From NCBI GenBank assembly GCA_036012755.1, contig DASCPX010000031.1, positions 28,476 through 92,475 of the forward strand: 64,000 nucleotides of DNA, written 5' to 3'. Position numbers and translations under genes: made by a program. Each line of letters opens with the position of its first letter. Position 1 is the stretch's first letter. The stretch comes from Myxococcota bacterium (GTDB lineage: Bacteria > Myxococcota_A > UBA796 > CAJQPC01). The notes beneath the pieces are model-generated. The model did no database searches. It saw only the letters and a program-made list of their open reading frames with translations, and was not told where the DNA came from. Shown here piece after piece: positions 1 to 64,000 of the stretch.

Positions 1-1136
1 CGCGATGGGGACGCAGCACCTTCGTCATCAACTACTGGATCACGGCCCCGGCCTACGCCATCAACGGCGTGATGATCTCCCGGGAGGGAGACAGCGCCTT
101 CCCGCCCGGGATCGACGGCGACCGCGGCTTCGACGTCACGCCCGCCGTCCACGCAGAGGAGATCACCCGGATGGGCGTGGGTCTGCTGCGATCGGGATCG
201 ATGCAGAGCCAGCTCGCCAAGGGCGACTTCGATCTCATCGTGCTCCCCTTCTACGGGCACGACCAGAGCCTGCACATGCTCTACGCCGAGTGGGAGGCCG
301 CTCAGCAGCCCGAGAAGCTCGAGGGTCTGGGCGAAACGACCCGGAAGCAGATCGTGACTGGCTTCGAGATCGTCAAGGAGACGGCCAGGCTGGGGGACGA
401 CCTCGTCGGCTGGGCGATGGACTACGTCGGCGAGGACGGGTACGTCGTGCTCTTCTCGGATCATGGCCACACTCGGGCCAACCCGAACGAGCGGCGGGTG
501 GCGCTGAGTCGCTCCGTCCTCGACGGTCAGCGCGGCACGATCGAGCACGGCAGCGTCCAGCTCGAGGGCGCGACGTTGAAGATCTCCCACCGGATGTCGA
601 CGCCTGTGGTGAACCCGCTCGATTACCGGATGCGCGTGCCCGTCATCACGATCGAGAACGACCCTGACGGCACCGCGAAGGAGACCCTCCTCGCGCTCGT
701 GACTCCAAGCGGGTCACCACTGCTCACGACATACAGGGGTGGGGGCCTCACCGCTAGTCGGGAGCTCATCGACACCTGTGGGAGGACCCTGGGGAAGTAC
801 GAGGGACCGCAGTTCTCCTGCTTCGTCAACTCCGGGTCCCACGGGCTCGAGGATCTGGGCGTCTTTGGCGTCCTGGGGCCTGGCGTGGTCCCAGGCGAGA
901 CCACCGCCGAGGTGGAGACCGTCGACGTCACGCCCACCGCGCTGTGGTTGATGCGACTGCCGACGGGTGAGGACCTCGCCGGCGCGCCGGTCACGCCCTG
1001 CCTCCAGGCCCCGCCCGAGGTCGCCACCATACCGACCTACGAGACCGGCAAGCGCCCCTGGACCGCTCAGCCGCCTGGCTACCAGGACGACGTTCAGCTC
1101 CAGGAGTGGCTGAAGTCGATGGGGTACATGGACTGA
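1..1136 (+). CDS. Alkaline phosphatase/phosphodiesterase-superfamily protein, 5' partial
   Basis: Frame is open to the window edge (RWGRSTFVINYWITAPAYAINGVMIS). Contains LFSDHG, SGSH..GVFGVLGPGV, VDVTPT and the C-terminal LKSMGY tail typical of this family. Confidence 0.7.
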   Translation, partial: RWGRSTFVINYWITAPAYAINGVMISREGDSAFPPGIDGDRGFDVTPAVHAEEITRMGVGLLRSGSMQSQLAKGDFDLIVLPFYGHDQSLHMLYAEWEAAQQPEKLEGLGETTRKQIVTGFEIVKETARLGDDLVGWAMDYVGEDGYVVLFSDHGHTRANPNERRVALSRSVLDGQRGTIEHGSVQLEGATLKISHRMSTPVVNPLDYRMRVPVITIENDPDGTAKETLLALVTPSGSPLLTTYRGGGLTASRELIDTCGRTLGKYEGPQFSCFVNSGSHGLEDLGVFGVLGPGVVPGETTAEVETVDVTPTALWLMRLPTGEDLAGAPVTPCLQAPPEVATIPTYETGKRPWTAQPPGYQDDVQLQEWLKSMGYMD

Positions 1137-1140
1137 CGGC

Positions 1141-1653
1141 ATGTGGTGGATTCCGCTCGCACTCGCCGACGACCCACCCCGCGGCACGGGTGATGGCCTG
1201 CGCCAGCTCACCATCGAGGCTGGCTTCGACGAGGTCGCCGGCGCGACCGGGGCCCCGGTCTTCGTCGAGCACGCAGAGGTAAACGACAAGGGCGAGAGGG
1301 AACAGCCACCTCCACAGCATGAGACAAGGGCCGCTTCCGAGCAGGGGGGGGAGACACCTCCGGGAGGCTTCCCAGACGCCGGGCCGGCCATCGTCGGGAG
1401 CGGCTCCAGCACCGAGAAGCGAGGCTTCACCTTGCAGGTCGAGGCTCCAGCAGGGGCGACAGTGGTGGCCCACATCGGCGAGTTCGAAGCCGCGCTCTCG
1501 GAGGATTCTCCGGGTGTGCACACCGGCGAGATCGGGCGCTACCCGGTCGGGCCGGCGCTCCGAATCCGGGTCGACGATGTCGAGGTCTTCACCTCTGACA
1601 TAGAGCTCGACGACGACTCGATCCCACCGACGATGCAGGTTCGCTACCAGTAG
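1141..1653 (+). CDS. Hypothetical exported protein
   Basis: 170-aa ORF starting 4 bp after the previous stop. Short hydrophobic N-terminus MWWIPLALA, low-complexity linker, beta-rich acidic C-terminal part. Confidence 0.55.
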   Translation: MWWIPLALADDPPRGTGDGLRQLTIEAGFDEVAGATGAPVFVEHAEVNDKGEREQPPPQHETRAASEQGGETPPGGFPDAGPAIVGSGSSTEKRGFTLQVEAPAGATVVAHIGEFEAALSEDSPGVHTGEIGRYPVGPALRIRVDDVEVFTSDIELDDDSIPPTMQVRYQ

Positions 1654-2924
1654 CCGTCGGCGGACTGGAGCTGGAGCGCCTCGATGCGGGATCGATCGGT
1701 CTCCGGCGGGGCCCCGGGGCCGGTGCGAACCTCTACCATGAGCGCGCGGAGCTCCTCGGCGCGCTCCGGCTGTTCCATGACGAGGTCCTCTTCTTGCAGC
1801 GGGTCACGCTCGACGTCGTGGAGGGTGAAGGCGTCTGACCCGATGGTCGCCTCGAGGAGCCCGTCGGTGAGGCGGAGGTCCAGCGAAGAGGCGTTGTGGA
1901 GGAACCACCGGAGCGCCAGGAAGTCGCTGCCCTCCCGCAGCGACAGCATGTCTCCGAACTCCGCGTAGGCGTACGGCGCCGGGTCGGGGCCCGAGGCGAG
2001 CAGGCTGCGGCCGGTCAGTCCCGCGGGGGCCACACCCCCGACGAGCTCGGCGATGGTCGGGACCAGGTCGATGAGCTCGACGACATCGTCGACCTCGCCG
2101 CGACCGGGAGCGGGCTCGAGGATCGCGAGGGGGACCCGGACCGTGCGGTCGACGATGATGCCGTGGGTGACAGCGCCCAGGTGGTCGCTCTTCACACCCG
2201 TGCGCTCGCCGAGGGAGAGGCCGTTGGTGGAGGTGACGAAGACCCAGCGATCATCCGAGGGGAGGACATCGAGCACGCGAGAGAGCCCCTCTCCGACCGA
2301 GCGGGTGACGCGCCGGTAGTCCTCCGCGACAGCGGCGAGGTCGATGCGCTCCCGCTCGGCCTTGTCGGGCTCGGGCCTGAGCGCCACGGATGGTCGGTAT
2401 TGCAGCATGTGGAGGTCGCTGACCATCACGAGGTAGAGCCTCGGCCCGGAGTGCTCGGACCACCACGCGGCCGCCGTCTCCTCGAGCACTTCCCAGTCGC
2501 TGCTGTAGCCCTTCGTCACGTCCGCGACATAGGCACCGGTCGAATAGCCGTAGGCCTTGGCGACCTCGGCCATGCCGGTGGTCCCGGGAGGGAGGGTCGA
2601 GCACCAGGGCTGCTGTGCCGCTGGGGTCAGGCTGCTGCCGCTGACCATCGCGCAGAGCGGGATCGAGCTCGGATAGCGCCCCGTGAGCATCGAGCCGAAG
2701 GAGGTGTGGGGGGTGCAGCTCTGGGCGTAGGCGGCGCTGAAGCGAGTGCTCGGCTCGTGACCGAGCGCCTCGTAGAAGACCGCCTCGGCTCCCGGCTCGC
2801 TGGTGTCCGCCCTGAGTCCGCTCGCGACGAGGATCACGATGTCCGGCTGCTCAGCGGACCCGGCGACCCTGGCCACGGGAGGGGGCGCCTCGGGGGTCGC
2901 GCAGGCCAGGACGACGAGCAGCAT
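1644..2924 (-). CDS. Sulfatase-like lipoprotein with degenerate active site
   Basis: MLLVVLAC start; PDIVILVASGLRAD, SMLTGRYP, VRVPL, VELIDLVPTI and DPLQEEDL sulfatase-fold motifs. Confidence 0.75.
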   Translation of the reverse strand: MLLVVLACATPEAPPPVARVAGSAEQPDIVILVASGLRADTSEPGAEAVFYEALGHEPSTRFSAAYAQSCTPHTSFGSMLTGRYPSSIPLCAMVSGSSLTPAAQQPWCSTLPPGTTGMAEVAKAYGYSTGAYVADVTKGYSSDWEVLEETAAAWWSEHSGPRLYLVMVSDLHMLQYRPSVALRPEPDKAERERIDLAAVAEDYRRVTRSVGEGLSRVLDVLPSDDRWVFVTSTNGLSLGERTGVKSDHLGAVTHGIIVDRTVRVPLAILEPAPGRGEVDDVVELIDLVPTIAELVGGVAPAGLTGRSLLASGPDPAPYAYAEFGDMLSLREGSDFLALRWFLHNASSLDLRLTDGLLEATIGSDAFTLHDVERDPLQEEDLVMEQPERAEELRALMVEVRTGPGAPPETDRSRIEALQLQSADGYW

Positions 2925-3776
2925 CTACGGTGCCGTCTGTCCCCGGCCGCCATCCCCCCAACAGGAGATGCGCCCGCCGTCGCTGGCACACGCAAAGTGC
3001 GAGCCGCTGCCGACCTCGTCGAAGATGCCAGTCGGGGCGTCGCTCACCGCCCCCTCGCCATCTCCACCCCAGCAAGCGACGGTCCCGCCGGCGAGGAGCC
3101 CGCAGCCGTTGGTCACCGCGACGTCGATCTGGAGGAACTCGCCGGAGGGCGGGCTGGCCTGGGTCGCGTCGTTGCGCCCCCAGCAGTGGACCTGGCCGAG
3201 CGTGTCCAGGGCGCAGGAGAAGAAGCCCCCGACCACGAGGTGCTCCACCTCGCCGATCTCGGGGACGTCCAGCTCGCCGTAGTCGTTGCCGTCTCCCCAG
3301 CACGAGACCTCCCCGTCAACGGACAGGGCGCAGGCGTGCTCCGAGCCGATGCCGACCTCGACGAAGTCACCGCTCGGGACCTCTCCGAGGTCGCGGCCCC
3401 AACACTCGATGCCGCCTTCGAGCGTGACCCCGCAGCTCGCGCTCGTGCCCGCGTCGACATCCATGAAGCTGGTGCCAGGCGCATCGCACTGCCCCGCGGT
3501 GTCGAGCCCCCAGCACGAGGCGCGCTCGTCGCTGGTCAGCCCGCAGCTGTGGAGGACATCGCTCGAGATGGACACGAAGTCCTCTGCAGGGGCCGCGAGC
3601 TGGCCATAGGTGTCGTCGCCCCAGCAGCTGACCTCTCCATCGACGAGCGCGCAGCCGTGGTAGGAGCCCAGTGCGAGCGTACGCGCCGCAAAGGAACCCT
3701 GGGGATCGGAGACCGACGCGGAGTCACCTGTCGCAGGAGGTCCCTTTTCCGTGCAGGCGAGGAGCAACCACGACAT
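2925..3776 (-). CDS. RCC1/BLIP-II repeat lipoprotein
   Basis: Start placed at MSWLLLAC. About 7 repeats of G..H.C.L..DG...CWG....GQ. Confidence 0.85.
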   Translation of the reverse strand: MSWLLLACTEKGPPATGDSASVSDPQGSFAARTLALGSYHGCALVDGEVSCWGDDTYGQLAAPAEDFVSISSDVLHSCGLTSDERASCWGLDTAGQCDAPGTSFMDVDAGTSASCGVTLEGGIECWGRDLGEVPSGDFVEVGIGSEHACALSVDGEVSCWGDGNDYGELDVPEIGEVEHLVVGGFFSCALDTLGQVHCWGRNDATQASPPSGEFLQIDVAVTNGCGLLAGGTVACWGGDGEGAVSDAPTGIFDEVGSGSHFACASDGGRISCWGDGGRGQTAP

Positions 3777-3790
3777 GGCCAGAGGATAGG

Positions 3791-5494
3791 TCAGATGCCG
3801 AGTGGTCCAGGGGTGTACGGGAGAAGCAGACCCTCGCCGACGACCACCTCCACCTCGGCGAAGCTGTCGTCCTCCCAGGTCAGGAAGACGAGCTCGGACA
3901 GCGGGCGCTCGCTCTCTACGGCAAGGCGCGACGCACCCCCATCGCGGGTCTCCGCGACGCGGATCCTCAGCCCTTGACTCTGGACCTGGTACCCGACCTC
4001 GAGCGGGGCGAGATCGAAGTTGCGGAACAGCTGCTCGAAGAGCGCGTCCCCGATGCGCCCATCGACGATCTCGAGCTCGAAGCTGTGCTCGTCGATCCAC
4101 CTGACGCGATGATCTGTTGCGGCGAGCGACAGCGCCTGCCACTGCCGGGGCCCCGGAATGTCAGCGTAGGCGGCCTCCATCGGCAGGTACACGACGACGC
4201 CGGGATCGGCGATGCCGAGGAGGACGACGTCATCGCCGTCGTAGGCGCCGACCTCCTGCTTCAGGCGGGCGAACTCGTCATCCACGTAGAGCGAGACCCC
4301 GGTCAGGACGAACCACCCGATCGGCGCGAGGCCCAGGTGCGGGATGCCGATCAGGGCGCCGAGGACGTGCCGCTTCTGCCGGTAGAGCTTCACCATCACC
4401 ATGGCCAGGAGCGGGAAGAGGCCGACCCCGGGGACCAGCAACAGCCGCACGATGGGAAAGGTCGCCATCACGGGGATCAGGGCGAGCAGGCCGCCCGGAA
4501 CGAGCCACTTCAGCTCGGAGCAGCCCTCCTGATCCGAGAGCCAGCGCATCGCCCACCAGGCGCCGAAGAGGGAGACCACGCCACCGGCGATCAGGAAGGG
4601 AATGACCCTGGGTTCGACGAAGGCCGCGTCGGCAGGCAGACCGAGGATCTGGGCCCCCGACAGGATCGGGAAGCGAGACAGGGCCGCGAGGAGATAGGCG
4701 CCAAAGTCCGCACTGGGATCGATGTAGAGGCCCGAACCGTGGGTGCCGAAGGAGAGCCCCTTGTACAGCCCGGCCCAGGCGAGACCAAGGAGGACTGCTG
4801 GAGCCAGCCCACCCCACTTCGAGCGAGCAGGGCCCCAGACCTGGAAGGCGAAGAGCAGGGCAAAGACGCCCAGGGCGGCCTCTCCGCCTGCGAGACCGAG
4901 GGCCAGGCCGAGGACCGACAGGGGCAAGCCGGGCTTCCACCCATCACGCTGCCAGCGGATGTGGGCGATGAGGCCGAGCAGCGCCAGCACCAGGGCGATG
5001 ATGGCGTTCCGGTTGGCGATCCAGGCCGTCGGGTACCAGTGGGCCTCGTCCACCGCGAACATGAGCGCCCCCACGTAGGCGGGCAGCGCGGGCAGCACGC
5101 GGCGGTACAAGCGCCCGACCACGACGACGGCGGCGATGTACCAGAGCACCGAGTGGACGTGGTGCCAGAAAGGCTCGGCCCCGAAGATCCGGTGGTCGAG
5201 TGCGTGTGTGAGCGACGACAGGGGCCGCAAGAAGACGATTCGCAGGTCCGGATCGAGCCACCACGGCACGAGGCCAGCCTCGATGTGGGCGAGGTTGTCC
5301 CCAACGAAGAAGCGAAAGCAGCTCGGGAGGCCCCAGGGGTCTTCCCAGCCCTCGAAGTAGACGGGGAGGCGCTCGCCCTCGCCGAACCAGACATCCAGCG
5401 CCGAGAGGTGGAACCAGTCGTCGAGCATGAATGGCAGGGCAAGGGTCGGCAGCGAGACCAGAAGGGCCAGCGAGAGCGGAAGCCAGGCTCGCAT
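3791..5494 (-). CDS. Polytopic membrane protein, GT-C (PMT/TMTC-like) glycosyltransferase-like
   Basis: Start MRAWLPLS. DD motif after TM1 (MLDDWFH), FLRPLSSLTHALD, HHVHS and WIANRN, many TM helices, soluble C-terminal domain. Confidence 0.65.
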   Translation of the reverse strand: MRAWLPLSLALLVSLPTLALPFMLDDWFHLSALDVWFGEGERLPVYFEGWEDPWGLPSCFRFFVGDNLAHIEAGLVPWWLDPDLRIVFLRPLSSLTHALDHRIFGAEPFWHHVHSVLWYIAAVVVVGRLYRRVLPALPAYVGALMFAVDEAHWYPTAWIANRNAIIALVLALLGLIAHIRWQRDGWKPGLPLSVLGLALGLAGGEAALGVFALLFAFQVWGPARSKWGGLAPAVLLGLAWAGLYKGLSFGTHGSGLYIDPSADFGAYLLAALSRFPILSGAQILGLPADAAFVEPRVIPFLIAGGVVSLFGAWWAMRWLSDQEGCSELKWLVPGGLLALIPVMATFPIVRLLLVPGVGLFPLLAMVMVKLYRQKRHVLGALIGIPHLGLAPIGWFVLTGVSLYVDDEFARLKQEVGAYDGDDVVLLGIADPGVVVYLPMEAAYADIPGPRQWQALSLAATDHRVRWIDEHSFELEIVDGRIGDALFEQLFRNFDLAPLEVGYQVQSQGLRIRVAETRDGGASRLAVESERPLSELVFLTWEDDSFAEVEVVVGEGLLLPYTPGPLGI

Positions 5495-5499
5495 GCCCT

Positions 5500-6411
5500 T
5501 CAAGACAGCGCCTCGGCCATGCCCTCGGCGATCGAACGGCTCCGGTAGCCGAGGTCTCGCTCCGCGGCAGAGTCGTCGTACTCGACCCACACGGGGACCG
5601 GGACCGGGACGATGAAGCCCCCGCCGATCCGAGACTTCATGGTCTTGAGCGCTTCATAGGGAGAGACGCTGCCACCAGCGCAGTTGTATGGGCGGCCGAT
5701 GCTGGTCTCGTTCTCCAGGGCACCGGCGACCGCCGTCGCGACATCCCCCACGTGCACGTGGGGTGCTCGAAAGGTCGGAGCAAACACCAGGCGTCTCTGC
5801 AGGTAGCTCCGGTAGCGCGGGATGAACTTGTGGTCGCGCGAGCCGTAGATCGGGCCTGGACGCAGGGCTGTCAGCTGCAGGCCGGAGTGGGCCGCGATCT
5901 CCCAGGCGCGCTCTTCCCCGAGCTGCTTGGAGAACATGTACTTGGGGTTCGTCGTGAGCGCCCCCAGCGACCACCGCGCCTGGCGCAGGTTGTTCAGCTT
6001 GGGGTGGTCTTCGCCCATGCGCGTAAACGGCCGAACCGCGTACACCCCGACCGTCGAGATGAGCACGACCCGCCGAATCGAAGCCATCGAGGCACCGTGG
6101 AGCTGGTTGGTGCAGCCTGTGACGTTGGCGCGCTCGTAGTCCTGCCAGGAGGGATCCACCCCCCGGACACTGAGGGCGGCGTTGGCGACCACGGCGTCGC
6201 AGCCCTCGAAAGCGCGGGCGAGGCCCTCTGGCTCCATGATGTCGCCCTGCGCGAGCTCGACCCCCCACTTCGAGGCCATCCACCGGCCCTTCTCCGGGCT
6301 GCGAACTACCGCCCGGACCCGAGCACCACGGCCAACGAGGACCTCTGTGATGTGCCCGCCGAGAAAACCGGTCGCGCCCGTCACCGCGATGAGTCGACCC
6401 GAGAGCTCCAC
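5500..6411 (-). CDS. NAD-dependent epimerase/dehydratase (extended SDR)
   Basis: TGATGFLG Rossmann motif, YMFSK (YxxxK), LRPGPIYG, HVGDVA. Confidence 0.9.
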   Translation of the reverse strand: MELSGRLIAVTGATGFLGGHITEVLVGRGARVRAVVRSPEKGRWMASKWGVELAQGDIMEPEGLARAFEGCDAVVANAALSVRGVDPSWQDYERANVTGCTNQLHGASMASIRRVVLISTVGVYAVRPFTRMGEDHPKLNNLRQARWSLGALTTNPKYMFSKQLGEERAWEIAAHSGLQLTALRPGPIYGSRDHKFIPRYRSYLQRRLVFAPTFRAPHVHVGDVATAVAGALENETSIGRPYNCAGGSVSPYEALKTMKSRIGGGFIVPVPVPVWVEYDDSAAERDLGYRSRSIAEGMAEALS

Positions 6412-6445
6412 CGGCGGACGTTACCCTTGATGGGCCGGAGCCCAA

Positions 6446-6601
6446 CTGAACGACGCCGACTGGCTTCGCAAGCACCTGCGCGGAAAGGTGCAGCGAACCG
6501 CGCACGAGACCGAGTCCGAGGGACTCAAGGGCCGGGTGCGCAAGCTCGTCGCGCGGATCCTCCAGAAGGTATACAGACGCTCCTCGAAGGAGTCCCGATG
6601 A
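6446..6601 (+). CDS. Small basic hypothetical protein (51 aa from CTG 6446, or 37 aa from GTG 6488)
   Basis: Not in the ORF track. Reads LNDADWLRKHLRGKVQ...RKLVARILQKVYRRSSKESR, GC3-rich codons, GGAG 5 nt upstream of the CTG, stop overlaps the next start (ATGA). Confidence 0.5.
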   Translation: MNDADWLRKHLRGKVQRTAHETESEGLKGRVRKLVARILQKVYRRSSKESR

Positions 6602-6906
6602 GCAAGGTCCGCCAGATCTTCCAGACGATGCCAGAGCGGTACCAGCCCGGCCAGCTGAGCGCCACCAAGAGCTACTACTTCTCAGTGGGTGACGAGAAGT
6701 GGTCGGTCACCTGCCACCCGGATCACTGCGAAGCGGTCGAGGGCAGGACGGGCGACGCCGACGTCGTGCTGAAGTGCGACCCCAAGCTCTTCGAGAAGAT
6801 GGTGCTCCACGGCAAGATGCCGGGCCCGCTGGACATCGCCCGGGGCAAGATCAAGACCAACGACCCCGGCGCCCTGCAGCAGATGATGAGTCTCTTCAAG
6901 ATGTGA
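6598..6906 (+). CDS. SCP2 sterol/lipid-binding domain protein
   Basis: GAAGGAG RBS. 102 aa with YYFSVG..W, EG...DADVVL and GKIKTND, matching the SCP2 pattern. Confidence 0.75.
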   Translation: MSKVRQIFQTMPERYQPGQLSATKSYYFSVGDEKWSVTCHPDHCEAVEGRTGDADVVLKCDPKLFEKMVLHGKMPGPLDIARGKIKTNDPGALQQMMSLFKM

Positions 6907-8594
6907 TCAGGCGGCTCTGCGAGTCCCGCAAAGCCCCACTGCTGCCGGCGCTGATCAGCACCGTCCTATGCCTGCCGGCGCTCCGTACCGGCTTCTTCGT
7001 CGACGACTGGGTCCACCGCCTCAAGATCCTGGGCGCGCCGGGCTGGGAGACAGGGCTGCATCCGGCCCTCGAGATGTTCTCCTTCATGAAGCCGGGGGCG
7101 ACCAACGACCTGCTGATCTCCAAGGGCATCCTGCCCTGGTACAGCCACCCCGAGGTGCGGGCCGCGCTGTTTCGGCCCCTGTCCTCGATGACTCACGTGC
7201 TCGACTGGCGGGTCTTCGGCGATGCCGCCGTCATGCACCACCTCCACAGCCTGGCCTGGTGGTTCCTCGGCGCGCTCTTCGTCGGGCTGCTCCTGAGGCG
7301 CAGCGTAGGCGGCACGGCCGCAGGGCTCGCCGCTCTGCTCTACGTCCTCGACGCTCACGCGATGCCGATCGCCTGGGTGGCGAACCGGAACGCGCTGATC
7401 TGTCTCGCCTTCGGGGCTGCGACGGTGTGGACGCTCATCCGCTGGCGGGAAGGCCGGGGCTCGCTGCTGCTTCCATGGACCCTCGCCGGCGTCGGGCTCC
7501 TGGCGGGCGAGGCGACCCTTGGCGGCCTCGCCTATGTGGTGGCGTGGCAGCTCACAGAGGACCGACCGTGGAAGGAGCGCCTCCTCCCACTGGCGCCCTA
7601 CACCCTCCTGGTCCTCGGATGGCGAGCCCTCTACTCCCACCTCGGCTACGGCGCCGCGGGATCGGGGCTCTACATCGATCCGGCCAGGCAGCCCCTCGAC
7701 TTCCTGCAAGCCGTCGTCGAGCGTGGCCCCATCCTGATGCTGGCCCAGACCTTCCAGGTGCCGGTCGATCTGTGGATTCTCTGCCCCGATCGGCCCACCT
7801 CGCCCTGACCGCTGCCGGCTTCGCCACGTGCGCGCTCCTGATCTGGCTGTTCTGGCCTCTACGAAACGACCGTCGCGCCCGCTTCCTCGCCCTCGGCTCC
7901 TTCGGATCGCTGGTCCCCCTCTGCGCCGCCTTCCCGATGGACCGCCTCCTGATCTTCGCCGGGATCGGCTTCTTTGGCCTGCTCGCGCTTCGCTGGGAGC
8001 TCCACCGCGGGCGCGTGGCCGCCGTGCTGCTGTTGTTGGCCGGCCCCTGGTCGGCGCTGATGCTGCCGCTGCGTGCCGGCACGGTGGACCTGATGATGCG
8101 GGGCCTGGTAGCACCCGCTCTCGAGCCATCCACCGGGTCCAGAAGCGCCCGGGGAGACCTGGATCTTCGTGACCGGGCACGAGTTCACGACCTTCTACGT
8201 TCCGATCGTGCCGACGCTGCGCGGTGAACCAGCTCCGGCTGCCGTCGGGCTGCTCGCGACCTCCAGCCGGGATGTGTACGTGGAGCGCCTCGACGACCAC
8301 ACGCTGTCACTGGAGGTCGAACGGGGATGGCTCCACGGCACTGGCGAGCGCATCGCCCGGGACACGACGCCCTTCGTCCTGGACGAGGGCATCCAGCGCC
8401 CTGGCTTCACGGCCTACGTCAGGGCCGTGACCGCCGACGGTCGGCCCGAGACGGTGGACTTCGTCTTCGACGAGGTCCTGGAGCACCACAGCACGCGCCT
8501 GCTCTACTTCGAAGAGGGGAGCATCGAGCTCTTCTCGCCCCCACCCATCGGCGAGGTCGTGACGCTGGAGTCGAACCTGCCAGGCATCCGTTAG
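6903..8594 (+). pseudogene. GT-C-like membrane protein, paralog of 3791-5494, with two frameshifts (about 7781 and 8125-8135)
   Basis: GTGA overlap start. FVDDWVH, LFRPLSSMTHVLD, WVANRN and GSGLYIDP match the paralog. Coding continues in a second frame (PRSAHLAL...FPMDRLL), then returns to the first (ETWIFVTGHEF...). May be sequencing error. Confidence 0.75.
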
Positions 8595-8603
8595 ACCTGG
8601 GAC

Positions 8604-9293
8604 ATGCTCATCCTCCTCGCGCTGGCATGCTCCAACCAGCCCGACCAACCCGACCAACCCGAACGCACCGGGCGCTCCAAGCGGTCCAAGAAGGGCGGCA
8701 AGGGCGGCAAGGGCGGCAAGGGCGGCAAGGGCGGCAAGGGCGGCAAGGGCGAAGGGACTGAGGCCTCGACCGACGGGACCGTCCCGATCGCCGACGCGAC
8801 CCTGGCTGGATCGATGCGGCTGGACCCCGGCACCTCGACGGTGGGCTTCAAGGGCCACAAGCTCACGGGCTCGCACGAGGGCCAGTTCAACGGGATCTCA
8901 GGGACCGCCTTGGTCGACCGGGGCAGGCTCGTGATGCTCTCGGGAGAGATCGAGCTCGCCAGCGTGAAGACCGACAAGATCAAGCTCGACACCCACCTGA
9001 TGGGCGAGGACTTCTTCGACGTGGCGAAGTTCCCGAGGGCGACCTTCGAGACGACCTCGGTCGAGCAAGGGGACGGCGGCTACATCATCACCGGCGACCT
9101 CGATCTGCACGGCGTCATCGAGGAGGTGAGCTTCCCGGCCACGGTCAGCGTAGGGGGACAAGCCGTCGAGATCGACGCCCAGTTCGAGCTCGACCGCCAA
9201 CTCTGGGGCGTGTCCTACCCAGGCAAGCCCGACGACCTCATCCAGGACGACGTGGGCATCACGCTCGAGTTGACCTTCACCGCGGGTGGCTGA
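8604..9293 (+). CDS. YceI family lipid/polyisoprenoid-binding lipoprotein
   Basis: MLILLALAC; STVGFKG, HEGQF, LDTHLMGEDFFDVAKFPRATF, GDLDLHGV. Confidence 0.9.
   Translation: MLILLALACSNQPDQPDQPERTGRSKRSKKGGKGGKGGKGGKGGKGGKGEGTEASTDGTVPIADATLAGSMRLDPGTSTVGFKGHKLTGSHEGQFNGISGTALVDRGRLVMLSGEIELASVKTDKIKLDTHLMGEDFFDVAKFPRATFETTSVEQGDGGYIITGDLDLHGVIEEVSFPATVSVGGQAVEIDAQFELDRQLWGVSYPGKPDDLIQDDVGITLELTFTAGG
8691..8750 (+). repeat. 9-bp tandem repeat AAGGGCGGC, 6 full copies plus a partial (KGG repeats)
   Basis: Read directly; in frame within the YceI gene. Confidence 0.95.
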
Positions 9294-9352
9294 CCAGCTC
9301 TTCGAGAGCCTGGAGCGCCATCGGGGCAGCCACCTGGGCGCCGACTACGTGG

Positions 9353-9586
9353 TCATCGCCCGGCCAGTCTCGTGACCAGAAACAGCTCGCCCAGCTCCAG
9401 CTTCAGCTCCGAGCCCGGCTCGATGACGAGGGAGTAGGTCTCGTCGTCGTCCTCGACCACGAGACCGCAGTCCACGAGGTCTGCGAGGCTCATCGTGGCG
9501 CTCTCGTCGTCCAGTGTCCCAGCCATGTCGGCCCGGAACCGGCTGACGATCTCGCCACCCTCCAGGCGAAAGTCCAAGAGCAACAC
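9353..9586 (-). CDS. Small acidic hypothetical protein (77 aa), possibly a remnant
   Basis: Protein-like composition (LLLDFRLEGGEIVSRF...YSLVIEPGSELKLELGELFLV). In-frame TGA at 9602-9604 limits upstream extension. Confidence 0.45.
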   Translation of the reverse strand: MLLLDFRLEGGEIVSRFRADMAGTLDDESATMSLADLVDCGLVVEDDDETYSLVIEPGSELKLELGELFLVTRLAGR

Positions 9587-9730
9587 AGACCACCTCTCGG
9601 GTCACCGGACCCGGACCACGACACGAGGTTCCCGGTCGAAGGCGGGATTGACGCCGAGATGACGGTTGGTGGCGAGAATCCCGACCGCATCGAGGACCTC
9701 ATATACTGAGCCGGCTCTCAAGGAGGCCCC

Positions 9731-10765
9731 ATGATCGCGCTGCTGTCGCTCTTCGCCTGCGACCAGGACATCGGCATCCAGCAGAACGCCATCTGCGACG
9801 GAAGCGTCCAGCCCAGCGAAGACTATGTCGACGAGCCCTTCGACCGGGATGGAGACGGCTACTTCGACGCGGACAACCCCGACTGCGCGGCGGTCTACCC
9901 CGCAGAGAGCCTCGACTGCGACGACGGAAACGCAGACGTGAACCCCGGCGCCGACGAGATCGCCTGCAACGGCTGGGACGACGACTGCGACGCGGAGACA
10001 GAGGACGAGGCGGACGTGGACGACGACGGCTTCCCGAACTGCGACGACTGCGACGACCTCAACCCGGACGTCTACCCTGGCAACTCCGAGACCGAGTGCA
10101 ACGGCCTCGACGACGACTGCAACGAGGACACCCTCGACGACCCGGACGTCGACGAGGACGACTACACGGTCTGCGAGGGCGACTGCGACGACATCGACGC
10201 CAACATCAACCCCGGCGCCGAAGAGGTCCCCTGCAACGACGTCGATGACGACTGCAGCTCCGCGACGCCCGACGCCGAGGACAAGGACGGCGACACCTGG
10301 TCGACCTGCGACGGGGACTGCGACGACAACGAGAGCACGGCCTGGCCGGGCTACGAGGAGATCTGCGACGACGAGGTCGACAACGACTGCGACGGGGAGT
10401 GGGACGAAGACTGCGAGCTCGACTACACCGACACCTGGTTCCTCGACACGAGCATCAGCTACGACTGCGCCTACGGGTTCGTGGAGCTGTCCTTCTCCAT
10501 CGTCGACATCACGCACTCGGGCACGAACATCGCCATCTACGGCGGCGGCACCGGTGGCCAGCCGGGCACGACGACCGGCACGCTGGACGACTCCGACCAG
10601 AGCTTCGAGACGGACCGCACGGTGACCGGCGGCTGCGATGAGACCTACCAGTTCATCGGCGAGTTCACGAACGCCGACACCTTCGAGGGGGTGTTCAAGG
10701 CCAAGTTCGTCGGCAGCTGCTACGACTGCAGCAACAAGACCTGGTCCATCGTCGGAACGCGGTGA
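9731..10765 (+). CDS. MopE-related (putative metal-binding motif) repeat lipoprotein
   Basis: AAGGAGG RBS; MIALLSLFAC. Repeated DCDD....NPGA.E..CNG.DDDC units, then a beta-rich C-terminal domain. Confidence 0.85.
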   Translation: MIALLSLFACDQDIGIQQNAICDGSVQPSEDYVDEPFDRDGDGYFDADNPDCAAVYPAESLDCDDGNADVNPGADEIACNGWDDDCDAETEDEADVDDDGFPNCDDCDDLNPDVYPGNSETECNGLDDDCNEDTLDDPDVDEDDYTVCEGDCDDIDANINPGAEEVPCNDVDDDCSSATPDAEDKDGDTWSTCDGDCDDNESTAWPGYEEICDDEVDNDCDGEWDEDCELDYTDTWFLDTSISYDCAYGFVELSFSIVDITHSGTNIAIYGGGTGGQPGTTTGTLDDSDQSFETDRTVTGGCDETYQFIGEFTNADTFEGVFKAKFVGSCYDCSNKTWSIVGTR

Positions 10766-10780
10766 GTTAGACCGAGCGTC

Positions 10781-12832
10781 GTGGTCGCGCTCCTCAAAAA
10801 ACCCGCGGTGCTGTTCTGCCTCCTCGTCGCGGCAGCGCTGTTGTTCCGCCTGCCGGCGACGGACGCCGGGCTGCCCTACTGCTGGCATCCCGACGAGCCC
10901 AAGCTCATCAACAAGGGCATCGAGATCCTCCAGACCGGAGACTGGAACCCCCACTGGTTCCACTACCCGAGCCTTCCGATCTACGTCCAGGCCCTAGGCG
11001 CCGCGCTCTCGTACCTGGGCTCGATGGGCTCCACCGACTTCGTGAAGCTCGCGGACATCCCGACCGGGCTGGACACCGGGCTCATCCACACGATCGGCGA
11101 CCCCGAGATGTGGGAGCGCGGTCGCAGGATCACGGCGCTCATGGGCGCCATGACCGCAGGACTCACCTTCCTCGCCGGAAGACGCCTCTTCGACGACACG
11201 CGGATCGGTGCGCTGGCCGGGTTCTTCGTGGCGTTCTCGCACTACCACGTCGTCCACAGCCGCTTCATCACGGTGGACGTGCCCACGTCGATGGCCCTGG
11301 CGGCACTGCTCTTGGCGAGCGCATGGGTCTACCGCGTCGGAGAGAAGCGCCACTACCTCCAGGCCGCGGCAGCCCTTGGCCTGGTCATCGGCTTCAAGTA
11401 CAACGCCGCCGTTGCGGCGGTCCTGCCCGTGACAGCGTGGCTCTTGTCGGAGCGGCGGAGCGAACGCCTCTGGCTGGGCATCCTCCTGGTCCCACTGGCC
11501 GGAGTGGTCTTCGTGATGACGATGCCCTTCGCCCTCTCCGATGTCAGCACCGCCCTGACGGACATGGCGAAGGAGGTCAACCACTACATGTACCGGGGCC
11601 ACGACGCCGCCTCCACCGAGTCGGGCCTGACTCACCTGTGGAAGATGGTCCGGAGCATCTCGACCGACTTCCTCCCCGCCTGGGCGGTCGGGATCGCCGG
11701 AGCGCTCGGCCTGGCTGGCCGCGGGCGGTGGCGGCCCGTGGCGCTCCTCGCTGTCTTTCCCGCGGTCTACCTGGTCTACATGAGCGGCTCCGCCGTCTTC
11801 TTCAAGCGCAACATCGTCGTGCTGGTGCCGGCGCTGGCGCTGCTCGCCGCGGTGGGCTTCGTCTGGCTCTTCGAGGCTATCGCTCCGAAGCTCGGCGACC
11901 GGGCTGGCCTGCTCGCAAAGGTCGGCGTCGTCCTGCTGCTCCTGCCCGCCGGGGTCTCGGCCTCCGAGACCCTCAAGAGCGTGCGATACGGCACGGACGC
12001 CCGGACGGAGATCACGCAGTGGCTGGCGGAGGAGGCCCCGAACGACTGGATCGTGGCCGTCCCCGTCGAGCTCGGCATCCCGGCTGAGGAGCTCGTGGGG
12101 TTCGAGCACATCGAGGTCTCACTGCTCGACGGCGGCAAGGGCTGGCGCGAGGCCGGGGCCACCCACGTCATCGGCTCCGACAAGCTCGAACGCGCAGGGG
12201 TGCGCAAGACCTCCATCACCGACGAGGCCGTCACCGCTGGCGTGAACTGGTTCGCCAAGCGCGAGCCGGTGCGGGCGCGGGGCAAGGGCGCTTGGGCCCT
12301 CGACATCAACGCCCGCAACCCTACGGTCGGCGTCTACGAGGTGGGCGGAAACGTACCCGCGTCCTCGAGGGGCGAGACCGCCGCGGCGCCGGTGGTCGAG
12401 GGCGAACTCGACGATCCCTCGCGTTGGCAGGTGGTCCCAGCGGGGAGCAACAGGATCACCTTCGCAGAGGGCCGCATCCGCCTCGACGCTCCCGGAAGCG
12501 ACCAGCCGGTGAAGGTCTGCGAGCTCGCGCGGACCCCCGTGGTGGAGTCGATCCGGGTGGTCGGCCGCTGGCGCTACGAGGGCCTGACGCGCGAGCGCAT
12601 GGCAGGCCAGCTCACCGCCCGGTTCTTCACTGGGGACGGCAGCCTGATCGAGGGAGAGACGGACGTCGACAAGGGCATCCAGCTCATCGCCCAGGGGGTC
12701 GCATCGGCTGACTGGTCCGACCTCGACGTGGTGATCGAAGCCCCGCCAAGGGCCAAGAAGGTGCGCCTGTGCGCGGAGCTCGGAAGCGAAGAGGGCTTCG
12801 TCGAGATCGACGACCTGCGACTGTCCGACTGA
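10781..12832 (+). CDS. GT39/PMT-like (ArnT-like) membrane glycosyltransferase with C-terminal soluble domain
   Basis: GLPYCWHPDE, WNPHWFHYPSL, HSRFITVDVP and GFKYN, multiple TMs. C-terminal beta-sandwich-like region ending IDDLRL. Confidence 0.8.
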   Translation: MVALLKKPAVLFCLLVAAALLFRLPATDAGLPYCWHPDEPKLINKGIEILQTGDWNPHWFHYPSLPIYVQALGAALSYLGSMGSTDFVKLADIPTGLDTGLIHTIGDPEMWERGRRITALMGAMTAGLTFLAGRRLFDDTRIGALAGFFVAFSHYHVVHSRFITVDVPTSMALAALLLASAWVYRVGEKRHYLQAAAALGLVIGFKYNAAVAAVLPVTAWLLSERRSERLWLGILLVPLAGVVFVMTMPFALSDVSTALTDMAKEVNHYMYRGHDAASTESGLTHLWKMVRSISTDFLPAWAVGIAGALGLAGRGRWRPVALLAVFPAVYLVYMSGSAVFFKRNIVVLVPALALLAAVGFVWLFEAIAPKLGDRAGLLAKVGVVLLLLPAGVSASETLKSVRYGTDARTEITQWLAEEAPNDWIVAVPVELGIPAEELVGFEHIEVSLLDGGKGWREAGATHVIGSDKLERAGVRKTSITDEAVTAGVNWFAKREPVRARGKGAWALDINARNPTVGVYEVGGNVPASSRGETAAAPVVEGELDDPSRWQVVPAGSNRITFAEGRIRLDAPGSDQPVKVCELARTPVVESIRVVGRWRYEGLTRERMAGQLTARFFTGDGSLIEGETDVDKGIQLIAQGVASADWSDLDVVIEAPPRAKKVRLCAELGSEEGFVEIDDLRLSD

Positions 12833-12835
12833 GGA

Positions 12836-14923
12836 TCAGGTCCGCACCATCGTCGACGGCATGGAGTGGCGAAGCGAAGCAAGGTGCCGGGCTTGCTCGG
12901 CGGGCACCGCTCGCGAGAAGAGGTAGCCCTGCCCATGAGCGCAGTCGAGGCTACGCAGGTGCCGCAGCTGCTCCGCCGTCTCGATCCCCTCGGCCACCAC
13001 CCCCTTGTCGAGGGACTTCGCCAGGCTGACGATCGCGCGCACGATGGCGCAGTCTTCACGACGCAGCGGCAGGCCGCTCACGAACGCGCGGTCGATCTTG
13101 AGACTGTCGATCGGGAACCGGTGCAGGTAGGCCAGCGAGCTGTAGCCGGCGCCAAAGTCGTCGAGGTGCACCTTCACCCCGTGTCTGCGGAGCGCCGCCA
13201 GCATCTCGATGGCCGTGTCGGCGTTCTCGATCAGCGCGGTCTCGGTGAGCTCGAGCACCAGCGAGCGGGGGTCCATGCCAGTCTGGCGGAGGATGCGGTC
13301 GACGATCTCGACGAACTCCGGCTGACGCAGCTGGTGGCTGGAGACGTTCACGCTCATCGACAGGCTGCTCTCTCCGCCCGCGTTCAGCTGTCGACCGAAG
13401 CGACAGGCCGTCTGCAACACCTGGGTCCCCATCGGCGTGATGATGCCCGTGTCCTCGGCCTCCGCGATGAAGTCGCCTGGAAGGACGAGGCCCTCTGTGC
13501 CTGGACGCTTCCAACGAACGAGCGCCTCGAAGCCCTCCAGCGAGCCGTTTCCAAGGTGGAGGATCGGCTGGTAGTGAACGATGAACTCACCGCGGTCGAT
13601 GGCACGACGCAGCCCGGTCTCGAGCTCGAGCCTGGACAGGGCCCAGCAGTGGAGATCCTCGTCGAAGACCTCGAAGCGCGCCTTGCCGAGGCGCTTCGCG
13701 CGGTACATCGCGGTGTCGGCGTCCCTCAGCAGGTCCTCTGGCTTGCCGTAGCTCCCGTCCCCGTGACAGATGCCGATGGAGACGCTGGTGAAGACCTCCT
13801 GACCACCTACGACGACGGGCACGCCGAGGGCATCGTGGATGCGCTTGGCCGCGGCCTCTGCGCCCTGCTCGGGATCGATGTCCTCGAGCAGCAGCGCGAA
13901 CTCGTCACCGCCCAGGCGCGCGACCGTGTCGGATGGCCGGACGCACTGGCGCAGGCGGCGCGACACCGCGATCAGCAGCTGGTCTCCGACGAGGTGGCCG
14001 AGGCTGTCGTTGATGACCTTGAAGCGGTCCAGGTCCAAAAACAGCACGGCAAAGGCCGCCCCGTCCTGCCGCTGGGAGCGTCGAATGGCCTGGGCCAGGC
14101 GATCCAGCAACAGCGTGCGGTTCGGCAGCCCCGTGAGGTCATCGTGCAGCGCCTCGTGCAGCAAGCGCGCGGCCGCCTCGCGGCGTCTGGTGACGTCCGA
14201 GAGCGAGCCTGCCATGCGGGTCTGCCCGTCTCGGCGAACCGCCCGGCCCCGGGCCAGCATCCACCGCCAGTGGTCTGACTCGGTCCGCATGCGATGTTCG
14301 TGCTCGACATGGGGGGACAGCCCGCCCAGGTGCTCGCGGATGGCAGCCAGAAGCGAGTCGAGGTCGTCCGGATGGACCCGAGCGAACCAGTCTTGGGCCG
14401 AGGAGATGCGCAAGTCGTCTGGCAGACCGAGCATGTTCCGCCAGCGTGAGCTGGCCACGAAGCTGTCCTCCTCTACGTGCCAGTCCCAGATGCCGTCACG
14501 CGCCCCGTCCAGGGCCCGGGCGTAGCGATCACGACTGCGCTCGAGCTCCCTCACGAGACGGCCACGCTCCAGCGCGTAGCGAATGGCCCGTCGAACCACC
14601 TGCGCGTCCATGTTGCGCTTGATGAGGTAGTCCTGCGCGCCGCCGGCCACGGCCTGCAGCGCCACGTTCTCGAGCTCCATGCCGCTCTGCACGACGATGG
14701 GCACACCTCCAGCCGCGGCGAAGGCTGCCTCGAAGGTGGAGAGCCCCTGGCTGTCGGGGACGTGGAGGTCCAGGAGCGCCACGTCGAAGCCTCCCCCCTC
14801 GAGGTGGGCGACGGCGTCGGCGAGGAGCGTGACGTGGGTCACGCTGAGCTCTTCCCCTTCCAGCCAGCCCACGAGACGCTCGGCCTCGGCAGGGGAGTCT
14901 TCCAGGATCAGCACCTTCAGCAT
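12836..14923 (-). CDS. REC-PAS-GGDEF-EAL c-di-GMP signalling protein
   Basis: REC (LEDS, LLDL, YLIK), PAS (DGIWDW, VHPDD), RPSD I-site and GGDEF, EAL, DDFGAGYSSL. Confidence 0.95.
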   Translation of the reverse strand: MLKVLILEDSPAEAERLVGWLEGEELSVTHVTLLADAVAHLEGGGFDVALLDLHVPDSQGLSTFEAAFAAAGGVPIVVQSGMELENVALQAVAGGAQDYLIKRNMDAQVVRRAIRYALERGRLVRELERSRDRYARALDGARDGIWDWHVEEDSFVASSRWRNMLGLPDDLRISSAQDWFARVHPDDLDSLLAAIREHLGGLSPHVEHEHRMRTESDHWRWMLARGRAVRRDGQTRMAGSLSDVTRRREAAARLLHEALHDDLTGLPNRTLLLDRLAQAIRRSQRQDGAAFAVLFLDLDRFKVINDSLGHLVGDQLLIAVSRRLRQCVRPSDTVARLGGDEFALLLEDIDPEQGAEAAAKRIHDALGVPVVVGGQEVFTSVSIGICHGDGSYGKPEDLLRDADTAMYRAKRLGKARFEVFDEDLHCWALSRLELETGLRRAIDRGEFIVHYQPILHLGNGSLEGFEALVRWKRPGTEGLVLPGDFIAEAEDTGIITPMGTQVLQTACRFGRQLNAGGESSLSMSVNVSSHQLRQPEFVEIVDRILRQTGMDPRSLVLELTETALIENADTAIEMLAALRRHGVKVHLDDFGAGYSSLAYLHRFPIDSLKIDRAFVSGLPLRREDCAIVRAIVSLAKSLDKGVVAEGIETAEQLRHLRSLDCAHGQGYLFSRAVPAEQARHLASLRHSMPSTMVRT

Positions 14924-14930
14924 CAGCGTC

Positions 14931-16256
14931 TCACTCGACAGGAAGTCCGAACTGGAACGTCGACCCGCCGTTGTTCGAGTCGACCCAGATCCACCCCCCG
15001 CGCGCCTCTACCAGGCGCTTGCAGATGGCCAGCCCGAGCCCGGCGCCGCCCTTGGGCACCTCGCCCCGCTGGTAGGCGCCGAAGATACGCTGGCTGTCCT
15101 CGAGCGGGATCCCCGGTCCGTTGTCCGCGACCGAGAACACCCAGTTGTCGTCTCGTTGAACACAAGAGACGGTCACCACGGGCTCGCCGTCGGCGTAGCG
15201 CACGCCGTTCCCGATGAGGTTCTGGAGGAGCTGGAGCAGCTCCGTCCGCGGCACCGTCACCTTCGGCAGCGGTCCGCGCTCCACCTTGCCCCCGCGCTCC
15301 TCGATGAGGGCGCCCAGGTTCGAGACCGCCTCGTCGAAGACACGCTCGGCGTCCGTCTTCGCGCCCTCTGTTGCCTCGTGCGGGAGCAGGTCGCGGACGA
15401 AGACCTCCATCCGCCCCACCGTCTCGCGAGCCTCGTCCAGCAGCCGCTCGACCTTGGGGTCGACCTCTTCGCCGAGGCGCTGGCCCAGCTGCTCGTGACG
15501 GATGGCGAGGGTGCGCAGGGGTGCCTGCAGATCGTGGGCGACGGTGTGGGCGTACTGCTCGAGGCGCTCCTTCTCCGCAAGCAGGAGCGTGTCGCCGGAT
15601 GCGGGTGTCGCCGCATACCGAGCCTCGGCGAGGTCCCTGGCGAGGCGCTCCTCGTCGCTGACGTCGATCAGGACACCCCACCCTGCGGAGAGCCGCAGCT
15701 CGAACCAGGCTCCTCCGATCCGCACTCGCTTCCGAGTGTCCGAGCCATCGAGCTCCTGGTCTATGGCGTGCAGGACGTTGGTCTCCGGCCCGGCGCCGAA
15801 GAGACCGTCGAAGGCGGGGTTCGCGTCGATCAGGCAGCCGCCGCCGTCGACATGGAACCAGGGCAGACCCGCCCTCTCGAGCATGCGACCCAGGTCCGGG
15901 CTGGTCTCGCTTGGAGTGACGGCGGACAGCGTGGCGGGCAGCTTCGCGACGAAGGCCATCGGCACCACGCCGTCGATGCCGCCGCGGGCGACCTCGTCGG
16001 GAGGCGCGTCCCCGAGGACCAGGGTCTTGCAGCTCGGGAAGCGGCGCCTCAGGGTGGCGACGAGCTCGGCGGGAGAGGTCCAGGCCAGGGCCCAGGACAA
16101 GACGCAGGCGTCGATCTCGCCGGCTGCGAAGGCCTCGGCGAAGCCCATCGCCCCGGCGACCTCGCGGACCTCGACACCGCTCCCACGCAAGACATGGCCT
16201 GCGAGGGATCTCAGGTCGGGATCGTCCATGACGAGGAGGACGCGGGAGCTGGCCAA
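14931..16256 (-). CDS. Cytoplasmic sensor histidine kinase (degenerate REC, PAS-like, HisKA, HATPase)
   Basis: AHDLQAPL, QNLIGNG, DNGPGI, GAGLGLAICK. Start uncertain (TTG 16256). Confidence 0.9.
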   Translation of the reverse strand: MASSRVLLVMDDPDLRSLAGHVLRGSGVEVREVAGAMGFAEAFAAGEIDACVLSWALAWTSPAELVATLRRRFPSCKTLVLGDAPPDEVARGGIDGVVPMAFVAKLPATLSAVTPSETSPDLGRMLERAGLPWFHVDGGGCLIDANPAFDGLFGAGPETNVLHAIDQELDGSDTRKRVRIGGAWFELRLSAGWGVLIDVSDEERLARDLAEARYAATPASGDTLLLAEKERLEQYAHTVAHDLQAPLRTLAIRHEQLGQRLGEEVDPKVERLLDEARETVGRMEVFVRDLLPHEATEGAKTDAERVFDEAVSNLGALIEERGGKVERGPLPKVTVPRTELLQLLQNLIGNGVRYADGEPVVTVSCVQRDDNWVFSVADNGPGIPLEDSQRIFGAYQRGEVPKGGAGLGLAICKRLVEARGGWIWVDSNNGGSTFQFGLPVE

Positions 16257-16414
16257 GGGGAAGCGGGGCGGGGGGTAGTGGTGGGATCTCGACGGAAGAG
16301 GACACCATAGCGGTAGTGGATCATTAAGGGAAGTATTGACGTGTCATGCATTTCGGGCTTTTCCCAGACATACTGCTGCTTACACTTTCCCGGACCCGAA
16401 CAGTGGAGGGCGAC

Positions 16415-16990
16415 ATGCAGGATGTCTTGCTTCTGAACGCCGACTACTCTCCTGTCCGAGTCCTGGACTGGCGTCGGGCAGTGAATCTGCTGATCGACAA
16501 GAAGGCCAACCTCGTCGCTCCCTACGAGGGTCGCCTCATCCGCTCGCCGAGCACCACCCTGCCCTGGCCTGCCGTGGTGAACCTCAAGCAGTACGCAAGC
16601 CACCGCGGCAAGGTCCGCTTCAGCCGTCAGAACGTGCTCGCGCGCGACGTCTGGACCTGCCAGTACTGCCGGAGGGCGCCCCGCACCGGGCTCGGTCACC
16701 CGATCACCGTCGACCTCACCCTCGACCACGTCGTGCCGCGCTCGCGCTCCAACAAGGGCCGCGTGACCCTGCCGTGGAACGGCAAGCGGGTGCCGGTGAC
16801 CTCCTGGGAGAACGTCGTGACCGCATGCCGGGGGTGCAACCAGCAGAAGGCAGACCAGACGCTGAAGCAGGCTGGCTTCTCGCTGCGCCGCTGGCCGCGC
16901 CGGCCGACGCCGTGGGAAGGAGTCCAGCTGCTCTTCTCGAGGGTGACCATCCCCGACGAGTGGAGGGACTACCTGCCAGCGGCGGCCTGA
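16415..16990 (+). CDS. HNH endonuclease (McrA/COG1403-like)
   Basis: GGAGG RBS; VLLLNADYSP, FSRQNVLARD..TCQYC, LTLDHVVPRSR, SWENVVTAC..CN..K. Confidence 0.9.
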   Translation: MQDVLLLNADYSPVRVLDWRRAVNLLIDKKANLVAPYEGRLIRSPSTTLPWPAVVNLKQYASHRGKVRFSRQNVLARDVWTCQYCRRAPRTGLGHPITVDLTLDHVVPRSRSNKGRVTLPWNGKRVPVTSWENVVTACRGCNQQKADQTLKQAGFSLRRWPRRPTPWEGVQLLFSRVTIPDEWRDYLPAAA

Positions 16991-17033
16991 TCCTCATCGG
17001 GCACCGTGTCGTGGAACTTCGTCAGATCGAGCA

Positions 17034-18101
17034 TCAGAGCTCCGGCGAGGTCACCGGGAGATGCAGGCGAACCTGGGTGCCGGCGCCTACCTGGGAGAGG
17101 AGCTCCATCCGGCCCCTGTATTCCTGGGTTGCCCGCTGGACCATCGCCAGCCCGACCCCGCTCCCCCTCGCGCCCTTTGTGGTGTAGCCGCCCTCCAAGG
17201 CGCGCTGGCGCACGGACGGGTCCATGCCGGCGCCGTCGTCGATCACGTCGACCATCACCTCGTCGTCCCGATGCAGCGCCGAGATGACGACGGTGCGGGA
17301 GCCCGCGTGGCCGGCGTTGATCACGAGGTTCAGCAGCACCTGGGCGAGCACGTGGGTGGGCATGCGAACCGGTGGGATGTTCACGTCCACGTGGGTCGTG
17401 ACCTTGGGGTTGCGCTTGCTGCCCGCCATGACGACAGCCGCCTGGATGGCCGCCATGCAGCTCCCCGGCCCTGTGGTCCTTCGCACCAGGGTGCGCCCGC
17501 TGCGCGCCACCGTTCGGATGTGGTCCAGGGTGGACTCCAGCGCGTTCATGGTCTCCCTGGCCCGTCCGAAGCGCTGCTTGTCCACGCTCACGCGAAGGTC
17601 CTCGAGGTAGGCCATCATCGCGGTCAGCGGGTTGTTGATCTCGTGGAGGATGGTCGCGGCCACCTCGGTCGGATCGAGGGGTCGAGCGCCCTGGGGTCCA
17701 CCCTCACGCGCCTTCAGCTCCGCCACCTCCTTCGCGTGGACCTCTCGGACCCGCTCCTCCTGAGCCGCTCGAGCGCGGGCGACCTCGACGACGCGAAGGA
17801 GCGCGTTGCGCTCCAGCGGCACGGAGATCCAGTCGACCGCGCCACGCCGGATGGCGTCTGAGACGATCATCGGATCCGCCGGTCCGACAGGGACCACGTC
17901 GACGTGACCCGGGTGGGCGAAGGAGACCGGGTCGAGGCGCGCGTCGCCCAAGAGGAGGCAGCGCCTCGACATCGCGACGAGGTCGTGGGCCTCGCGGCGG
18001 TCGTGCACACACCGACTCGACCACCCGAGTTCCTCGAGCAGCTCGGCGACCGTCGGCCCGAAGGTGGGCCCGGAGAAGATGATGATGTCCGGCTGACTCA
18101 A
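17034..18101 (-). CDS. Histidine kinase with N-terminal pseudo-receiver domain
   Basis: HEINNPL, LLNLVINA, DDGAGM, YTTK, GSGVGL. The REC-like N-terminus lacks the acidic pair and the conserved Lys. Confidence 0.85.
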   Translation of the reverse strand: MSQPDIIIFSGPTFGPTVAELLEELGWSSRCVHDRREAHDLVAMSRRCLLLGDARLDPVSFAHPGHVDVVPVGPADPMIVSDAIRRGAVDWISVPLERNALLRVVEVARARAAQEERVREVHAKEVAELKAREGGPQGARPLDPTEVAATILHEINNPLTAMMAYLEDLRVSVDKQRFGRARETMNALESTLDHIRTVARSGRTLVRRTTGPGSCMAAIQAAVVMAGSKRNPKVTTHVDVNIPPVRMPTHVLAQVLLNLVINAGHAGSRTVVISALHRDDEVMVDVIDDGAGMDPSVRQRALEGGYTTKGARGSGVGLAMVQRATQEYRGRMELLSQVGAGTQVRLHLPVTSPEL

Positions 18102-18121
18102 GGTGGCGAAAGCCTACCGCG

Positions 18122-20374
18122 TCAGCCCAGACGCGGTCTGATCAGCATGATGACAGCAGGCAGGACCAGCAGATCGACGAGCAGGGCAAACAGCATCGCG
18201 ATGCTGATGAGGACGCCGAAGTAGACCACCGACTTGACCTCTGCCAGGGCAAGGACCGAGAAGCCGAGCGCGAGCACGATTGTCGTGACCGCGAGGCTGC
18301 GGCCGACGCTGCCCACGGTGCGTCGGATGGCCCCTTCGTGGTCACCGTCCGCACGCAGCTCGGCTCGGAAGCGGTAGAGGAACTGCACCGTGTCGTCGAC
18401 GACCAGCCCGAACACGATGGCGGCGATCGTGACCGTTGCGACGTCGAGGCGGATCTCGGCCAGGCCCATGACCCCCAGCACGAAGAGCACCGGGACGAGG
18501 TTGGCGGGGATGGCGAGCGCGGCGATTCGCATGCTGCGGAACAACAACGCCAGCAGCAGGAAGACGACCACGAAGGCCAGCCCGAAGCTCTTGAGCTGGC
18601 TCTCGACGATGTAGTCCATCATCTTCACGTAGAGCGGCAGGTACCCGCTCGGGACCAGCGTCACCCCCTCTGGCATGTCCGCCTGGGCGAGCACCGTATC
18701 GAGGGTGTCGGCCATGCCTCGTGCCGACATCATCTTCATGCCGAAGGTCACGCGCAGGGTCTCGTCGTCGACCCAGGGCTCGTAGTCGACATCCCGCTCG
18801 CTGAAGAAGACGAGGCTCTGGATCTTGCCGTTGGCCTCGTCGACATCCAAGGCGTCTGGCAGGGCAAAGCTCTCGGCTCGGCCGTCGGTCATCGCCTGGT
18901 TGAGCTTCTTCAGGATGTCCACGACGCTGCGAGACCAGCCGATGTTCTCGTTGTCCTCGGCGGCGGTGGCCCACGCGTCGACGGCTCGCAGGACCTCGAT
19001 GTCCAGCGGGTCATCCGCCCCGGTGACGACAACCTCGAGCGGCATGTAGAAGCCGACGTTGTCCTCGATCCAGTCGCTGTCGGCCTTCACCGGGTGGTCG
19101 TCGTAGAGGAAGTCGATGCTGTAGGTGTCGACCTCGATGCGGGCGACGCCGATCGAGCAGACCAGCGCCAGCAAGCCGGTAGCGACGAGGACCTCGCGGC
19201 TTCGCCGGATGCCGAGATCCGCCAGCCAGTCGACGATGGCCTGGATCCACCCGCGGTCCACCTGGGCCGGCTCGGACTTCTCCGTCGACAACGCGAAGGT
19301 GCAGGCAACGATCGCGGCGACAAAGGCTGCCACGAGGCCGACCGCAGCGAAGGCCCCCATGTCGCGGATGACGGCCATCGGCGCGGTGCAGAGGGCGAGG
19401 AAGCCCATCGCGGTGGTCAGGGTGTTGAAGAGGCAGGGCCAGAACATGAAGCCCACCGCCTTCACGACCCGCTGCCGCCGGGTGCCCTCTGCTTGCTGGG
19501 CGGCGTGGCTGAGGATGTGGACGCAGTCGCTGATGCCGATGATGACCACCAGCGTCGGCAGCACCATCGTCACCATGTTGATGTCGCGTCCCGCGGCCCC
19601 GAAGGCCCCCATGAGCCAGGTGGCGGCGATCCCGACGGTGCCCATCGTGACGACCACCGGCAGGATGCGCCTGTAGAGCACCGCGAGCAGCAGGATGATG
19701 AGCAGGTAGCTGGCCGCGATGAAGATCCCGGAGTCCACCGTCGCGAGCTTGTTCAGGGCGGCGTAGATGACCCCGATCCCCGCGCTCCTGACAGGCAGCT
19801 CCGCCTCTGCGAGGTCGACGTCGAGCTGGGCGAGGATGCCGTCCCGCCGCGCGTCGATGTCGTCCATCGCGTCCATGCGCGCGAGCACGAGCCCGGTCTT
19901 GCCGTCCTCGCTGACGAGCACGCCGGTGAGCAAGGGGTCGGCGAGGATGTACTCCCTGAGCGAGTCGGACTCGGTCTCGGAGGCGAAGCGCTCTGGCACG
20001 AGCGCCTCGACCTCGATCACCTCGCCGTCCCCGCGGATGTCGATGACGGTGACGAGGCTCTGGACCTCGCCGATGCCCTCTACGCTGGAGGCGACCTCTC
20101 CGACGCGCCGGAGCCTCTCGTAGCCCTCTGGGCGGAGGATGCCCTCGGGGTCGTGGACGGCGAGCGCGATGACCTCGTCGTTGCCGTAGTCCTCTTGGAA
20201 GTCGTGGTAAGCGGCGAGGGTGGGGTCGCCGTCGAGGAACCAGATCTCGACGGCGTTGTCGACGCCGACGGTCGAGGCCTGCCAGCCCGCGAGCCCGGTG
20301 AGCAGCAGACAAGCCAGGAGCGCGACCCACCGGAAGTCGTAGATCGCGCCGACGATTCGCTCGCCCCAGGTCAT
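18122..20374 (-). CDS. MMPL/RND family transporter
   Basis: Start MTWGER. Two repeats of TM + periplasmic domain + 5 TM; GISDCVH, GLVVDDTVQF, PCLFNTLTTAMGF. Confidence 0.9.
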   Translation of the reverse strand: MTWGERIVGAIYDFRWVALLACLLLTGLAGWQASTVGVDNAVEIWFLDGDPTLAAYHDFQEDYGNDEVIALAVHDPEGILRPEGYERLRRVGEVASSVEGIGEVQSLVTVIDIRGDGEVIEVEALVPERFASETESDSLREYILADPLLTGVLVSEDGKTGLVLARMDAMDDIDARRDGILAQLDVDLAEAELPVRSAGIGVIYAALNKLATVDSGIFIAASYLLIILLLAVLYRRILPVVVTMGTVGIAATWLMGAFGAAGRDINMVTMVLPTLVVIIGISDCVHILSHAAQQAEGTRRQRVVKAVGFMFWPCLFNTLTTAMGFLALCTAPMAVIRDMGAFAAVGLVAAFVAAIVACTFALSTEKSEPAQVDRGWIQAIVDWLADLGIRRSREVLVATGLLALVCSIGVARIEVDTYSIDFLYDDHPVKADSDWIEDNVGFYMPLEVVVTGADDPLDIEVLRAVDAWATAAEDNENIGWSRSVVDILKKLNQAMTDGRAESFALPDALDVDEANGKIQSLVFFSERDVDYEPWVDDETLRVTFGMKMMSARGMADTLDTVLAQADMPEGVTLVPSGYLPLYVKMMDYIVESQLKSFGLAFVVVFLLLALLFRSMRIAALAIPANLVPVLFVLGVMGLAEIRLDVATVTIAAIVFGLVVDDTVQFLYRFRAELRADGDHEGAIRRTVGSVGRSLAVTTIVLALGFSVLALAEVKSVVYFGVLISIAMLFALLVDLLVLPAVIMLIRPRLG

Positions 20375-20376
20375 GC

Positions 20377-21747
20377 CTACTCCACGGCGCCCGCTGCGAC
20401 GCACCAGGCCTCGTACCACGGCGCCAGGGGCGTGTCCGTCGCTGGAAGCTGGGGCACCGCCGAGCTCGCGGCGTCGTCCTCGTCGAAGCCCCAGACCCGA
20501 ACGATGCGGCCCTCGGCCTTCCAGGCCTCCACCTGCTCGGTGTCGCCGCTGCTCACGGCGGCGAAGCTCGCCTGGGCCTCGATGAGCGCGTCGTTGCCCT
20601 GCTGGAGCTCGACGAAGGCGCGGGTCGGGTAGGTGATGCGCTCCCCGTTCACCACCATGTCGCCCTCATCGCTGGTGACGACGAGCTCGCCGGCGCTGGT
20701 CTCGTCGTAGCGAGCATCGCTGGTCGTGTCGTGGTCTCCGAGGCTCACGACCGAGTCCTGGAGCTCGAGCAGCCAGAACCACGTGGACCCGGTGCTCGCG
20801 CTCTGGTGCACCTCGCGGAACTCCGTGCCCCCGAGCCAGCTGAGGCTGGGTAGAACCCCGCTGTCGAACGCGACCGCGTCACTCCAGACGATGTCCTCGC
20901 CGTCGAAGCGCCCGGCGCGGTAGTCGAGCAGGTTGCCCTGGTCCGTGCTGATCAGCAGCACCTCTCCACCGTCGGTGAGCGCCACCGCGGGGTCCCAGCC
21001 CGAGCCCAGGGCCCCGTGCCGCTTCCAGCTCACGCCCTCGCCGTCGAGCTGGCCAGCCCAGTACCAGAGCGAGCCCAAGCCGTCGTCGTGGACCTCGACG
21101 ACCTGGCCCTCGGCGTTCACGGCGATGGCGGGGTTGGCACCCTCGTCCCGCAGCGCGGCGAGCCGCGTGCCCTCGTGCCCGGAGTAGACGACGGCGACCT
21201 CGCCGCGCATGGCGTCGAGGCCGGCGAGCTCCACGAGCAGGTCCTCGCCGAAGGCCTGGAGGAGCTCGTCGCCGAGCCGAGCCAGGTTGCCCTGGTCGTA
21301 GTGTGGGTTGTCGGTGAGGTCGTCCTTGAGGTCGAGGCCCAGCACGATCGGCGCGTGTTCGGGGTGCTCATCGGACCACTGGGAGATCACGGCCAGCCAG
21401 TCGACGAGGGCGTCGGAGGCTGGGTTGCCGTCGTGGTCCACCCCCTGACCGACCCACAGGTGGCCGATGCGGTAGCCCTCGTCCTCGAAGTCGTCGTCGT
21501 GCACGTCGAGCTCGAGGAAGCGCACCCCAGCGTCGAGCTGCTCCACGAGGCTGCCGCGGTCACCGCCCTCGTAGGAGTTGTGGCTCGCGCGCAGGACCAG
21601 CTCCGACAGCTCTCGCTCGTCGATCGGACCGCTGTCGTCCGCGGGCTGGCTGTCCGGCACGCTGTCGCTGCTGTCGGCACGAGCGCTGGTGTCGGGCACG
21701 CCGGAGGGCGGCGAGACCTGGTGGGTGCAGGCCAGGAGCCACGTCAC
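20377..21747 (-). CDS. PI-PLC X-domain-like phospholipase C lipoprotein with inserted repeat region
   Basis: GTGA overlap start MTWLLAC; ASHNSY, EQLDAGVRFLELDVH, HPEHAPIVLGLDLKD. Confidence 0.75.
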   Translation of the reverse strand: MTWLLACTHQVSPPSGVPDTSARADSSDSVPDSQPADDSGPIDERELSELVLRASHNSYEGGDRGSLVEQLDAGVRFLELDVHDDDFEDEGYRIGHLWVGQGVDHDGNPASDALVDWLAVISQWSDEHPEHAPIVLGLDLKDDLTDNPHYDQGNLARLGDELLQAFGEDLLVELAGLDAMRGEVAVVYSGHEGTRLAALRDEGANPAIAVNAEGQVVEVHDDGLGSLWYWAGQLDGEGVSWKRHGALGSGWDPAVALTDGGEVLLISTDQGNLLDYRAGRFDGEDIVWSDAVAFDSGVLPSLSWLGGTEFREVHQSASTGSTWFWLLELQDSVVSLGDHDTTSDARYDETSAGELVVTSDEGDMVVNGERITYPTRAFVELQQGNDALIEAQASFAAVSSGDTEQVEAWKAEGRIVRVWGFDEDDAASSAVPQLPATDTPLAPWYEAWCVAAGAVE

Positions 21748-22847
21748 CCCGCGGTCTCCAGGTTGAAGCCCCCATATACGAAGGCCCGGTCGCGGAAGAG
21801 CAGGTCGCTCGTGTCGTGGACCTCGAGCCGATCCGCGAGGGACTCGGGGCGACTCCGAGGCACCAGGGTGTTCCAGTAGGCCAGCCGCGCTCCAGGCGCG
21901 GAGTGATCCAGCGACAGTCGAAGCAGGACCTCGTGGTGCTCGGGCGTCACGTACTCGAAGAGGTTCGAGAAGTTGAAGGCGGTCCAGCCGCCAGCCTCGA
22001 CCTGGGACTCGAGATCTCCGTGCACCAGGGTGATCCGCTCCGCTGCCTCGCCGAGCATGCCGTGGCCCTCTCGGGTGAGGTAGGCCCGAGAACACTCGAG
22101 GTCGAGGTAGCGACCGGCGAGCATCCACTGGAGGTAGGGGTTGTCGCGCACAGGCAGCTCGGAGAAGGCGTGCTTCGCGCGCCCGAGGAAGGCCTCCCCG
22201 ACCGGCCCATCGACCTGGGCGAACTGCTCCTTGCTGCGCCCGAGACGGGCCATGACGAGCTCGCTGAAGAAGAGGCGGAAGAGCCCCCGCCAGCGCAGGT
22301 TGTCCCAGCGCTCCTCGTAGAACCGAGCCTGCTGTGCGACCGACTCCAGGTGAAGGAAGTCCTCGATCGTGGAGCTGCGATGGACCAGCGGCAACAGCTT
22401 CGTGCGGAAGGTCTCGAGGTAGCGCTCGAAGCGCCCGAGCTTCAGCACGCCGAGGCGGATCGTGCCCTCGTTGTCGTCCCAGAAGCTCCGCGCATCCTCC
22501 GAGAGGTGCTCGCGCACGTGGTGGTAGATGTGAACCCGCCGCCCGCCCTCGAGCAGGCCCAGGAGCTGCAGGTGCTCCTCGTAGGGAAGGCGCCCGCCAG
22601 CGAGCTTGAGCTCGGTCAGCGCGATCTGCTGGAAGGAGAGATCGACCGCGACGACCTCTGCGCCCTCCAAGGCGAGCTTGATGGAGTTGTCACCGCCCGA
22701 GCAGATGGACAGCACACGGTCCGCCGGGCCGACCTGCAGCGCCTCCTGCAGGATGTCCTCGTCCTCCCAGCACTGGGCGTAGTTGATCCTGCTCGCGAGG
22801 TCGGTCTCGGAGAGCTCGGAGCGAAAGCGCCTGCGGTCGATCTTCAC
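21744..22847 (-). CDS. DUF3419 family / BtaA-like SAM-dependent 3-amino-3-carboxypropyl transferase
   Basis: INYAQCWED, VLSICSGGDN, GRFERY, NPYLQW, NFSNLFEY, DRAFVYG. Start placed at GTG 22847. Confidence 0.85.
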   Translation of the reverse strand: MKIDRRRFRSELSETDLASRINYAQCWEDEDILQEALQVGPADRVLSICSGGDNSIKLALEGAEVVAVDLSFQQIALTELKLAGGRLPYEEHLQLLGLLEGGRRVHIYHHVREHLSEDARSFWDDNEGTIRLGVLKLGRFERYLETFRTKLLPLVHRSSTIEDFLHLESVAQQARFYEERWDNLRWRGLFRLFFSELVMARLGRSKEQFAQVDGPVGEAFLGRAKHAFSELPVRDNPYLQWMLAGRYLDLECSRAYLTREGHGMLGEAAERITLVHGDLESQVEAGGWTAFNFSNLFEYVTPEHHEVLLRLSLDHSAPGARLAYWNTLVPRSRPESLADRLEVHDTSDLLFRDRAFVYGGFNLETAG

Positions 22848-22869
22848 GGACTCGGTATTACTGCGGCGA

Positions 22870-23337
22870 TCACGTAGGTGGATCGGATGATCGCCGCGGT
22901 AGCCGACGGTCGAGCTCGAGATCGCGTGGTTCGGAGATGACGAGCTCGCCGAAGCGACCATGACGCGGGTTGATCAAGGCGTTGTCCGAGATCGGCACCA
23001 GCGCAGATGGCACCAGGGTCGCGACGCTCGAGCGTGCGCGACGCCAGGCATCACCTGCCTCGACGGCGCTCGGCGAGGACAGATCGATCCAGCCGTCGGG
23101 GGCGTCCAGCTCGAGGATCGCGTCGTCTGGCACGTCCACCTCGAACCACACGAGGTCAGGGGGAACCAGCGAGAGGTCGACGTGGACGAGCAGCTCGAGG
23201 ACGCAGAGATCCAGCGTCGTCGAGGCGTACACCACAGGCACACCCGGGCTGTTCCAGCGCCCACCAGCGACGGCAGCGCCGTGACCCGTGAAGGCCGTCG
23301 TGGCCCAGCGGCGCTTCGAGATCCGGTACAGCTTCAA
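22870..23337 (-). CDS. RES domain toxin (NAD+-targeting, MbcT/ParT-like)
   Basis: TTGA overlap start; LYRI, G.GA...GGRWNSPG..VVYAS, LELLVH, VPSA, N.LINP.H. The R-E-S triad is present. Confidence 0.9.
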   Translation of the reverse strand: MKLYRISKRRWATTAFTGHGAAVAGGRWNSPGVPVVYASTTLDLCVLELLVHVDLSLVPPDLVWFEVDVPDDAILELDAPDGWIDLSSPSAVEAGDAWRRARSSVATLVPSALVPISDNALINPRHGRFGELVISEPRDLELDRRLPRRSSDPPT

Positions 23338-23582
23338 CCGATGACGGCGTGCTCGATCCGGGTGAGCACGTCGTCGACACGCTCGGCGCCGATGTCCGTG
23401 TCGAGGAGGGACAGGGGAACCACCCCGCCCAGGCCCCGGTTGCCGCGACGCAGCCACGCCGCTGCCCGCTCGGAGCTGCCGAAGACATCGACGGCGTGGG
23501 AAGCGACCCGAGCGATGCGCACGTTGCGACCGAGTGCCTGCTCACCACCCATCAGCGTGACTATCGACGGCGTAGGGCTCAT
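23334..23582 (-). CDS. Xre/MbcA/ParS-type antitoxin, 82 aa, toxin-binding domain only
   Basis: ARV...A.DVFGS...AAAWL...NRGLGG..PLSLLDTDIG...V...L.RIEH; coupled to the RES gene. Confidence 0.85.
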   Translation of the reverse strand: MSPTPSIVTLMGGEQALGRNVRIARVASHAVDVFGSSERAAAWLRRGNRGLGGVVPLSLLDTDIGAERVDDVLTRIEHAVIG

Positions 23583-23592
23583 CCGAGCTCCG

Positions 23593-23625
23593 TGCCAGAT
23601 GGCATCAACATAGCGCCACTTGCGC
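23593..23625. promoter_or_regulatory. Putative TA operator/promoter with two inverted repeats
   Basis: TGCCA-GA-TGGCA (23593-23604) and GCGC-CACTT-GCGC (23613-23625) flank a TATGTT -10-like hexamer on the minus strand, just upstream of the antitoxin. Confidence 0.5.
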
Positions 23626-23638
23626 CCCGAGAGAAGAC

Positions 23639-26170
23639 TCAGGTGGCTTCGACCACCTCGACGACTCCCGTGTCCCCGTCCATGCGGATGACATCTCCGT
23701 CGCTGACCCGCTCCGTGAGCCCCCTGAGTCCGACGATGGTCGGGATGCCCATCTCGCGCGCGACGACCGCCGAGTGGGACAGGAGCGAGCCCCGCTCCAC
23801 CAACAGGCCCGAGATCGAGGGATAGAGCGGCACCCAGCCCGGATCGGTGCGCTCGGCGACCAGGATCTCGCCCGACAGCCGCACCCCTCCGCTGGGGTCG
23901 TCGAGCACGACACAGGGCCCCTCGACGACCCCAGGGCAGCAGCCGGTGCCGACGAGGTTGCCGTCGGCGTCGATCGCCGGCTGGATGGGGCCGCGGAAGC
24001 GGTTGCCGATGTAGACCATGCCGCGAGTGTGGAAGCGCTCGTCCGGTCGCGGACCGGCGCGGTAGCCCTCGAACTCCGCCCGGCGAAGCGCCACCAGCCC
24101 GCGGAGGTCGGTCGTGACCGTGGTGCCGCGCAGGAAGCCCTGGACCTCCTCGATGGTCAGGTAGAACACGTCCTCTCGAACATCGAGGACATCGGCCTCG
24201 ACCAGGCGCAGTCCCCAGGCGCGGATGATGTCCCGCACGAGGCCGAAGACGCGGGTCCGGGCGAAGCGCAGGTCCTCGCGGCACTTCACGCGACGCCGGG
24301 TGTTGTCCAGGATCCAGGCGAACACCCAGGCCTTCAGCCCGCTCACCAGCGAGAACGCCCTGGCCTCTGCGGCCAGGCGCAGGCGCCGCTCGGAGGCCCC
24401 GAAGTCGCTGGGATCGAGCGCGTCGCCGCGCAGGTAGTTGCGCAGGATGGCTACGAGGAAGCCGGGACGGTGCCGCAGCGACAGCGTCTCGAGCTTGAGC
24501 TCGTCCACGCAGCGGTCACCGTAGAGAGCGATGTACCGGTCGAAGCGCTTCTTGAAGTCCGGGTCCCCCAGCGCCTGGGCGAGGATCTCGTCGTCGTCGC
24601 CCTCGCCGAGGAAAAGCGCCTCGAGCTCCGAGCCACGCAGGTCCGCGGCCATGCCCAGGGCCTCGATCGTGGGGGCTGTGGACTCCAGGTCTCCCTCGCC
24701 GGCGAGGAGCTCGTTGTGGAGGTTCGTGTCCTCGTCCGCCGTGAGCTCCTGGCACTGCTTCTTGAGCAGCCCGTAGAAGATCATGACGAAGAAGTCGTTC
24801 ACGATCGGCGGGGTCCACTCCCACAAGAGCCTGGTCTCCAGGTCCTGGTAGACCGCCAGCAACTCGAAGGGCGAGAGAGCGTCGAAGTCCTTTGCCCGGT
24901 GCTCTCGATAGGCGGCGCGGAAGAGCTCCGAAAAGCGCCGCACGCTGCGGTCGAGGGTGAAGACTCGCCAGACCATCTTGACGCCCAGCCAGGCCAGCCT
25001 CGGATACCAGACCAGGACCTTCTGCCAGCCCGCTGCCTCGGCGCCGGCGTCCTCGTCCTCTGCGACCTCCGCGACCCCCATCATCTGCTCCATGAAGGCG
25101 CGGTTGACCTGGTAGCCAGGGAGCAGCGTGAGCACGCCGTACCAGGCGTTGAGGTTGTAGTAGACCCGGCCCCGGACCAGGCCGATCATGCGGTGGAACA
25201 TGCCCTCGTTCCGCCGGAGCGTGGTCGCGTCGACACCCATGACCCGACAGAAGAGCTGGTAGATGATCGTGTAGGCCCGCTTGGCGAAGCTGTAGGTCAT
25301 CGGCGTGGTGACGCCGCTGTAGCTCTCGACGATGTTCGAGTTGTCCCACAAGAGCCGCCGGCCCCGGGGTACGCGCACCGTGACCGGCCTGACCTGGACC
25401 ACGAAGAGCTCGTTTCCGAGCACGCAGAACTCGATGTCCTGGGCGCCGCCGAGCTCCTCGTCGAGACGCCGGCCCAGGCGCGCCACGCGGCGGACCAGCT
25501 GCTCGCTCAGGCAGGGAATGCCTCGCATGTCGAGGGGCACGGGCGCCACGCCCTCGCCCACCCGGAAGGCCTCGTCCTTGTCCTCGAGCTCCTCGTCGAC
25601 CTCTTCCCGGCGACAGACCCGGAAGGTGTCGCAAGGCACGAGCCCCTGGACCACCCCCTCCCCGACACCCCAGGCCGCCGAGATGAGCACGGTGTCCGGA
25701 TCCTCGGGGGTGCCGGTGAACATGACGCCCGAGGCGTCGGGGATGACGAGCCTCTGCACGACGACGGCCACCGGGCTGGGCTCGATGCCCGCCTCGCGGC
25801 AGTATGAGCGGACCCGCTCGCTGTTGCCGGATCTCCAGCAGGTGGAGACCGCCTCGACCACCTCGTCGACGGTGGAGGCGCCGAGCACGCTCTCGAGCTG
25901 CCCGGCGAAGGAGTGGCTCGCGCCGTCCTCGGCCACCGCGCTGGAGCGTATGGCGTAGGGTCCCGGCCCCAGAGCCTCGAGCGCAGCTTCGAGGGGCCCA
26001 CGCAGCTTCTTGGGAAAGCGTCCGGAGACCCGGTACTCACGGGCTTCCAGCACGAAGAAGTCCGGGACGGGCAGCTCCAGCCTCACCATGCGGACGAGGC
26101 CAAGACCCTTGCCGCCGATGATGTCCGCGCCGACGTCGTCAAGCGCGAGCTCCCAGCCCTGGCGGATCAC
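23639..26170 (-). CDS. PEP-synthase-like / RPH-architecture phosphotransferase (ATP-grasp, central substrate domain, His-swivel)
   Basis: GTGA overlap start; GGKG, AIRSSAVAEDG..HSFAGQ, SGVMFT, QDIEF, VQVRPVT, NIVESYSGVTTP, TDPGW, GSLLSHSAVVAREMGIP. Confidence 0.9.
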   Translation of the reverse strand: MIRQGWELALDDVGADIIGGKGLGLVRMVRLELPVPDFFVLEAREYRVSGRFPKKLRGPLEAALEALGPGPYAIRSSAVAEDGASHSFAGQLESVLGASTVDEVVEAVSTCWRSGNSERVRSYCREAGIEPSPVAVVVQRLVIPDASGVMFTGTPEDPDTVLISAAWGVGEGVVQGLVPCDTFRVCRREEVDEELEDKDEAFRVGEGVAPVPLDMRGIPCLSEQLVRRVARLGRRLDEELGGAQDIEFCVLGNELFVVQVRPVTVRVPRGRRLLWDNSNIVESYSGVTTPMTYSFAKRAYTIIYQLFCRVMGVDATTLRRNEGMFHRMIGLVRGRVYYNLNAWYGVLTLLPGYQVNRAFMEQMMGVAEVAEDEDAGAEAAGWQKVLVWYPRLAWLGVKMVWRVFTLDRSVRRFSELFRAAYREHRAKDFDALSPFELLAVYQDLETRLLWEWTPPIVNDFFVMIFYGLLKKQCQELTADEDTNLHNELLAGEGDLESTAPTIEALGMAADLRGSELEALFLGEGDDDEILAQALGDPDFKKRFDRYIALYGDRCVDELKLETLSLRHRPGFLVAILRNYLRGDALDPSDFGASERRLRLAAEARAFSLVSGLKAWVFAWILDNTRRRVKCREDLRFARTRVFGLVRDIIRAWGLRLVEADVLDVREDVFYLTIEEVQGFLRGTTVTTDLRGLVALRRAEFEGYRAGPRPDERFHTRGMVYIGNRFRGPIQPAIDADGNLVGTGCCPGVVEGPCVVLDDPSGGVRLSGEILVAERTDPGWVPLYPSISGLLVERGSLLSHSAVVAREMGIPTIVGLRGLTERVSDGDVIRMDGDTGVVEVVEAT

Positions 26171-27069
26171 GGCCACGCGAAGGCCCCGCTCAGGAGCATG
26201 CAGAGAAAGAGGACCAGGGTGGATGCGCCCTCGACCTTCTTTGCGGCGGACTCGCGGTGGACCAGCAGCGCGGCCGGAGAGATGGCCACCAGCAGCACGA
26301 CGACGCTGCCGAGGCCATCGATGGCCCAGGGGCCCGACAGCGGCCAGCTCCTGGCGATCCAGCCGCCATCGAGGAAGCGCAGCAGGACAGCGAAGGCGAC
26401 GACGCCCCCGACCATCGACGCCCACAACAGCAACAAGGCGCGGCCGCGGCCGAGGACCGAGGTGTAGGACTCCACGCCCTCGATCTCCTCTGCCGGGAGA
26501 CGGAACTTGCGACCCACCTCGAAGCCCAGGGAGGCCAGGCTGATCATGGCGACGTAGGCGAGGTAGGCCGGATGCCAGCCGGCGTCGGTGCAGGCCCAGC
26601 CCAACAGGGCGAGACCGGCGACCACCGGGTTGTGGGTGATGGCGTAGACCACGATGTGCTTCGAGAGCCACTGGCCGACGAAGAACTCCTTGAGCATCAA
26701 GAGGGTGAAGACCAGGGTCGCCGCCCAGGCGATCAAGGCCCGAGGGCCGATCCAGGCACAGATGGCGAGCTCCACCGCGATGGCGATGGCTCCGAGGACG
26801 CGCAGGTCCCTCAGGGTCACGTCGCCACGGCTCAACACCCGGTCCGGGTAGGCCACGACGTCGCCGTCGAAGTCCTTGTGCTCGTCGAAGACGCGGAGGT
26901 GGAAGAAGACGAGCAGCACGACGACGCCACCAGCCCAGGAGGTGGCCTCTCCTCCACCTACGGCGTGCGACACCAGCGCCGCCGAGCCGAAGAAGAGCGC
27001 CACCAGGATCGAGTACGCCACCGGAGGGAAGCGCTCGTTGAGGTAGGCGGGGACACTTCGAAGGGCCAT
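26167..27069 (-). CDS. UbiA-superfamily prenyltransferase-like membrane protein
   Basis: YLNERFPP, LRVFDEHKD...D....PDR.LSRG (first Asp-rich motif), KEFF, YAITH, EVGRK....EE..GVESYT; about 8 TMs. Confidence 0.8.
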   Translation of the reverse strand: MALRSVPAYLNERFPPVAYSILVALFFGSAALVSHAVGGGEATSWAGGVVVLLVFFHLRVFDEHKDFDGDVVAYPDRVLSRGDVTLRDLRVLGAIAIAVELAICAWIGPRALIAWAATLVFTLLMLKEFFVGQWLSKHIVVYAITHNPVVAGLALLGWACTDAGWHPAYLAYVAMISLASLGFEVGRKFRLPAEEIEGVESYTSVLGRGRALLLLWASMVGGVVAFAVLLRFLDGGWIARSWPLSGPWAIDGLGSVVVLLVAISPAALLVHRESAAKKVEGASTLVLFLCMLLSGAFAWP

Positions 27070-28028
27070 CAGCGGAGCGGGACCAGGACAGACGGGGTGC
27101 CAGAGACGAGGACCGCGGGACCCTTGGGGGTGCGGACGGCGACGGCGACGGCGGACTCGGGGATGTCGCGGAGGACGTGGTCCTTCCACCCGAGCGAGTC
27201 GCGGACCAGGAGGTGGACACCAGAGGTGCCGGTCACGAGGATCCAGCCTTCCTCGAGGACCTCGATCTCCCTCGCCGAGTAGTCGTCGGAGAAATGGGCG
27301 ATGGCCCGGGACTCCTCCCACCTCGGCCCCTCGAAGAGCGTGACGCGACCGTCAGCCCGCTCACCGTAGGCGTAGTGCCAGCCGTCCCCTGCGAGCAGCT
27401 CGAGGTCGCCGTCGTCGTCGAGGTCGGCCACGGCGAGGCTGCGCGCGCCTCGGTGAGAGGGGAGAACACGGGCCCCCACGCGGACATCGCCGTCACTCTT
27501 CGGCTCCGGGCCATAGACATGGGCGAGCACGACCTCCTCGCCCACCGGCACGCTCCGGGTGGCGAGCAGCCCGCTGGCCTTGACGTCGAGGGCCCCCGAG
27601 ACGACCCAGCCGGACTCGACGACGCGGCTGTTCGCGTAGGTCGCCACCCAGACCTGGCCGTCGATGACCCGAAGCTCCGGGATCTGGGTCCGATCTCCCG
27701 GGAAGGACGCGAGGCGCTCGACGCTGTCGGCCGAGACGACCTCCAAGTGGGCGGGCCCCCGGTACTCCCGGCTCATGCCGGTCGCCAGCACCAGCTCCTC
27801 GCGACCGTCGCCGTCCAGATCCCCGGCTGCGGCCCGCTGGAAGGACCCCTCCAGCTCCAGCCTGCCGCCGGCCCAGCGCATCACTCCGTCGTGTATGTAG
27901 AAGAGTTCGTCGAAGCCGTCGCCGTCGAGGTCCGCGGCAGCGACGCCGTCTCCGGCGGGATCGAGCTCGAGTGCCGGTCCGATGGTCGGGAGCACGGGGC
28001 TCGAGGCGCAAGCGAGCAACAACGGCAT
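27069..28028 (-). CDS. FG-GAP/VCBS repeat lipoprotein
   Basis: MPLLLAC; ADLDGDGFDEL, GDLDGDGREEL, ADLDDDGDLEL. TGATG overlap with the UbiA-like gene. Confidence 0.8.
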   Translation of the reverse strand: MPLLLACASSPVLPTIGPALELDPAGDGVAAADLDGDGFDELFYIHDGVMRWAGGRLELEGSFQRAAAGDLDGDGREELVLATGMSREYRGPAHLEVVSADSVERLASFPGDRTQIPELRVIDGQVWVATYANSRVVESGWVVSGALDVKASGLLATRSVPVGEEVVLAHVYGPEPKSDGDVRVGARVLPSHRGARSLAVADLDDDGDLELLAGDGWHYAYGERADGRVTLFEGPRWEESRAIAHFSDDYSAREIEVLEEGWILVTGTSGVHLLVRDSLGWKDHVLRDIPESAVAVAVRTPKGPAVLVSGTPSVLVPLR

Positions 28029-28068
28029 GGCCCGCATCTATCGCGCTATGGTGGGCCTTGAAGGGCCG

Positions 28069-28728
28069 ATGCATCCACCGCTGGACATCGCCGTCACCAC
28101 GACGCCACGGCCGGCGGCCTTCGGGTTCTACGAGGAGGGGGACGGCGTGCTCTCCCTCTACCTGGCGCCGCTGCGCGCGGAGCGTGTCCTGGAGCCCCTC
28201 CTCGGGTGCCTCGGCCACGCCACGCCCGTCTACCTGGGCGACGCGCCGGCTCCACGCGGCGCTCGTCCGCTCCCCAGCGGAGGTTGGGTCGGAACGACGG
28301 ATCACCTCGATCGCCTCGAGGCACCCGCCGAGCTCCTCTTCGTGGAGCGGCCCCGAATCGAGGCGATCGAAGCCCTCCCGGGCAGCCTGCTGGCCCACCC
28401 CGAGAAAGCACTGCCAGACTCGCTGAAGGCCCGCGCAGCCCTGATCCTGACCGTGCACGATCACGCCATCGTGCTGTCGCGTGACAAGAGCGTGCTGGCA
28501 GCCTGCCTCGCCCCGCTCCTGGAGGGGCTCGCCAACGCTGAGCTGCCTCCATTGACGGAGCTGCTCGAACCCATGGCCGACTCCGCCTGGCGCGAGGTCC
28601 ACGTGGACTCCCGCCAGCGCTACCGGCTCATGCACCTGGACCTCAGGGACGCGGACCGCCTGGTCGAAGAGGACACCTGGGTCGCGCCGGGCGAGGGAGG
28701 CCAGTGGCGGGCGAGCTGGTCCTGGTAG
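28069..28728 (+). CDS. Hypothetical protein
   Basis: GC3-biased ORF; start MHPPLDIAV chosen to avoid overlap with the divergent gene. Confidence 0.6.
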   Translation: MHPPLDIAVTTTPRPAAFGFYEEGDGVLSLYLAPLRAERVLEPLLGCLGHATPVYLGDAPAPRGARPLPSGGWVGTTDHLDRLEAPAELLFVERPRIEAIEALPGSLLAHPEKALPDSLKARAALILTVHDHAIVLSRDKSVLAACLAPLLEGLANAELPPLTELLEPMADSAWREVHVDSRQRYRLMHLDLRDADRLVEEDTWVAPGEGGQWRASWSW

Positions 28729-29825
28729 AGCCGCTCCTGGTCCAGGACGACCGGGATCTGAGTGCGGCGCTGGCGGGACTCGAGCCCCCGATCGCGCTGG
28801 ACACCGAGTTCCACTCCGAGCACCGCTACTACCCCCGTCTGAAGCTCGTCCAGCTGCGCGATCGGGCCGGCCGGATCGTGCTGATCGACCCCCTCGCGCC
28901 GCTGGAGCTCGGACGCCTCCGGGCCCTCGACGGCGTCGACCTGCTGACCCACGCTCCCCACCAGGACCTTGGGATCCTCGGTCGGGTCGCGGGACTCGTC
29001 CCGGGCCGCGTCCTGGACACCCAGACCCTCGCTGGCTTTGCGGGCCTGGGCTACCCGCGCACCCTCGGTGACCTCGTCCGAGAGGTGCTCGGCGAGGCGG
29101 GCGCCAGCTCGCGGACGCTCTCCGACTGGAGCCGTCGTCCGCTGAGCGAGGCCCAGCTCACCTACGCGATCTCCGACGTGAGCTCGCTCCACCACCTGGC
29201 GGAGGTCCTGCTGGAGCGTGTGGGCGACCGCCTGGAGTGGGCGCTCGAGGCTTGCTCCGAGCAGGTGGACAGCGCCCTGTCAGAGCCGGATGTCGCGGAG
29301 GCCTGGATGCGGATCGGGGCGGCCGACATCCTCTCCCCGCGCGGCCGCAGCGTGTTGCAGCGCCTGGCGGCCTGGCGCGAGGCCACGGCGAGGGCCCAGG
29401 ACCAGCCTCACTCGCAGATCGCCTCGAACGCCGTCCTGGTCGACCTCGCCCGACGGCGCCCATCCAGCCTGGACGAGATGACGCGGAACCGACGCTTCCC
29501 CAAGCGACTGGCCCGACGCCACTCGGCGGTGCTGTTGGCTCACTGTGCCTCCGGGCGGGGGGACGAGACCTACGATCACGCCGCTCGGGTCGAGCTGGAG
29601 GCTTGCGAGCGTTGCCTGGAGTCGTGGGCGCTGAGCTTCGAGCTCCAGCACGGAATCGCCGCGAGGCTGGCCTTGCCCCCGACCCTCCGGCGCGAGGTGG
29701 CAGAGGCCGTGCGGGCACGAACCCCGATTCCCCTGCGGGGTTGGCGCGAACGAGCCTTGTCACCAGAGTTGTCACGCTTTGTCGCTGACGCCAAGACCTT
29801 TGAATTACTGAGTATTGGCAAGTAG
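28704..29825 (+). CDS. rnd: Ribonuclease D (DEDDy exonuclease + HRDC)
   Basis: ALDTEF...HRYYPRL.LVQ, QDL, DTQ, SDWSRRPLS..QL.YA..DV, LAAWRE..AR..D.P. Confidence 0.85.
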   Translation: MAGELVLVEPLLVQDDRDLSAALAGLEPPIALDTEFHSEHRYYPRLKLVQLRDRAGRIVLIDPLAPLELGRLRALDGVDLLTHAPHQDLGILGRVAGLVPGRVLDTQTLAGFAGLGYPRTLGDLVREVLGEAGASSRTLSDWSRRPLSEAQLTYAISDVSSLHHLAEVLLERVGDRLEWALEACSEQVDSALSEPDVAEAWMRIGAADILSPRGRSVLQRLAAWREATARAQDQPHSQIASNAVLVDLARRRPSSLDEMTRNRRFPKRLARRHSAVLLAHCASGRGDETYDHAARVELEACERCLESWALSFELQHGIAARLALPPTLRREVAEAVRARTPIPLRGWRERALSPELSRFVADAKTFELLSIGK

Positions 29826-29902
29826 ACGTCTTACACGACGATTACAACCGTCACTTTATGTCACCGGATGACTTGCTGCGTGACAGCCCGTGCCGCTACT
29901 GT
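29757..29902 (+). promoter_or_regulatory. Putative flp promoter region with repeated TGTCAC-like boxes
   Basis: TTGTCAC 29757 and 29769, TTGTCGC 29779, CGTCAC 29849, TGTCAC 29859, inverted GTGACA 29880. Possible TTGCTG-N18-TACTGT promoter (29873-29902). Confidence 0.45.
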
Positions 29903-29947
29903 CTCACGGTGGGTACGACCCGCCACCAACTTCTCAGGGAGAGAACA

Positions 29948-30115
29948 ATGCTCAAGGCCTTCATCAACGACGAGTCTGGCGCCACCGCGATCGAGTACGG
30001 CCTCATTGCCGGTCTTGTCGCCGTTGCCATCATCGCAGCGCTGACCGCGCTCGGCACCTCGCTCGATACCCTCTTCTCGAGCGTGGCCAGCACCGTCAAC
30101 GCCGCGACCTCCTGA
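29948..30115 (+). CDS. flp: Flp family type IVb/IVc pilin
   Basis: MLKAFINDESG/ATAIEYGLIAGLVAVAII Flp motif; GGGAGAG RBS. Confidence 0.95.
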   Translation: MLKAFINDESGATAIEYGLIAGLVAVAIIAALTALGTSLDTLFSSVASTVNAATS

Positions 30116-30131
30116 GGCCGCACGCGAGCAG

Positions 30132-30614
30132 GTGAGCACCGCTCTCCTGCTCCTCGAGGCGATCCTCGTCATCGCAGCGGGTTGGGACGTCGCACAGCGG
30201 CGCATTCCCAACCCGCTCGTGCTCTGTGGGCTCCTGCTCGGACCCTGCCTCGCCGTCTATGACGGTGGGTGGTCCGGGCTGGGGCTCTCTGTGCTCGGGG
30301 CGGTGTTGGGCTTCGGTCTGACCTTCCCTCAGTGGGCGCTCAAGCTCATGGGTGGCGGCGACGCGAAGCTCTTCGTGGTCGTCGGTGCCTTCCTTGGACC
30401 GCTGATGGTCGTCGACGCGCTGATCTGGTCCCTGCTCTGCCACGGCCTCGTGTCCGTAGCCATGCTGGGCACGAGGCGGGTCCAGGCGCTGACCGGGCGA
30501 GTGCTGCTTGCGGACACCGCACGCGTCCCGATGGCCGTCGCCGTCCCGGTCGGCTGCGGCCTCGCCACGGCCTTCCCGCTACTTCAGCCCGTCATCGAGG
30601 GCTTCACAGCCTAG
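30132..30614 (+). CDS. cpaA: Prepilin peptidase CpaA/TadV (A24)
   Basis: WD...RRIPN and MGGGDAKL aspartates; located after flp. Confidence 0.9.
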   Translation: MSTALLLLEAILVIAAGWDVAQRRIPNPLVLCGLLLGPCLAVYDGGWSGLGLSVLGAVLGFGLTFPQWALKLMGGGDAKLFVVVGAFLGPLMVVDALIWSLLCHGLVSVAMLGTRRVQALTGRVLLADTARVPMAVAVPVGCGLATAFPLLQPVIEGFTA

Positions 30615-30632
30615 GGCCAGGCCTCTATACCT

Positions 30633-30653
30633 GCGGAAGTCGTATACTTCCGC
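30633..30653. promoter_or_regulatory. 8-bp inverted repeat overlapping a TATACT hexamer upstream of cpaB
   Basis: GCGGAAGT-CGTAT-ACTTCCGC; TATACT at 30643-30648; no U-tract. Confidence 0.45.
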
Positions 30654-30671
30654 CTCCACCGGGAGTCCTTC

Positions 30672-31658
30672 ATGCAGCAACGTCAGCAGACCGGTGGCCG
30701 GGGGAAGGCCTATCTCTTCCTCGGTGTCTCGCTGGTCGCTGCGGTCCTCGCGGCCGTGCTCGTAGTGAAAATGCTCAAGAGCGCCCAGAACCAGGTCGAG
30801 CAGGCACGCAAGCCCAGCGAGACCGTGGATGTCGTGGTCGCGACCCGCAATCTCTACATGGGGCTGCCCATCCAGGAAGGCGACGTCGCCGTCAGGGCGC
30901 TGTCGCCGGAGATGGTGCCGGCCGATGTCGTCTTCACCTCGGTCGATCAGAGCATCGGCCGGACACCGAAGGAGCGCATCCTCGCCTCCGAGATCGTCCG
31001 CTCCGAGCGGCTGGCCCGCCGCGAAGCCGGTGTCGGCCTCAACGCCATCATCACCCCCGGAAAGCGCGCGATCTCCGTCGCCGTCAAGGCCGAGGAGGCC
31101 GTGGCCGGCTTCGTCCATCCGCTGAACTACGTCGACGTCATCGTCGTCATCAAGCCGGACGACCGCGAAGCGGCCCAGTCTCGGGCCATCGCCAAGACGC
31201 TGCTGCAGGGCATCAAGGTCCTGGCCGTCGGCGACACCCTCGGCGGCGTGGGGGGCGACGAGACGGAGACGGCGAGCGCCAAGAAGGGCGAGTCCCCGAA
31301 GGTGAAGAAGACCTCGTCGAAGTCCTCGGCGACCAAGGGCAAGCGCACGGTCACCCTCGAGGTCACCCTCGAGGAGGCGGAGCAGATCGCGCTCGCGGCG
31401 GCCAAGGGCGACATCGTGCTGGCCCTCCGCGCCGACATCGACATCACCCGGGTCGAGACCCACGGCGCCAAGGTCGACACGCTGATAGGCCTGATACCGG
31501 ACGAAGACAAGCCACTGACGACCATGGCCGTCCGCAAGACGACCACCAAGGCGGCAGAGGGACCGAAGGCCGAGGTCGTCAGCGGCGGCGACGTCACCCA
31601 GATCGAGTTCAACTCGGACGGAACGCGGGACGAGAGCCGCAACAAGCGCAAGCGCTGA
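30672..31658 (+). CDS. cpaB: Flp pilus assembly protein CpaB/RcpC
   Basis: N-terminal TM, SAF domain (VVVATRNL..G..I), PGKRAISV, VAGFV.P..YVDV, VTLEVT.EEAE. Confidence 0.93.
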   Translation: MQQRQQTGGRGKAYLFLGVSLVAAVLAAVLVVKMLKSAQNQVEQARKPSETVDVVVATRNLYMGLPIQEGDVAVRALSPEMVPADVVFTSVDQSIGRTPKERILASEIVRSERLARREAGVGLNAIITPGKRAISVAVKAEEAVAGFVHPLNYVDVIVVIKPDDREAAQSRAIAKTLLQGIKVLAVGDTLGGVGGDETETASAKKGESPKVKKTSSKSSATKGKRTVTLEVTLEEAEQIALAAAKGDIVLALRADIDITRVETHGAKVDTLIGLIPDEDKPLTTMAVRKTTTKAAEGPKAEVVSGGDVTQIEFNSDGTRDESRNKRKR

Positions 31659-31662
31659 GGGA

Positions 31663-33090
31663 ATGATGCAGAAGCTGTTCGTTGTGTTGTCGCTGCCGAT
31701 CCTGCTGTGTGCCGTCTCGCTCGGGTCCGTCCTGGTCGCGTCGCCTGCACATGCTCAGGACGTGCCTCGGACCCAGTGGCTCGATGTCGAAGTGGGTCAG
31801 TCCTCGATCCAGAAGTCCAATCGCCCCTTCGCGCGGGTGCTCATCTCCGACCCGGACGTGGCGGAGATCAAGCTCCTCGAGGAAGGCCAGTTCTCGATCC
31901 GCGGGCTCGCCGTCGGGAGCACCGACCTCTGGGTCTGGTACCGGGACGACACCGAACACCCAGAGGTCTTCGAGCTGACGGTCCACCGCGACCTGTCAGA
32001 CCTGATCAGGCGAGTCGGCGAACTGGTCAGCTCCGGTCCACCACCTCGCGTCTACCCGCTCGAGAACCGCATCGTCATCGAGGGCGCCGTCCCCGATCTG
32101 GTCACCCTGGAACGCATCGCGGCCATCGCCGAGATCTACGACGAGGACTTCGTCAACCTCATGATCGTGCGCGGCGACCACCAGGTCCAGCTGGAGGTGG
32201 TCTTCGCCGAGGTCAGCCGCTCCGCGGTCCGAGAGATGGGCCTCAACGCCATCTGGGGCAACGACTACGCGGCCGGCAACATGGTCAACCCGTCCACGAC
32301 CGGAGACCGCGGGCTGGCCTCGACCCCCGACGAGCGGACAGGCGGCATCCAGATGAGCGAGCTGCTCAACGGCGGGACCATCGCCTCCGCTGGCACCGGG
32401 GCCTTCTCGTTCATGGGCGCGATCGACGACCCGGTCAACGTCGCGGCAGTGCTCTCGGTGCTCGAGCAGCACGACATCACAAAGATCCTCGCCGAGCCGA
32501 CGCTGGTGGCGCTGTCCGGTCAGCAGGCCGAGTTCCTCGCCGGTGGAGAGATCCCGGTGCCGGTCGCGCAGACGAACAACCGCATCACGCTGGAGTTCAA
32601 GGAGTACGGCGTCAAGCTGCTCTTCATCCCGACCGTCCTGGGCGACGGCGTCATCGACATGCGGACCTACGTCGAGGTCAGCGAGATCGACAACTCGACC
32701 TCGACCCGCATCACGGGCATCGAGATCCCCGGCTTCATCAGCCGCAAGGCCGACAGCCACTTGCGCATGAGCGACGGCATGACCTTCGCGATGGCGGGCA
32801 TGCTCTCCGAGTCGGTCCGATACACCCGCGCAGAGGTCCCGATCCTGGGAGAGATCCCGATCATCGGAGCCCTGTTCAGCTACACGAAGCACGATCGCGA
32901 CGAGACGGAGCTGATGATCTTCGTCACGCCGCGGCTGGTGCGCCCGATGGCGCCGAACGAGGTCCCGCTGCCGCCTGGCGGGGCAGAGGACAACAACCCG
33001 AATGACTTCGAGCTGTTCCTCCTCGGCCTCGATCACCGGGCGGGGTCCAGGACGGCATCTCCGACGGGCAACGTCGGCCTGGAGCGCTGA
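31663..33090 (+). CDS. cpaC: Tad secretin CpaC/RcpA
   Basis: Signal peptide; QVQLEVVFAEVSR, LAEPTL...SGQ.AEFLAGGEIPVP, FKEYGV, IPIIGALF, ELMIFVTPRLV. Confidence 0.95.
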   Translation: MMQKLFVVLSLPILLCAVSLGSVLVASPAHAQDVPRTQWLDVEVGQSSIQKSNRPFARVLISDPDVAEIKLLEEGQFSIRGLAVGSTDLWVWYRDDTEHPEVFELTVHRDLSDLIRRVGELVSSGPPPRVYPLENRIVIEGAVPDLVTLERIAAIAEIYDEDFVNLMIVRGDHQVQLEVVFAEVSRSAVREMGLNAIWGNDYAAGNMVNPSTTGDRGLASTPDERTGGIQMSELLNGGTIASAGTGAFSFMGAIDDPVNVAAVLSVLEQHDITKILAEPTLVALSGQQAEFLAGGEIPVPVAQTNNRITLEFKEYGVKLLFIPTVLGDGVIDMRTYVEVSEIDNSTSTRITGIEIPGFISRKADSHLRMSDGMTFAMAGMLSESVRYTRAEVPILGEIPIIGALFSYTKHDRDETELMIFVTPRLVRPMAPNEVPLPPGGAEDNNPNDFELFLLGLDHRAGSRTASPTGNVGLER

Positions 33091-33097
33091 AGGAGGC

Positions 33098-34285
33098 ATG
33101 CGTAGCCTGGGGCCAACCCGAGGGGCGGCAAGCGTCCTCATCGTCGGAGTCGACAAGGGCGGGATGGGCTCGCTGCGGGAGACCCTGGGCGCGGAGGCCG
33201 TGCTCCCCGTGAGCTCGATCGAGTACGCCGCAGCCTATGAGGCCACTCGGAAGTCGAAGCCGAACGTGCTCATCGTCGGCTTCGACTCGGACTTCGAGGA
33301 GGCCGTGCGGCTCGGCGCGGAGATCACCAGCGACTTCCCGCACACGACGCTCGTGGCGCTGTCGCGAGGATCCGACCCGAACCGGATTCGGGCGGCGATG
33401 CGCTCCGGCTACCGCGAGTACGTCGTCCTGCCAGAGGACGCCGAGCTCCTCCGACACGCTGTCCACGAGGCCGTCTACAGCAGCACCATGGACGACGAGG
33501 ACCGAGGCGAGGTCATCGCCATCTGCGGCGCCAAGGGCGGCTGTGGCGTGACCTCGCTGACGATCAACCTCGCCGCCGAGCTCTCCCCGATCCACCGGGT
33601 CGTGGCGATCGACCTGAACTTCTCCATGGGCGATGTCGCCAGCTTCCTCGACCTGAGCCCGAAGCGGAACATCGAGGACGTGCTGCGCGATCTCGAGCGC
33701 CTGGACGGGCGCATGCTCGCGGGCTCCGTGGCGGTCCACAAGAGCAAGACCCACATCCTTGCCCAGCCCAACGAGATCGACGAGCGAGAGGAGGTCAAGG
33801 GCGACGCGATCCTCCGCATGCTCCAGATCTGCGCGGAGAGCTACCAGTACTGCCTCATCGACTGCGGCGTGAGCCTCGACGAGGCCACCCTGACGACGAT
33901 CACCGTCAGCGACCTGGTCCTGCTCGTCACCAACGCGGACGTGCCGGCGGTGAAGAACGCCTGGCGACGGCTCCAGCTGTTCGAGCGCATCGGCATCGAC
34001 AAGGAGCGCATCCGCCTCATCGTGAACCGCTACGACAAGAAGGCGCAGCTGGCGCTCCCCGACATCGAGCAGAACCTGGGCATGCGCGTCGCGGCTCGCG
34101 TGCAGAACGACTGGAAGACCCTTGCACAGTCGGTCAACGAGGGGCGACTCGTGCGAGACGTGAACAAGCGCTCCCCGGCGGCGCGCGACTACAGCAACAT
34201 GGTCACGATCGTGACAGACCACGAGGAATCCATCGACCAGACTGAGAAGGAGCGCGGTAGCGCTCTGAACTGGTTGTTCAACTGA
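33098..34285 (+). CDS. cpaE: CpaE/TadZ (REC-like + ParA/MinD-like)
   Basis: AAGGAGG RBS; AAMRSGYREY, GAKGGCGVTS, NLA, IVNRY. Confidence 0.9.
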   Translation: MRSLGPTRGAASVLIVGVDKGGMGSLRETLGAEAVLPVSSIEYAAAYEATRKSKPNVLIVGFDSDFEEAVRLGAEITSDFPHTTLVALSRGSDPNRIRAAMRSGYREYVVLPEDAELLRHAVHEAVYSSTMDDEDRGEVIAICGAKGGCGVTSLTINLAAELSPIHRVVAIDLNFSMGDVASFLDLSPKRNIEDVLRDLERLDGRMLAGSVAVHKSKTHILAQPNEIDEREEVKGDAILRMLQICAESYQYCLIDCGVSLDEATLTTITVSDLVLLVTNADVPAVKNAWRRLQLFERIGIDKERIRLIVNRYDKKAQLALPDIEQNLGMRVAARVQNDWKTLAQSVNEGRLVRDVNKRSPAARDYSNMVTIVTDHEESIDQTEKERGSALNWLFN

Positions 34286-34307
34286 CCGTGTCAACCCTGG
34301 AGGCAAC

Positions 34308-35662
<1,355 letters not shown>

Positions 35663-35666
<4 letters not shown>

Positions 35667-36619
35667 ACCGATTCCTCACCATCTTCGTCATCGCGGTGGT
35701 CTTCGCCGCGGTCCTGCTCGCCATGCAGGGTTGGTGGTGGTACCGCGTCACGCAGAAGCAGCAGGAGGAGAAAGAGCTCTCCCGGCGGCTGGGCACCCTC
35801 GGGGACGACCACAGCGAGTCGCTCTTCCGTCTCCAGCAGCGGCGTGACCCGAGGAGTCTCGGCGACATCGGCGGCGCGGTGGCGGGCAACCTCGAGCTGC
35901 TGCTGCTGGAAGCCGGCCACCCGTGTACCTTCCAGTCGCTCACGCTGCAGATGGTCGGCGCGGCGCTGGTCGGCATGCTCGGGCTCACGATCCTGAGCCA
36001 GTCGGCCATCGGCATCGCCGGAGTGATGTTCGCCTACATTCCGGTGATCCGGGTGCGCTCCATCGCCAACGCCCGAGCCGAGAAGATCACCGAGCAGCTG
36101 CCGGACGCGCTGGAGCTCGTCGCCCGCTCGCTGCAGGCCGGTCATGGAATCGCAGAGGCCATGCGCTCCTGCGCGGAGGAGATGCACCAGCCGATCGCCG
36201 CCGAGTTCGGCCGGGTCTACGAGCAGAACAACCTGGGCCGCGACTTCCGCGAGTGCATGGAGTCGCTCACGGCTCGGAACCCGAACAACTTCGACCTCAA
36301 GATCTTCTCCTCCAGCGTGCTCTTGCAGCGAGAGACCGGCGGCAACCTCATCGAGATCCTCGAGAGCATCTCCAACACGATCCGCAAGCGCTTCATCTTC
36401 CACGGAACGGTGAGGGCCCTGACGGCAGAGGCGCGCTTCAGCGCGGTCATCCTCGCGTGCCTCCCGTGGTTCGTCACCGGCGCCATCTGGTTCTTTCGGC
36501 CCTTCTACCTGCGGCCCCTGGTCGAAGACCCCCTGGGTCGCATGATGCTGGGCTTCATCATCGTCTGGTTCACCCTCGGCCTGTTCGTCATGCGCGAGAT
36601 CACGAAGGTGGACGTCTGA
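35663..36619 (+). CDS. tadB: Tad platform protein TadB
   Basis: QLPDALE...RSLQAGH, EF, QRETGGNL.EIL, LTAEARFS. Confidence 0.93.
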
Positions 36620-37539
36620 TGGGCTCCGTCGCTGTCGCTGCTGGAGCGCTGGTCTTCTTGACCGTCGTCGCGGCGCTCGCGGGGGTGTTCTTCATCGTCA
36701 ACCCGTGGCGAACCGCCCAGGACCGGTTGACGGACATGACGGGCAGCGCTCCCGCCCAGGACGCACGGCGCAGCGAGCGCATGGGCGCCGTCGGCCAGAC
36801 CATCGCCCGCCTCGCCGCCCCGAAAGAGGACAGCGATGACTTCAACGCCCTCCGCAAGCGCTTGATCCAGTCCGGCTACCGTGGCCGCAACAACGTCGAG
36901 CTGTACTCGGCCATACGCTTCGCCCTCGCCGTCGCCTTCCCGCTGCTCTTTGCGATCCTGCCGCTTCAGACCGGCACGCTGGGGTCCGTGGCCGGAGCGC
37001 TGGTGACCTGCGCCGTGGGCTACTGGCTGCCGGCACTGTGGGTCACGAACACGCTCCAGAAGCGCCAGGATGCGATCCTCCGGACCTTCCCGGACGCGCT
37101 TGACATGCTCACCGCGTCGGTGGAAGCGGGTCTGGGTCTGGACGCCGCGTTTCGGCGGGTGGCCAACGAGATGGGCGAAGCCGCACCCCTGTTGTGCGAC
37201 GAGCTCAAGCTGGTCAACAACGAGGTCAGCGCCGGCATCTCCCGCACCGAGGCGCTCAGGCACCTCGAGGTCCGCACCGGACTCGACGAGGTCGCCTCGC
37301 TCGTGAACGTGCTGATCCAGGCGGAGCGCTTCGGTACGCCGGTGGCGCGCAGCCTCCGAGTCCACTCCGAGCTCGTCCGAACCAAGCGCATGCAGAAGGC
37401 CGAGGAGGCCGCGGCGAAGATCTCGCCGAAGCTCACGGTCGCTATGATCCTCTTCATGCTCCCCTGCCTCATCATCGTGGTCCTCGGACCGGCGATCGTG
37501 AAGGTCATTCGCAACCTCCTGCCGGCGCTGGGGGGATGA
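36619..37539 (+). CDS. tadC: Tad platform protein TadC
   Basis: TGATG overlap; FPDALDML..SVEAGLGLDAA, QAERFGT, AEE.AAK...KL, GPA. Confidence 0.93.
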   Translation: MGSVAVAAGALVFLTVVAALAGVFFIVNPWRTAQDRLTDMTGSAPAQDARRSERMGAVGQTIARLAAPKEDSDDFNALRKRLIQSGYRGRNNVELYSAIRFALAVAFPLLFAILPLQTGTLGSVAGALVTCAVGYWLPALWVTNTLQKRQDAILRTFPDALDMLTASVEAGLGLDAAFRRVANEMGEAAPLLCDELKLVNNEVSAGISRTEALRHLEVRTGLDEVASLVNVLIQAERFGTPVARSLRVHSELVRTKRMQKAEEAAAKISPKLTVAMILFMLPCLIIVVLGPAIVKVIRNLLPALGG

Positions 37540-38303
37540 CCGTGTTGCTGTTGTTGTCCTGTGTCACGACCCGCGGTGTGCCCGAGGAGAGCTGGTCGCT
37601 GGCCGACACCACAGCGGTCCACCTCGACCTCATTCGGGCATTCCTGGAGGCCGGTAGCTGCGACGAGGCCCTCCACGGCATCGCCGCGGCTCGGGACCAG
37701 GGTCTCTCTGGGGCGCCCGTCGATCTGCTCCAAGCCGAAGCGCTGCTCTGCAAGGGCCTGCCACGTGACGCGCTCACGCTGCTGGACGGCAAGTACCGGA
37801 TGTCCTCTGAGAGGCACGGTCTCGTCTGCATCGCTCACGCCGACCTCGCCCAGGTGGGCGAAGCCGCGGATGCCTGCGAGGCGGCGATCCGGCGCCTGCC
37901 GCGCAACGCCACCATCAGTGAGCAGGCGACCGCCTGGCAGAACCTCGGCTTCGTGCTCGCGGCGGACAGCGACCACGAAGGGGCCGTCGACGCCTACCAG
38001 CAGGCCCTGCAGCTGGACCCCTCCTACGGACGGGCCAGGAACAACCTCGCGTTCTCACTCGCCGCTCTCGGTCGGGACGAAGAGGCGCTGGCGACCTTCC
38101 GCGTCGCGCTGGACTACCAGTACGGCTTCGACAAGGAGATCCTGGAGGCCAACGCGCACTACAACCTGGGCCTGGCTCAGGCTTCGCGTGGTGACCAGGA
38201 CCACGCCCGACAGAGCTACCGCGAAGCCCTCTCGATCATCCCCGAGCACGCCCGGGCCCAGGCGGCGCTGGACGACCTGAGCCCGAACAAGGAGGCCAAC
38301 TGA
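37536..38303 (+). CDS. TPR lipoprotein (TadD-like pilotin candidate)
   Basis: ATGA overlap; MTVLLLLSC; TPRs (AWQNLG, ARNNLA, AHYNLG); located after tadC. Confidence 0.8.
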   Translation: MTVLLLLSCVTTRGVPEESWSLADTTAVHLDLIRAFLEAGSCDEALHGIAAARDQGLSGAPVDLLQAEALLCKGLPRDALTLLDGKYRMSSERHGLVCIAHADLAQVGEAADACEAAIRRLPRNATISEQATAWQNLGFVLAADSDHEGAVDAYQQALQLDPSYGRARNNLAFSLAALGRDEEALATFRVALDYQYGFDKEILEANAHYNLGLAQASRGDQDHARQSYREALSIIPEHARAQAALDDLSPNKEAN

Positions 38304-38536
38304 TGCTGCTTCTCACCCTGTCGCTCGGCTGCGGCTCCCCCCAACACCTCCAGTACGACCATGGCCGCTCGTTCCGCGAGGCCACCCAGGCCCAGACCGA
38401 TCTCTCACGAGAGAGCGTGCAGGAGGAGCTCTACCCGCTCGACGGGACTGAAGGTCTCGCCATCCGCTTCAGGGCCGTCGAGGCCGCGGGTGACAAGGAG
38501 TCGGGTGAGTCCACGCTGACCATGACAGAGGACTGA
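38303..38536 (+). CDS. Small Tad-associated lipoprotein (77 aa)
   Basis: AAGGAGG RBS, TGATG overlap; MLLLTLSLGC..HLQYDHGRSF. Confidence 0.7.
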   Translation: MLLLTLSLGCGSPQHLQYDHGRSFREATQAQTDLSRESVQEELYPLDGTEGLAIRFRAVEAAGDKESGESTLTMTED

Positions 38537-39861
38537 GCCTGCGCCTGAGCGTCCGGGCGCGGCTCGCCGCGCTGGCCGGTGCCCTCGCGGTCGTCGCCGT
38601 CGTGGGCGCGGTGGTGCCCTTCATGATCCAGGGACGTGTCCAGACCCGCGCGCTCCAGCAGCAGTCGGTCCTGGCCGCAATCGGGGGAAAGACAGAGCTT
38701 TCCACAGAGAATGACCTGACGACGCTGGTGGCCTCCACCGGCCTCAGCGGCGCCGCCCTGCTCGACGGCGGACCGGTCGTCGGCCAGCCGGTCGAGGCCA
38801 TCGCGGAGCTCGGCGCCCGCTGTCCGGAGGGAGTCATCACGCCCACGCCGCTCGGCTGGGCGGAGCACGGAGACTACGAGGTCTTCGGAGCCTGCACCGA
38901 GACCGGCGGACAGCGCCTCGTGGCGGCGAGGACCGCCCGAAGCTGGAGATCCTCTGGACACACCCGACAGATCCTCCTCATGGCCCTGGTGTTCGGCTCG
39001 CTCGCAGGCGGCGTCGTGGCCGGAGGCGTGAGGAAGCTGCTCGAGCCCCTGGCGGGCATCTCCGAGGCGGCGCGGGGTCTCGCCGCTGGCGAGCCTGTAC
39101 GCCTCGACGCTCCGGAAGAGCCCGAGCTGCGCCCGCTCGTCGGCGCGCTCCTCCAGCTCTCGGCCGCCATGCAAGCCCGCGAGGACGACATCCAGATGCG
39201 CCTGGAGCTCACGCGGCAGCTCGGGGCGGTCGTCGCCCACGAGGTCCGGAATCCCCTGCAGTCGGTGATGATGCTCGCGGACGTGCTCGCGCACGAGCCG
39301 GAGCCCGAGAAGCGAGCCAAGGTCCTCCGAATGATCCAGCAGGAGCTCGGGCTCATCGAAGAGGTCGTCCACCGCCTGGTCGACTCCGGAGGGGAGCTCC
39401 GGCTGGTGAGGCGGAAGCACCGCGTCGCCGAGCTGCTCAACCGCTGCGTCCAGCTGGTCGGGCCGCCGGCGAAGGAGCAGAACGTGGACGTCCGCGTGAC
39501 GCGGGAGCACCCGATGGAGGCCGAGATCGACGCGGCGCTGTTGAGACGGGCGCTGGAGAACCTCGTCCACAACGCCGTCGCGCTGCGCTCATCGGCAGGC
39601 GGAGGGCGCGTCGAGCTCACCCTCGACCGCGCCCGGGGAGAGATGGTCATAGGCGTGGACGACGACGGCGACGGTGTCGACCCCGCCGATCGCGAGCGCA
39701 TCTTCGAAGCGGGCTTCAGCAACAGAGAGGGCGGCACCGGGCTGGGGCTGGTCCTCGCGCGGAAGGTCGCCGAGGCCCACGGTGGTACCCTGCGGGTTCT
39801 AGGGTCCGAACTCGGTGGCGCGCGCTTCGAGCTCCGCCTCCCCTTGCCAGACGACGCATGA
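38533..39861 (+). CDS. Membrane sensor histidine kinase (TM-HAMP-HisKA-HATPase)
   Basis: AHEVRNPL, ENLVHNA, DDDGDGV, GTGLGL. The first TM extends upstream of GTG 38602, so a CTG start at 38533 or 38539 is proposed. Confidence 0.88.
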   Translation: MSLRLSVRARLAALAGALAVVAVVGAVVPFMIQGRVQTRALQQQSVLAAIGGKTELSTENDLTTLVASTGLSGAALLDGGPVVGQPVEAIAELGARCPEGVITPTPLGWAEHGDYEVFGACTETGGQRLVAARTARSWRSSGHTRQILLMALVFGSLAGGVVAGGVRKLLEPLAGISEAARGLAAGEPVRLDAPEEPELRPLVGALLQLSAAMQAREDDIQMRLELTRQLGAVVAHEVRNPLQSVMMLADVLAHEPEPEKRAKVLRMIQQELGLIEEVVHRLVDSGGELRLVRRKHRVAELLNRCVQLVGPPAKEQNVDVRVTREHPMEAEIDAALLRRALENLVHNAVALRSSAGGGRVELTLDRARGEMVIGVDDDGDGVDPADRERIFEAGFSNREGGTGLGLVLARKVAEAHGGTLRVLGSELGGARFELRLPLPDDA

Positions 39862-41075
39862 GCCTCTCCATCCTGGTGGTCGACGACAACCGCTCGGCGG
39901 CCGACGGGCTCGCCATGGTGTTGCGCCGTCACGGCTACGCGGCGGTGGCCACCTATGACGGGCACGCGGCCATCGAGCACCTCGACCGCGGCGGCATCGA
40001 CGTCGTGCTCACGGACATGAAGATGGAGCCGGTCGACGGGTTGGAGGTGCTCAGCCACGCCCGCGGCCTGCCCTCGCCCCCGGATGTCCTCGTCATGACG
40101 GGCTACGGCACCGTCGACGCCGCCGTCCGCGCGATGCACCTGGGAGCCTGCGACTTCCTCACGAAGCCTGTCGCTCCCGCGCAGATCCTGGAGCAGCTCC
40201 AACAGCTCCAAGGAGCCGGCGTCAGCATTCGCGTCCAGGACGGAGAGAGCTCTGCTGCCGTTCGGCTACGCGAGCAGGTCCACGCCGTCACCCGGGTGGA
40301 CAGCACTGTCCTTCTCGTTGGGGAGCCCGGCTGCGGCCGCGCCCAGCTCGCCCGCCAGATCCACGCGGAGAGCAGCCGCTCTGCCGAGCCCTTCCTCGTC
40401 GTGTCCCACCCGGCCCGCGTCTCGTCGGAGGGACTCCAGTCCGCGGGGATGGTCTTCCTGCCGAACGTCGATCTGCTGGACCCGACCGAGCAGGTCCAGC
40501 TCACCCAGCTGCTCGACCAGGTCGCGGAGAGCCAGGCCACGTCTCCAAGGCTCCTGGCCTCGGCCGCGCCCAGCTGGGCGGAGACCGCGACTGGAGAGCC
40601 GCGCTCCTTGCAGCTCTACTACAGGCTGGCGGTGCTGGTCGTGCACGTGCCGCCGCTCAGGGAGCGGCCGGACGACATCCCCACCCTCTTCGAGAGCTGG
40701 CTGACCCAGCGCGCGGAGGACCTCGAACGAGAGGTCCCGAGACCGACACCCGAGCAGACCCGGGCCCTGGTGCTCCACGGCTGGCCTGGCAACCTGCGAG
40801 AGCTCGCGGCGGTCGCCGAGCGCGCGGTGGTCTTTGGAGCCGCCGCCTTCGAGATCGCCGTCCAGCCCTCGGCGCGGGCGGCTGGCGTGGGTCTCCCGGA
40901 CCTGGTGGAGGGCTTCTCCCTCCAGTCCCACCTCGAAGAGGTCGAGCGTACACTCTTGGTACGGGCCATCGACCAGTCCGGCGGGGACCGCTCCGCGATG
41001 TCCCGCATCCTCGGCGTCGAGCGGAACACCCTGCGCTACAAGCTGAACAAGTACGGGTTGCTGGACCGGACTTGA
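39858..41075 (+). CDS. NtrC/PilR-like response regulator with degenerate AAA+ domain
   Basis: Intact REC (VDD, LTD, MTG, KP); GEPGCGR, no GAFTGA, FLPNV; LYYRL, PPLRER, WPGNLREL; Fis-type HTH. Confidence 0.9.
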   Translation: MSLSILVVDDNRSAADGLAMVLRRHGYAAVATYDGHAAIEHLDRGGIDVVLTDMKMEPVDGLEVLSHARGLPSPPDVLVMTGYGTVDAAVRAMHLGACDFLTKPVAPAQILEQLQQLQGAGVSIRVQDGESSAAVRLREQVHAVTRVDSTVLLVGEPGCGRAQLARQIHAESSRSAEPFLVVSHPARVSSEGLQSAGMVFLPNVDLLDPTEQVQLTQLLDQVAESQATSPRLLASAAPSWAETATGEPRSLQLYYRLAVLVVHVPPLRERPDDIPTLFESWLTQRAEDLEREVPRPTPEQTRALVLHGWPGNLRELAAVAERAVVFGAAAFEIAVQPSARAAGVGLPDLVEGFSLQSHLEEVERTLLVRAIDQSGGDRSAMSRILGVERNTLRYKLNKYGLLDRT

Positions 41076-42103
41076 GCCAACAGCCCGCCCAGCGTGGGGC
41101 AGTTCGCCGCACGGTCTTCCTCGCAGTGCTGGCCCTGGGCGCCATCGGCCTCTCGGTGTTCGTGCTCTCGCGGAGCGACATCGCTCAGGACGAAGTCGAG
41201 GCCGTCTGGGACCGCAGCAACATCTGGCTGCTGCTCGTGTCGCAGCTCGTGATGGCGAGCGGCATCATCTTCATGGCCTTCCGCTGGCGTGCGCTGTTGC
41301 CCGGGGGAGAGAAGATCCGCATCCCGGCCACGACCGGCATCGTCGCCAGCGGGCTCATGCTGAACTACGCGCTGCCCGGCCCGGTCGGTGAGCTGGCAGC
41401 CGCCACGCTGCTGGGCCGCCGCTTCGGCCTCCCCGTCGAGCGCTGCCTCGCGGCCGGCATCCACGCTCGCTTCGTCGGCCTCGCCACGGCCGGGTTCCTC
41501 GCAGGCTGCACCTGGCTCTTCGCCGATCTACCCGTGCCCCTCGAGTACACGAACATGGTCGCCGGCGCGGCGGCCGCGATCTGCCTGGGCGCCGTGGGTC
41601 TCTGGGTGCTGTCGACTCGCCCGGTCCTGCTCCGCACCTTGTCCCGCTCGACCGTCGGCCGGCTGGGCGCCGAGTCAGGCCCCCGCAGGATCTTCAGCAA
41701 GCTCGACGAGATCATCGAGCGGGTCGCGGAGTCCCTCGGCCAGGTCGGTCGGCTCGGCTGGAGAAACTGGGCCCGCGCAGTGTTCTGGTCATTCGCTGCC
41801 CACGTCGGCGTCTCGACCGGGATCGTGCTGAGCGCCTGGGGAATCGGCAGCGCCCCCTATGTCCCCGGCGTGCTCTTCACCTACTGCGCGGCGACGGCGG
41901 CCGTGGTCGTGCTCATCGCCTTCCCCGGCGGCCAACTGGGCTGGGACGCGCTGTTCTTCACCTTCTTCAAGGTCACGACAGAGGCCTCGCTCGTCGACAC
42001 CGGCGCGGTCACGCTCATCGTCCGCGTGCAGCAGCTCACCCTGCTCCTGATCGGGGCCGCGGCCCTGCCTCTGGTCGGCGGAAAGGAGGCCAGCCAGGCC
42101 TGA
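41072..42103 (+). CDS. Lysylphosphatidylglycerol synthase TM / flippase-like (UPF0104) protein
   Basis: AFRWRALL, NYALPGPVGE, FPGG.LG, multiple TMs; TTGA overlap. Confidence 0.8.
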   Translation: MSQQPAQRGAVRRTVFLAVLALGAIGLSVFVLSRSDIAQDEVEAVWDRSNIWLLLVSQLVMASGIIFMAFRWRALLPGGEKIRIPATTGIVASGLMLNYALPGPVGELAAATLLGRRFGLPVERCLAAGIHARFVGLATAGFLAGCTWLFADLPVPLEYTNMVAGAAAAICLGAVGLWVLSTRPVLLRTLSRSTVGRLGAESGPRRIFSKLDEIIERVAESLGQVGRLGWRNWARAVFWSFAAHVGVSTGIVLSAWGIGSAPYVPGVLFTYCAATAAVVVLIAFPGGQLGWDALFFTFFKVTTEASLVDTGAVTLIVRVQQLTLLLIGAAALPLVGGKEASQA

Positions 42104-42122
42104 GCCCAGCGGGACTCGGGGG

Positions 42123-43013
42123 CTAGCGAAGCGCCCAGAGGTCGGGCTGAGGGCGCTCATCGACCAGGCTGACGCTGGCGTAGAGACCCCACCCGCCCTC
42201 CTCGACGCGCCCGCTGGCCAGGACCCGGAAGGCCTCGTGAGGCTGCGCGAGCACTCCCGCGTCCACGGCGAGGCTGCCCATGTGCTCGACACGCACGACG
42301 GGCGAGACGACACCCCCTGGAATGGCAACCGCCGTGCCAGCGACACCGAAGGCGAGGTCCTTCGCATAGCCGGCGTGCACCTCGCCGGAGAGCGTGACGA
42401 CGTCTCGGAGCGGGGCGATGAGCGCCGCGTGACTCCGGACATCGCGCAGCGTCGGCAGTGTATGGACGGCCACGTGCCCGTGGACCCGGTCCGGGTAGCC
42501 GAACTGGACGCCGCCGCCGAGGACGGGCTCTCCGAGACCGACCGTGGTGGGGGCCAGGACGCCGCCCCACATCGAGGGGGTGACCGGGGCGTCGAGGGCC
42601 ACGTTGGCGCGGGCGCCCAGCATGCCCCCGAGCCACAGGGTGGACATGCCGCGGGTGTTGGTCACCAGTGGGTTCCGCCAGGCATCGACGGCCTCCGCCC
42701 CGGCCGGAAGCGGCTGGAATCCAGCGGCGAGATCCCAGCGGCCGGTCGTGGCCAGGACCGCGGCCCACTCGGGGTAGACAACGCCGAGCTCGCCACCGAC
42801 CCTGTCCACACCCACGGAGGCTGGACCGAGGAGGTCCAGATCGACGACGACGGCGGCGACGTCGAGGTCCAGGAAGGCGTCGATCTCGGCGTGGCCCAGG
42901 CCCCCGTCGATCGCACCGGGCGTCGTGGAGCCCACGAGCTCCGCGCCGGCGCCGACCTCGAAGTCGACGGCGCCCGCAAAGCTGATGGAGAACATCAATA
43001 GAGTTGTCGACAT
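42123..43013 (-). CDS. Putative outer-membrane beta-barrel protein
   Basis: Alternating amphipathic strands; AGFQPLPAGAEAVDAWRNP resembles porin G.f..p.G.E motifs. Confidence 0.5.
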   Translation of the reverse strand: MSTTLLMFSISFAGAVDFEVGAGAELVGSTTPGAIDGGLGHAEIDAFLDLDVAAVVVDLDLLGPASVGVDRVGGELGVVYPEWAAVLATTGRWDLAAGFQPLPAGAEAVDAWRNPLVTNTRGMSTLWLGGMLGARANVALDAPVTPSMWGGVLAPTTVGLGEPVLGGGVQFGYPDRVHGHVAVHTLPTLRDVRSHAALIAPLRDVVTLSGEVHAGYAKDLAFGVAGTAVAIPGGVVSPVVRVEHMGSLAVDAGVLAQPHEAFRVLASGRVEEGGWGLYASVSLVDERPQPDLWALR

Positions 43014-43109
43014 GTCAATAGCCTACCGGCTTGAACATGCTGATGACAGGGATAGATGAACCCCCTGTCCGTGTTTGCTGTCAGAACGCCCGCTTCCGAA
43101 GGAGAAACC

Positions 43110-43799
43110 ATGCGATTCACCGTCGCCCTGACCAGCCTCTCCCTCCTCTTTGCCTGTGGCGACAAGAAGCCGCCCGAGGCCGCGGCCGAGGTCGCCGAGG
43201 CCCCCGCGGCCGAACCCGTGCCGGAGCCGGAGCCGGAACCCGAGCCAGAACCGGTCGTGGAAGCGCCGCCTGCCGACAACGCCGACATCAAGCTCACTGT
43301 CACCTTCGGCGACGGGACCACGAACTCCGGACACATCCGCCGGATCGAGCGCTCGAGCGACTGGTTCGCCGAGACCGGCTGGGAGGACAGCGAGAACAAG
43401 ATCACGCTCGAGCTGGAGGGCAACGGCACGCTGAAGGACGTGTCCTGGTCCGAGATCAAGACCATCACCGTGTCCCCCGGGACCGTGAGCTCGGACACCG
43501 ACTGCACCTACAGCTCCGACTACACACCCTGGATGTACACCTGCGAGCTGCGCACGCCGACCACCGCGGTGACGACCGATGGCAAGAAGTGGACCGTGAA
43601 CAGCCGCCACAAGTGGCGCTTCACCTACGACGACGGCACCGAGATCGAGTTCTGGCTGACCAAGCACCCCGCCCGACTGCAGGACACCAACACGGTGGGC
43701 CTCGACACGGTCAACCCGGAGAACTACGAGATCTACAAGGCGCTCCAAGCCCAGCTCAGGACCGAGCGTCAGAGCTCGATCCGCTCGATCAAGCAGTAG
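43110..43799 (+). CDS. Hypothetical lipoprotein with Pro/Glu linker
   Basis: GAAGGAG RBS; MRFTVALTSLSLLFAC; (PE)n linker; globular domain with two Cys. Confidence 0.8.
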   Translation: MRFTVALTSLSLLFACGDKKPPEAAAEVAEAPAAEPVPEPEPEPEPEPVVEAPPADNADIKLTVTFGDGTTNSGHIRRIERSSDWFAETGWEDSENKITLELEGNGTLKDVSWSEIKTITVSPGTVSSDTDCTYSSDYTPWMYTCELRTPTTAVTTDGKKWTVNSRHKWRFTYDDGTEIEFWLTKHPARLQDTNTVGLDTVNPENYEIYKALQAQLRTERQSSIRSIKQ

Positions 43800-43806
43800 C
43801 CACTGC

Positions 43807-44661
43807 TCAGCGCCGGCGGCCCCGCACTCCCGCGCGAACGAGCCGCTCGGCGAGCTCTTCCGAGACGACCTCGACCCGGCGAACGTCGGCCCGACCGAAG
43901 CGTCCGCTCGGTGGGTTGATCAGCTCGATGCAGCCGTAGACCTCGCCTTCCTTGGCCACGGGCACGCAGAGCACCGCCTTGGTGGAGAAGCCGGTCGCCT
44001 GGTCGACGGCGTCGTAGTGGCGGCTGTCCTCGTGTACGTCCGAGACGGTCAGCGACGTGCCGTGTTCGATGCAGAACCCGACGAAGCCCTTGCCGTAGGG
44101 CATGCGCATGGCGCGGAGCTTGTCGGCCATCTCCCCACCTACGGCGACGAAGAGCAGTCCAGCGTGGGGGGTTGACTCGACCGCAGCGCCCGCTTCGCAC
44201 TTGACCGCCATGCGCGCGACGTCGAGGGACAGCTCCCAGGCTGTCACGGCACCCGGTGTCCCTGCGATGCGACCAAGGTGCTCCATGAGCACGGGGTCCT
44301 TCTGGAGGTCAGGCACCTCGGCGTCTTCGGGGTCCATCGTGCGCTCGAGCATCTCGTCGACGGACTGCTCGAGGGAGTCGTCGAGGGAGTCGACGAACTC
44401 GATCGCGGGGATCGACGCGTCGAGGGAGTCCTCTACCGGCGGGCGAGGTGCGTCTCCCTTGAGCGGCAGGACGACATAGCCGACCCCAGATCGCACATCC
44501 CGCGCGATGACCGTGCCGTTGGGGAGCATCTCGCAGGCGAGGCGATCGATCGCCGTGTCACCGCCGAGCTGCTGGATGCCCTGGCCCATTGCCACGATCC
44601 AGTTCGGCGCATCGATCGTGACGGGCGGCTCGCCACGTCTCATGACGGTGAATAGGGGCAC
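43807..44661 (-). CDS. GAF domain protein
   Basis: GKGFVGFC, DSRHY..VD..TGF.TK..LCVPV......GCIELIN; no output domain. Confidence 0.85.
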   Translation of the reverse strand: MPLFTVMRRGEPPVTIDAPNWIVAMGQGIQQLGGDTAIDRLACEMLPNGTVIARDVRSGVGYVVLPLKGDAPRPPVEDSLDASIPAIEFVDSLDDSLEQSVDEMLERTMDPEDAEVPDLQKDPVLMEHLGRIAGTPGAVTAWELSLDVARMAVKCEAGAAVESTPHAGLLFVAVGGEMADKLRAMRMPYGKGFVGFCIEHGTSLTVSDVHEDSRHYDAVDQATGFSTKAVLCVPVAKEGEVYGCIELINPPSGRFGRADVRRVEVVSEELAERLVRAGVRGRRR

Positions 44662-44708
44662 CCGGCACCCTCCGAGGCGAGAGCATTCCTAACACGCGCC
44701 AGGATCTG

Positions 44709-45671
44709 TTGAGTCGCTTCCGTCGATGGGCGATCTGGGCCATCGCCGTAGGCGCCATCCTCTACGTCATCGGCAGCGTGTGGGCGGGGTTCTCGGAGGT
44801 CAGCGACGAGCTGGTCGGTTTCACCTGGTGGATCTACGTGCCAGTGCTCCTGCTCACGCTCGTGAACTACGGGCTGCGCTTCGGCAAGTGGCACTACCTG
44901 CTGCTGCGCCTGGGCGTGCACGTGCCGGTGGCGCAGAACCTGCTGATCTACATCGCAGGCCTGGCGATGGTGATCAGCCCCGGCAAGATCGGCGAGCTGC
45001 TCAAGCCCTACCTCGTCAGCAAGCGCACGGGGGTCTCGAAAGCGACGACGATCCCCGCGCTGGTGGCCGAGCGGCTCACCGACGGCATCGCCATGCTCGT
45101 GCTGGCGGCGATCGGGGTGGGCACCTACGCCGCGGACCAGATCTGGGTGCTGGGGGTGCTCGGGGCCGTCATAGTCGTCGGGCTGGGGGTGCTCGCCAGC
45201 GAGTCGCTCTCCCTGGGCATCATCCGCCTCGTCGCCAGGATCCCCCTGGCTCGTCGCATCGCTCCGAAGCTCGAGATGATGTACGTCGCCATGCGCACCT
45301 GCCTCGCGCCGGTACCGCTGATCCTGACCATCCTGGTGAGCCTGGTCGCCTGGGGTGCGGAGTGCGTCGGCTTCCTGCTGATCTTCGAGGGGCTGGGCGT
45401 GACGAACGCCACCTTGGACGCGAGCACCTTCCTCTACAGCTTCGCCACGGTCGCCGGCGGCGCGATGCCGGGCGGACTCGGGGTCGCGGACGGCGCGCTG
45501 GTCGGGGGAACGATGACCCTCTTCGAGACCACAGAGGCCGTCGCTGTCGCCGCCGCTCTGCTCGTGCGCGTCGCTACCCTGTGGTTCGGAGTCCTGCTGG
45601 GCGCGGTGGCTCTCTTGAGGTTCGAGGAGCTGGCGACCACCGACTGGACGGGTTCGGCCGAGGCGACCTGA
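44709..45671 (+). CDS. Lysylphosphatidylglycerol synthase TM / flippase-like (UPF0104) protein
   Basis: NYGLRFGKW, SPGKIGELLK, AERLTD, PGGLGVAD, RVATLWF. Confidence 0.88.
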   Translation: MSRFRRWAIWAIAVGAILYVIGSVWAGFSEVSDELVGFTWWIYVPVLLLTLVNYGLRFGKWHYLLLRLGVHVPVAQNLLIYIAGLAMVISPGKIGELLKPYLVSKRTGVSKATTIPALVAERLTDGIAMLVLAAIGVGTYAADQIWVLGVLGAVIVVGLGVLASESLSLGIIRLVARIPLARRIAPKLEMMYVAMRTCLAPVPLILTILVSLVAWGAECVGFLLIFEGLGVTNATLDASTFLYSFATVAGGAMPGGLGVADGALVGGTMTLFETTEAVAVAAALLVRVATLWFGVLLGAVALLRFEELATTDWTGSAEAT

Positions 45672-45695
45672 GCACAGCGCGATAGTTGGCTCGGG

Positions 45696-46505
45696 ATGTT
45701 CACCGCCGCCTGCATCCAGATCCGAGCCTCCTCGGACCTGCAACGCAACCTCCGGGTCACCGAGGAGCTCGTCCGCCGAGCCGCTGGCATGGGCTGCAGC
45801 CTCGTCGCCACGCCGGAGGCGACGACCTACCTCGGCCCCCACGACAAGAAGGTGGAGCTGGCGGAGCAGGTCGACGGGCCCACACACAGGCGCCTGGCCC
45901 GACTGGCCGAAGAGCTCGGCATCCACTTGCTGATCGGCTCGGTGGCCGAGCGCGCCGAGGGGGACCAGCGGCGCTGCCACAACACCTCGCTGCTCTTCGG
46001 TCCGGCCGGTGAGCTCATCGCCAGCTACCGGAAGATGCACCTCTTCGACGTCGACATCCCAGGCGGCGTGAGCTTCGCCGAGTCGCGCACCTGCGCGCGG
46101 GGCAGTGAGCTGGTCGTCGCCTCGACCAGCCTCGGCGAGATCGGTCTGTCGATCTGCTACGACCTCCGCTTCCCCGAGCTCTACCGAGCCCTGCTGGACC
46201 GCGGCGCACAGATCCTGACCGTGCCCAGCGCCTTCACGCTGATGACTGGAAAGGACCACTGGCACGTCCTGCTCCGAGCGCGGGCGATCGAGACCCAGTG
46301 CTACGTGTTGGCGCCCGGCCAGTGGGGAGCCCATGACGACGAGGGCCTTCGTCGCAGCTACGGTCACTCGGTGATCATCGACCCCTGGGGCACCGTCGTG
46401 GCCGAGTGCAGCGACGGCGAGGGCCTCTGCGTCGCCGAGATCGATCTCGACCGCGTCGCGAGCGTTAGGCGCTCCATGCCCCTGTCCCAGCACCGGCAGC
46501 TCTGA
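45696..46505 (+). CDS. Carbon-nitrogen hydrolase (Nit1/deaminated glutathione amidase-like)
   Basis: E-K-C triad: TPE, YRKMHLFD, ICYDLRFPE; HWHVLLRARAIETQ, YGHS.IIDPWG. Confidence 0.93.
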   Translation: MFTAACIQIRASSDLQRNLRVTEELVRRAAGMGCSLVATPEATTYLGPHDKKVELAEQVDGPTHRRLARLAEELGIHLLIGSVAERAEGDQRRCHNTSLLFGPAGELIASYRKMHLFDVDIPGGVSFAESRTCARGSELVVASTSLGEIGLSICYDLRFPELYRALLDRGAQILTVPSAFTLMTGKDHWHVLLRARAIETQCYVLAPGQWGAHDDEGLRRSYGHSVIIDPWGTVVAECSDGEGLCVAEIDLDRVASVRRSMPLSQHRQL

Positions 46506-47527
46506 TGTTCTGGCTCCTTGCATGCGGCTTCCAGCCGATCCGACACGAAGACCGCGCCAGCGCCTGGCTCGAGTTCCACGACGACCTCGACCAGGCCGTC
46601 GCGGATGCCTCGGAGTGGGGCCTGGATCTGAACCTGGCCATGGAGCGGGACACCCACGGCATGGACCGCTTCAGGACGGTCTGCGCCCTGGCAGAGCAGC
46701 ACGACGTCGGCCTGAAGGTCTGGCCGCTGTTGCCGACGGAGGAGGGCTACTGGCCGAACCAAGGCAACACCGCGGAGTTCGCCGAGTGGACCTGGGAGCT
46801 GGTCGATGTCGCCCGAGACGACTGCGACAACCTCGACGGTGTCGTCGTCGACATGGAGATGCCCTACGACCGCGCGATGGCGCTCCAGGAGATGATCGAC
46901 GAAGGCGCCAGCGACATCGAGGTCGCCAGCTTCCTGGTCGAGACCATCGACGAGGAGGGCTTCGAGCAAGCTCGTCAGGACTACGAGGAGCTCACCCTCG
47001 CCCTGCAAGAGGAGGGTCTCCGCGTCCACCTCACGACCCTGCCGATGATCGCCGACGACCTCGCCGACGGAGACGAGACCCTGGCGCTCGCATTCTGGAC
47101 ACCCGTCCAGGACATCAGCTGGGACATCGCGAGCGTGCAGGTGTACCGGAGCTTCTTCCAGTCGACCCTGGCCTCGTCCCTGGAGGACCCGACGCAGGAG
47201 TTCACCTCTGGACTCGTCACGAGCTACGCGGAGACGATGGTCGAGCACTTCGGGGACGCAGCCGCCCTGGACCTCGGCACCACCGGAGCGGTGGGGATCG
47301 GGGTCGAGGCGGGTCTGAGCGAGGAAGAGCTGCAGTCGGATCTCGCGGCGGCGCTGGCCTTCGTCTCCCCAGACCACATCGCGATCTACAGCCTCGAAGG
47401 CCTCGACGAGCACGACGACCCGGCGGCGAGCCTGAGACTACCGGCTCCGCACGCTCCCGAGCCCGACGCCGCCACACTGGAGATCCGCGACGTCTACGCG
47501 ACGCTGGACGCCTTGCGAGACGACTGA
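46505..47527 (+). CDS. Hypothetical acidic lipoprotein, possible TIM-barrel/glycoside-hydrolase-like fold
   Basis: TGATG overlap; MFWLLAC; WPLL..EEGYWPN and DGVVVDME. Confidence 0.7.
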   Translation: MFWLLACGFQPIRHEDRASAWLEFHDDLDQAVADASEWGLDLNLAMERDTHGMDRFRTVCALAEQHDVGLKVWPLLPTEEGYWPNQGNTAEFAEWTWELVDVARDDCDNLDGVVVDMEMPYDRAMALQEMIDEGASDIEVASFLVETIDEEGFEQARQDYEELTLALQEEGLRVHLTTLPMIADDLADGDETLALAFWTPVQDISWDIASVQVYRSFFQSTLASSLEDPTQEFTSGLVTSYAETMVEHFGDAAALDLGTTGAVGIGVEAGLSEEELQSDLAAALAFVSPDHIAIYSLEGLDEHDDPAASLRLPAPHAPEPDAATLEIRDVYATLDALRDD

Positions 47528-47539
47528 CCCGGGGTGGTC

Positions 47540-48285
47540 ATGTCTCCTGCTTGGACTCTCGCTGTGAACGGCCTCTTGCTGACCCTGGCCTGCAGCGAAC
47601 CTGGGGTGGCCACGGACCTGGCCGTCCTGTAGCAGCCATCTCCGGGGAGACGGGCCTGTGCCACCTCGTCCGAGCTCCCGCGATCCGGTTCGACTGTGCG
47701 CTGGCCGAGGTCCACGCTCAGGGATCCGAGGCACGACCCGATGACTGCGACGGACTGGTCGGGTTCTACGCCGAGGAGTGCTTCTTCCTGGTCGCCGAGG
47801 TCAGCGGGGTGCCAGCGTCGTGCTCCCACGCGGGGCAGTTCGAGACCCGGTGCCGACTCCACCTGCTCCGTGATGGTGCCCCACTCCCGCCCCTCGAAGA
47901 CCCCGGCTACCTCGCCAGCGTCGCGGCGCGAATCGCCGAGGTCGGCCTCGACCCACAGGCGAACCAGCCGTGGGAGTGGACGCTGGGCAGCGCCCTCCGG
48001 GCCGAGGAACCACTACGACGATCACGCTGCGACGCGCTGGCGGACGAGGCGAGGCGGCAGACCTGCTTCGGAGCCGCCGAGGCGATGTTCCAGCGCCAGC
48101 TGGAGGCGCTCGCAGACCGCCAGATGTTGCCTTGCACAGGGCCGCTGCCCGAAGCCGCCCGCCCCGCGCCGGACCCGGCCTTCGACACGATCCTGGAGAA
48201 CCTGCGCGCGACCGGTCGCTGCGCGGACGACCCGCGACCCATGGTCCGCCCTGATCGGCGCGGGCCAGGGCTCGAGGAGCCGTAG
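47540..48285 (+). pseudogene. Cys-rich lipoprotein, frameshifted at about 47629; paralog of 48317-49000
   Basis: (MSPAWTLA)VNGLLLTLAC...DLAVL-stop in one frame; body AAISGETGLC...ECFFLVAE...PCTGPLP...GRC in the -1 frame. One added base joins them. Confidence 0.7.
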
Positions 48286-48316
48286 CGGCGTCGACATCCG
48301 GGGCGAGGGCGATGGG

Positions 48317-49000
48317 CTAGGGTTCCGAGCTGCACCGGCCCGCCTCTCGAGCGGCGGCGACGAGGCGGAGGAAGCCCTCGTCGTCTTCCATCGTGGCGAG
48401 TGTCGGTGGCAGAGGGCCCGCGCAGGGGAAGGCGCCGCGCTCGTGCGCGTTGGCGAGGCTTCGTGCCTGAATGCCCGCGACGGCTTCTGCACAGGCCCTC
48501 GTGACCTCCAGCTCCAGGCCCTCGCAGACCGAGACGGTGACTGGCCTTCGAGGGATCAGCGCTGCCTGCATGTAGTCCCGCCAGCAGGTGGCGTCGGGGG
48601 TAAATCCGGGGGCGCTGGAGCGTGCCTCCATCACCGCGACCGCCAGCGGCTGGTCCACGGGGAGCCCCTCTCCGAAGCGCCCGAAGACATGGCGCTCGCA
48701 GTCGGACCTCATCTCACCGGCTCCCAGGCAGGTCTCGAAGGAGCGCGCGGTCTCCGCCACGAGGAAGACGCACTCGTCGAGGTCCGAGCCGGACAACGAC
48801 GCGCAGGCCTCGACCGCCGAGGACAGGTCGCTCGTGGCCATCCGCGTGGCGGCGTCCCAGACACACTCGGTGCGGATCCGAGGCTCCGTGATGGTCTCGC
48901 ACAAGGACGCGGCGAGCGGCGCATCAGCCTCGAGCGCCTCGCCGAGGACCTGGAGATCGGAGTCCCCACAACAGAGCAGCGCGAGCGAGGCGAGACGCAT
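48317..49000 (-). CDS. Cys-rich helical lipoprotein
   Basis: MRLASLALLCC; ECVFLVAE, C..AG....C..H, PCAGPLP, GRC. Confidence 0.75.
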   Translation of the reverse strand: MRLASLALLCCGDSDLQVLGEALEADAPLAASLCETITEPRIRTECVWDAATRMATSDLSSAVEACASLSGSDLDECVFLVAETARSFETCLGAGEMRSDCERHVFGRFGEGLPVDQPLAVAVMEARSSAPGFTPDATCWRDYMQAALIPRRPVTVSVCEGLELEVTRACAEAVAGIQARSLANAHERGAFPCAGPLPPTLATMEDDEGFLRLVAAAREAGRCSSEP

Positions 49001-49005
49001 CGGAC

Positions 49006-49794
49006 CTACTGGTTGATGCCCTCTTCGCCCAGGCGGGCGACGTCCTCGTCGGAGAGCACGCCCCGGCCACCTTGCATGAAGACCTGGAGCGCCGGGAAGT
49101 CCGCGGCGCGGGCCTCGTCGAGGCTCCCGACGAAGCTCATCCTCTTGTCGTAGAGGAAGGCGAGCCGGTCGGTCACCGTGAAGCAGCTGTCCATGTCGTG
49201 GGTCACGACGACGCTGGTGACGCCGAGCTGTTCCTTGAGACGCAGGATGAGCCCGTTGATCCGCCGCACGTTCAGCGGGTCGAGGCCGGTGGTCGGCTCG
49301 TCGTAGAGGATGACCTCTGGCTGGACCGCGATGCTCCGAGCCAGGCCGACGCGCTTCTTCATGCCGCCGGAGAGCTCGCTCGGGCGGAGCTCCTCGATGC
49401 CGGGCATGCCCACCATGTCGAGGACCTCCGCGACCCGCTTGTCCTGCTCGGCGCGAGTGCCCCAGCCATGCTCGATGAGGGGATAGCGGATGTTCTGGGA
49501 GACGCTCAGCGAGTCGAAGAGCGCCGCGCCCTGGAAGAGCATCGCGATGCGCCGGCGGAGGCTCAAGAGCGCGCGGCCCTTCAGTCCAGCGACGTCTTCG
49601 CCGAAGGCAAGGACCCGACCGGCGTCGATCGACAGCAGGCGGATGAGCATCTTCAACGTGACGCTCTTCCCCATGCCGGAGCCGCCGATGATCGTCAGCA
49701 CCTCGCCGCGTCGAACCTCGAGGTCGAGGTCCACGTAGATGCTGTTGTCGCCGAAGGCCTTGTGGACCTTCTCGAAGCGGATGACGCTCTCCAT
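49006..49794 (-). CDS. mlaF: MlaF/Mkl-type ABC ATP-binding protein
   Basis: GGSGMGKS, FQGAALFDSL, LSGGMKKRVGLAR, YDEPTTGLDP, VTHD. Confidence 0.92.
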   Translation of the reverse strand: MESVIRFEKVHKAFGDNSIYVDLDLEVRRGEVLTIIGGSGMGKSVTLKMLIRLLSIDAGRVLAFGEDVAGLKGRALLSLRRRIAMLFQGAALFDSLSVSQNIRYPLIEHGWGTRAEQDKRVAEVLDMVGMPGIEELRPSELSGGMKKRVGLARSIAVQPEVILYDEPTTGLDPLNVRRINGLILRLKEQLGVTSVVVTHDMDSCFTVTDRLAFLYDKRMSFVGSLDEARAADFPALQVFMQGGRGVLSDEDVARLGEEGINQ

Positions 49795-50540
49795 CAGATG
49801 GCCAGGAAGAGCTTGGTCAGCATGAAGTTGCTGACGAGCACCGTGATGCTGATCGCGACCACCGTGTTCGTGGTGGAGCGACCGACTCCCTCCGTCCCGC
49901 CTCGGGTGTTGAGCCCGACGTAGCAGCCGATGATGGCGATGAAGTACCCGAAGAAGACGCTCTTGGCGAGACCGTGGAAGAGGTCCGGGACCTCGATGGT
50001 GTCGATGACCTGCTCGAGGAAGAAGCGCGGGGTGACGCCTACCTCCTGCATCGTGATGAGCATGCCGCCGAAGCAACCCACGAAGTCCGCCAGCACGGTC
50101 AACATAGGCAGCATGATGACGCAAGCCAGCACGCGGGGGACGACCAGCTTCTGGACCGGGTCCGCTCCCAGGGCAGAGATGGCGTCGACCTGCTCCGTCA
50201 CGTTCATCGAGCCGATCTCGGCCGTGAAGCCCGCCCCGACCCGGCCGCCGACGAGCACCGCCGTCAGGGTGGGGCCCAGCTCGCGGAACATCGCGAGGCT
50301 GACGAGCTTGCCCGTGTAGAGCGAAGCGCCGTAGGGCTCGAGCCCGACGGCGAACTGGATGGCCATGACAGCGCCGGTGAAGAGCGCGGTCAACACGGCG
50401 ATGGACCAGCTCCCGATGCCTGCGTGGTCCATCTGCTCGACCAGGAGCGCAGCCTCCACGCGCACCATCTGGCGGAGCGTCCGAAGCGTCAGGTTGGCCA
50501 CGCCGCCGACATGGCCGAGGAGCTGGAAGAGTTGGCTCAT
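49794..50540 (-). CDS. mlaE: MlaE-type ABC permease
   Basis: RELGP.LTA..GGRVGA..TAEIGSM.VTEQVDA, LVVPR, GGTEGVGRSTT.TVV. Confidence 0.95.
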   Translation of the reverse strand: MSQLFQLLGHVGGVANLTLRTLRQMVRVEAALLVEQMDHAGIGSWSIAVLTALFTGAVMAIQFAVGLEPYGASLYTGKLVSLAMFRELGPTLTAVLVGGRVGAGFTAEIGSMNVTEQVDAISALGADPVQKLVVPRVLACVIMLPMLTVLADFVGCFGGMLITMQEVGVTPRFFLEQVIDTIEVPDLFHGLAKSVFFGYFIAIIGCYVGLNTRGGTEGVGRSTTNTVVAISITVLVSNFMLTKLFLAI

Positions 50541-51010
50541 CGGGTCGCGAAGCCCGCCAACACCGCCTGGTAGCCCTCCCAGGCCGACTGGAAGCGCTCT
50601 CCACGTGGAGCGATGACGACGATGTCGTAGGTGCAGCGGTCCTTCTTGAGCACGGTCGTGCCGAGCTCCACCGGGACGCCGTCCAGCTCTCCGAGGGCGC
50701 GGGACGTGTAGGCCGTGCGCCCGTCGAGTTCGTAGGTCTCCTCGAACGAGGGCTCCCCGGTGGAGACGCCGAAGGTCATGTGCGTGGCGAGATCCTCCAG
50801 CGGGGCGTCCTCGAAGCGGGCCCCGCAGTTGCTGTCCGCATAGATGACCGCGGCATCGGACCTGTTGCGGAAGGCGAAGTCAGCGCCGCCCGCGGCGACC
50901 TTCTTCCAGCCTTCTCCCGGGTTGCCCACGACGTACTGGCCCTCGAGGAGTCTGGCCTGCCGCACGGCCTTGGGCGTGCAGCCGGCGATGGTGAACGCGA
51001 GCAGGAGCAT
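50537..51010 (-). CDS. Hypothetical lipoprotein coupled to mlaE
   Basis: MLLLAFTIAGC; LDGVPV....VLKKDRC.YD. Overlaps both neighbours; no MCE motif seen. Confidence 0.8.
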   Translation of the reverse strand: MLLLAFTIAGCTPKAVRQARLLEGQYVVGNPGEGWKKVAAGGADFAFRNRSDAAVIYADSNCGARFEDAPLEDLATHMTFGVSTGEPSFEETYELDGRTAYTSRALGELDGVPVELGTTVLKKDRCTYDIVVIAPRGERFQSAWEGYQAVLAGFATR

Positions 51011-51765
51011 CAGACCGCCTCCCGGGAGTGTTTCTGTTCCTCCTCTTCCTCGAGGATGCGGAGGAAGACCTCCTCGAGGTCGCCGGCGCCCTCGGCGCGA
51101 CGGGCCCGGATCTCGTCGTAGGCACCATGCGCCACGATGCGGCCACGATGGATGATGGCGAGGCGGTCGCAGACCTCTTGCGCGACGTCCAGCGAGTGGG
51201 TGGACAAGAACACGGTCCTACCCTCCTCTGCGTAGTCCCGGAACACCTGCTTGATCTGCCGAGCCCCGCGCGGATCGAGGCCGACCATCGGCTCGTCGAC
51301 GATCAACAGCGGCGGCTCGTGCAAGAGCGCCGTGGACAGCGTCAGGCGCTGCTTCATGCCGTGGCTGAAGCCCTCGACCAGCTCGTCGGCGAACTCCATG
51401 AGCCCGTGGAACTCGAGGAGCTCGGTGCCGCGCGTCTCGATCACCTTGGCGTCCAGGCCATAGAGGCCGCCGACGAACTCCAGCATCTCCCGCGCCGTCA
51501 GCTTCTCGTAGAGGTAGGGCCGATCGGGGATGTAGCCGATGCGGGCCTTGGCCTGGACGGGGTCCACCGCCATGTCGATGCCGTCGATCTCCAGGCGTCC
51601 CCCGGTCGGGGGGAGCACTCCGCTCAAGATGCGGATCGTGGTGGTCTTGCCAGCCCCGTTCGGCCCCAGGAACCCGAACACCTCGCCCTTGCGAACATGT
51701 AGATCGAGGGGCTGGAGCGCTTGAAAGCTCTGGTACCGCTTCTGGATGCCTTCCGTGCGGATCAC
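51010..51765 (-). CDS. ABC transporter ATP-binding protein (ABC-2/CcmA-like)
   Basis: GPNGAGKTT, FSHGMKQR, VDEPMVGLDP, STH. Confidence 0.93.
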   Translation of the reverse strand: MIRTEGIQKRYQSFQALQPLDLHVRKGEVFGFLGPNGAGKTTTIRILSGVLPPTGGRLEIDGIDMAVDPVQAKARIGYIPDRPYLYEKLTAREMLEFVGGLYGLDAKVIETRGTELLEFHGLMEFADELVEGFSHGMKQRLTLSTALLHEPPLLIVDEPMVGLDPRGARQIKQVFRDYAEEGRTVFLSTHSLDVAQEVCDRLAIIHRGRIVAHGAYDEIRARRAEGAGDLEEVFLRILEEEEEQKHSREAV

Positions 51766-51774
51766 GATTGAACC

Positions 51775-53304
51775 TTAGCGCGCTTCGACGAGGTGGAAGC
51801 TCACGCGACCTATCACACCCATGATCTCGACCTGCTTGTCGAGGTCACCTTCGACGATCTTGATGTGCGTCGCGTCCGCTGGGAACTGTCCGAAGGTGGG
51901 ATCGACGGTCACCCAGCCAGCCTGCTGTCCCATGTAGACCTCTGGCCACGCGTGGTAGTAGAAGCCGCCGGCGCCGATGCGCTCGCTGTACACGAGCCCG
52001 GCGACGATGCGCGCCGGAATGCCCCGCGCTCGTGCGAGGGCGACGAACAGCGCCGTGTGCTCGTTGCAGTCCCCCTGCCCGACCTGGAGGACCTCCAGCG
52101 CGTTCGGCACGCCCAGCGTCGGCGCCTTGATCAGGTAGCCATGCACCCAGTCGTTGAGCGTCACCACGGCGCCCCGCCGGTCGGTCTCGTCACCTAGGAG
52201 CTCCTCTGCCTTTCGACGGATGTCCGGGTGGGTCGAGGGCAAGAACAGTGTGGGGGAGAGGTAGTCCTCGAAACCCTCGGCGGTCTCCGCGACCGGGACG
52301 TCCGAGGGGACCTCCGCGAGGTGAGGCGCCTCGATCCGTACCCGGTTGTCCTCGAGCACCTGTCGCGGCGGATCGTGATCGACGAGCTCGGGATCGATGC
52401 CCTGGATGGCTGCCTCGAAGACCATGATGTCGCGCGGGGCGTCGAGACGCCCACCGGTCAGCTGCACGGAGGACAGGGCGATGATGTCGACAGGTTCGGT
52501 CCCCTCGGGCATGGTCAGCGCCTGCTGCTTGGTCTCGCGCACGAGCGCGAGCCCGAGGGCCCCTTCCTCGCGGATCAGCTGCCCCGACGGCGTGATGAGC
52601 ACTCGGGTCGAGATGTCGCCGAAGCTCCGCTCGATCCAGTAGGCCTCTTCGCCCTCGTGGATGAGGCCGTCGACGATCGCCGTCGGGAGGATCTCGACGT
52701 CGACGATCTCGAGGACCATGGGCTGCTGCGAGAGCGTCACGGGATCGAAGTAGGGCACCTCGTAGCGCTGGCCCACGGCCAGGTCGGTCTCGATCCCGGC
52801 GATCCAGCTGTTCAGGGAGACGCTCATCTGCGGCGGCTCGTCGACGTCGATCCGCACTGTCTGGATCTGCCCGGCCTGGACCACCTCGATGACGATCTGG
52901 TCGCCCTGGACCTCGCCTCGCGCGGTGAGATCGACAGGATCAGAGGACATGAAGAAGTCGAACTGGCGCACCTGCCTGTTGCTGTCGACCACGGCGTTGC
53001 TGATGGTCACGATGCGCTTGATCTCGCCGAAGGCCGCGACCTCGAAGGCCGACCGGTTGCGGAGCAGCAGGCCGCCGTCAGCCGTCGGGCTCGAGGAGCT
53101 CACCGCGTACCCGGCCTTCACGCCCTCGAAGTAGATGCCCATCCAGGTCTCGCTGGCGGGTCCGGCCGAGAGCGCCTCCGGGTCGATGGGGATGACCTCG
53201 CCGCGAGGATCCTGCCCGAGCACCAGCCAACCAGCGGTGGCGACCCACACGGCGAGCGCGAGGGCCTCGACGACCAGCAGCAGGGACGGGCGGCGAAGGC
53301 CCAG
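51775..53304 (-). CDS. Transglutaminase-like domain protein with N-terminal membrane anchor
   Basis: Catalytic triad GDCNEH, YHAWPE, VDPT. Start at CTG 53304 (AAGGAG-N6) or ATG 53361. Confidence 0.88.
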   Translation of the reverse strand: MGLRRPSLLLVVEALALAVWVATAGWLVLGQDPRGEVIPIDPEALSAGPASETWMGIYFEGVKAGYAVSSSSPTADGGLLLRNRSAFEVAAFGEIKRIVTISNAVVDSNRQVRQFDFFMSSDPVDLTARGEVQGDQIVIEVVQAGQIQTVRIDVDEPPQMSVSLNSWIAGIETDLAVGQRYEVPYFDPVTLSQQPMVLEIVDVEILPTAIVDGLIHEGEEAYWIERSFGDISTRVLITPSGQLIREEGALGLALVRETKQQALTMPEGTEPVDIIALSSVQLTGGRLDAPRDIMVFEAAIQGIDPELVDHDPPRQVLEDNRVRIEAPHLAEVPSDVPVAETAEGFEDYLSPTLFLPSTHPDIRRKAEELLGDETDRRGAVVTLNDWVHGYLIKAPTLGVPNALEVLQVGQGDCNEHTALFVALARARGIPARIVAGLVYSERIGAGGFYYHAWPEVYMGQQAGWVTVDPTFGQFPADATHIKIVEGDLDKQVEIMGVIGRVSFHLVEAR

Positions 53305-53394
53305 GGAGTGCTCCTTCCCAGGTACCGCCGATCGGAAACCGGAGGCCAAATCAGATAACATCCGTATTCTCGCGCACGGAGTCAGCCGACAGCG

Positions 53395-54633
53395 ATGAAG
53401 GTCGCCACGCACACCGTGCAGCACGGGGCCACCGCAGAAGACCAACCGGCCGCGGCGGCGGCGCACGACGACAGCCTCGGCTGGTGCGGATGCGCTCACG
53501 CAGAGGTCCGCGCCTCGCTCCTGGACGCAGAGCTGGCGGCGGCGGCCTCGAGGCTCGCGCTGGACACGGTGGCTGCCCATGTCCGAAAGCACTCCGAGCT
53601 CCGGGAGACGGTGACCTCCGGCGGCGCGAGCGATAGCGACCGAGAGAAGGTCATGGACGTGCTCCGGACGGCCGTCAACATCGCGTCGCGAGAGATCAAC
53701 GCGCTCTCAGCGCGGCGCGGCGCGGCCGTGACCGTCACCCTGGACTCGGTGTGGGCGGTGGGAGGCGAGGCCTTCATCGCCCACGTCGGCGATGGCCGGA
53801 CCTACCTCCTGAGAAAGGGCCTCTCCCACAAGCTGACGCAAGACCACGTCCAGGGTGACGAGCTCCACGAGTCCCTCCCGGGCCAGGCGCCGAGGGTGAA
53901 GCCGCGAGTCGAACCCTCCAGAACGCTCGGACCGAACACCTCCGTCGAGCCGGAGACGATGAACCTGCAGCTCGTCGATGGGGACCGGGTGCTGTTGTCC
54001 TCGCCCTACCTCCACCGTGGACTCGACGACCTCAAGATCCGCGAGGTCGCGAACGACCCCGTCGCCGACGGCGTCACGGCGCAGCTGCTCGGCGCGGCAC
54101 GGGACAACGGAGTCGACGCAGATCTGGCCTGCGCGCTGATGGAGATCGGCGAGGTGGACAACGCAGGGGTCGCGACGGCAGCCCGGGGGCGGCTGGCGAC
54201 CCTCGCCCGCATTCCGCTGTTCGCCTATTGCACCGAGAGGGAGCTCCTGGCGATCGCGGGCGTCACCCGCCCGGTCCGCTACCGGGCCGGGACCTGGGTG
54301 TTCCGCCAGGGCGATCCCGGCTGCGGCCTCTACCTCGTCGTGCAAGGCCTCGTCGCCGCCGAAAAGGACGACAGCGAGATCGCCCGCTTCGGCCCCGGGG
54401 CGAACTTCGGCGAGATGTCGATGCTCGACCAGCCGGAGCGCAGCGCCGCCGGCAGGGTGATCGAGGACTCCGAGCTCCTCCTCATCACTCGAGAGGCCTT
54501 CTTCAGCCTGCTCAAGCGAGATCCGACCCTGGCTGTCAAGGTCCTATGGAACATGCTGCTCCGCCTCTCCGCGAGCCTGCGCGCGACCAGCGAACGCCTC
54601 ACGCGGCCCCCCCCCGAGCCCCCAGTGCCATGA
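53395..54633 (+). CDS. Degenerate PP2C-like domain + cyclic nucleotide-binding domain
   Basis: AHVGDGRTY and TQDH retained, DGMGG/SDGL/DN lost; cNMP domain FRQGDPG..LY, FGEMSML...RSA. Confidence 0.85.
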   Translation: MKVATHTVQHGATAEDQPAAAAAHDDSLGWCGCAHAEVRASLLDAELAAAASRLALDTVAAHVRKHSELRETVTSGGASDSDREKVMDVLRTAVNIASREINALSARRGAAVTVTLDSVWAVGGEAFIAHVGDGRTYLLRKGLSHKLTQDHVQGDELHESLPGQAPRVKPRVEPSRTLGPNTSVEPETMNLQLVDGDRVLLSSPYLHRGLDDLKIREVANDPVADGVTAQLLGAARDNGVDADLACALMEIGEVDNAGVATAARGRLATLARIPLFAYCTERELLAIAGVTRPVRYRAGTWVFRQGDPGCGLYLVVQGLVAAEKDDSEIARFGPGANFGEMSMLDQPERSAAGRVIEDSELLLITREAFFSLLKRDPTLAVKVLWNMLLRLSASLRATSERLTRPPPEPPVP

Positions 54634-55898
54634 GCGAGAACATCGACATCCAAGCGTGGGCGTGCTCCGATCCCGGCCGCGTCCGCAAGCACAACGAGGA
54701 CGCCTACCTGATCGACGAGGAGCTCGGGCTCTACATCGTCTGCGACGGCATGGGCGGGTTCAAGCGAGGCGAGGTAGCCGCGGAGCTGGCATGCAGCGCC
54801 GTACGCGAGTCCGTGGCGGCGGGCCGCCGGACCATCGACCTGCACGCCAAGAAGCGAGGCGCGAGCACGACAGCCGCGGTCCAAGGGCTCCTGCAGAACG
54901 CGGTCCAGCGCGCCTGCGAGGAGATCTACAGCGCCTCTACCGCCCTCACCGGCGACGGAGGGCGGATGGGGACGACCCTCGACGCCGTGCTGGTGATCGG
55001 CAACCAGGCCTTCACGGCGCACGTCGGGGACGGCCGCATCTACCTCATACGCGACGGCGAGTGCCACCAGGTCACAGAGGACCACTCCCTGATCCAGCAG
55101 CAGATCCGGGAGGGGCTGATCACGCCCGAGCAGGCCAAGCGGGCACGGAACAAGAACGTCATCACGCGGGCGCTCGGGGTCTTTCCCAGCGTGCTCGTCG
55201 ACCTCCTCCACATGGAGCTGGCCCCAGCGGATGCGTTCGTGCTCTGCAGTGATGGGCTCCACAGCTATATCGGTGCGCCTGAGCTCGTCAGGCCCAGCCA
55301 CGAAGCCAACGGGGGCACCGACAAGCTCGTCGGCCTGGCCAACAACCGGGGCGGTCGCGACAACATCACCATGCTCACCCTCCGCGCAGAGACCGCGGAG
55401 CCGCAGCAGGACGACGAGACTGCGCCAGCCCACCACATCGACGTGTTGCGTCGCTGCGACCTGTTCAGCTTCTGCACCTACCGCGAGCTCGTGCAGGTCG
55501 CGGCTGTCTGCGAGCCGCGCGCGGTCCCCGCCGACACCGTGCTCTTCCAAGAGGACGACATCGGGCGCGAGGCCTTCATCCTCGAGGACGGCGGCGTGGA
55601 GATCACCCGCGCTGGCGTGACCCTGACGCGCCTGGGGCCGCCCGCCTACTTCGGCGAGATGAGCTTCATCGACTCGCCGCGACGCAGCGCCACGGTGCAC
55701 ACCACAGCGCCCTCGCGCTTCCTCGTGCTCTCCCGCAACGACTTCCTCCGACTCGTCCGCCAGGACTCGGCGCTGGCCACGAAGCTGATGTGGCGTCTGT
55801 TGCACCACCTCTCCCGAATGGTGCGGAACACCAACGCGCGAGTGCTCGCCGGGGTCACGACGCTGGAGCTCGACGACACCCTGGACCGGCCCGAGTGA
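54630..55898 (+). CDS. PP2C (Stp1/IreP-like) Ser/Thr phosphatase + cyclic nucleotide-binding domain
   Basis: ATGA overlap; GRVR.HNED, CDGMGG, MGTT, HVGDGR, EDHS, ITRALG, CSDGL, GGRDNIT; FGEMSF...RSA. Confidence 0.93.
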   Translation: MSENIDIQAWACSDPGRVRKHNEDAYLIDEELGLYIVCDGMGGFKRGEVAAELACSAVRESVAAGRRTIDLHAKKRGASTTAAVQGLLQNAVQRACEEIYSASTALTGDGGRMGTTLDAVLVIGNQAFTAHVGDGRIYLIRDGECHQVTEDHSLIQQQIREGLITPEQAKRARNKNVITRALGVFPSVLVDLLHMELAPADAFVLCSDGLHSYIGAPELVRPSHEANGGTDKLVGLANNRGGRDNITMLTLRAETAEPQQDDETAPAHHIDVLRRCDLFSFCTYRELVQVAAVCEPRAVPADTVLFQEDDIGREAFILEDGGVEITRAGVTLTRLGPPAYFGEMSFIDSPRRSATVHTTAPSRFLVLSRNDFLRLVRQDSALATKLMWRLLHHLSRMVRNTNARVLAGVTTLELDDTLDRPE

Positions 55899-55944
55899 AA
55901 CAAGTCTCCGACGCTTTCCGTAGCGCGATAGCAGGGAAGGCCCG

Positions 55945-56730
55945 ATGGCTGACGACATCCTGGACTACGACGAGGAGAAGCCGGTCCCGGCCAGGCGCTG
56001 GCTGTGGGATCTCCTCAAAACCTGGGTCCCAGCCATCCTCGCCGTCTTCGCGATCCGCTCGGCGGTGGCGGAGCCCTTCCGCATCCCGTCGGGCTCGATG
56101 GTCCCCACGCTGGAGATCGGCGACCACATCCTGGTCAGCAAGTTCAGCTACGACGTAAAGGTCCCCTTCACGGGCGAGGACCTGCCCGGCAGCTTGCGCT
56201 TCCCCAAGATCACGCTGATGCCCATCGCGGAGCCGCAGCGAGGCGACATCATCGTCTTCGAGTGGCCCCCGAACCCGGCCCAGGACTACATCAAGCGCGT
56301 CGTCGCGCTGCCCGGGGACATCGTCGAGGTCAAGGACAACGTCGTCTACGTCAACGACGAGGAGCAGCCCAAGGAGTACGTCGAGCAGCTGATCTTCAAG
56401 GACGACGGCTGCCGCGAGGAGAAGGTCAAGGCCTACAAGGAGGACCTCTACGGTGTGGAGCACTGGGTGCTCAACTCCACGGCCTACGGACGCAGCAGCC
56501 TGGCCAACTTCAGCGCCACGACCATCCCGGAAGGGCACGTCTTCGTGATGGGCGACAACCGCGACAACAGCGCGGACTCACGGGTCTGGGGCACGGTCCC
56601 CTACGGCAACATCCTGGGCAAGGCCCACTTCGTCTGGCTGTCCTACGACGCCTGCATGGTCGGCGAGCCCGGCGGCATGCCGCTGTTCGGCGAGTTCCGC
56701 TGGGACCGCTTCGGGCAGGGGCTGGAGTAG
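55945..56730 (+). CDS. lepB: Signal peptidase I
   Basis: EPFRIPSGSMVPTL, GD, RGDIIVF, DYIKRVV..PGD, MGDNRDNS.DSR.WG.VP. Confidence 0.96.
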   Translation: MADDILDYDEEKPVPARRWLWDLLKTWVPAILAVFAIRSAVAEPFRIPSGSMVPTLEIGDHILVSKFSYDVKVPFTGEDLPGSLRFPKITLMPIAEPQRGDIIVFEWPPNPAQDYIKRVVALPGDIVEVKDNVVYVNDEEQPKEYVEQLIFKDDGCREEKVKAYKEDLYGVEHWVLNSTAYGRSSLANFSATTIPEGHVFVMGDNRDNSADSRVWGTVPYGNILGKAHFVWLSYDACMVGEPGGMPLFGEFRWDRFGQGLE

Positions 56731-56731
56731 T

Positions 56732-57226
56732 TCAGCCAGAGTCGACCGGCCCGGAGTCACCCGGGTCGCAGTCCTCGTCCACGCTGTCGTCGCAGTCGTT
56801 GTCGACGAGGTCGTCACAGATCTCCTCGGCCCCAGGAGAGACACCGGCGTCCGCGTCGTCGCAGTCCCCCAGCTCCGTCGTGTAGCCGCTGAGGTCGCAG
56901 ACCATCGCGCTGTCGGAGAGCTCGCTGGCGTAGCCGTCGCCGTCGCCGTCGGGCCAGGCCTCCATCGGCAGCGAGGCGTCGCTGTCGTTGCAGTCATCCG
57001 CGTTGTCCGAGTAGCCGGGCCAGTCAGTGCCGCAGGCGTCGTTGGGCGCGGCCGGGTTCCCCAGACCGTCTCCGTCCGCGTCCGCGTAGACCGTGTCGAG
57101 GACGTCCTCGTCGATGTCACCGTCGCAGTCGTTGTCGAGGCCGTCGCAGACCTCGTCCGAGGGGGTGCAGGACTCGTCGATGGGGTCGTCGTCGCCGCAG
57201 GCGAGAGCGCAGAGAAGCCAGATCAT
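56732..57226 (-). CDS. MopE-related repeat lipoprotein
   Basis: MIWLLCALAC; EVCDGLDNDCDG, YADADGDGLG, DCDD....SPGAEEICD..DNDC. Confidence 0.85.
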   Translation of the reverse strand: MIWLLCALACGDDDPIDESCTPSDEVCDGLDNDCDGDIDEDVLDTVYADADGDGLGNPAAPNDACGTDWPGYSDNADDCNDSDASLPMEAWPDGDGDGYASELSDSAMVCDLSGYTTELGDCDDADAGVSPGAEEICDDLVDNDCDDSVDEDCDPGDSGPVDSG

Positions 57227-57264
57227 CGCTGCAATCCTACCCACAAGGCCTGTTAGTCCCGGTC

Positions 57265-57819
57265 GTGGACCGCGTTCGCCTGGCCATGACCCGCGACAAC
57301 GGCTGGGTGCCGGAGGAACCGACGGAGCCCTTCACCCGCGCCGCGGTCGCGATGGTGTGGACCGCCGCGGGCGAGCTCCTGATGATCAAGCGCGCGGAGC
57401 ACGAGGGCGACCCCTGGTCCGGGCACATGGCCTTTCCAGGCGGGCGGGTCGATCCCGAAGACGCCACGTCCCTGGCCGCAGCCATCCGCGAGTCCCGAGA
57501 GGAGCTGGCGCTGGACCTCTGTGGGGCGGAGGTGCTGGGCGAGCTGACACCCCTGCGCACGCCCTTCCGCGCCCGGGGCCACGTCCACTACGTGCACGCC
57601 CACGTCTTCTGCGTCGAGGCCATCGGGGGCCTCGAGCTCAACCGCGAGGTCGAGTCGGTCCACCACTTCGAGCTCGGACGACTGCTCGCGGACGAAGGCC
57701 GCGACAGCTTCCAGTGGCGCGGCTGGACCATGCCCTGCGTGCGCCTGAACGGCTGCTTCATCTGGGGCATGAGCCTCCGGCTGCTCGACGAGCTCCTGGA
57801 GCGGATCAAGGCCGAGTAG
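57265..57819 (+). CDS. CoA pyrophosphatase-like Nudix hydrolase
   Basis: WSGHMAFPGG.....D.....A.RE..EE, EV, IWGMS. Confidence 0.9.
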   Translation: MDRVRLAMTRDNGWVPEEPTEPFTRAAVAMVWTAAGELLMIKRAEHEGDPWSGHMAFPGGRVDPEDATSLAAAIRESREELALDLCGAEVLGELTPLRTPFRARGHVHYVHAHVFCVEAIGGLELNREVESVHHFELGRLLADEGRDSFQWRGWTMPCVRLNGCFIWGMSLRLLDELLERIKAE

Positions 57820-57828
57820 AGTCCAGGC

Positions 57829-59268
57829 ATGTGCCCAGAGCTCCTCACGGCCTGGCTCGTCCACCCGTCCACGGGCCTGCAGCATGCAGAAGCCGAGCTC
57901 GGCGCCGACTGCCTCCAGTCGCGCCTGGCCGAGCTCGGAGTCGACAGCCGCGTGGAGCTGGTCGAGGACGTCACGCCACCGCCACCACTGCCCGAGAAGT
58001 CGCGGCGGGATGTCTACGAGGTGACCGAGTGGCTCGCCTCAGAGAACTTCGTGCTGCGCTGGGGGGCCGACGTCGACGAGGCGGACGCGGAGTCCACCCT
58101 CGAGGAGCTCGAGAAGGCCTGGGAGATCGAGATCGTCCGTCTCGCCTACCCAGAGCCCGTCGGGACCCCCACCTACCTCATGAACGTCTACGTCGGCTCC
58201 ACCGGCGGAAACACCCCCTCTGACCTGGGCGCCGCCGGCTACTACACGGTCGACACCGCCGGCTACCCGATGCTGGTGCTCTCGGCGGACACGGTCGCGG
58301 ACCTCGAAGGCAACCGGGCGACGACCTCGGCCCACGAGTTCTTCCACGCGGTGCAGCACAGCATCGGCTCTCCCTACGCTTTCGGAACCGGAGAGAAGGG
58401 CGCGTGGTGGTGGGAGGCGACGGCGGTCTGGATCAACACGCGAGTGAACCCAGAGGCCAGCGGAGTCGGGGACTACCTGCTCGGCTGGACCTTCTTCCCC
58501 CACCTCTCGGTGGACCACTACCAGTACCCGGACGGGGTCCTGCTCGAGGGCTACCACGCCTACGGGGCCTTCCTCTTCGTCGATCACCTCGGCAGCGCGG
58601 AGATCGTCCGCCACAGCTGGCTCGATGCCGATGATCCCGATCCGCTCGTGGTGCTGGACCGCCTGCTGGACGAGGAGGGCCGGAGCGTCGAGGAAGTCCT
58701 CGTCGACCTCTGGCCGCGGGTGCTGAGCTGGGACCTGGACGACGGGGAGTCCTACGCCGCGACCCACGCCGAGTGGGCCGAGGAGTTCCCCGCGCAGGAC
58801 CAGCGCCTCGGCCTGGTGTTGGAGGCGGGGATCTTCGGCAGCCCCGACGCGCTCTGCCAGCGCTATGGCGCGAGCTACGCGCGGTTCTCGCCGACGGGAG
58901 AGAAGCCAGACGTGCGGCTCCGCTTCGACGGCGAGCTCCAAGGCAGCGAGTCGACGGCGGTGGAGTGGTTCGCACAGGTCCTCGTGGAGGAGGACGGGGC
59001 CTTCTCGAGCTACGACGTGCCGCTGGAGCTCGGAGAGGCCGACCTCCTGGTCGGCGAGGTCGCAGAGGCCGACGACATCTGGGTGGTCGCAGGAGCCCTG
59101 GCGGACCGCAAGATCGACGACGAGGTCTTCGAGCATCGGATCCGGGTCGACGAGGTCCGCTCATGCGGTGGATGCGACGGAGGGGCAGGCGGATCCTGGC
59201 TGATCGCCGTCGTCATCGGAGCAGCGAGAAGCGGTCGTCGACGGGTCCCTTCCGGCGACTCCAGTTGA
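57829..59268 (+). CDS. MXAN_6640-like HEXXH metalloprotease with MYXO-CTERM-like tail
   Basis: SENFVLRWG, AHEFFHAVQ, WWWEATAVW, HAYGAFLF; C-terminal CGGC + hydrophobic segment + RRR. Confidence 0.75.
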   Translation: MCPELLTAWLVHPSTGLQHAEAELGADCLQSRLAELGVDSRVELVEDVTPPPPLPEKSRRDVYEVTEWLASENFVLRWGADVDEADAESTLEELEKAWEIEIVRLAYPEPVGTPTYLMNVYVGSTGGNTPSDLGAAGYYTVDTAGYPMLVLSADTVADLEGNRATTSAHEFFHAVQHSIGSPYAFGTGEKGAWWWEATAVWINTRVNPEASGVGDYLLGWTFFPHLSVDHYQYPDGVLLEGYHAYGAFLFVDHLGSAEIVRHSWLDADDPDPLVVLDRLLDEEGRSVEEVLVDLWPRVLSWDLDDGESYAATHAEWAEEFPAQDQRLGLVLEAGIFGSPDALCQRYGASYARFSPTGEKPDVRLRFDGELQGSESTAVEWFAQVLVEEDGAFSSYDVPLELGEADLLVGEVAEADDIWVVAGALADRKIDDEVFEHRIRVDEVRSCGGCDGGAGGSWLIAVVIGAARSGRRRVPSGDSS

Positions 59269-60121
59269 GCGCGTCGACCTCTGCCCCCAGGAAGATGGTG
59301 CCCGCGACCAGGTAGAAGTAGAGCAGCATGCCGATGGCGGCGCCCAGCGAGCCATAGGTCGCGCCAAGGTCCGTGACCCCCTCGACGTAGGCCTGGAAAC
59401 CCACCGTGACCAGCACGATGCCGGCCAGGGCCGTGAGGCTCCCGTAGGTGCTCCAGGACCACCTCATCGGGGTGTTCGCGCCGAAGCGGTACAAGAGGTT
59501 GATGACGCCGTGGAGCATCAACAGCACGATCGGCCACCTCAGGAGTGTGAGCGCGGTGGCGAGGGCGCCATCCAGCCAGCCTCGCATCGTGACCCACTCG
59601 ATCACCACGGCGCCCAGCGTCAACAGCAGGGTGGCGATGATGGCGCTGCCCATCGTGGCCAGGGTGATGACGATCCCGATGCCCCGGACCAGGAAGAAGT
59701 TGCGGCCTTCGTCGGTCCCCCAGGCGGTGTTCACGCCCCGGATTCCGGCCGCGATGGCCCGCTGGCTCGCATAGAGGGACACCGCGAGACCGACGACGAT
59801 GCGCCCGCCGGCCTCTGCGAAGGCGACCCGGTGGACCTCGCCGACGAGGAGGTCACCGATGACCTCAGGGAAGGCGTCCGCGATGAGCGCGTCGAGGGCG
59901 GCGACCTCGTCGGTGAGATCGAAGAGCGAGAGGATGCCGAGCAGCGCGACCAGGAAGGGAAAAACGGCGAAGAGGAGGAAGTAGGCCATCTGCGCTGCCC
60001 GATCGACGAGCTGGTGCTCGACGATGTTCCTGGTGAGCGCGACGACCCAGGAGATGCTGGGGTGCCAATGGGCGGCCCGCTGCGCCAACCTCCAGACGGG
60101 CCCCTGCAGCGGCGGCCTCAC
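59213..60121 (-). CDS. YihY/virulence factor BrkB family membrane protein
   Basis: GTGA overlap start; AAQMAYF.LFA.FP, LYRFG, ATYGSLGA, GAE. Confidence 0.9.
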   Translation of the reverse strand: MRPPLQGPVWRLAQRAAHWHPSISWVVALTRNIVEHQLVDRAAQMAYFLLFAVFPFLVALLGILSLFDLTDEVAALDALIADAFPEVIGDLLVGEVHRVAFAEAGGRIVVGLAVSLYASQRAIAAGIRGVNTAWGTDEGRNFFLVRGIGIVITLATMGSAIIATLLLTLGAVVIEWVTMRGWLDGALATALTLLRWPIVLLMLHGVINLLYRFGANTPMRWSWSTYGSLTALAGIVLVTVGFQAYVEGVTDLGATYGSLGAAIGMLLYFYLVAGTIFLGAEVDALNWSRRKGPVDDRFSLLR

Positions 60122-62079
60122 TGGACGACACGAATCGAGCTCTCGGCGCCACCGCCGGTGAGCTCGATCTCGACCTCGTTGCCGTCGATGACGATGTGAA
60201 CGCCCCGCATGCGATCGATGACTCCACAGTCGAACCACCCGTCACTACGGCGAACGATGCAGGGTTGCCAGCCGCGGCTGGACTGCACCTCGAGGATGAC
60301 CTCGCCGCGGAGATCGGTCCAACCCTCGACCGTCCCGGAGAAGTGGGCGTCTTCTGCGACCTCGGATGCCACCGCGGGCACGGCGACGACCTCGGGGCGC
60401 TCCTCGTAGAGCGTGTAGACCCGGACTCCCGTGCCGGCGCCGTAGTCCTTCATCGAGACCATCACCGGCTCGAAGACCTCGTGGATTCGCTCCTGTTCGC
60501 CTTCCGCGTAGCGCTCGAGGTCGACGACGACGTACTTCATGCCCAGGCCCATCAGCCAGCGCAGCTCGTCGGTGTAGCTCTCCGCGTCCACGATGGCGCT
60601 CTCGGGGATGCGCTTTCCGACGGTCGCGAAGCTCAGATCGTTGAAGTTCTTCGCGAGCACGCCGGGGCCGCCCTCGCGCTCGGTGAGCGTGACCAGGCTC
60701 GGCGCGGTCCAGGCGCTCTTGTCGGTCAGGACCTGCAACGCGAGCAGGTCACCGCTGGCCAGATCGGTGCCCAGGCTCGCGAAGACGGGCTGCTCGGTGC
60801 GAACGTCGCCGCCGCCGCCCGGAACCCACAAGGGGAGGAAGAGGACGGCCGCGTCCTCTGGGTCCTCTGCGATCACCTCGGCGAAGGTGAGCGAGGGGAT
60901 CTGGATGTGGGGGTAGGCCGAGACCAGGCCACCAGAGGCCATGCCCCACCAGGCCAGCCAGCCCCCAAGGACGAGCCCGATGCCGAGCTCGATCTTCGGC
61001 CAGGGTCTCAGGGGCAGCGAACCCCACCACAGACCAGGCGCCAGCACCACGGTGACGGCGGCGATGTAGCGGCGCGGGAAGCGGATGTGGCTGCCGAGCG
61101 GACCGTCCGCCCACCACATCACCCACTCGTGGTGCATCGACAGCAGCAGGAAGAAGACACCGAGCACCGTCAACCAGGGGCTCCGCCGCAGGGCGAGGAG
61201 TCCGCCAGCGGCGAGGACGACGAGGTGCAACAGCGGCGGACCGTAGATGTCCCCGGCGTTCCACCCGAGGCCCCCGGGGTTCTGCGCGAAGTACTCGAGC
61301 AAGGCCCAGGTCGTCGCGTTCTGGCTGCGCACGTCGGTCTCGTGTGCGGTCGCCAAGGCCCGGTCCATGCCGTCGAGGACTGGCATGAAAGCGAGCACCA
61401 AGAGCCCGATACCGACGGCGACGACGACTCCGGCGATCCCGACCGCGTAGAGCCCGCGCCGGGTCCTCACGGTCGTCAGCGCACCCAGGACCGCGACCGC
61501 CGTGAAGGAGCCGTAGTAGACGGACTCCGCGCAGGTAGCGACGAAGAAGACAGCGGCGAGCAGGCCGAAGCGAAACTCCCCCCTGCACGCCCTCAGCATG
61601 CATGCGATGGTCAGCGGCATCCAGCCGACCGCGAGGACCTCCAGCGTGCCGTCGCGCAGCGCCCCGCCCAGGACCGGCTGGGTGGCGACGAGGGCCCCGG
61701 CGAGCAGCCCGGTGCCCCAGCCCCCACCGAGGGTGCGGACCAGCCAGGTCGTCGCGAGGACAGCGAACACCGTGTGCCCGAACACGATGAAGGACACGGC
61801 CGTTGCCGCGCCGAGGAACCGGCTGACGCCTGCCATGGCGATGAGCGAGACCGCGGGGAAGGGCACGACGTCGGCGCCTCGCGGGAAGCCCACCATCTCG
61901 GTGTCGAAGGGCCAGCCCGGCACCTCGTGGCCGATCAGCCACGCGCTCCACCAGCCGCGCAGGATGTCGCTCCCGCCCTCGCCTGGCAGCACCCCGGGCC
62001 CGAGCAAGGTGTGGTGCATCAGCACGGCGAGGACCACCGCGGCGACGACGACGATGGCGCGTGCGATGCGCGGAGGCAT
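60118..62079 (-). CDS. Polytopic membrane protein (GT-C/YfhO-like) with soluble C-terminal region
   Basis: GSD....WWS.W, GFPRG, SVYYG, IRFPRRY, many TMs. Confidence 0.6.
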   Translation of the reverse strand: MPPRIARAIVVVAAVVLAVLMHHTLLGPGVLPGEGGSDILRGWWSAWLIGHEVPGWPFDTEMVGFPRGADVVPFPAVSLIAMAGVSRFLGAATAVSFIVFGHTVFAVLATTWLVRTLGGGWGTGLLAGALVATQPVLGGALRDGTLEVLAVGWMPLTIACMLRACRGEFRFGLLAAVFFVATCAESVYYGSFTAVAVLGALTTVRTRRGLYAVGIAGVVVAVGIGLLVLAFMPVLDGMDRALATAHETDVRSQNATTWALLEYFAQNPGGLGWNAGDIYGPPLLHLVVLAAGGLLALRRSPWLTVLGVFFLLLSMHHEWVMWWADGPLGSHIRFPRRYIAAVTVVLAPGLWWGSLPLRPWPKIELGIGLVLGGWLAWWGMASGGLVSAYPHIQIPSLTFAEVIAEDPEDAAVLFLPLWVPGGGGDVRTEQPVFASLGTDLASGDLLALQVLTDKSAWTAPSLVTLTEREGGPGVLAKNFNDLSFATVGKRIPESAIVDAESYTDELRWLMGLGMKYVVVDLERYAEGEQERIHEVFEPVMVSMKDYGAGTGVRVYTLYEERPEVVAVPAVASEVAEDAHFSGTVEGWTDLRGEVILEVQSSRGWQPCIVRRSDGWFDCGVIDRMRGVHIVIDGNEVEIELTGGGAESSIRVVQ

Positions 62080-63230
62080 CAGCGGGACCCGAATCCTCGG
62101 CCCTTGGCGATGAGCTCCCGCATGATCTCGGTCGTCCCCCCGCCGATCGGGAAGAGACGCGCGTCACGAAAGAGACGCTCTACGAGGTACTCCCGCATGT
62201 ACCCGTAGCCACCGTGCAGCTGCACGGCCTGGTCGCAGACGTACATGCAGGCCTCCGTCGCGATGTTCTTGGCCATGGCGACCTCGACGAAGACGTTCTC
62301 GCCCCGCCTGTGGCGCTCGGCGATGGTGCAGGTGAAGGCGCGGGCAGCCTCCTCTCGGGTGGCCATCTCGGCGAGGGTGTGGCGGACGGTCTGGAATCCC
62401 CCGATGGCTCTCCCGAAGGCCCTCCGCTCTCGAACGTAGCGAGCGGTCGTGTCCAGGGCGAGACGAGCGATCGACACCACGGTGGCGGCGAGGAACAGTC
62501 GCTCGCTCACGAAGTTGCTCAGGATCACTCCGAAGCCACCGTTCTCCATGCCCAGGAGGTTCCCGACAGGGACCCTCACGCCGTCGAAGCCGAGCTCTGC
62601 GGTGTCAGAGGCCCACCAGCCCATCTTCTTGAGCTTCCGACCGACCGAGTATCCGGGGCTGTCGGCGTCGATGACGAGCAGGCTGATTCCCCCGATGCCC
62701 TCTGAGCCCGTGCGGACCGCGGTGGTCACGTAGTCCGCGCGCGCGCCGCTGGTGATGAAGGTCTTGGCGCCGGTGACGACATAGTGGTCCCCGTCCCGGA
62801 CCGCGCGGCAGCTGATGTTGGCGACGTCCGAACCAGCGCCTGGCTCCGTGATCGCCAGCGCAGCCACCTTCTCTCCGGAGCAGACCGCAGGCACGACGCG
62901 TTCCTTGAGGGCGGCGCTGCCGAACTCGATGATCGGGGGCACGGAGATGCCGTGGGAGCCGAGACCGACGGCCGTGCCGACGGACTGCCCGTGGCGGATG
63001 ATGGCCTCTGTGATCGCCAGCGCATGGAAGACATCGCCACCCGCACCTCCGAGCTCCTCCGGGTACCCGGCCCCGAGGATCCCGGCCTGACCCGCTCGCT
63101 GGTACAGGTCGCGGGGGAACTCCCCGGCCTCCTCCCAATCGAGCGCATTGGGGGCGATCTCCCGAGCCGCCCAACGGGCTGTGGCTTCATAGAGGGCTTC
63201 GTGTGTCTCGTCCTGGAACAGCGGCAGCAT
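62079..63230 (-). CDS. Acyl-CoA dehydrogenase
   Basis: AITEPGAGSDVA, GAKTFITSG, KKMGWWASDTAEL, R.AFG, QLHGGYGY, IGGGTTEIM. Confidence 0.96.
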   Translation of the reverse strand: MLPLFQDETHEALYEATARWAAREIAPNALDWEEAGEFPRDLYQRAGQAGILGAGYPEELGGAGGDVFHALAITEAIIRHGQSVGTAVGLGSHGISVPPIIEFGSAALKERVVPAVCSGEKVAALAITEPGAGSDVANISCRAVRDGDHYVVTGAKTFITSGARADYVTTAVRTGSEGIGGISLLVIDADSPGYSVGRKLKKMGWWASDTAELGFDGVRVPVGNLLGMENGGFGVILSNFVSERLFLAATVVSIARLALDTTARYVRERRAFGRAIGGFQTVRHTLAEMATREEAARAFTCTIAERHRRGENVFVEVAMAKNIATEACMYVCDQAVQLHGGYGYMREYLVERLFRDARLFPIGGGTTEIMRELIAKGRGFGSR

Positions 63231-63253
63231 CGGCGGTGTCACCCTACCAAGAC

Positions 63254-63281
63254 CTGACAACTGCGGCTGGAGTTGGATAAT
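63254..63281 (+). promoter_or_regulatory. Possible sigma70-type promoter in AT-rich divergent intergenic region
   Basis: CTGACA-N16-GATAAT, 34 nt upstream of ATG 63316. Confidence 0.35.
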
Positions 63282-63315
63282 TAGAGTTATAGGGTGGTCT
63301 CCAACAGGGGTGTCC

Positions 63316-64000
63316 ATGCGAGTGTGTCCGCGCTGCAAGAAGGAGTACGCCGACAGCGTCGCGTTCTGCTTCGTGGACGGCATTCCGACCGACGAGGTCG
63401 TCGCTGTCGCGGTCGATCCCTTGCCCGCGGTCTCCGAGCCAGCTGTTCCAGACGGGCAGCCCCTGCCGCAAGACGAGGACGCCACCGACGCTCCGAGCCT
63501 GTCGGAGGTCAGCGTCGATTTGCAGGCCACACCCGAGCCCGTGGCGACAGAGCCCGTGGCGACAGAGCCCGTGGCGACAGAGCCCGTGGCGACAGAGCCG
63601 CCCGTGGAGCCAGAGGAGACCGCGGCGATTCCGGACGCCGGACCCGAGCGCATCGACGCTCCGCTTGCGCAGAAGGACTTCGAGAGCGACGAGGCCTTCC
63701 TCGACCAGACCAACGATGATCTCGGCGGCTTCGACTCCGACCACGACGACGAACCGATCGAACCGGTCGGTCGCCCCAATGGACTCCTCATCGGCATGGG
63801 TATCGCCGCCGCGCTGATGCTCGGCGTCGGCGGGTGGTTGCTGTGGCAGAGCTTCAGCGAGAGCAAGGCCGTGACGGACCAGACGCCTGTCGTCGAGGAG
63901 CCCGTCGTCGTCGAGGAGCCAGCCGTCGTCGAGGAGCCCGTCGTCGTCGAGGAGCCCGTCGTCGTCGAGGAGCCAGCCGTCGTCGAGGAGCCCGTCGTCG
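63316..64000 (+). CDS. Zinc-ribbon / acidic linker / single-TM protein, 3' partial
   Basis: Not in the ORF track because it runs off the window. MRVCPRCKKEY....FCFVDG, EPVAT repeats, TM LLIGMGIAAALMLGVGGWLLW, VVEEP repeats. Confidence 0.8.
   Translation, partial: MRVCPRCKKEYADSVAFCFVDGIPTDEVVAVAVDPLPAVSEPAVPDGQPLPQDEDATDAPSLSEVSVDLQATPEPVATEPVATEPVATEPVATEPPVEPEETAAIPDAGPERIDAPLAQKDFESDEAFLDQTNDDLGGFDSDHDDEPIEPVGRPNGLLIGMGIAAALMLGVGGWLLWQSFSESKAVTDQTPVVEEPVVVEEPAVVEEPVVVEEPVVVEEPAVVEEPVV
63535..63594 (+). repeat. 15-bp tandem repeat GAGCCCGTGGCGACA x4 (EPVAT)
   Basis: Four exact copies read directly. Confidence 0.95.
63889..64000 (+). repeat. 18-bp tandem repeat encoding VVEEP(V/A), at least 6 copies, runs off window
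   Basis: GTCGTCGAGGAG followed by CCCGTC or CCAGCC, read directly. Confidence 0.95.

Follow-up and report, generated by a model that had tools for sequence, protein, structure and literature searches.

Canonical bacterial lipoprotein signals are described in the cited parts of one account as 16-26 residues long, positively charged towards the N-terminus and bearing a lipobox of the form [LV][ASTVI][GAS]C (PMC8689077). The leaders analyzed here appear to belong to hundreds of exported-type proteins of an uncultured marine myxobacterium and would consist of Met followed by five to eight hydrophobic residues and a Cys for the lipid anchor, making them about half the length of a textbook signal and free of its positive charge. 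They resemble the canonical Sec/SPase II type (E. coli Lpp) in that a hydrophobic N-terminal stretch leads to a small residue, then to an invariant Cys and on to a disordered tether, in that Lgt, LspA and Lnt are encoded in the genome, and in that homologues in relatives carry ordinary signals at the same Cys. Unlike canonical signals, they most often place the Cys at residue 8, carry no charged residue in 431 of the 465 cases with Cys at or before residue 13 (leader residues unrestricted), and have Leu at lipobox position -2 in 321 of 504. No description of short uncharged lipoprotein leaders was found in the literature searched. In E. coli, short and very hydrophobic Leu cores reportedly drive export, according to work from the Mizushima and Kendall laboratories in the 1990s, and in engineered minimal or poly-leucine signals hydrophobicity is said to compensate for lost N-terminal charge. 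Those engineered signals were single reporter constructs in E. coli, whereas here several hundred native genes carry the minimal form by default.

The SecY of this genome resembles prlA or "super-active" E. coli SecY in that one of the six pore-ring isoleucines, the equivalent of I187, is replaced by a smaller residue. To our knowledge, no phenotype is known for that position. In the portions of the literature cited, proof-reading of substrates is ascribed to the ring, and its substitution, Ile to Ala included, is said to yield super-active channels (PMC13537251); such changes pass proteins with defective signals or raise translocation activity (PMC2171872, PMC13537251). The prlA mutations named there lie at I191, I278 and I408, with I187 named merely as a ring member (PMC2171872), and prlA alleles are laboratory suppressors, whereas the allele here is natural, fixed and order-wide. 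Some of the short starts also recall the leaderless mRNAs of Mycobacterium and Deinococcus, with TANNNT at -12 or -13 from ATG or GTG and no room for a 5' UTR. In Mycobacterium tuberculosis, the cited part of one study places the -10 TANNNT 7-12 bp upstream of the transcription start and counts 26% leaderless genes (PMC3898074); unlike those of mycobacteria, the transcription starts here are predicted from the motif. The literature search yielded no paper on leaderless transcription in the uncultured Myxococcota lineage of this genome.

Short leaders in the window

The window is the whole stretch of DNA analyzed, 64,000 nucleotides of one contig. All twelve short N-termini listed in the original prediction were found, nine of them robust and three ambiguous or broken (28028, 47564 and 57226). 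The starts at 21747 and 47564 are GTG rather than ATG. The genes concerned are as follows.

1141..1653, +, gene starting MWWIPLALA followed by DD, with a short Cys-less (SPase I-type) leader; in-frame TGA 9 codons up
1644..2924, -, sulfatase-family gene (Pfam Sulfatase), MLLVVLAC (Cys 8); in-frame TAG immediately before ATG
2925..3776, -, RCC1-repeat gene (Pfam RCC1_2), MSWLLLAC (Cys 8); TATCCT at -12
8604..9293, +, YceI-like gene (Pfam YceI), MLILLALAC (Cys 9); TAGACC at -12
9731..10765, +, MopE-motif gene (Pfam Cu-binding_MopE), MIALLSLFAC (Cys 10); AGGAG at -10
20377..21747, -, PI-PLC-like gene (Pfam PI-PLC-C1), MTWLLAC from GTG (Cys 7); GGAG at -12
27069..28028, -, FG-GAP gene (Pfam FG-GAP), MPLLLAC (Cys 7); alternative MRAMPLLLAC from 28037
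37536..38303, +, TPR (TadD-like) gene of a tad pilus locus, MTVLLLLSC (Cys 9); ATGA overlaps the tadC-like stop
38303..38536, +, 77-residue gene, MLLLTLSLGC (Cys 10); AGGAG at -13; TGA overlaps ATG
43110..43799, +, comparator with the ordinary leader MRFTVALTSLSLLFAC (Cys 16), in the minor canonical mode at Cys 16-22; AGGAG at -10
46505..47527, +, 340-residue gene, MFWLLAC (Cys 7); TGA of a CN-hydrolase gene overlaps ATG
47540..47632, +, broken lipoprotein-type start; GTG 47564 gives MNGLLLTLAC, ATG 47540 gives MSPAWTLAVNGLLLTLAC
50537..51010, -, 157-residue gene, MLLLAFTIAGC (Cys 11); GGAGG at -12; TGA overlaps ATG
55945..56730, +, signal peptidase I (LepB) gene; Pfam Peptidase_S26, 184 bits, the strongest of the genome's three S26 matches
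56732..57226, -, MopE-motif gene, MIWLLCALAC (Cys 6 and 10); TAGGAT at -13

As had been claimed, several of these starts cannot be extended: 2924 directly follows an in-frame TAG, 8604 has a TAG three intervening codons up and no upstream start, and 46505 has a TAG 12 codons up with no start in between. Zero upstream starts are likewise available in frame to 1141 and to 9731, the latter having a TGA seven codons up, and the frames of 38303, 46505 and 51010 lack any upstream ATG, GTG or TTG (across 69 codons for 51010, whose gene sits between ABC ATPase and MlaE genes). For 3776, 21747 and 37536, the sole upstream starts are at least 108 codons away, within the preceding genes; the nearest lies 108 codons from 3776, where TATCCT stands at leaderless-type -10 spacing, and 116 codons from 21747. 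The predicted overlaps with the preceding stop at 21747, 37536, 38303, 46505 and 51010 are all present as GTGA, ATGA or TGA-ATG. The 46505 protein has one homologue, 53% identical, among 40 relatives.

The start at 28028 is ambiguous because an ATG lies three codons up, right after an in-frame TAG, and that at 57226 because a GTG six codons up would give MGRIAAMIWLLCALAC. The 47564 frame runs for just 22 codons, and what looks like the body of the protein follows in another frame at about 47650-48285, so the gene at 47540-48285 is apparently frameshifted; the ATG at 47540, eight codons upstream of the GTG, would yield an 18-residue leader that is also uncharged. The leader at 43110 is ordinary. 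The window further holds MRLASLALLCC at 49000(-), a short leader absent from the original list that has Arg.

Genome-wide pattern and clade distribution

Genome-wide, the most-upstream ATG, GTG or TTG puts [AGS]-Cys at residue 6-13 in 504 genes, with a mode of 8. In a genome-wide count of the kind proposed in the original prediction, the short Cys-leader pattern occurs at 1201/15394 N-terminal candidate starts versus 256/89736 internal start-like codons, a 27-fold difference, and exceeds chance. When leader residues are unrestricted, the Cys position is bimodal (modes 8 and about 17-21), and Lys or Arg is present in 136 of the 171 leaders with Cys later than 13; the missing charge in short leaders is not imposed by the search pattern. 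Cys is the run-ending residue in 508 of 981 hydrophobic N-termini. The suggested SPase I counterpart also exists, as a genome-wide class of Cys-less leaders ending in ...ALA or ...AFA at residues 9-13. Short-leader genes encode Pfam domains of the exported kind (Sulfatase, YceI, FG-GAP, MopE and PI-PLC).

Alignment of homologues showed the Cys matching the lipobox Cys of ordinary-signal proteins, with relatives retaining it behind ordinary Lys/Arg signals of 16-20 residues. In a named set from the tad locus, [AGS]C is aligned in 35 of 36 pairs, and in 24 of the 35 aligned-Cys homologues the leader is 14-35 residues long (MKLTLAVVAVAALCAC is an example). For the TadD-like protein, many of the relatives' homologues have an MK/MR...C leader, 13-17 residues long, at the corresponding position, and others have Cys-less signals. 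Within the own family, the Cys is aligned in 28 of 39 pairs, and in 15 of those 28 the homologue is forced short too. Forced-short starts number 4.7-7.5 per 100 kb in the own family, where short starts recur in all five sampled genomes, compared to 0.8 in the rest of the order, 0.47 in the class and 0.25 in the phylum. In short, the own family shows the trait strongly, other families of the order show it weakly, and the phylum beyond them stays at background.

The SecY pore ring and the nature of the signal

The reading that we consider likely is that these are genuine Sec-type lipoprotein signals, strongly shortened, with a permissive SecY as the best candidate enabler. Counting against it are the unusually high share of lipoprotein candidates (about 1100 among 5786 called genes, the output of a crude custom finder), a summed core hydrophobicity of 16.6, roughly half the 29.2 of canonical leaders, the inability of a leader of 7 residues to span a membrane, and 77 of the 504 short starts that are without all four of the supports considered in the next section. 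Leu makes up a fraction of 0.54 of the short cores and 0.27 of the canonical ones.

Sequence comparison of export components between clades covered SecY. This genome has Ala at the position matching E. coli I187, and all 30 SecY of its order have Ala (20) or Ser (10) there, which by analogy would be a prlA-like change; all 20 from other parts of the phylum have Ile (18 sequences) or Met (2 sequences). At 85%/75% thresholds, the family is not set apart from other members of the order by any SecY residue. At somewhat less than an even chance, short signals work and the Ile-to-Ala/Ser substitution is a neutral clade marker, with tolerance provided by lipids, SecA, SRP or the Leu-rich cores. The substitution also occurs in families of the order with almost no short signals, and the SecY-trait correlation carries little statistical weight because it reflects a single evolutionary event. 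Since the change is order-wide while the order's other families show only the 0.8 forced-short starts per 100 kb given above, it would be permissive at most. Speaking against neutrality, laboratory changes elsewhere in the ring loosen the proof-reading of signals or boost translocation in the cited portions of two studies (PMC2171872, PMC13537251), every SecY sampled outside the order retains a large residue, and the order's weak trait stands slightly above the class and phylum values.

The genome encodes SecY, SecA, Ffh/FtsY, YidC, LepB, Lgt, LspA, Lnt and LolA, and its Sec, SRP and Lgt/LspA/Lnt/Lol machinery appears complete from gene content. There are five Lgt and two LspA paralogues, numbers that are equal in relatives without short leaders and do not track the trait. 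The proposal of an altered pathway is only partly supported. The one change found is the small pore-ring residue of SecY, common to the whole order, a wider group than the strong-trait family.

It is improbable that the motif is real but serves as something other than a cleaved Sec/SPase II signal, be it an uncleaved anchor, a YidC-type N-tail insertion or the target of another Cys-modifying enzyme. A core of about five residues is under the usual minimum for SecY gating or bilayer spanning, the strict lipobox [LV][ASTVI][GAS]C occurs in just 89 of 504 leaders, and the genome carries the several Lgt and LspA paralogues given above. However, the Cys aligns with that of homologues whose lipoprotein signals are ordinary, the -1 residue and Cys obey lipobox rules, and a Pro/Asp/Thr/Ser-rich stretch follows (Pro enriched 1.94x and Asp 1.65x over the first 30 mature residues), so that the mature ends resemble the tethers of lipoproteins. 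The parallel Cys-less class with Ala-x-Ala-like ends and the unchanged paralogue numbers in relatives lacking the trait point the same way.

Support for the starts and a proposed export route

At least one of four independent supports accompanies 427 of the 504 short starts. From the upstream in-frame stop to the Cys there are at most 15 codons in 191 and, irrespective of start codon, at most 13 in 148. TANNNT at -13 to -11 precedes 110 of 504 short starts versus 8/5636 internal start-like codons, an SD-like motif 225 of 504 versus 869/5636 controls, and 97 starts abut or overlap the upstream gene's stop. The TANNNT peak is sharp, at -12 in 84/516 short-leader starts and at the out-of-frame -13 in 20/516, and other genes show a matching peak (166/2370 at -12 and 47/2370 at -13). 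This spacing of a -10 box fits leaderless mRNAs, and the motif suggests that transcription in those 110 genes probably begins at the start codon itself.

These data bear on whether translation really starts further upstream, from codons other than ATG, GTG or TTG or by stop readthrough, restoring ordinary signals. In 313 of 504 genes the open stretch from upstream stop to Cys exceeds 15 codons, a short start is nested in a possible canonical leader in 150 further genes, and in the window an upstream start lies close to 28028 and another close to 57226. Such errors are nonetheless very unlikely as the general explanation, given the 148 genes with almost no room upstream, the -10 boxes, SD-like motifs and stop overlaps, the recurrence of short starts in every family genome sampled, and upstream in-frame stops of all three kinds (TGA 310, TAG 161, TAA 46) in a genome with no suppressor tRNA except tRNA-Sec.

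Contigs from runs X5, X6 and X9 span the starts at 1141 and 2924 with zero differences; the X5 contig additionally spans 3776, 8604 and 9731, and the X6 contig 9731, with zero differences and zero gaps. One of the runs belongs to a different study, and its contig spans 1141 and 2924. Indels that might restore normal signals had been named as a refutation, and none separate the run contigs from window positions 1-10000. That indels or chimeric contigs removed the 5' ends of genes is hardly credible, even in a metagenome bin of 250 contigs with the apparent frameshift at 47540-48285, as the housekeeping SecY, SecA, Ffh, YidC and Lnt genes are intact, the run contigs match and the trait recurs in relatives assembled separately. 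The short starts are genuine; the trait extends across the genome and is limited to a clade.

The original interpretation is, overall, partly supported, with export and lipidation predicted from sequence. Under the reading of shortened Sec-type signals, each would begin with the initiator Met, continue with a core of some five mostly Leu residues and end in a small residue before the lipid-acceptor Cys, with no basic n-region. The proteins would enter through the single SecYEG channel, the N-terminus, free or formylated, lying inside the bilayer without spanning it, and dense hydrophobicity may offset the short length in part. Lgt would then attach diacylglycerol and LspA cleave before the Cys, after which Lnt would attach the third acyl chain and Lol sort the product. 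A permissive SecY, with one of its six pore-ring isoleucines replaced by Ala or Ser throughout the order, may have allowed shortening, and in one family within the order the signals would have shortened almost to the minimum.

Short lipobox-type N-termini in the window and across the genome

All twelve ultra-short hydrophobic N-termini that the original prediction had placed in the window are present at their coordinates, and nine of the twelve starts are robust (2924, 8604, 9731, 38303, 46505, 51010, 3776, 21747 and 37536). At the first six of these, no ATG, GTG or TTG lies between the in-frame stop and the start, the two being separated by 0, 3, 7, 36, 12 and 69 codons, respectively. At 3776, 21747 and 37536, the nearest alternative upstream starts are at least 108 codons away and fall within the preceding genes. 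The other starts are weaker: 28028 has an alternative start 3 codons upstream (giving MRAMPLLLAC), 57226 has one 6 codons upstream (giving MGRIAAMIWLLCALAC), and 47564 opens a frame of only 22 codons, with the protein-like body in a different frame. The start codon is GTG, not ATG, at 21747 and 47564. Exported-type proteins are encoded throughout (Sulfatase, RCC1 repeats, YceI, MopE motif, PI-PLC-like, FG-GAP and, in the tad pilus locus, TPR). For the 340-residue protein at 46505, just one of 40 relatives yielded a homologue, and it was therefore set aside as an orthologue series. Loci of the window that carry such genes include:

29948-38536, plus strand: complete tad/Flp pilus locus, with genes for Flp pilin, an A24 prepilin peptidase, RcpC/CpaB, a secretin, a ParA-like ATPase, a CpaF-type ATPase, two T2SSF proteins, one TPR lipoprotein and one 77-residue lipoprotein
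47540-48285, plus strand: lipoprotein-type start MSPAWTLAVNGLLLTLAC with a stop after ~30 codons and a protein-like other frame without a Pfam match, an apparent frameshift or pseudogene
50537-51010, minus strand: short-signal lipoprotein gene (157 residues) between ABC ATPase and MlaE permease genes (49794-51681)

Because it is flanked by the ABC ATPase and MlaE permease genes, the 157-residue lipoprotein gene suggests an accessory role in lipid transport.

The source genome bin (G000, in which the window is C31:28476-92475) comprises 6.73 Mb in 250 contigs at 68.4% G+C, with completeness rated 96%. Gene calling with a simple finder based on codon usage gave 5786 genes, which account for 91% of the genome. 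The trait proved to be genome-wide. A pattern of M, 2-12 uncharged residues (at least three of LIVFWM) and then [AGS]C was matched by 1201 of 15394 N-terminal candidate starts (951 genes), as compared to 256 of 89736 internal start-like codons. In 504 genes the match was the most-upstream possible start, with Cys at residue 13 or earlier (hereafter forced short), and Cys was at position 7 in 79 of these, 8 in 163, 9 in 107 and 10 in 79. Counting without any gene model put the number of such starts at 482 in 6.43 Mb (7.5 per 100 kb). As the pattern excludes charge by design, the count was repeated with leader residues unrestricted. Cys position was then bimodal, with modes at 8 and ~17-21. Where Cys fell at residue 13 or earlier, 431 of 465 leaders were free of charged residues (Lys, Arg, Asp, Glu), and Lys or Arg occurred in 26; among the longer leaders, 136 of 171 contained Lys or Arg. 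Some lipobox-type N-terminus was found in ~1100 of the 5786 called genes, with ~40 expected by chance, and this share of about one in five is unusually high even when chance matches are allowed for.

Lipobox candidates in the source genome, by class
Class; number
Forced short; 504
Short, with a useless upstream start; 272
Ambiguous; 150
Canonical only; 176

Short leaders were not confined to Cys-containing N-termini. The residue ending the hydrophobic run was Cys in 508 of 981 hydrophobic N-termini, and many Cys-less runs end at Ala-x-Ala-like sites at residues 9-13 (MILLSLALA/TD, MIALLLALAFA/QE; slash at the site), in keeping with the signal peptidase I (SPase I) counterpart that had been proposed.

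Evidence that the short starts are genuine

In 148 of the 504 genes the in-frame stop lies within 13 codons of the Cys, whatever codon initiates, and at least one of four independent supports was found for 427 of the 504 starts. A short stop-to-Cys distance was present in 191, 97 abut or overlap the stop of the upstream gene, and a Shine-Dalgarno-like motif precedes 225 (869 of 5636 internal controls). The hexamer TANNNT is found at -13 to -11 in 110 of the 504, as compared to only 8 of 5636 internal controls.

The position of this hexamer is sharply defined. It was found at -12 in 84 of 516 short starts, with a second peak at the out-of-frame position -13 (20 starts); the corresponding values were 166 and 47 of 2370 for other genes and 4 and 3 of 5625 for internal start-like codons, and the peak at -12/-13 was sharp in all gene classes. 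In the window, 3776 (minus strand) has TATCCT at -12 and 57226 (minus strand) has TAGGAT at -13. An in-frame stop exactly 3 codons upstream was seen in 107 of 517 short starts and in 411 of 2811 genes overall, an excess that arises because the hexamer sits at -12. In Mycobacterium tuberculosis, a TANNNT -10 motif is described 7-12 bp before transcription starts, and a quarter of genes are reported to be leaderless (PMC3898074). These 110 short-signal starts likewise carry a -10-like element at a fixed short distance, as leaderless mRNAs do. Judging from the motif, such a spacing would place the transcription start on the start codon, so that no coding sequence would be transcribed upstream. 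Together with the genome-wide frequency of stops 3 codons upstream, the peak 12-13 nt before starts suggests leaderless transcription for a considerable fraction of the mRNAs in this organism.

Two alternative explanations were considered. Against an assembly artefact, contigs from three other sequencing runs (X5, X6 and X9, the last from another study) matched the covered starts with 0 differences and 0 gaps. All three runs covered 1141 and 2924, X5 and X6 covered 9731, and X5 covered 3776 and 8604; no indels are listed for contigs of other runs over window positions 1-10000. Within this interval, contig depth jumps at 8685-9018 in four runs (reaching 332 in X6), with contig breaks at 8699-8750. 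This stretch lies inside the Gly/Lys-rich repeat region of the YceI-like gene, probably low-complexity sequence that other organisms share. Stop-codon recoding was rejected, as all three stop codons are seen upstream and the sole suppressor-type tRNA in the genome is one tRNA-Sec with anticodon tca (aragorn).

Signal features, homologues and distribution

Textbook rules and prediction tools expect the n-region to be charged and the Cys to lie no earlier than about residue 15. The short leaders lack the positively charged N-terminal region of Sec/SPase II signals, and with a modal Cys position of 8 they also fall short of the usual overall length, given as ~16-26 residues for lipoprotein signals (PMC8689077). 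Their median core is 5 residues, as compared to 12 in canonical leaders of the phylum; hydrophobic density is higher (Leu fraction of the core 0.54 versus 0.27), and summed core hydrophobicity is about half. The strict lipobox [LV][ASTVI][GAS]C fits 89 of the 504, rising to 297 when Leu is allowed at -2 and Ile at -3, the -1 residue having been fixed beforehand by the search pattern; it fits 23 of 74 in a noisy canonical sample from the phylum. Leu occupies position -2 in 321 of the 504. The misfit to the strict lipobox, the Leu at -2 and the halved summed hydrophobicity may count against full membership of the canonical class. Unlike Tat signals, which have a twin-arginine motif in a long n-region, the uncharged short leaders are devoid of Arg. 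Alongside them, RRxF-type motifs occur in a few long leaders (for example, MASMKRRDFFKMVGVTGAAGLTAC).

Pro (1.94-fold), Asp (1.65-fold), Thr (1.35-fold) and Ser (1.33-fold) are over-represented in the first 30 mature residues, a composition expected of lipoprotein tethers according to PMC8689077. The proteins thus appear, from composition and Pfam matches (Sulfatase, YceI, FG-GAP, MopE, PI-PLC, TPR), to combine a disordered tether with an exported-type mature domain.

The predicted Cys was found to be conserved, the aligned [AGS]C being kept in homologues and matching their lipobox Cys. For the named tad-locus set it was aligned in 35 of 36 pairs, with leaders of 14-35 residues in 24, such as MKLTLAVVAVAALCAC or MRTRLIFGGLLVGAAALTGC; the TadD-like protein, MTVLLLLSC in G000, begins MKFLVLLTALLATAC and MRLGTLLLLSALTTAC in relatives. 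Within G000's own family, [AGS]C was aligned in 28 of 39 pairs, and 15 of the 28 were forced short too; in other families of the order it was aligned in 12 of 31 pairs, none forced short. BamD was dropped as a lipoprotein orthologue series, as in the order it mostly has a Cys-less signal. In G000 (MFALLLTLSLPAVAA) and two further family members, G005 and G006, that leader is short and lacks charge; elsewhere, Arg or Lys is mostly present (16 of 21 fragments with a usable frame).

Forced-short starts per 100 kb of sampled DNA (small samples; related genomes not independent)
Sample; rate; basis
Source genome; 7.5; 482 in 6.43 Mb
Own family; 4.67; 23 in 493 kb, 5/5 genomes
Other families of the order; 0.8; 6 in 751 kb
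Same class; 0.47; 1 in 215 kb
Rest of phylum; 0.25; 3 in 1.2 Mb, all three from one low-G+C genome scored without frame filter

Near the tad loci of named metagenome-assembled genomes (MAGs), rates per 100 kb were 2.8 in close relatives (four matches that are one orthologue), 0.96 at order level and 0.64 in other phyla. The close relatives recovered with one window protein were all uncultured MAGs, the majority labelled Myxococcota or Deltaproteobacteria and some labels plainly wrong; runs containing window DNA were marine, seawater or hydrothermal-vent metagenomes, and for window positions 1-10000 no RNA run was listed among them.

Export machinery and a candidate SecY substitution

G000 encodes one SecY, one SecA, Ffh, FtsY and one YidC. 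Lgt, LspA and Lnt are all encoded (five, two and one copies, respectively, above curated cut-offs), together with two LolA and three S26 peptidases. Three further lgt genes lie on contigs C203, C40 and C127, in addition to the following loci:

Window 55945-56730, plus strand: main signal peptidase I gene, the best S26 match, adjoining a short-signal MopE-motif gene on the opposite strand
G000:C59:99943-102645: tandem lspA-lspA-lgt-lgt cluster

Lgt/LspA paralogues were rejected as a cause of the trait because their copy numbers do not track it: LspA ranges from 0 to 4 copies across the phylum sample, and Lgt from 3 to 6 in the own family and in other families of the order alike. The altered pathway inferred in the original prediction is supported only in part, by one candidate pore-ring substitution in SecY.

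SecY sequences were aligned to E. coli SecY (5abb_A numbering). Positions I82, I86, I191, I278 and I408 are Ile in 30 of 30 SecY of the order. The pore-ring position I187 is Ala in G000 and Ala (20) or Ser (10) in the 30 SecY of the order; in all 20 SecY from outside the order, of which 4 come from genomes of the same class and 16 from genomes of other families in the phylum, the residue is Ile (18) or Met (2). Cannon et al. (PMC2171872) describe I187 as a member of the isoleucine ring, with prlA suppressors, SecY alleles that accept defective signals, at other ring positions; the presumed effect of these is to make the channel open more readily for altered signals. In a 2026 screen (PMC13537251), many pore-ring substitutions, I278A and I408A among them, proved super-active, and a proof-reading role towards substrates is ascribed to the ring. 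On alignment, the order's SecY thus appears to carry a pore-ring substitution of the prlA type and to be a natural allele of that kind. The I187 substitution is rated a permissive candidate, not a demonstrated cause, because the allele is distributed more widely than the strong trait and represents a single evolutionary event. No family-specific SecY residues were found at 85%/75% thresholds; at relaxed thresholds, 8 candidate positions are listed.

Most likely, the short leaders are genuine minimal signals of the Sec type, of both the lipoprotein and the SPase I kind. They most likely arose when one family of uncultured marine/freshwater Myxococcota lost the n-region and the greater part of the h-region, possibly against the background of a relaxed SecY. 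The fuller scenario, in which a natural prlA-like SecY (order-wide Ala/Ser) relaxed signal proof-reading and one family then reduced the majority of its Sec signals to a Met followed by 5-8 Leu-rich residues, is offered tentatively, and we give it only a minority chance. A seven-residue leader might sit as a half-bilayer anchor, its formylated or free N-terminus buried.

No description of such a trait was found in the literature on minimal signal peptides, lipoprotein signal length or Myxococcota signals, most subscription journals lying outside the coverage. New here are the leaderless-promoter evidence for starts, the comparison with independently assembled contigs, the count with unrestricted leader residues, the alignment of the homologue Cys, the negative result on Lgt/LspA copy number and the clade mapping of the SecY I187 substitution. 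The SecY substitution and short leaders together provide a natural case in which to test how channel proof-reading trades off against signal strength, a question that to our knowledge has so far been approached with laboratory prlA mutants. For secretion engineering, leaders of seven residues and a permissive SecY allele are also of interest, and gene callers may mis-set the starts of short-leader genes. If the fuller scenario is true, the basic n-region and the membrane-spanning h-region would both be dispensable in vivo for Sec export, Lgt/LspA processing and SPase I cleavage. Working short leaders would define a natural minimum for recognition by SecYEG, Lgt, LspA and signal peptidase I. 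At stake in one genome are ~800-900 lipoprotein candidates and several hundred Cys-less short leaders; if these leaders work, textbook rules would miss most of the lineage's envelope proteome.
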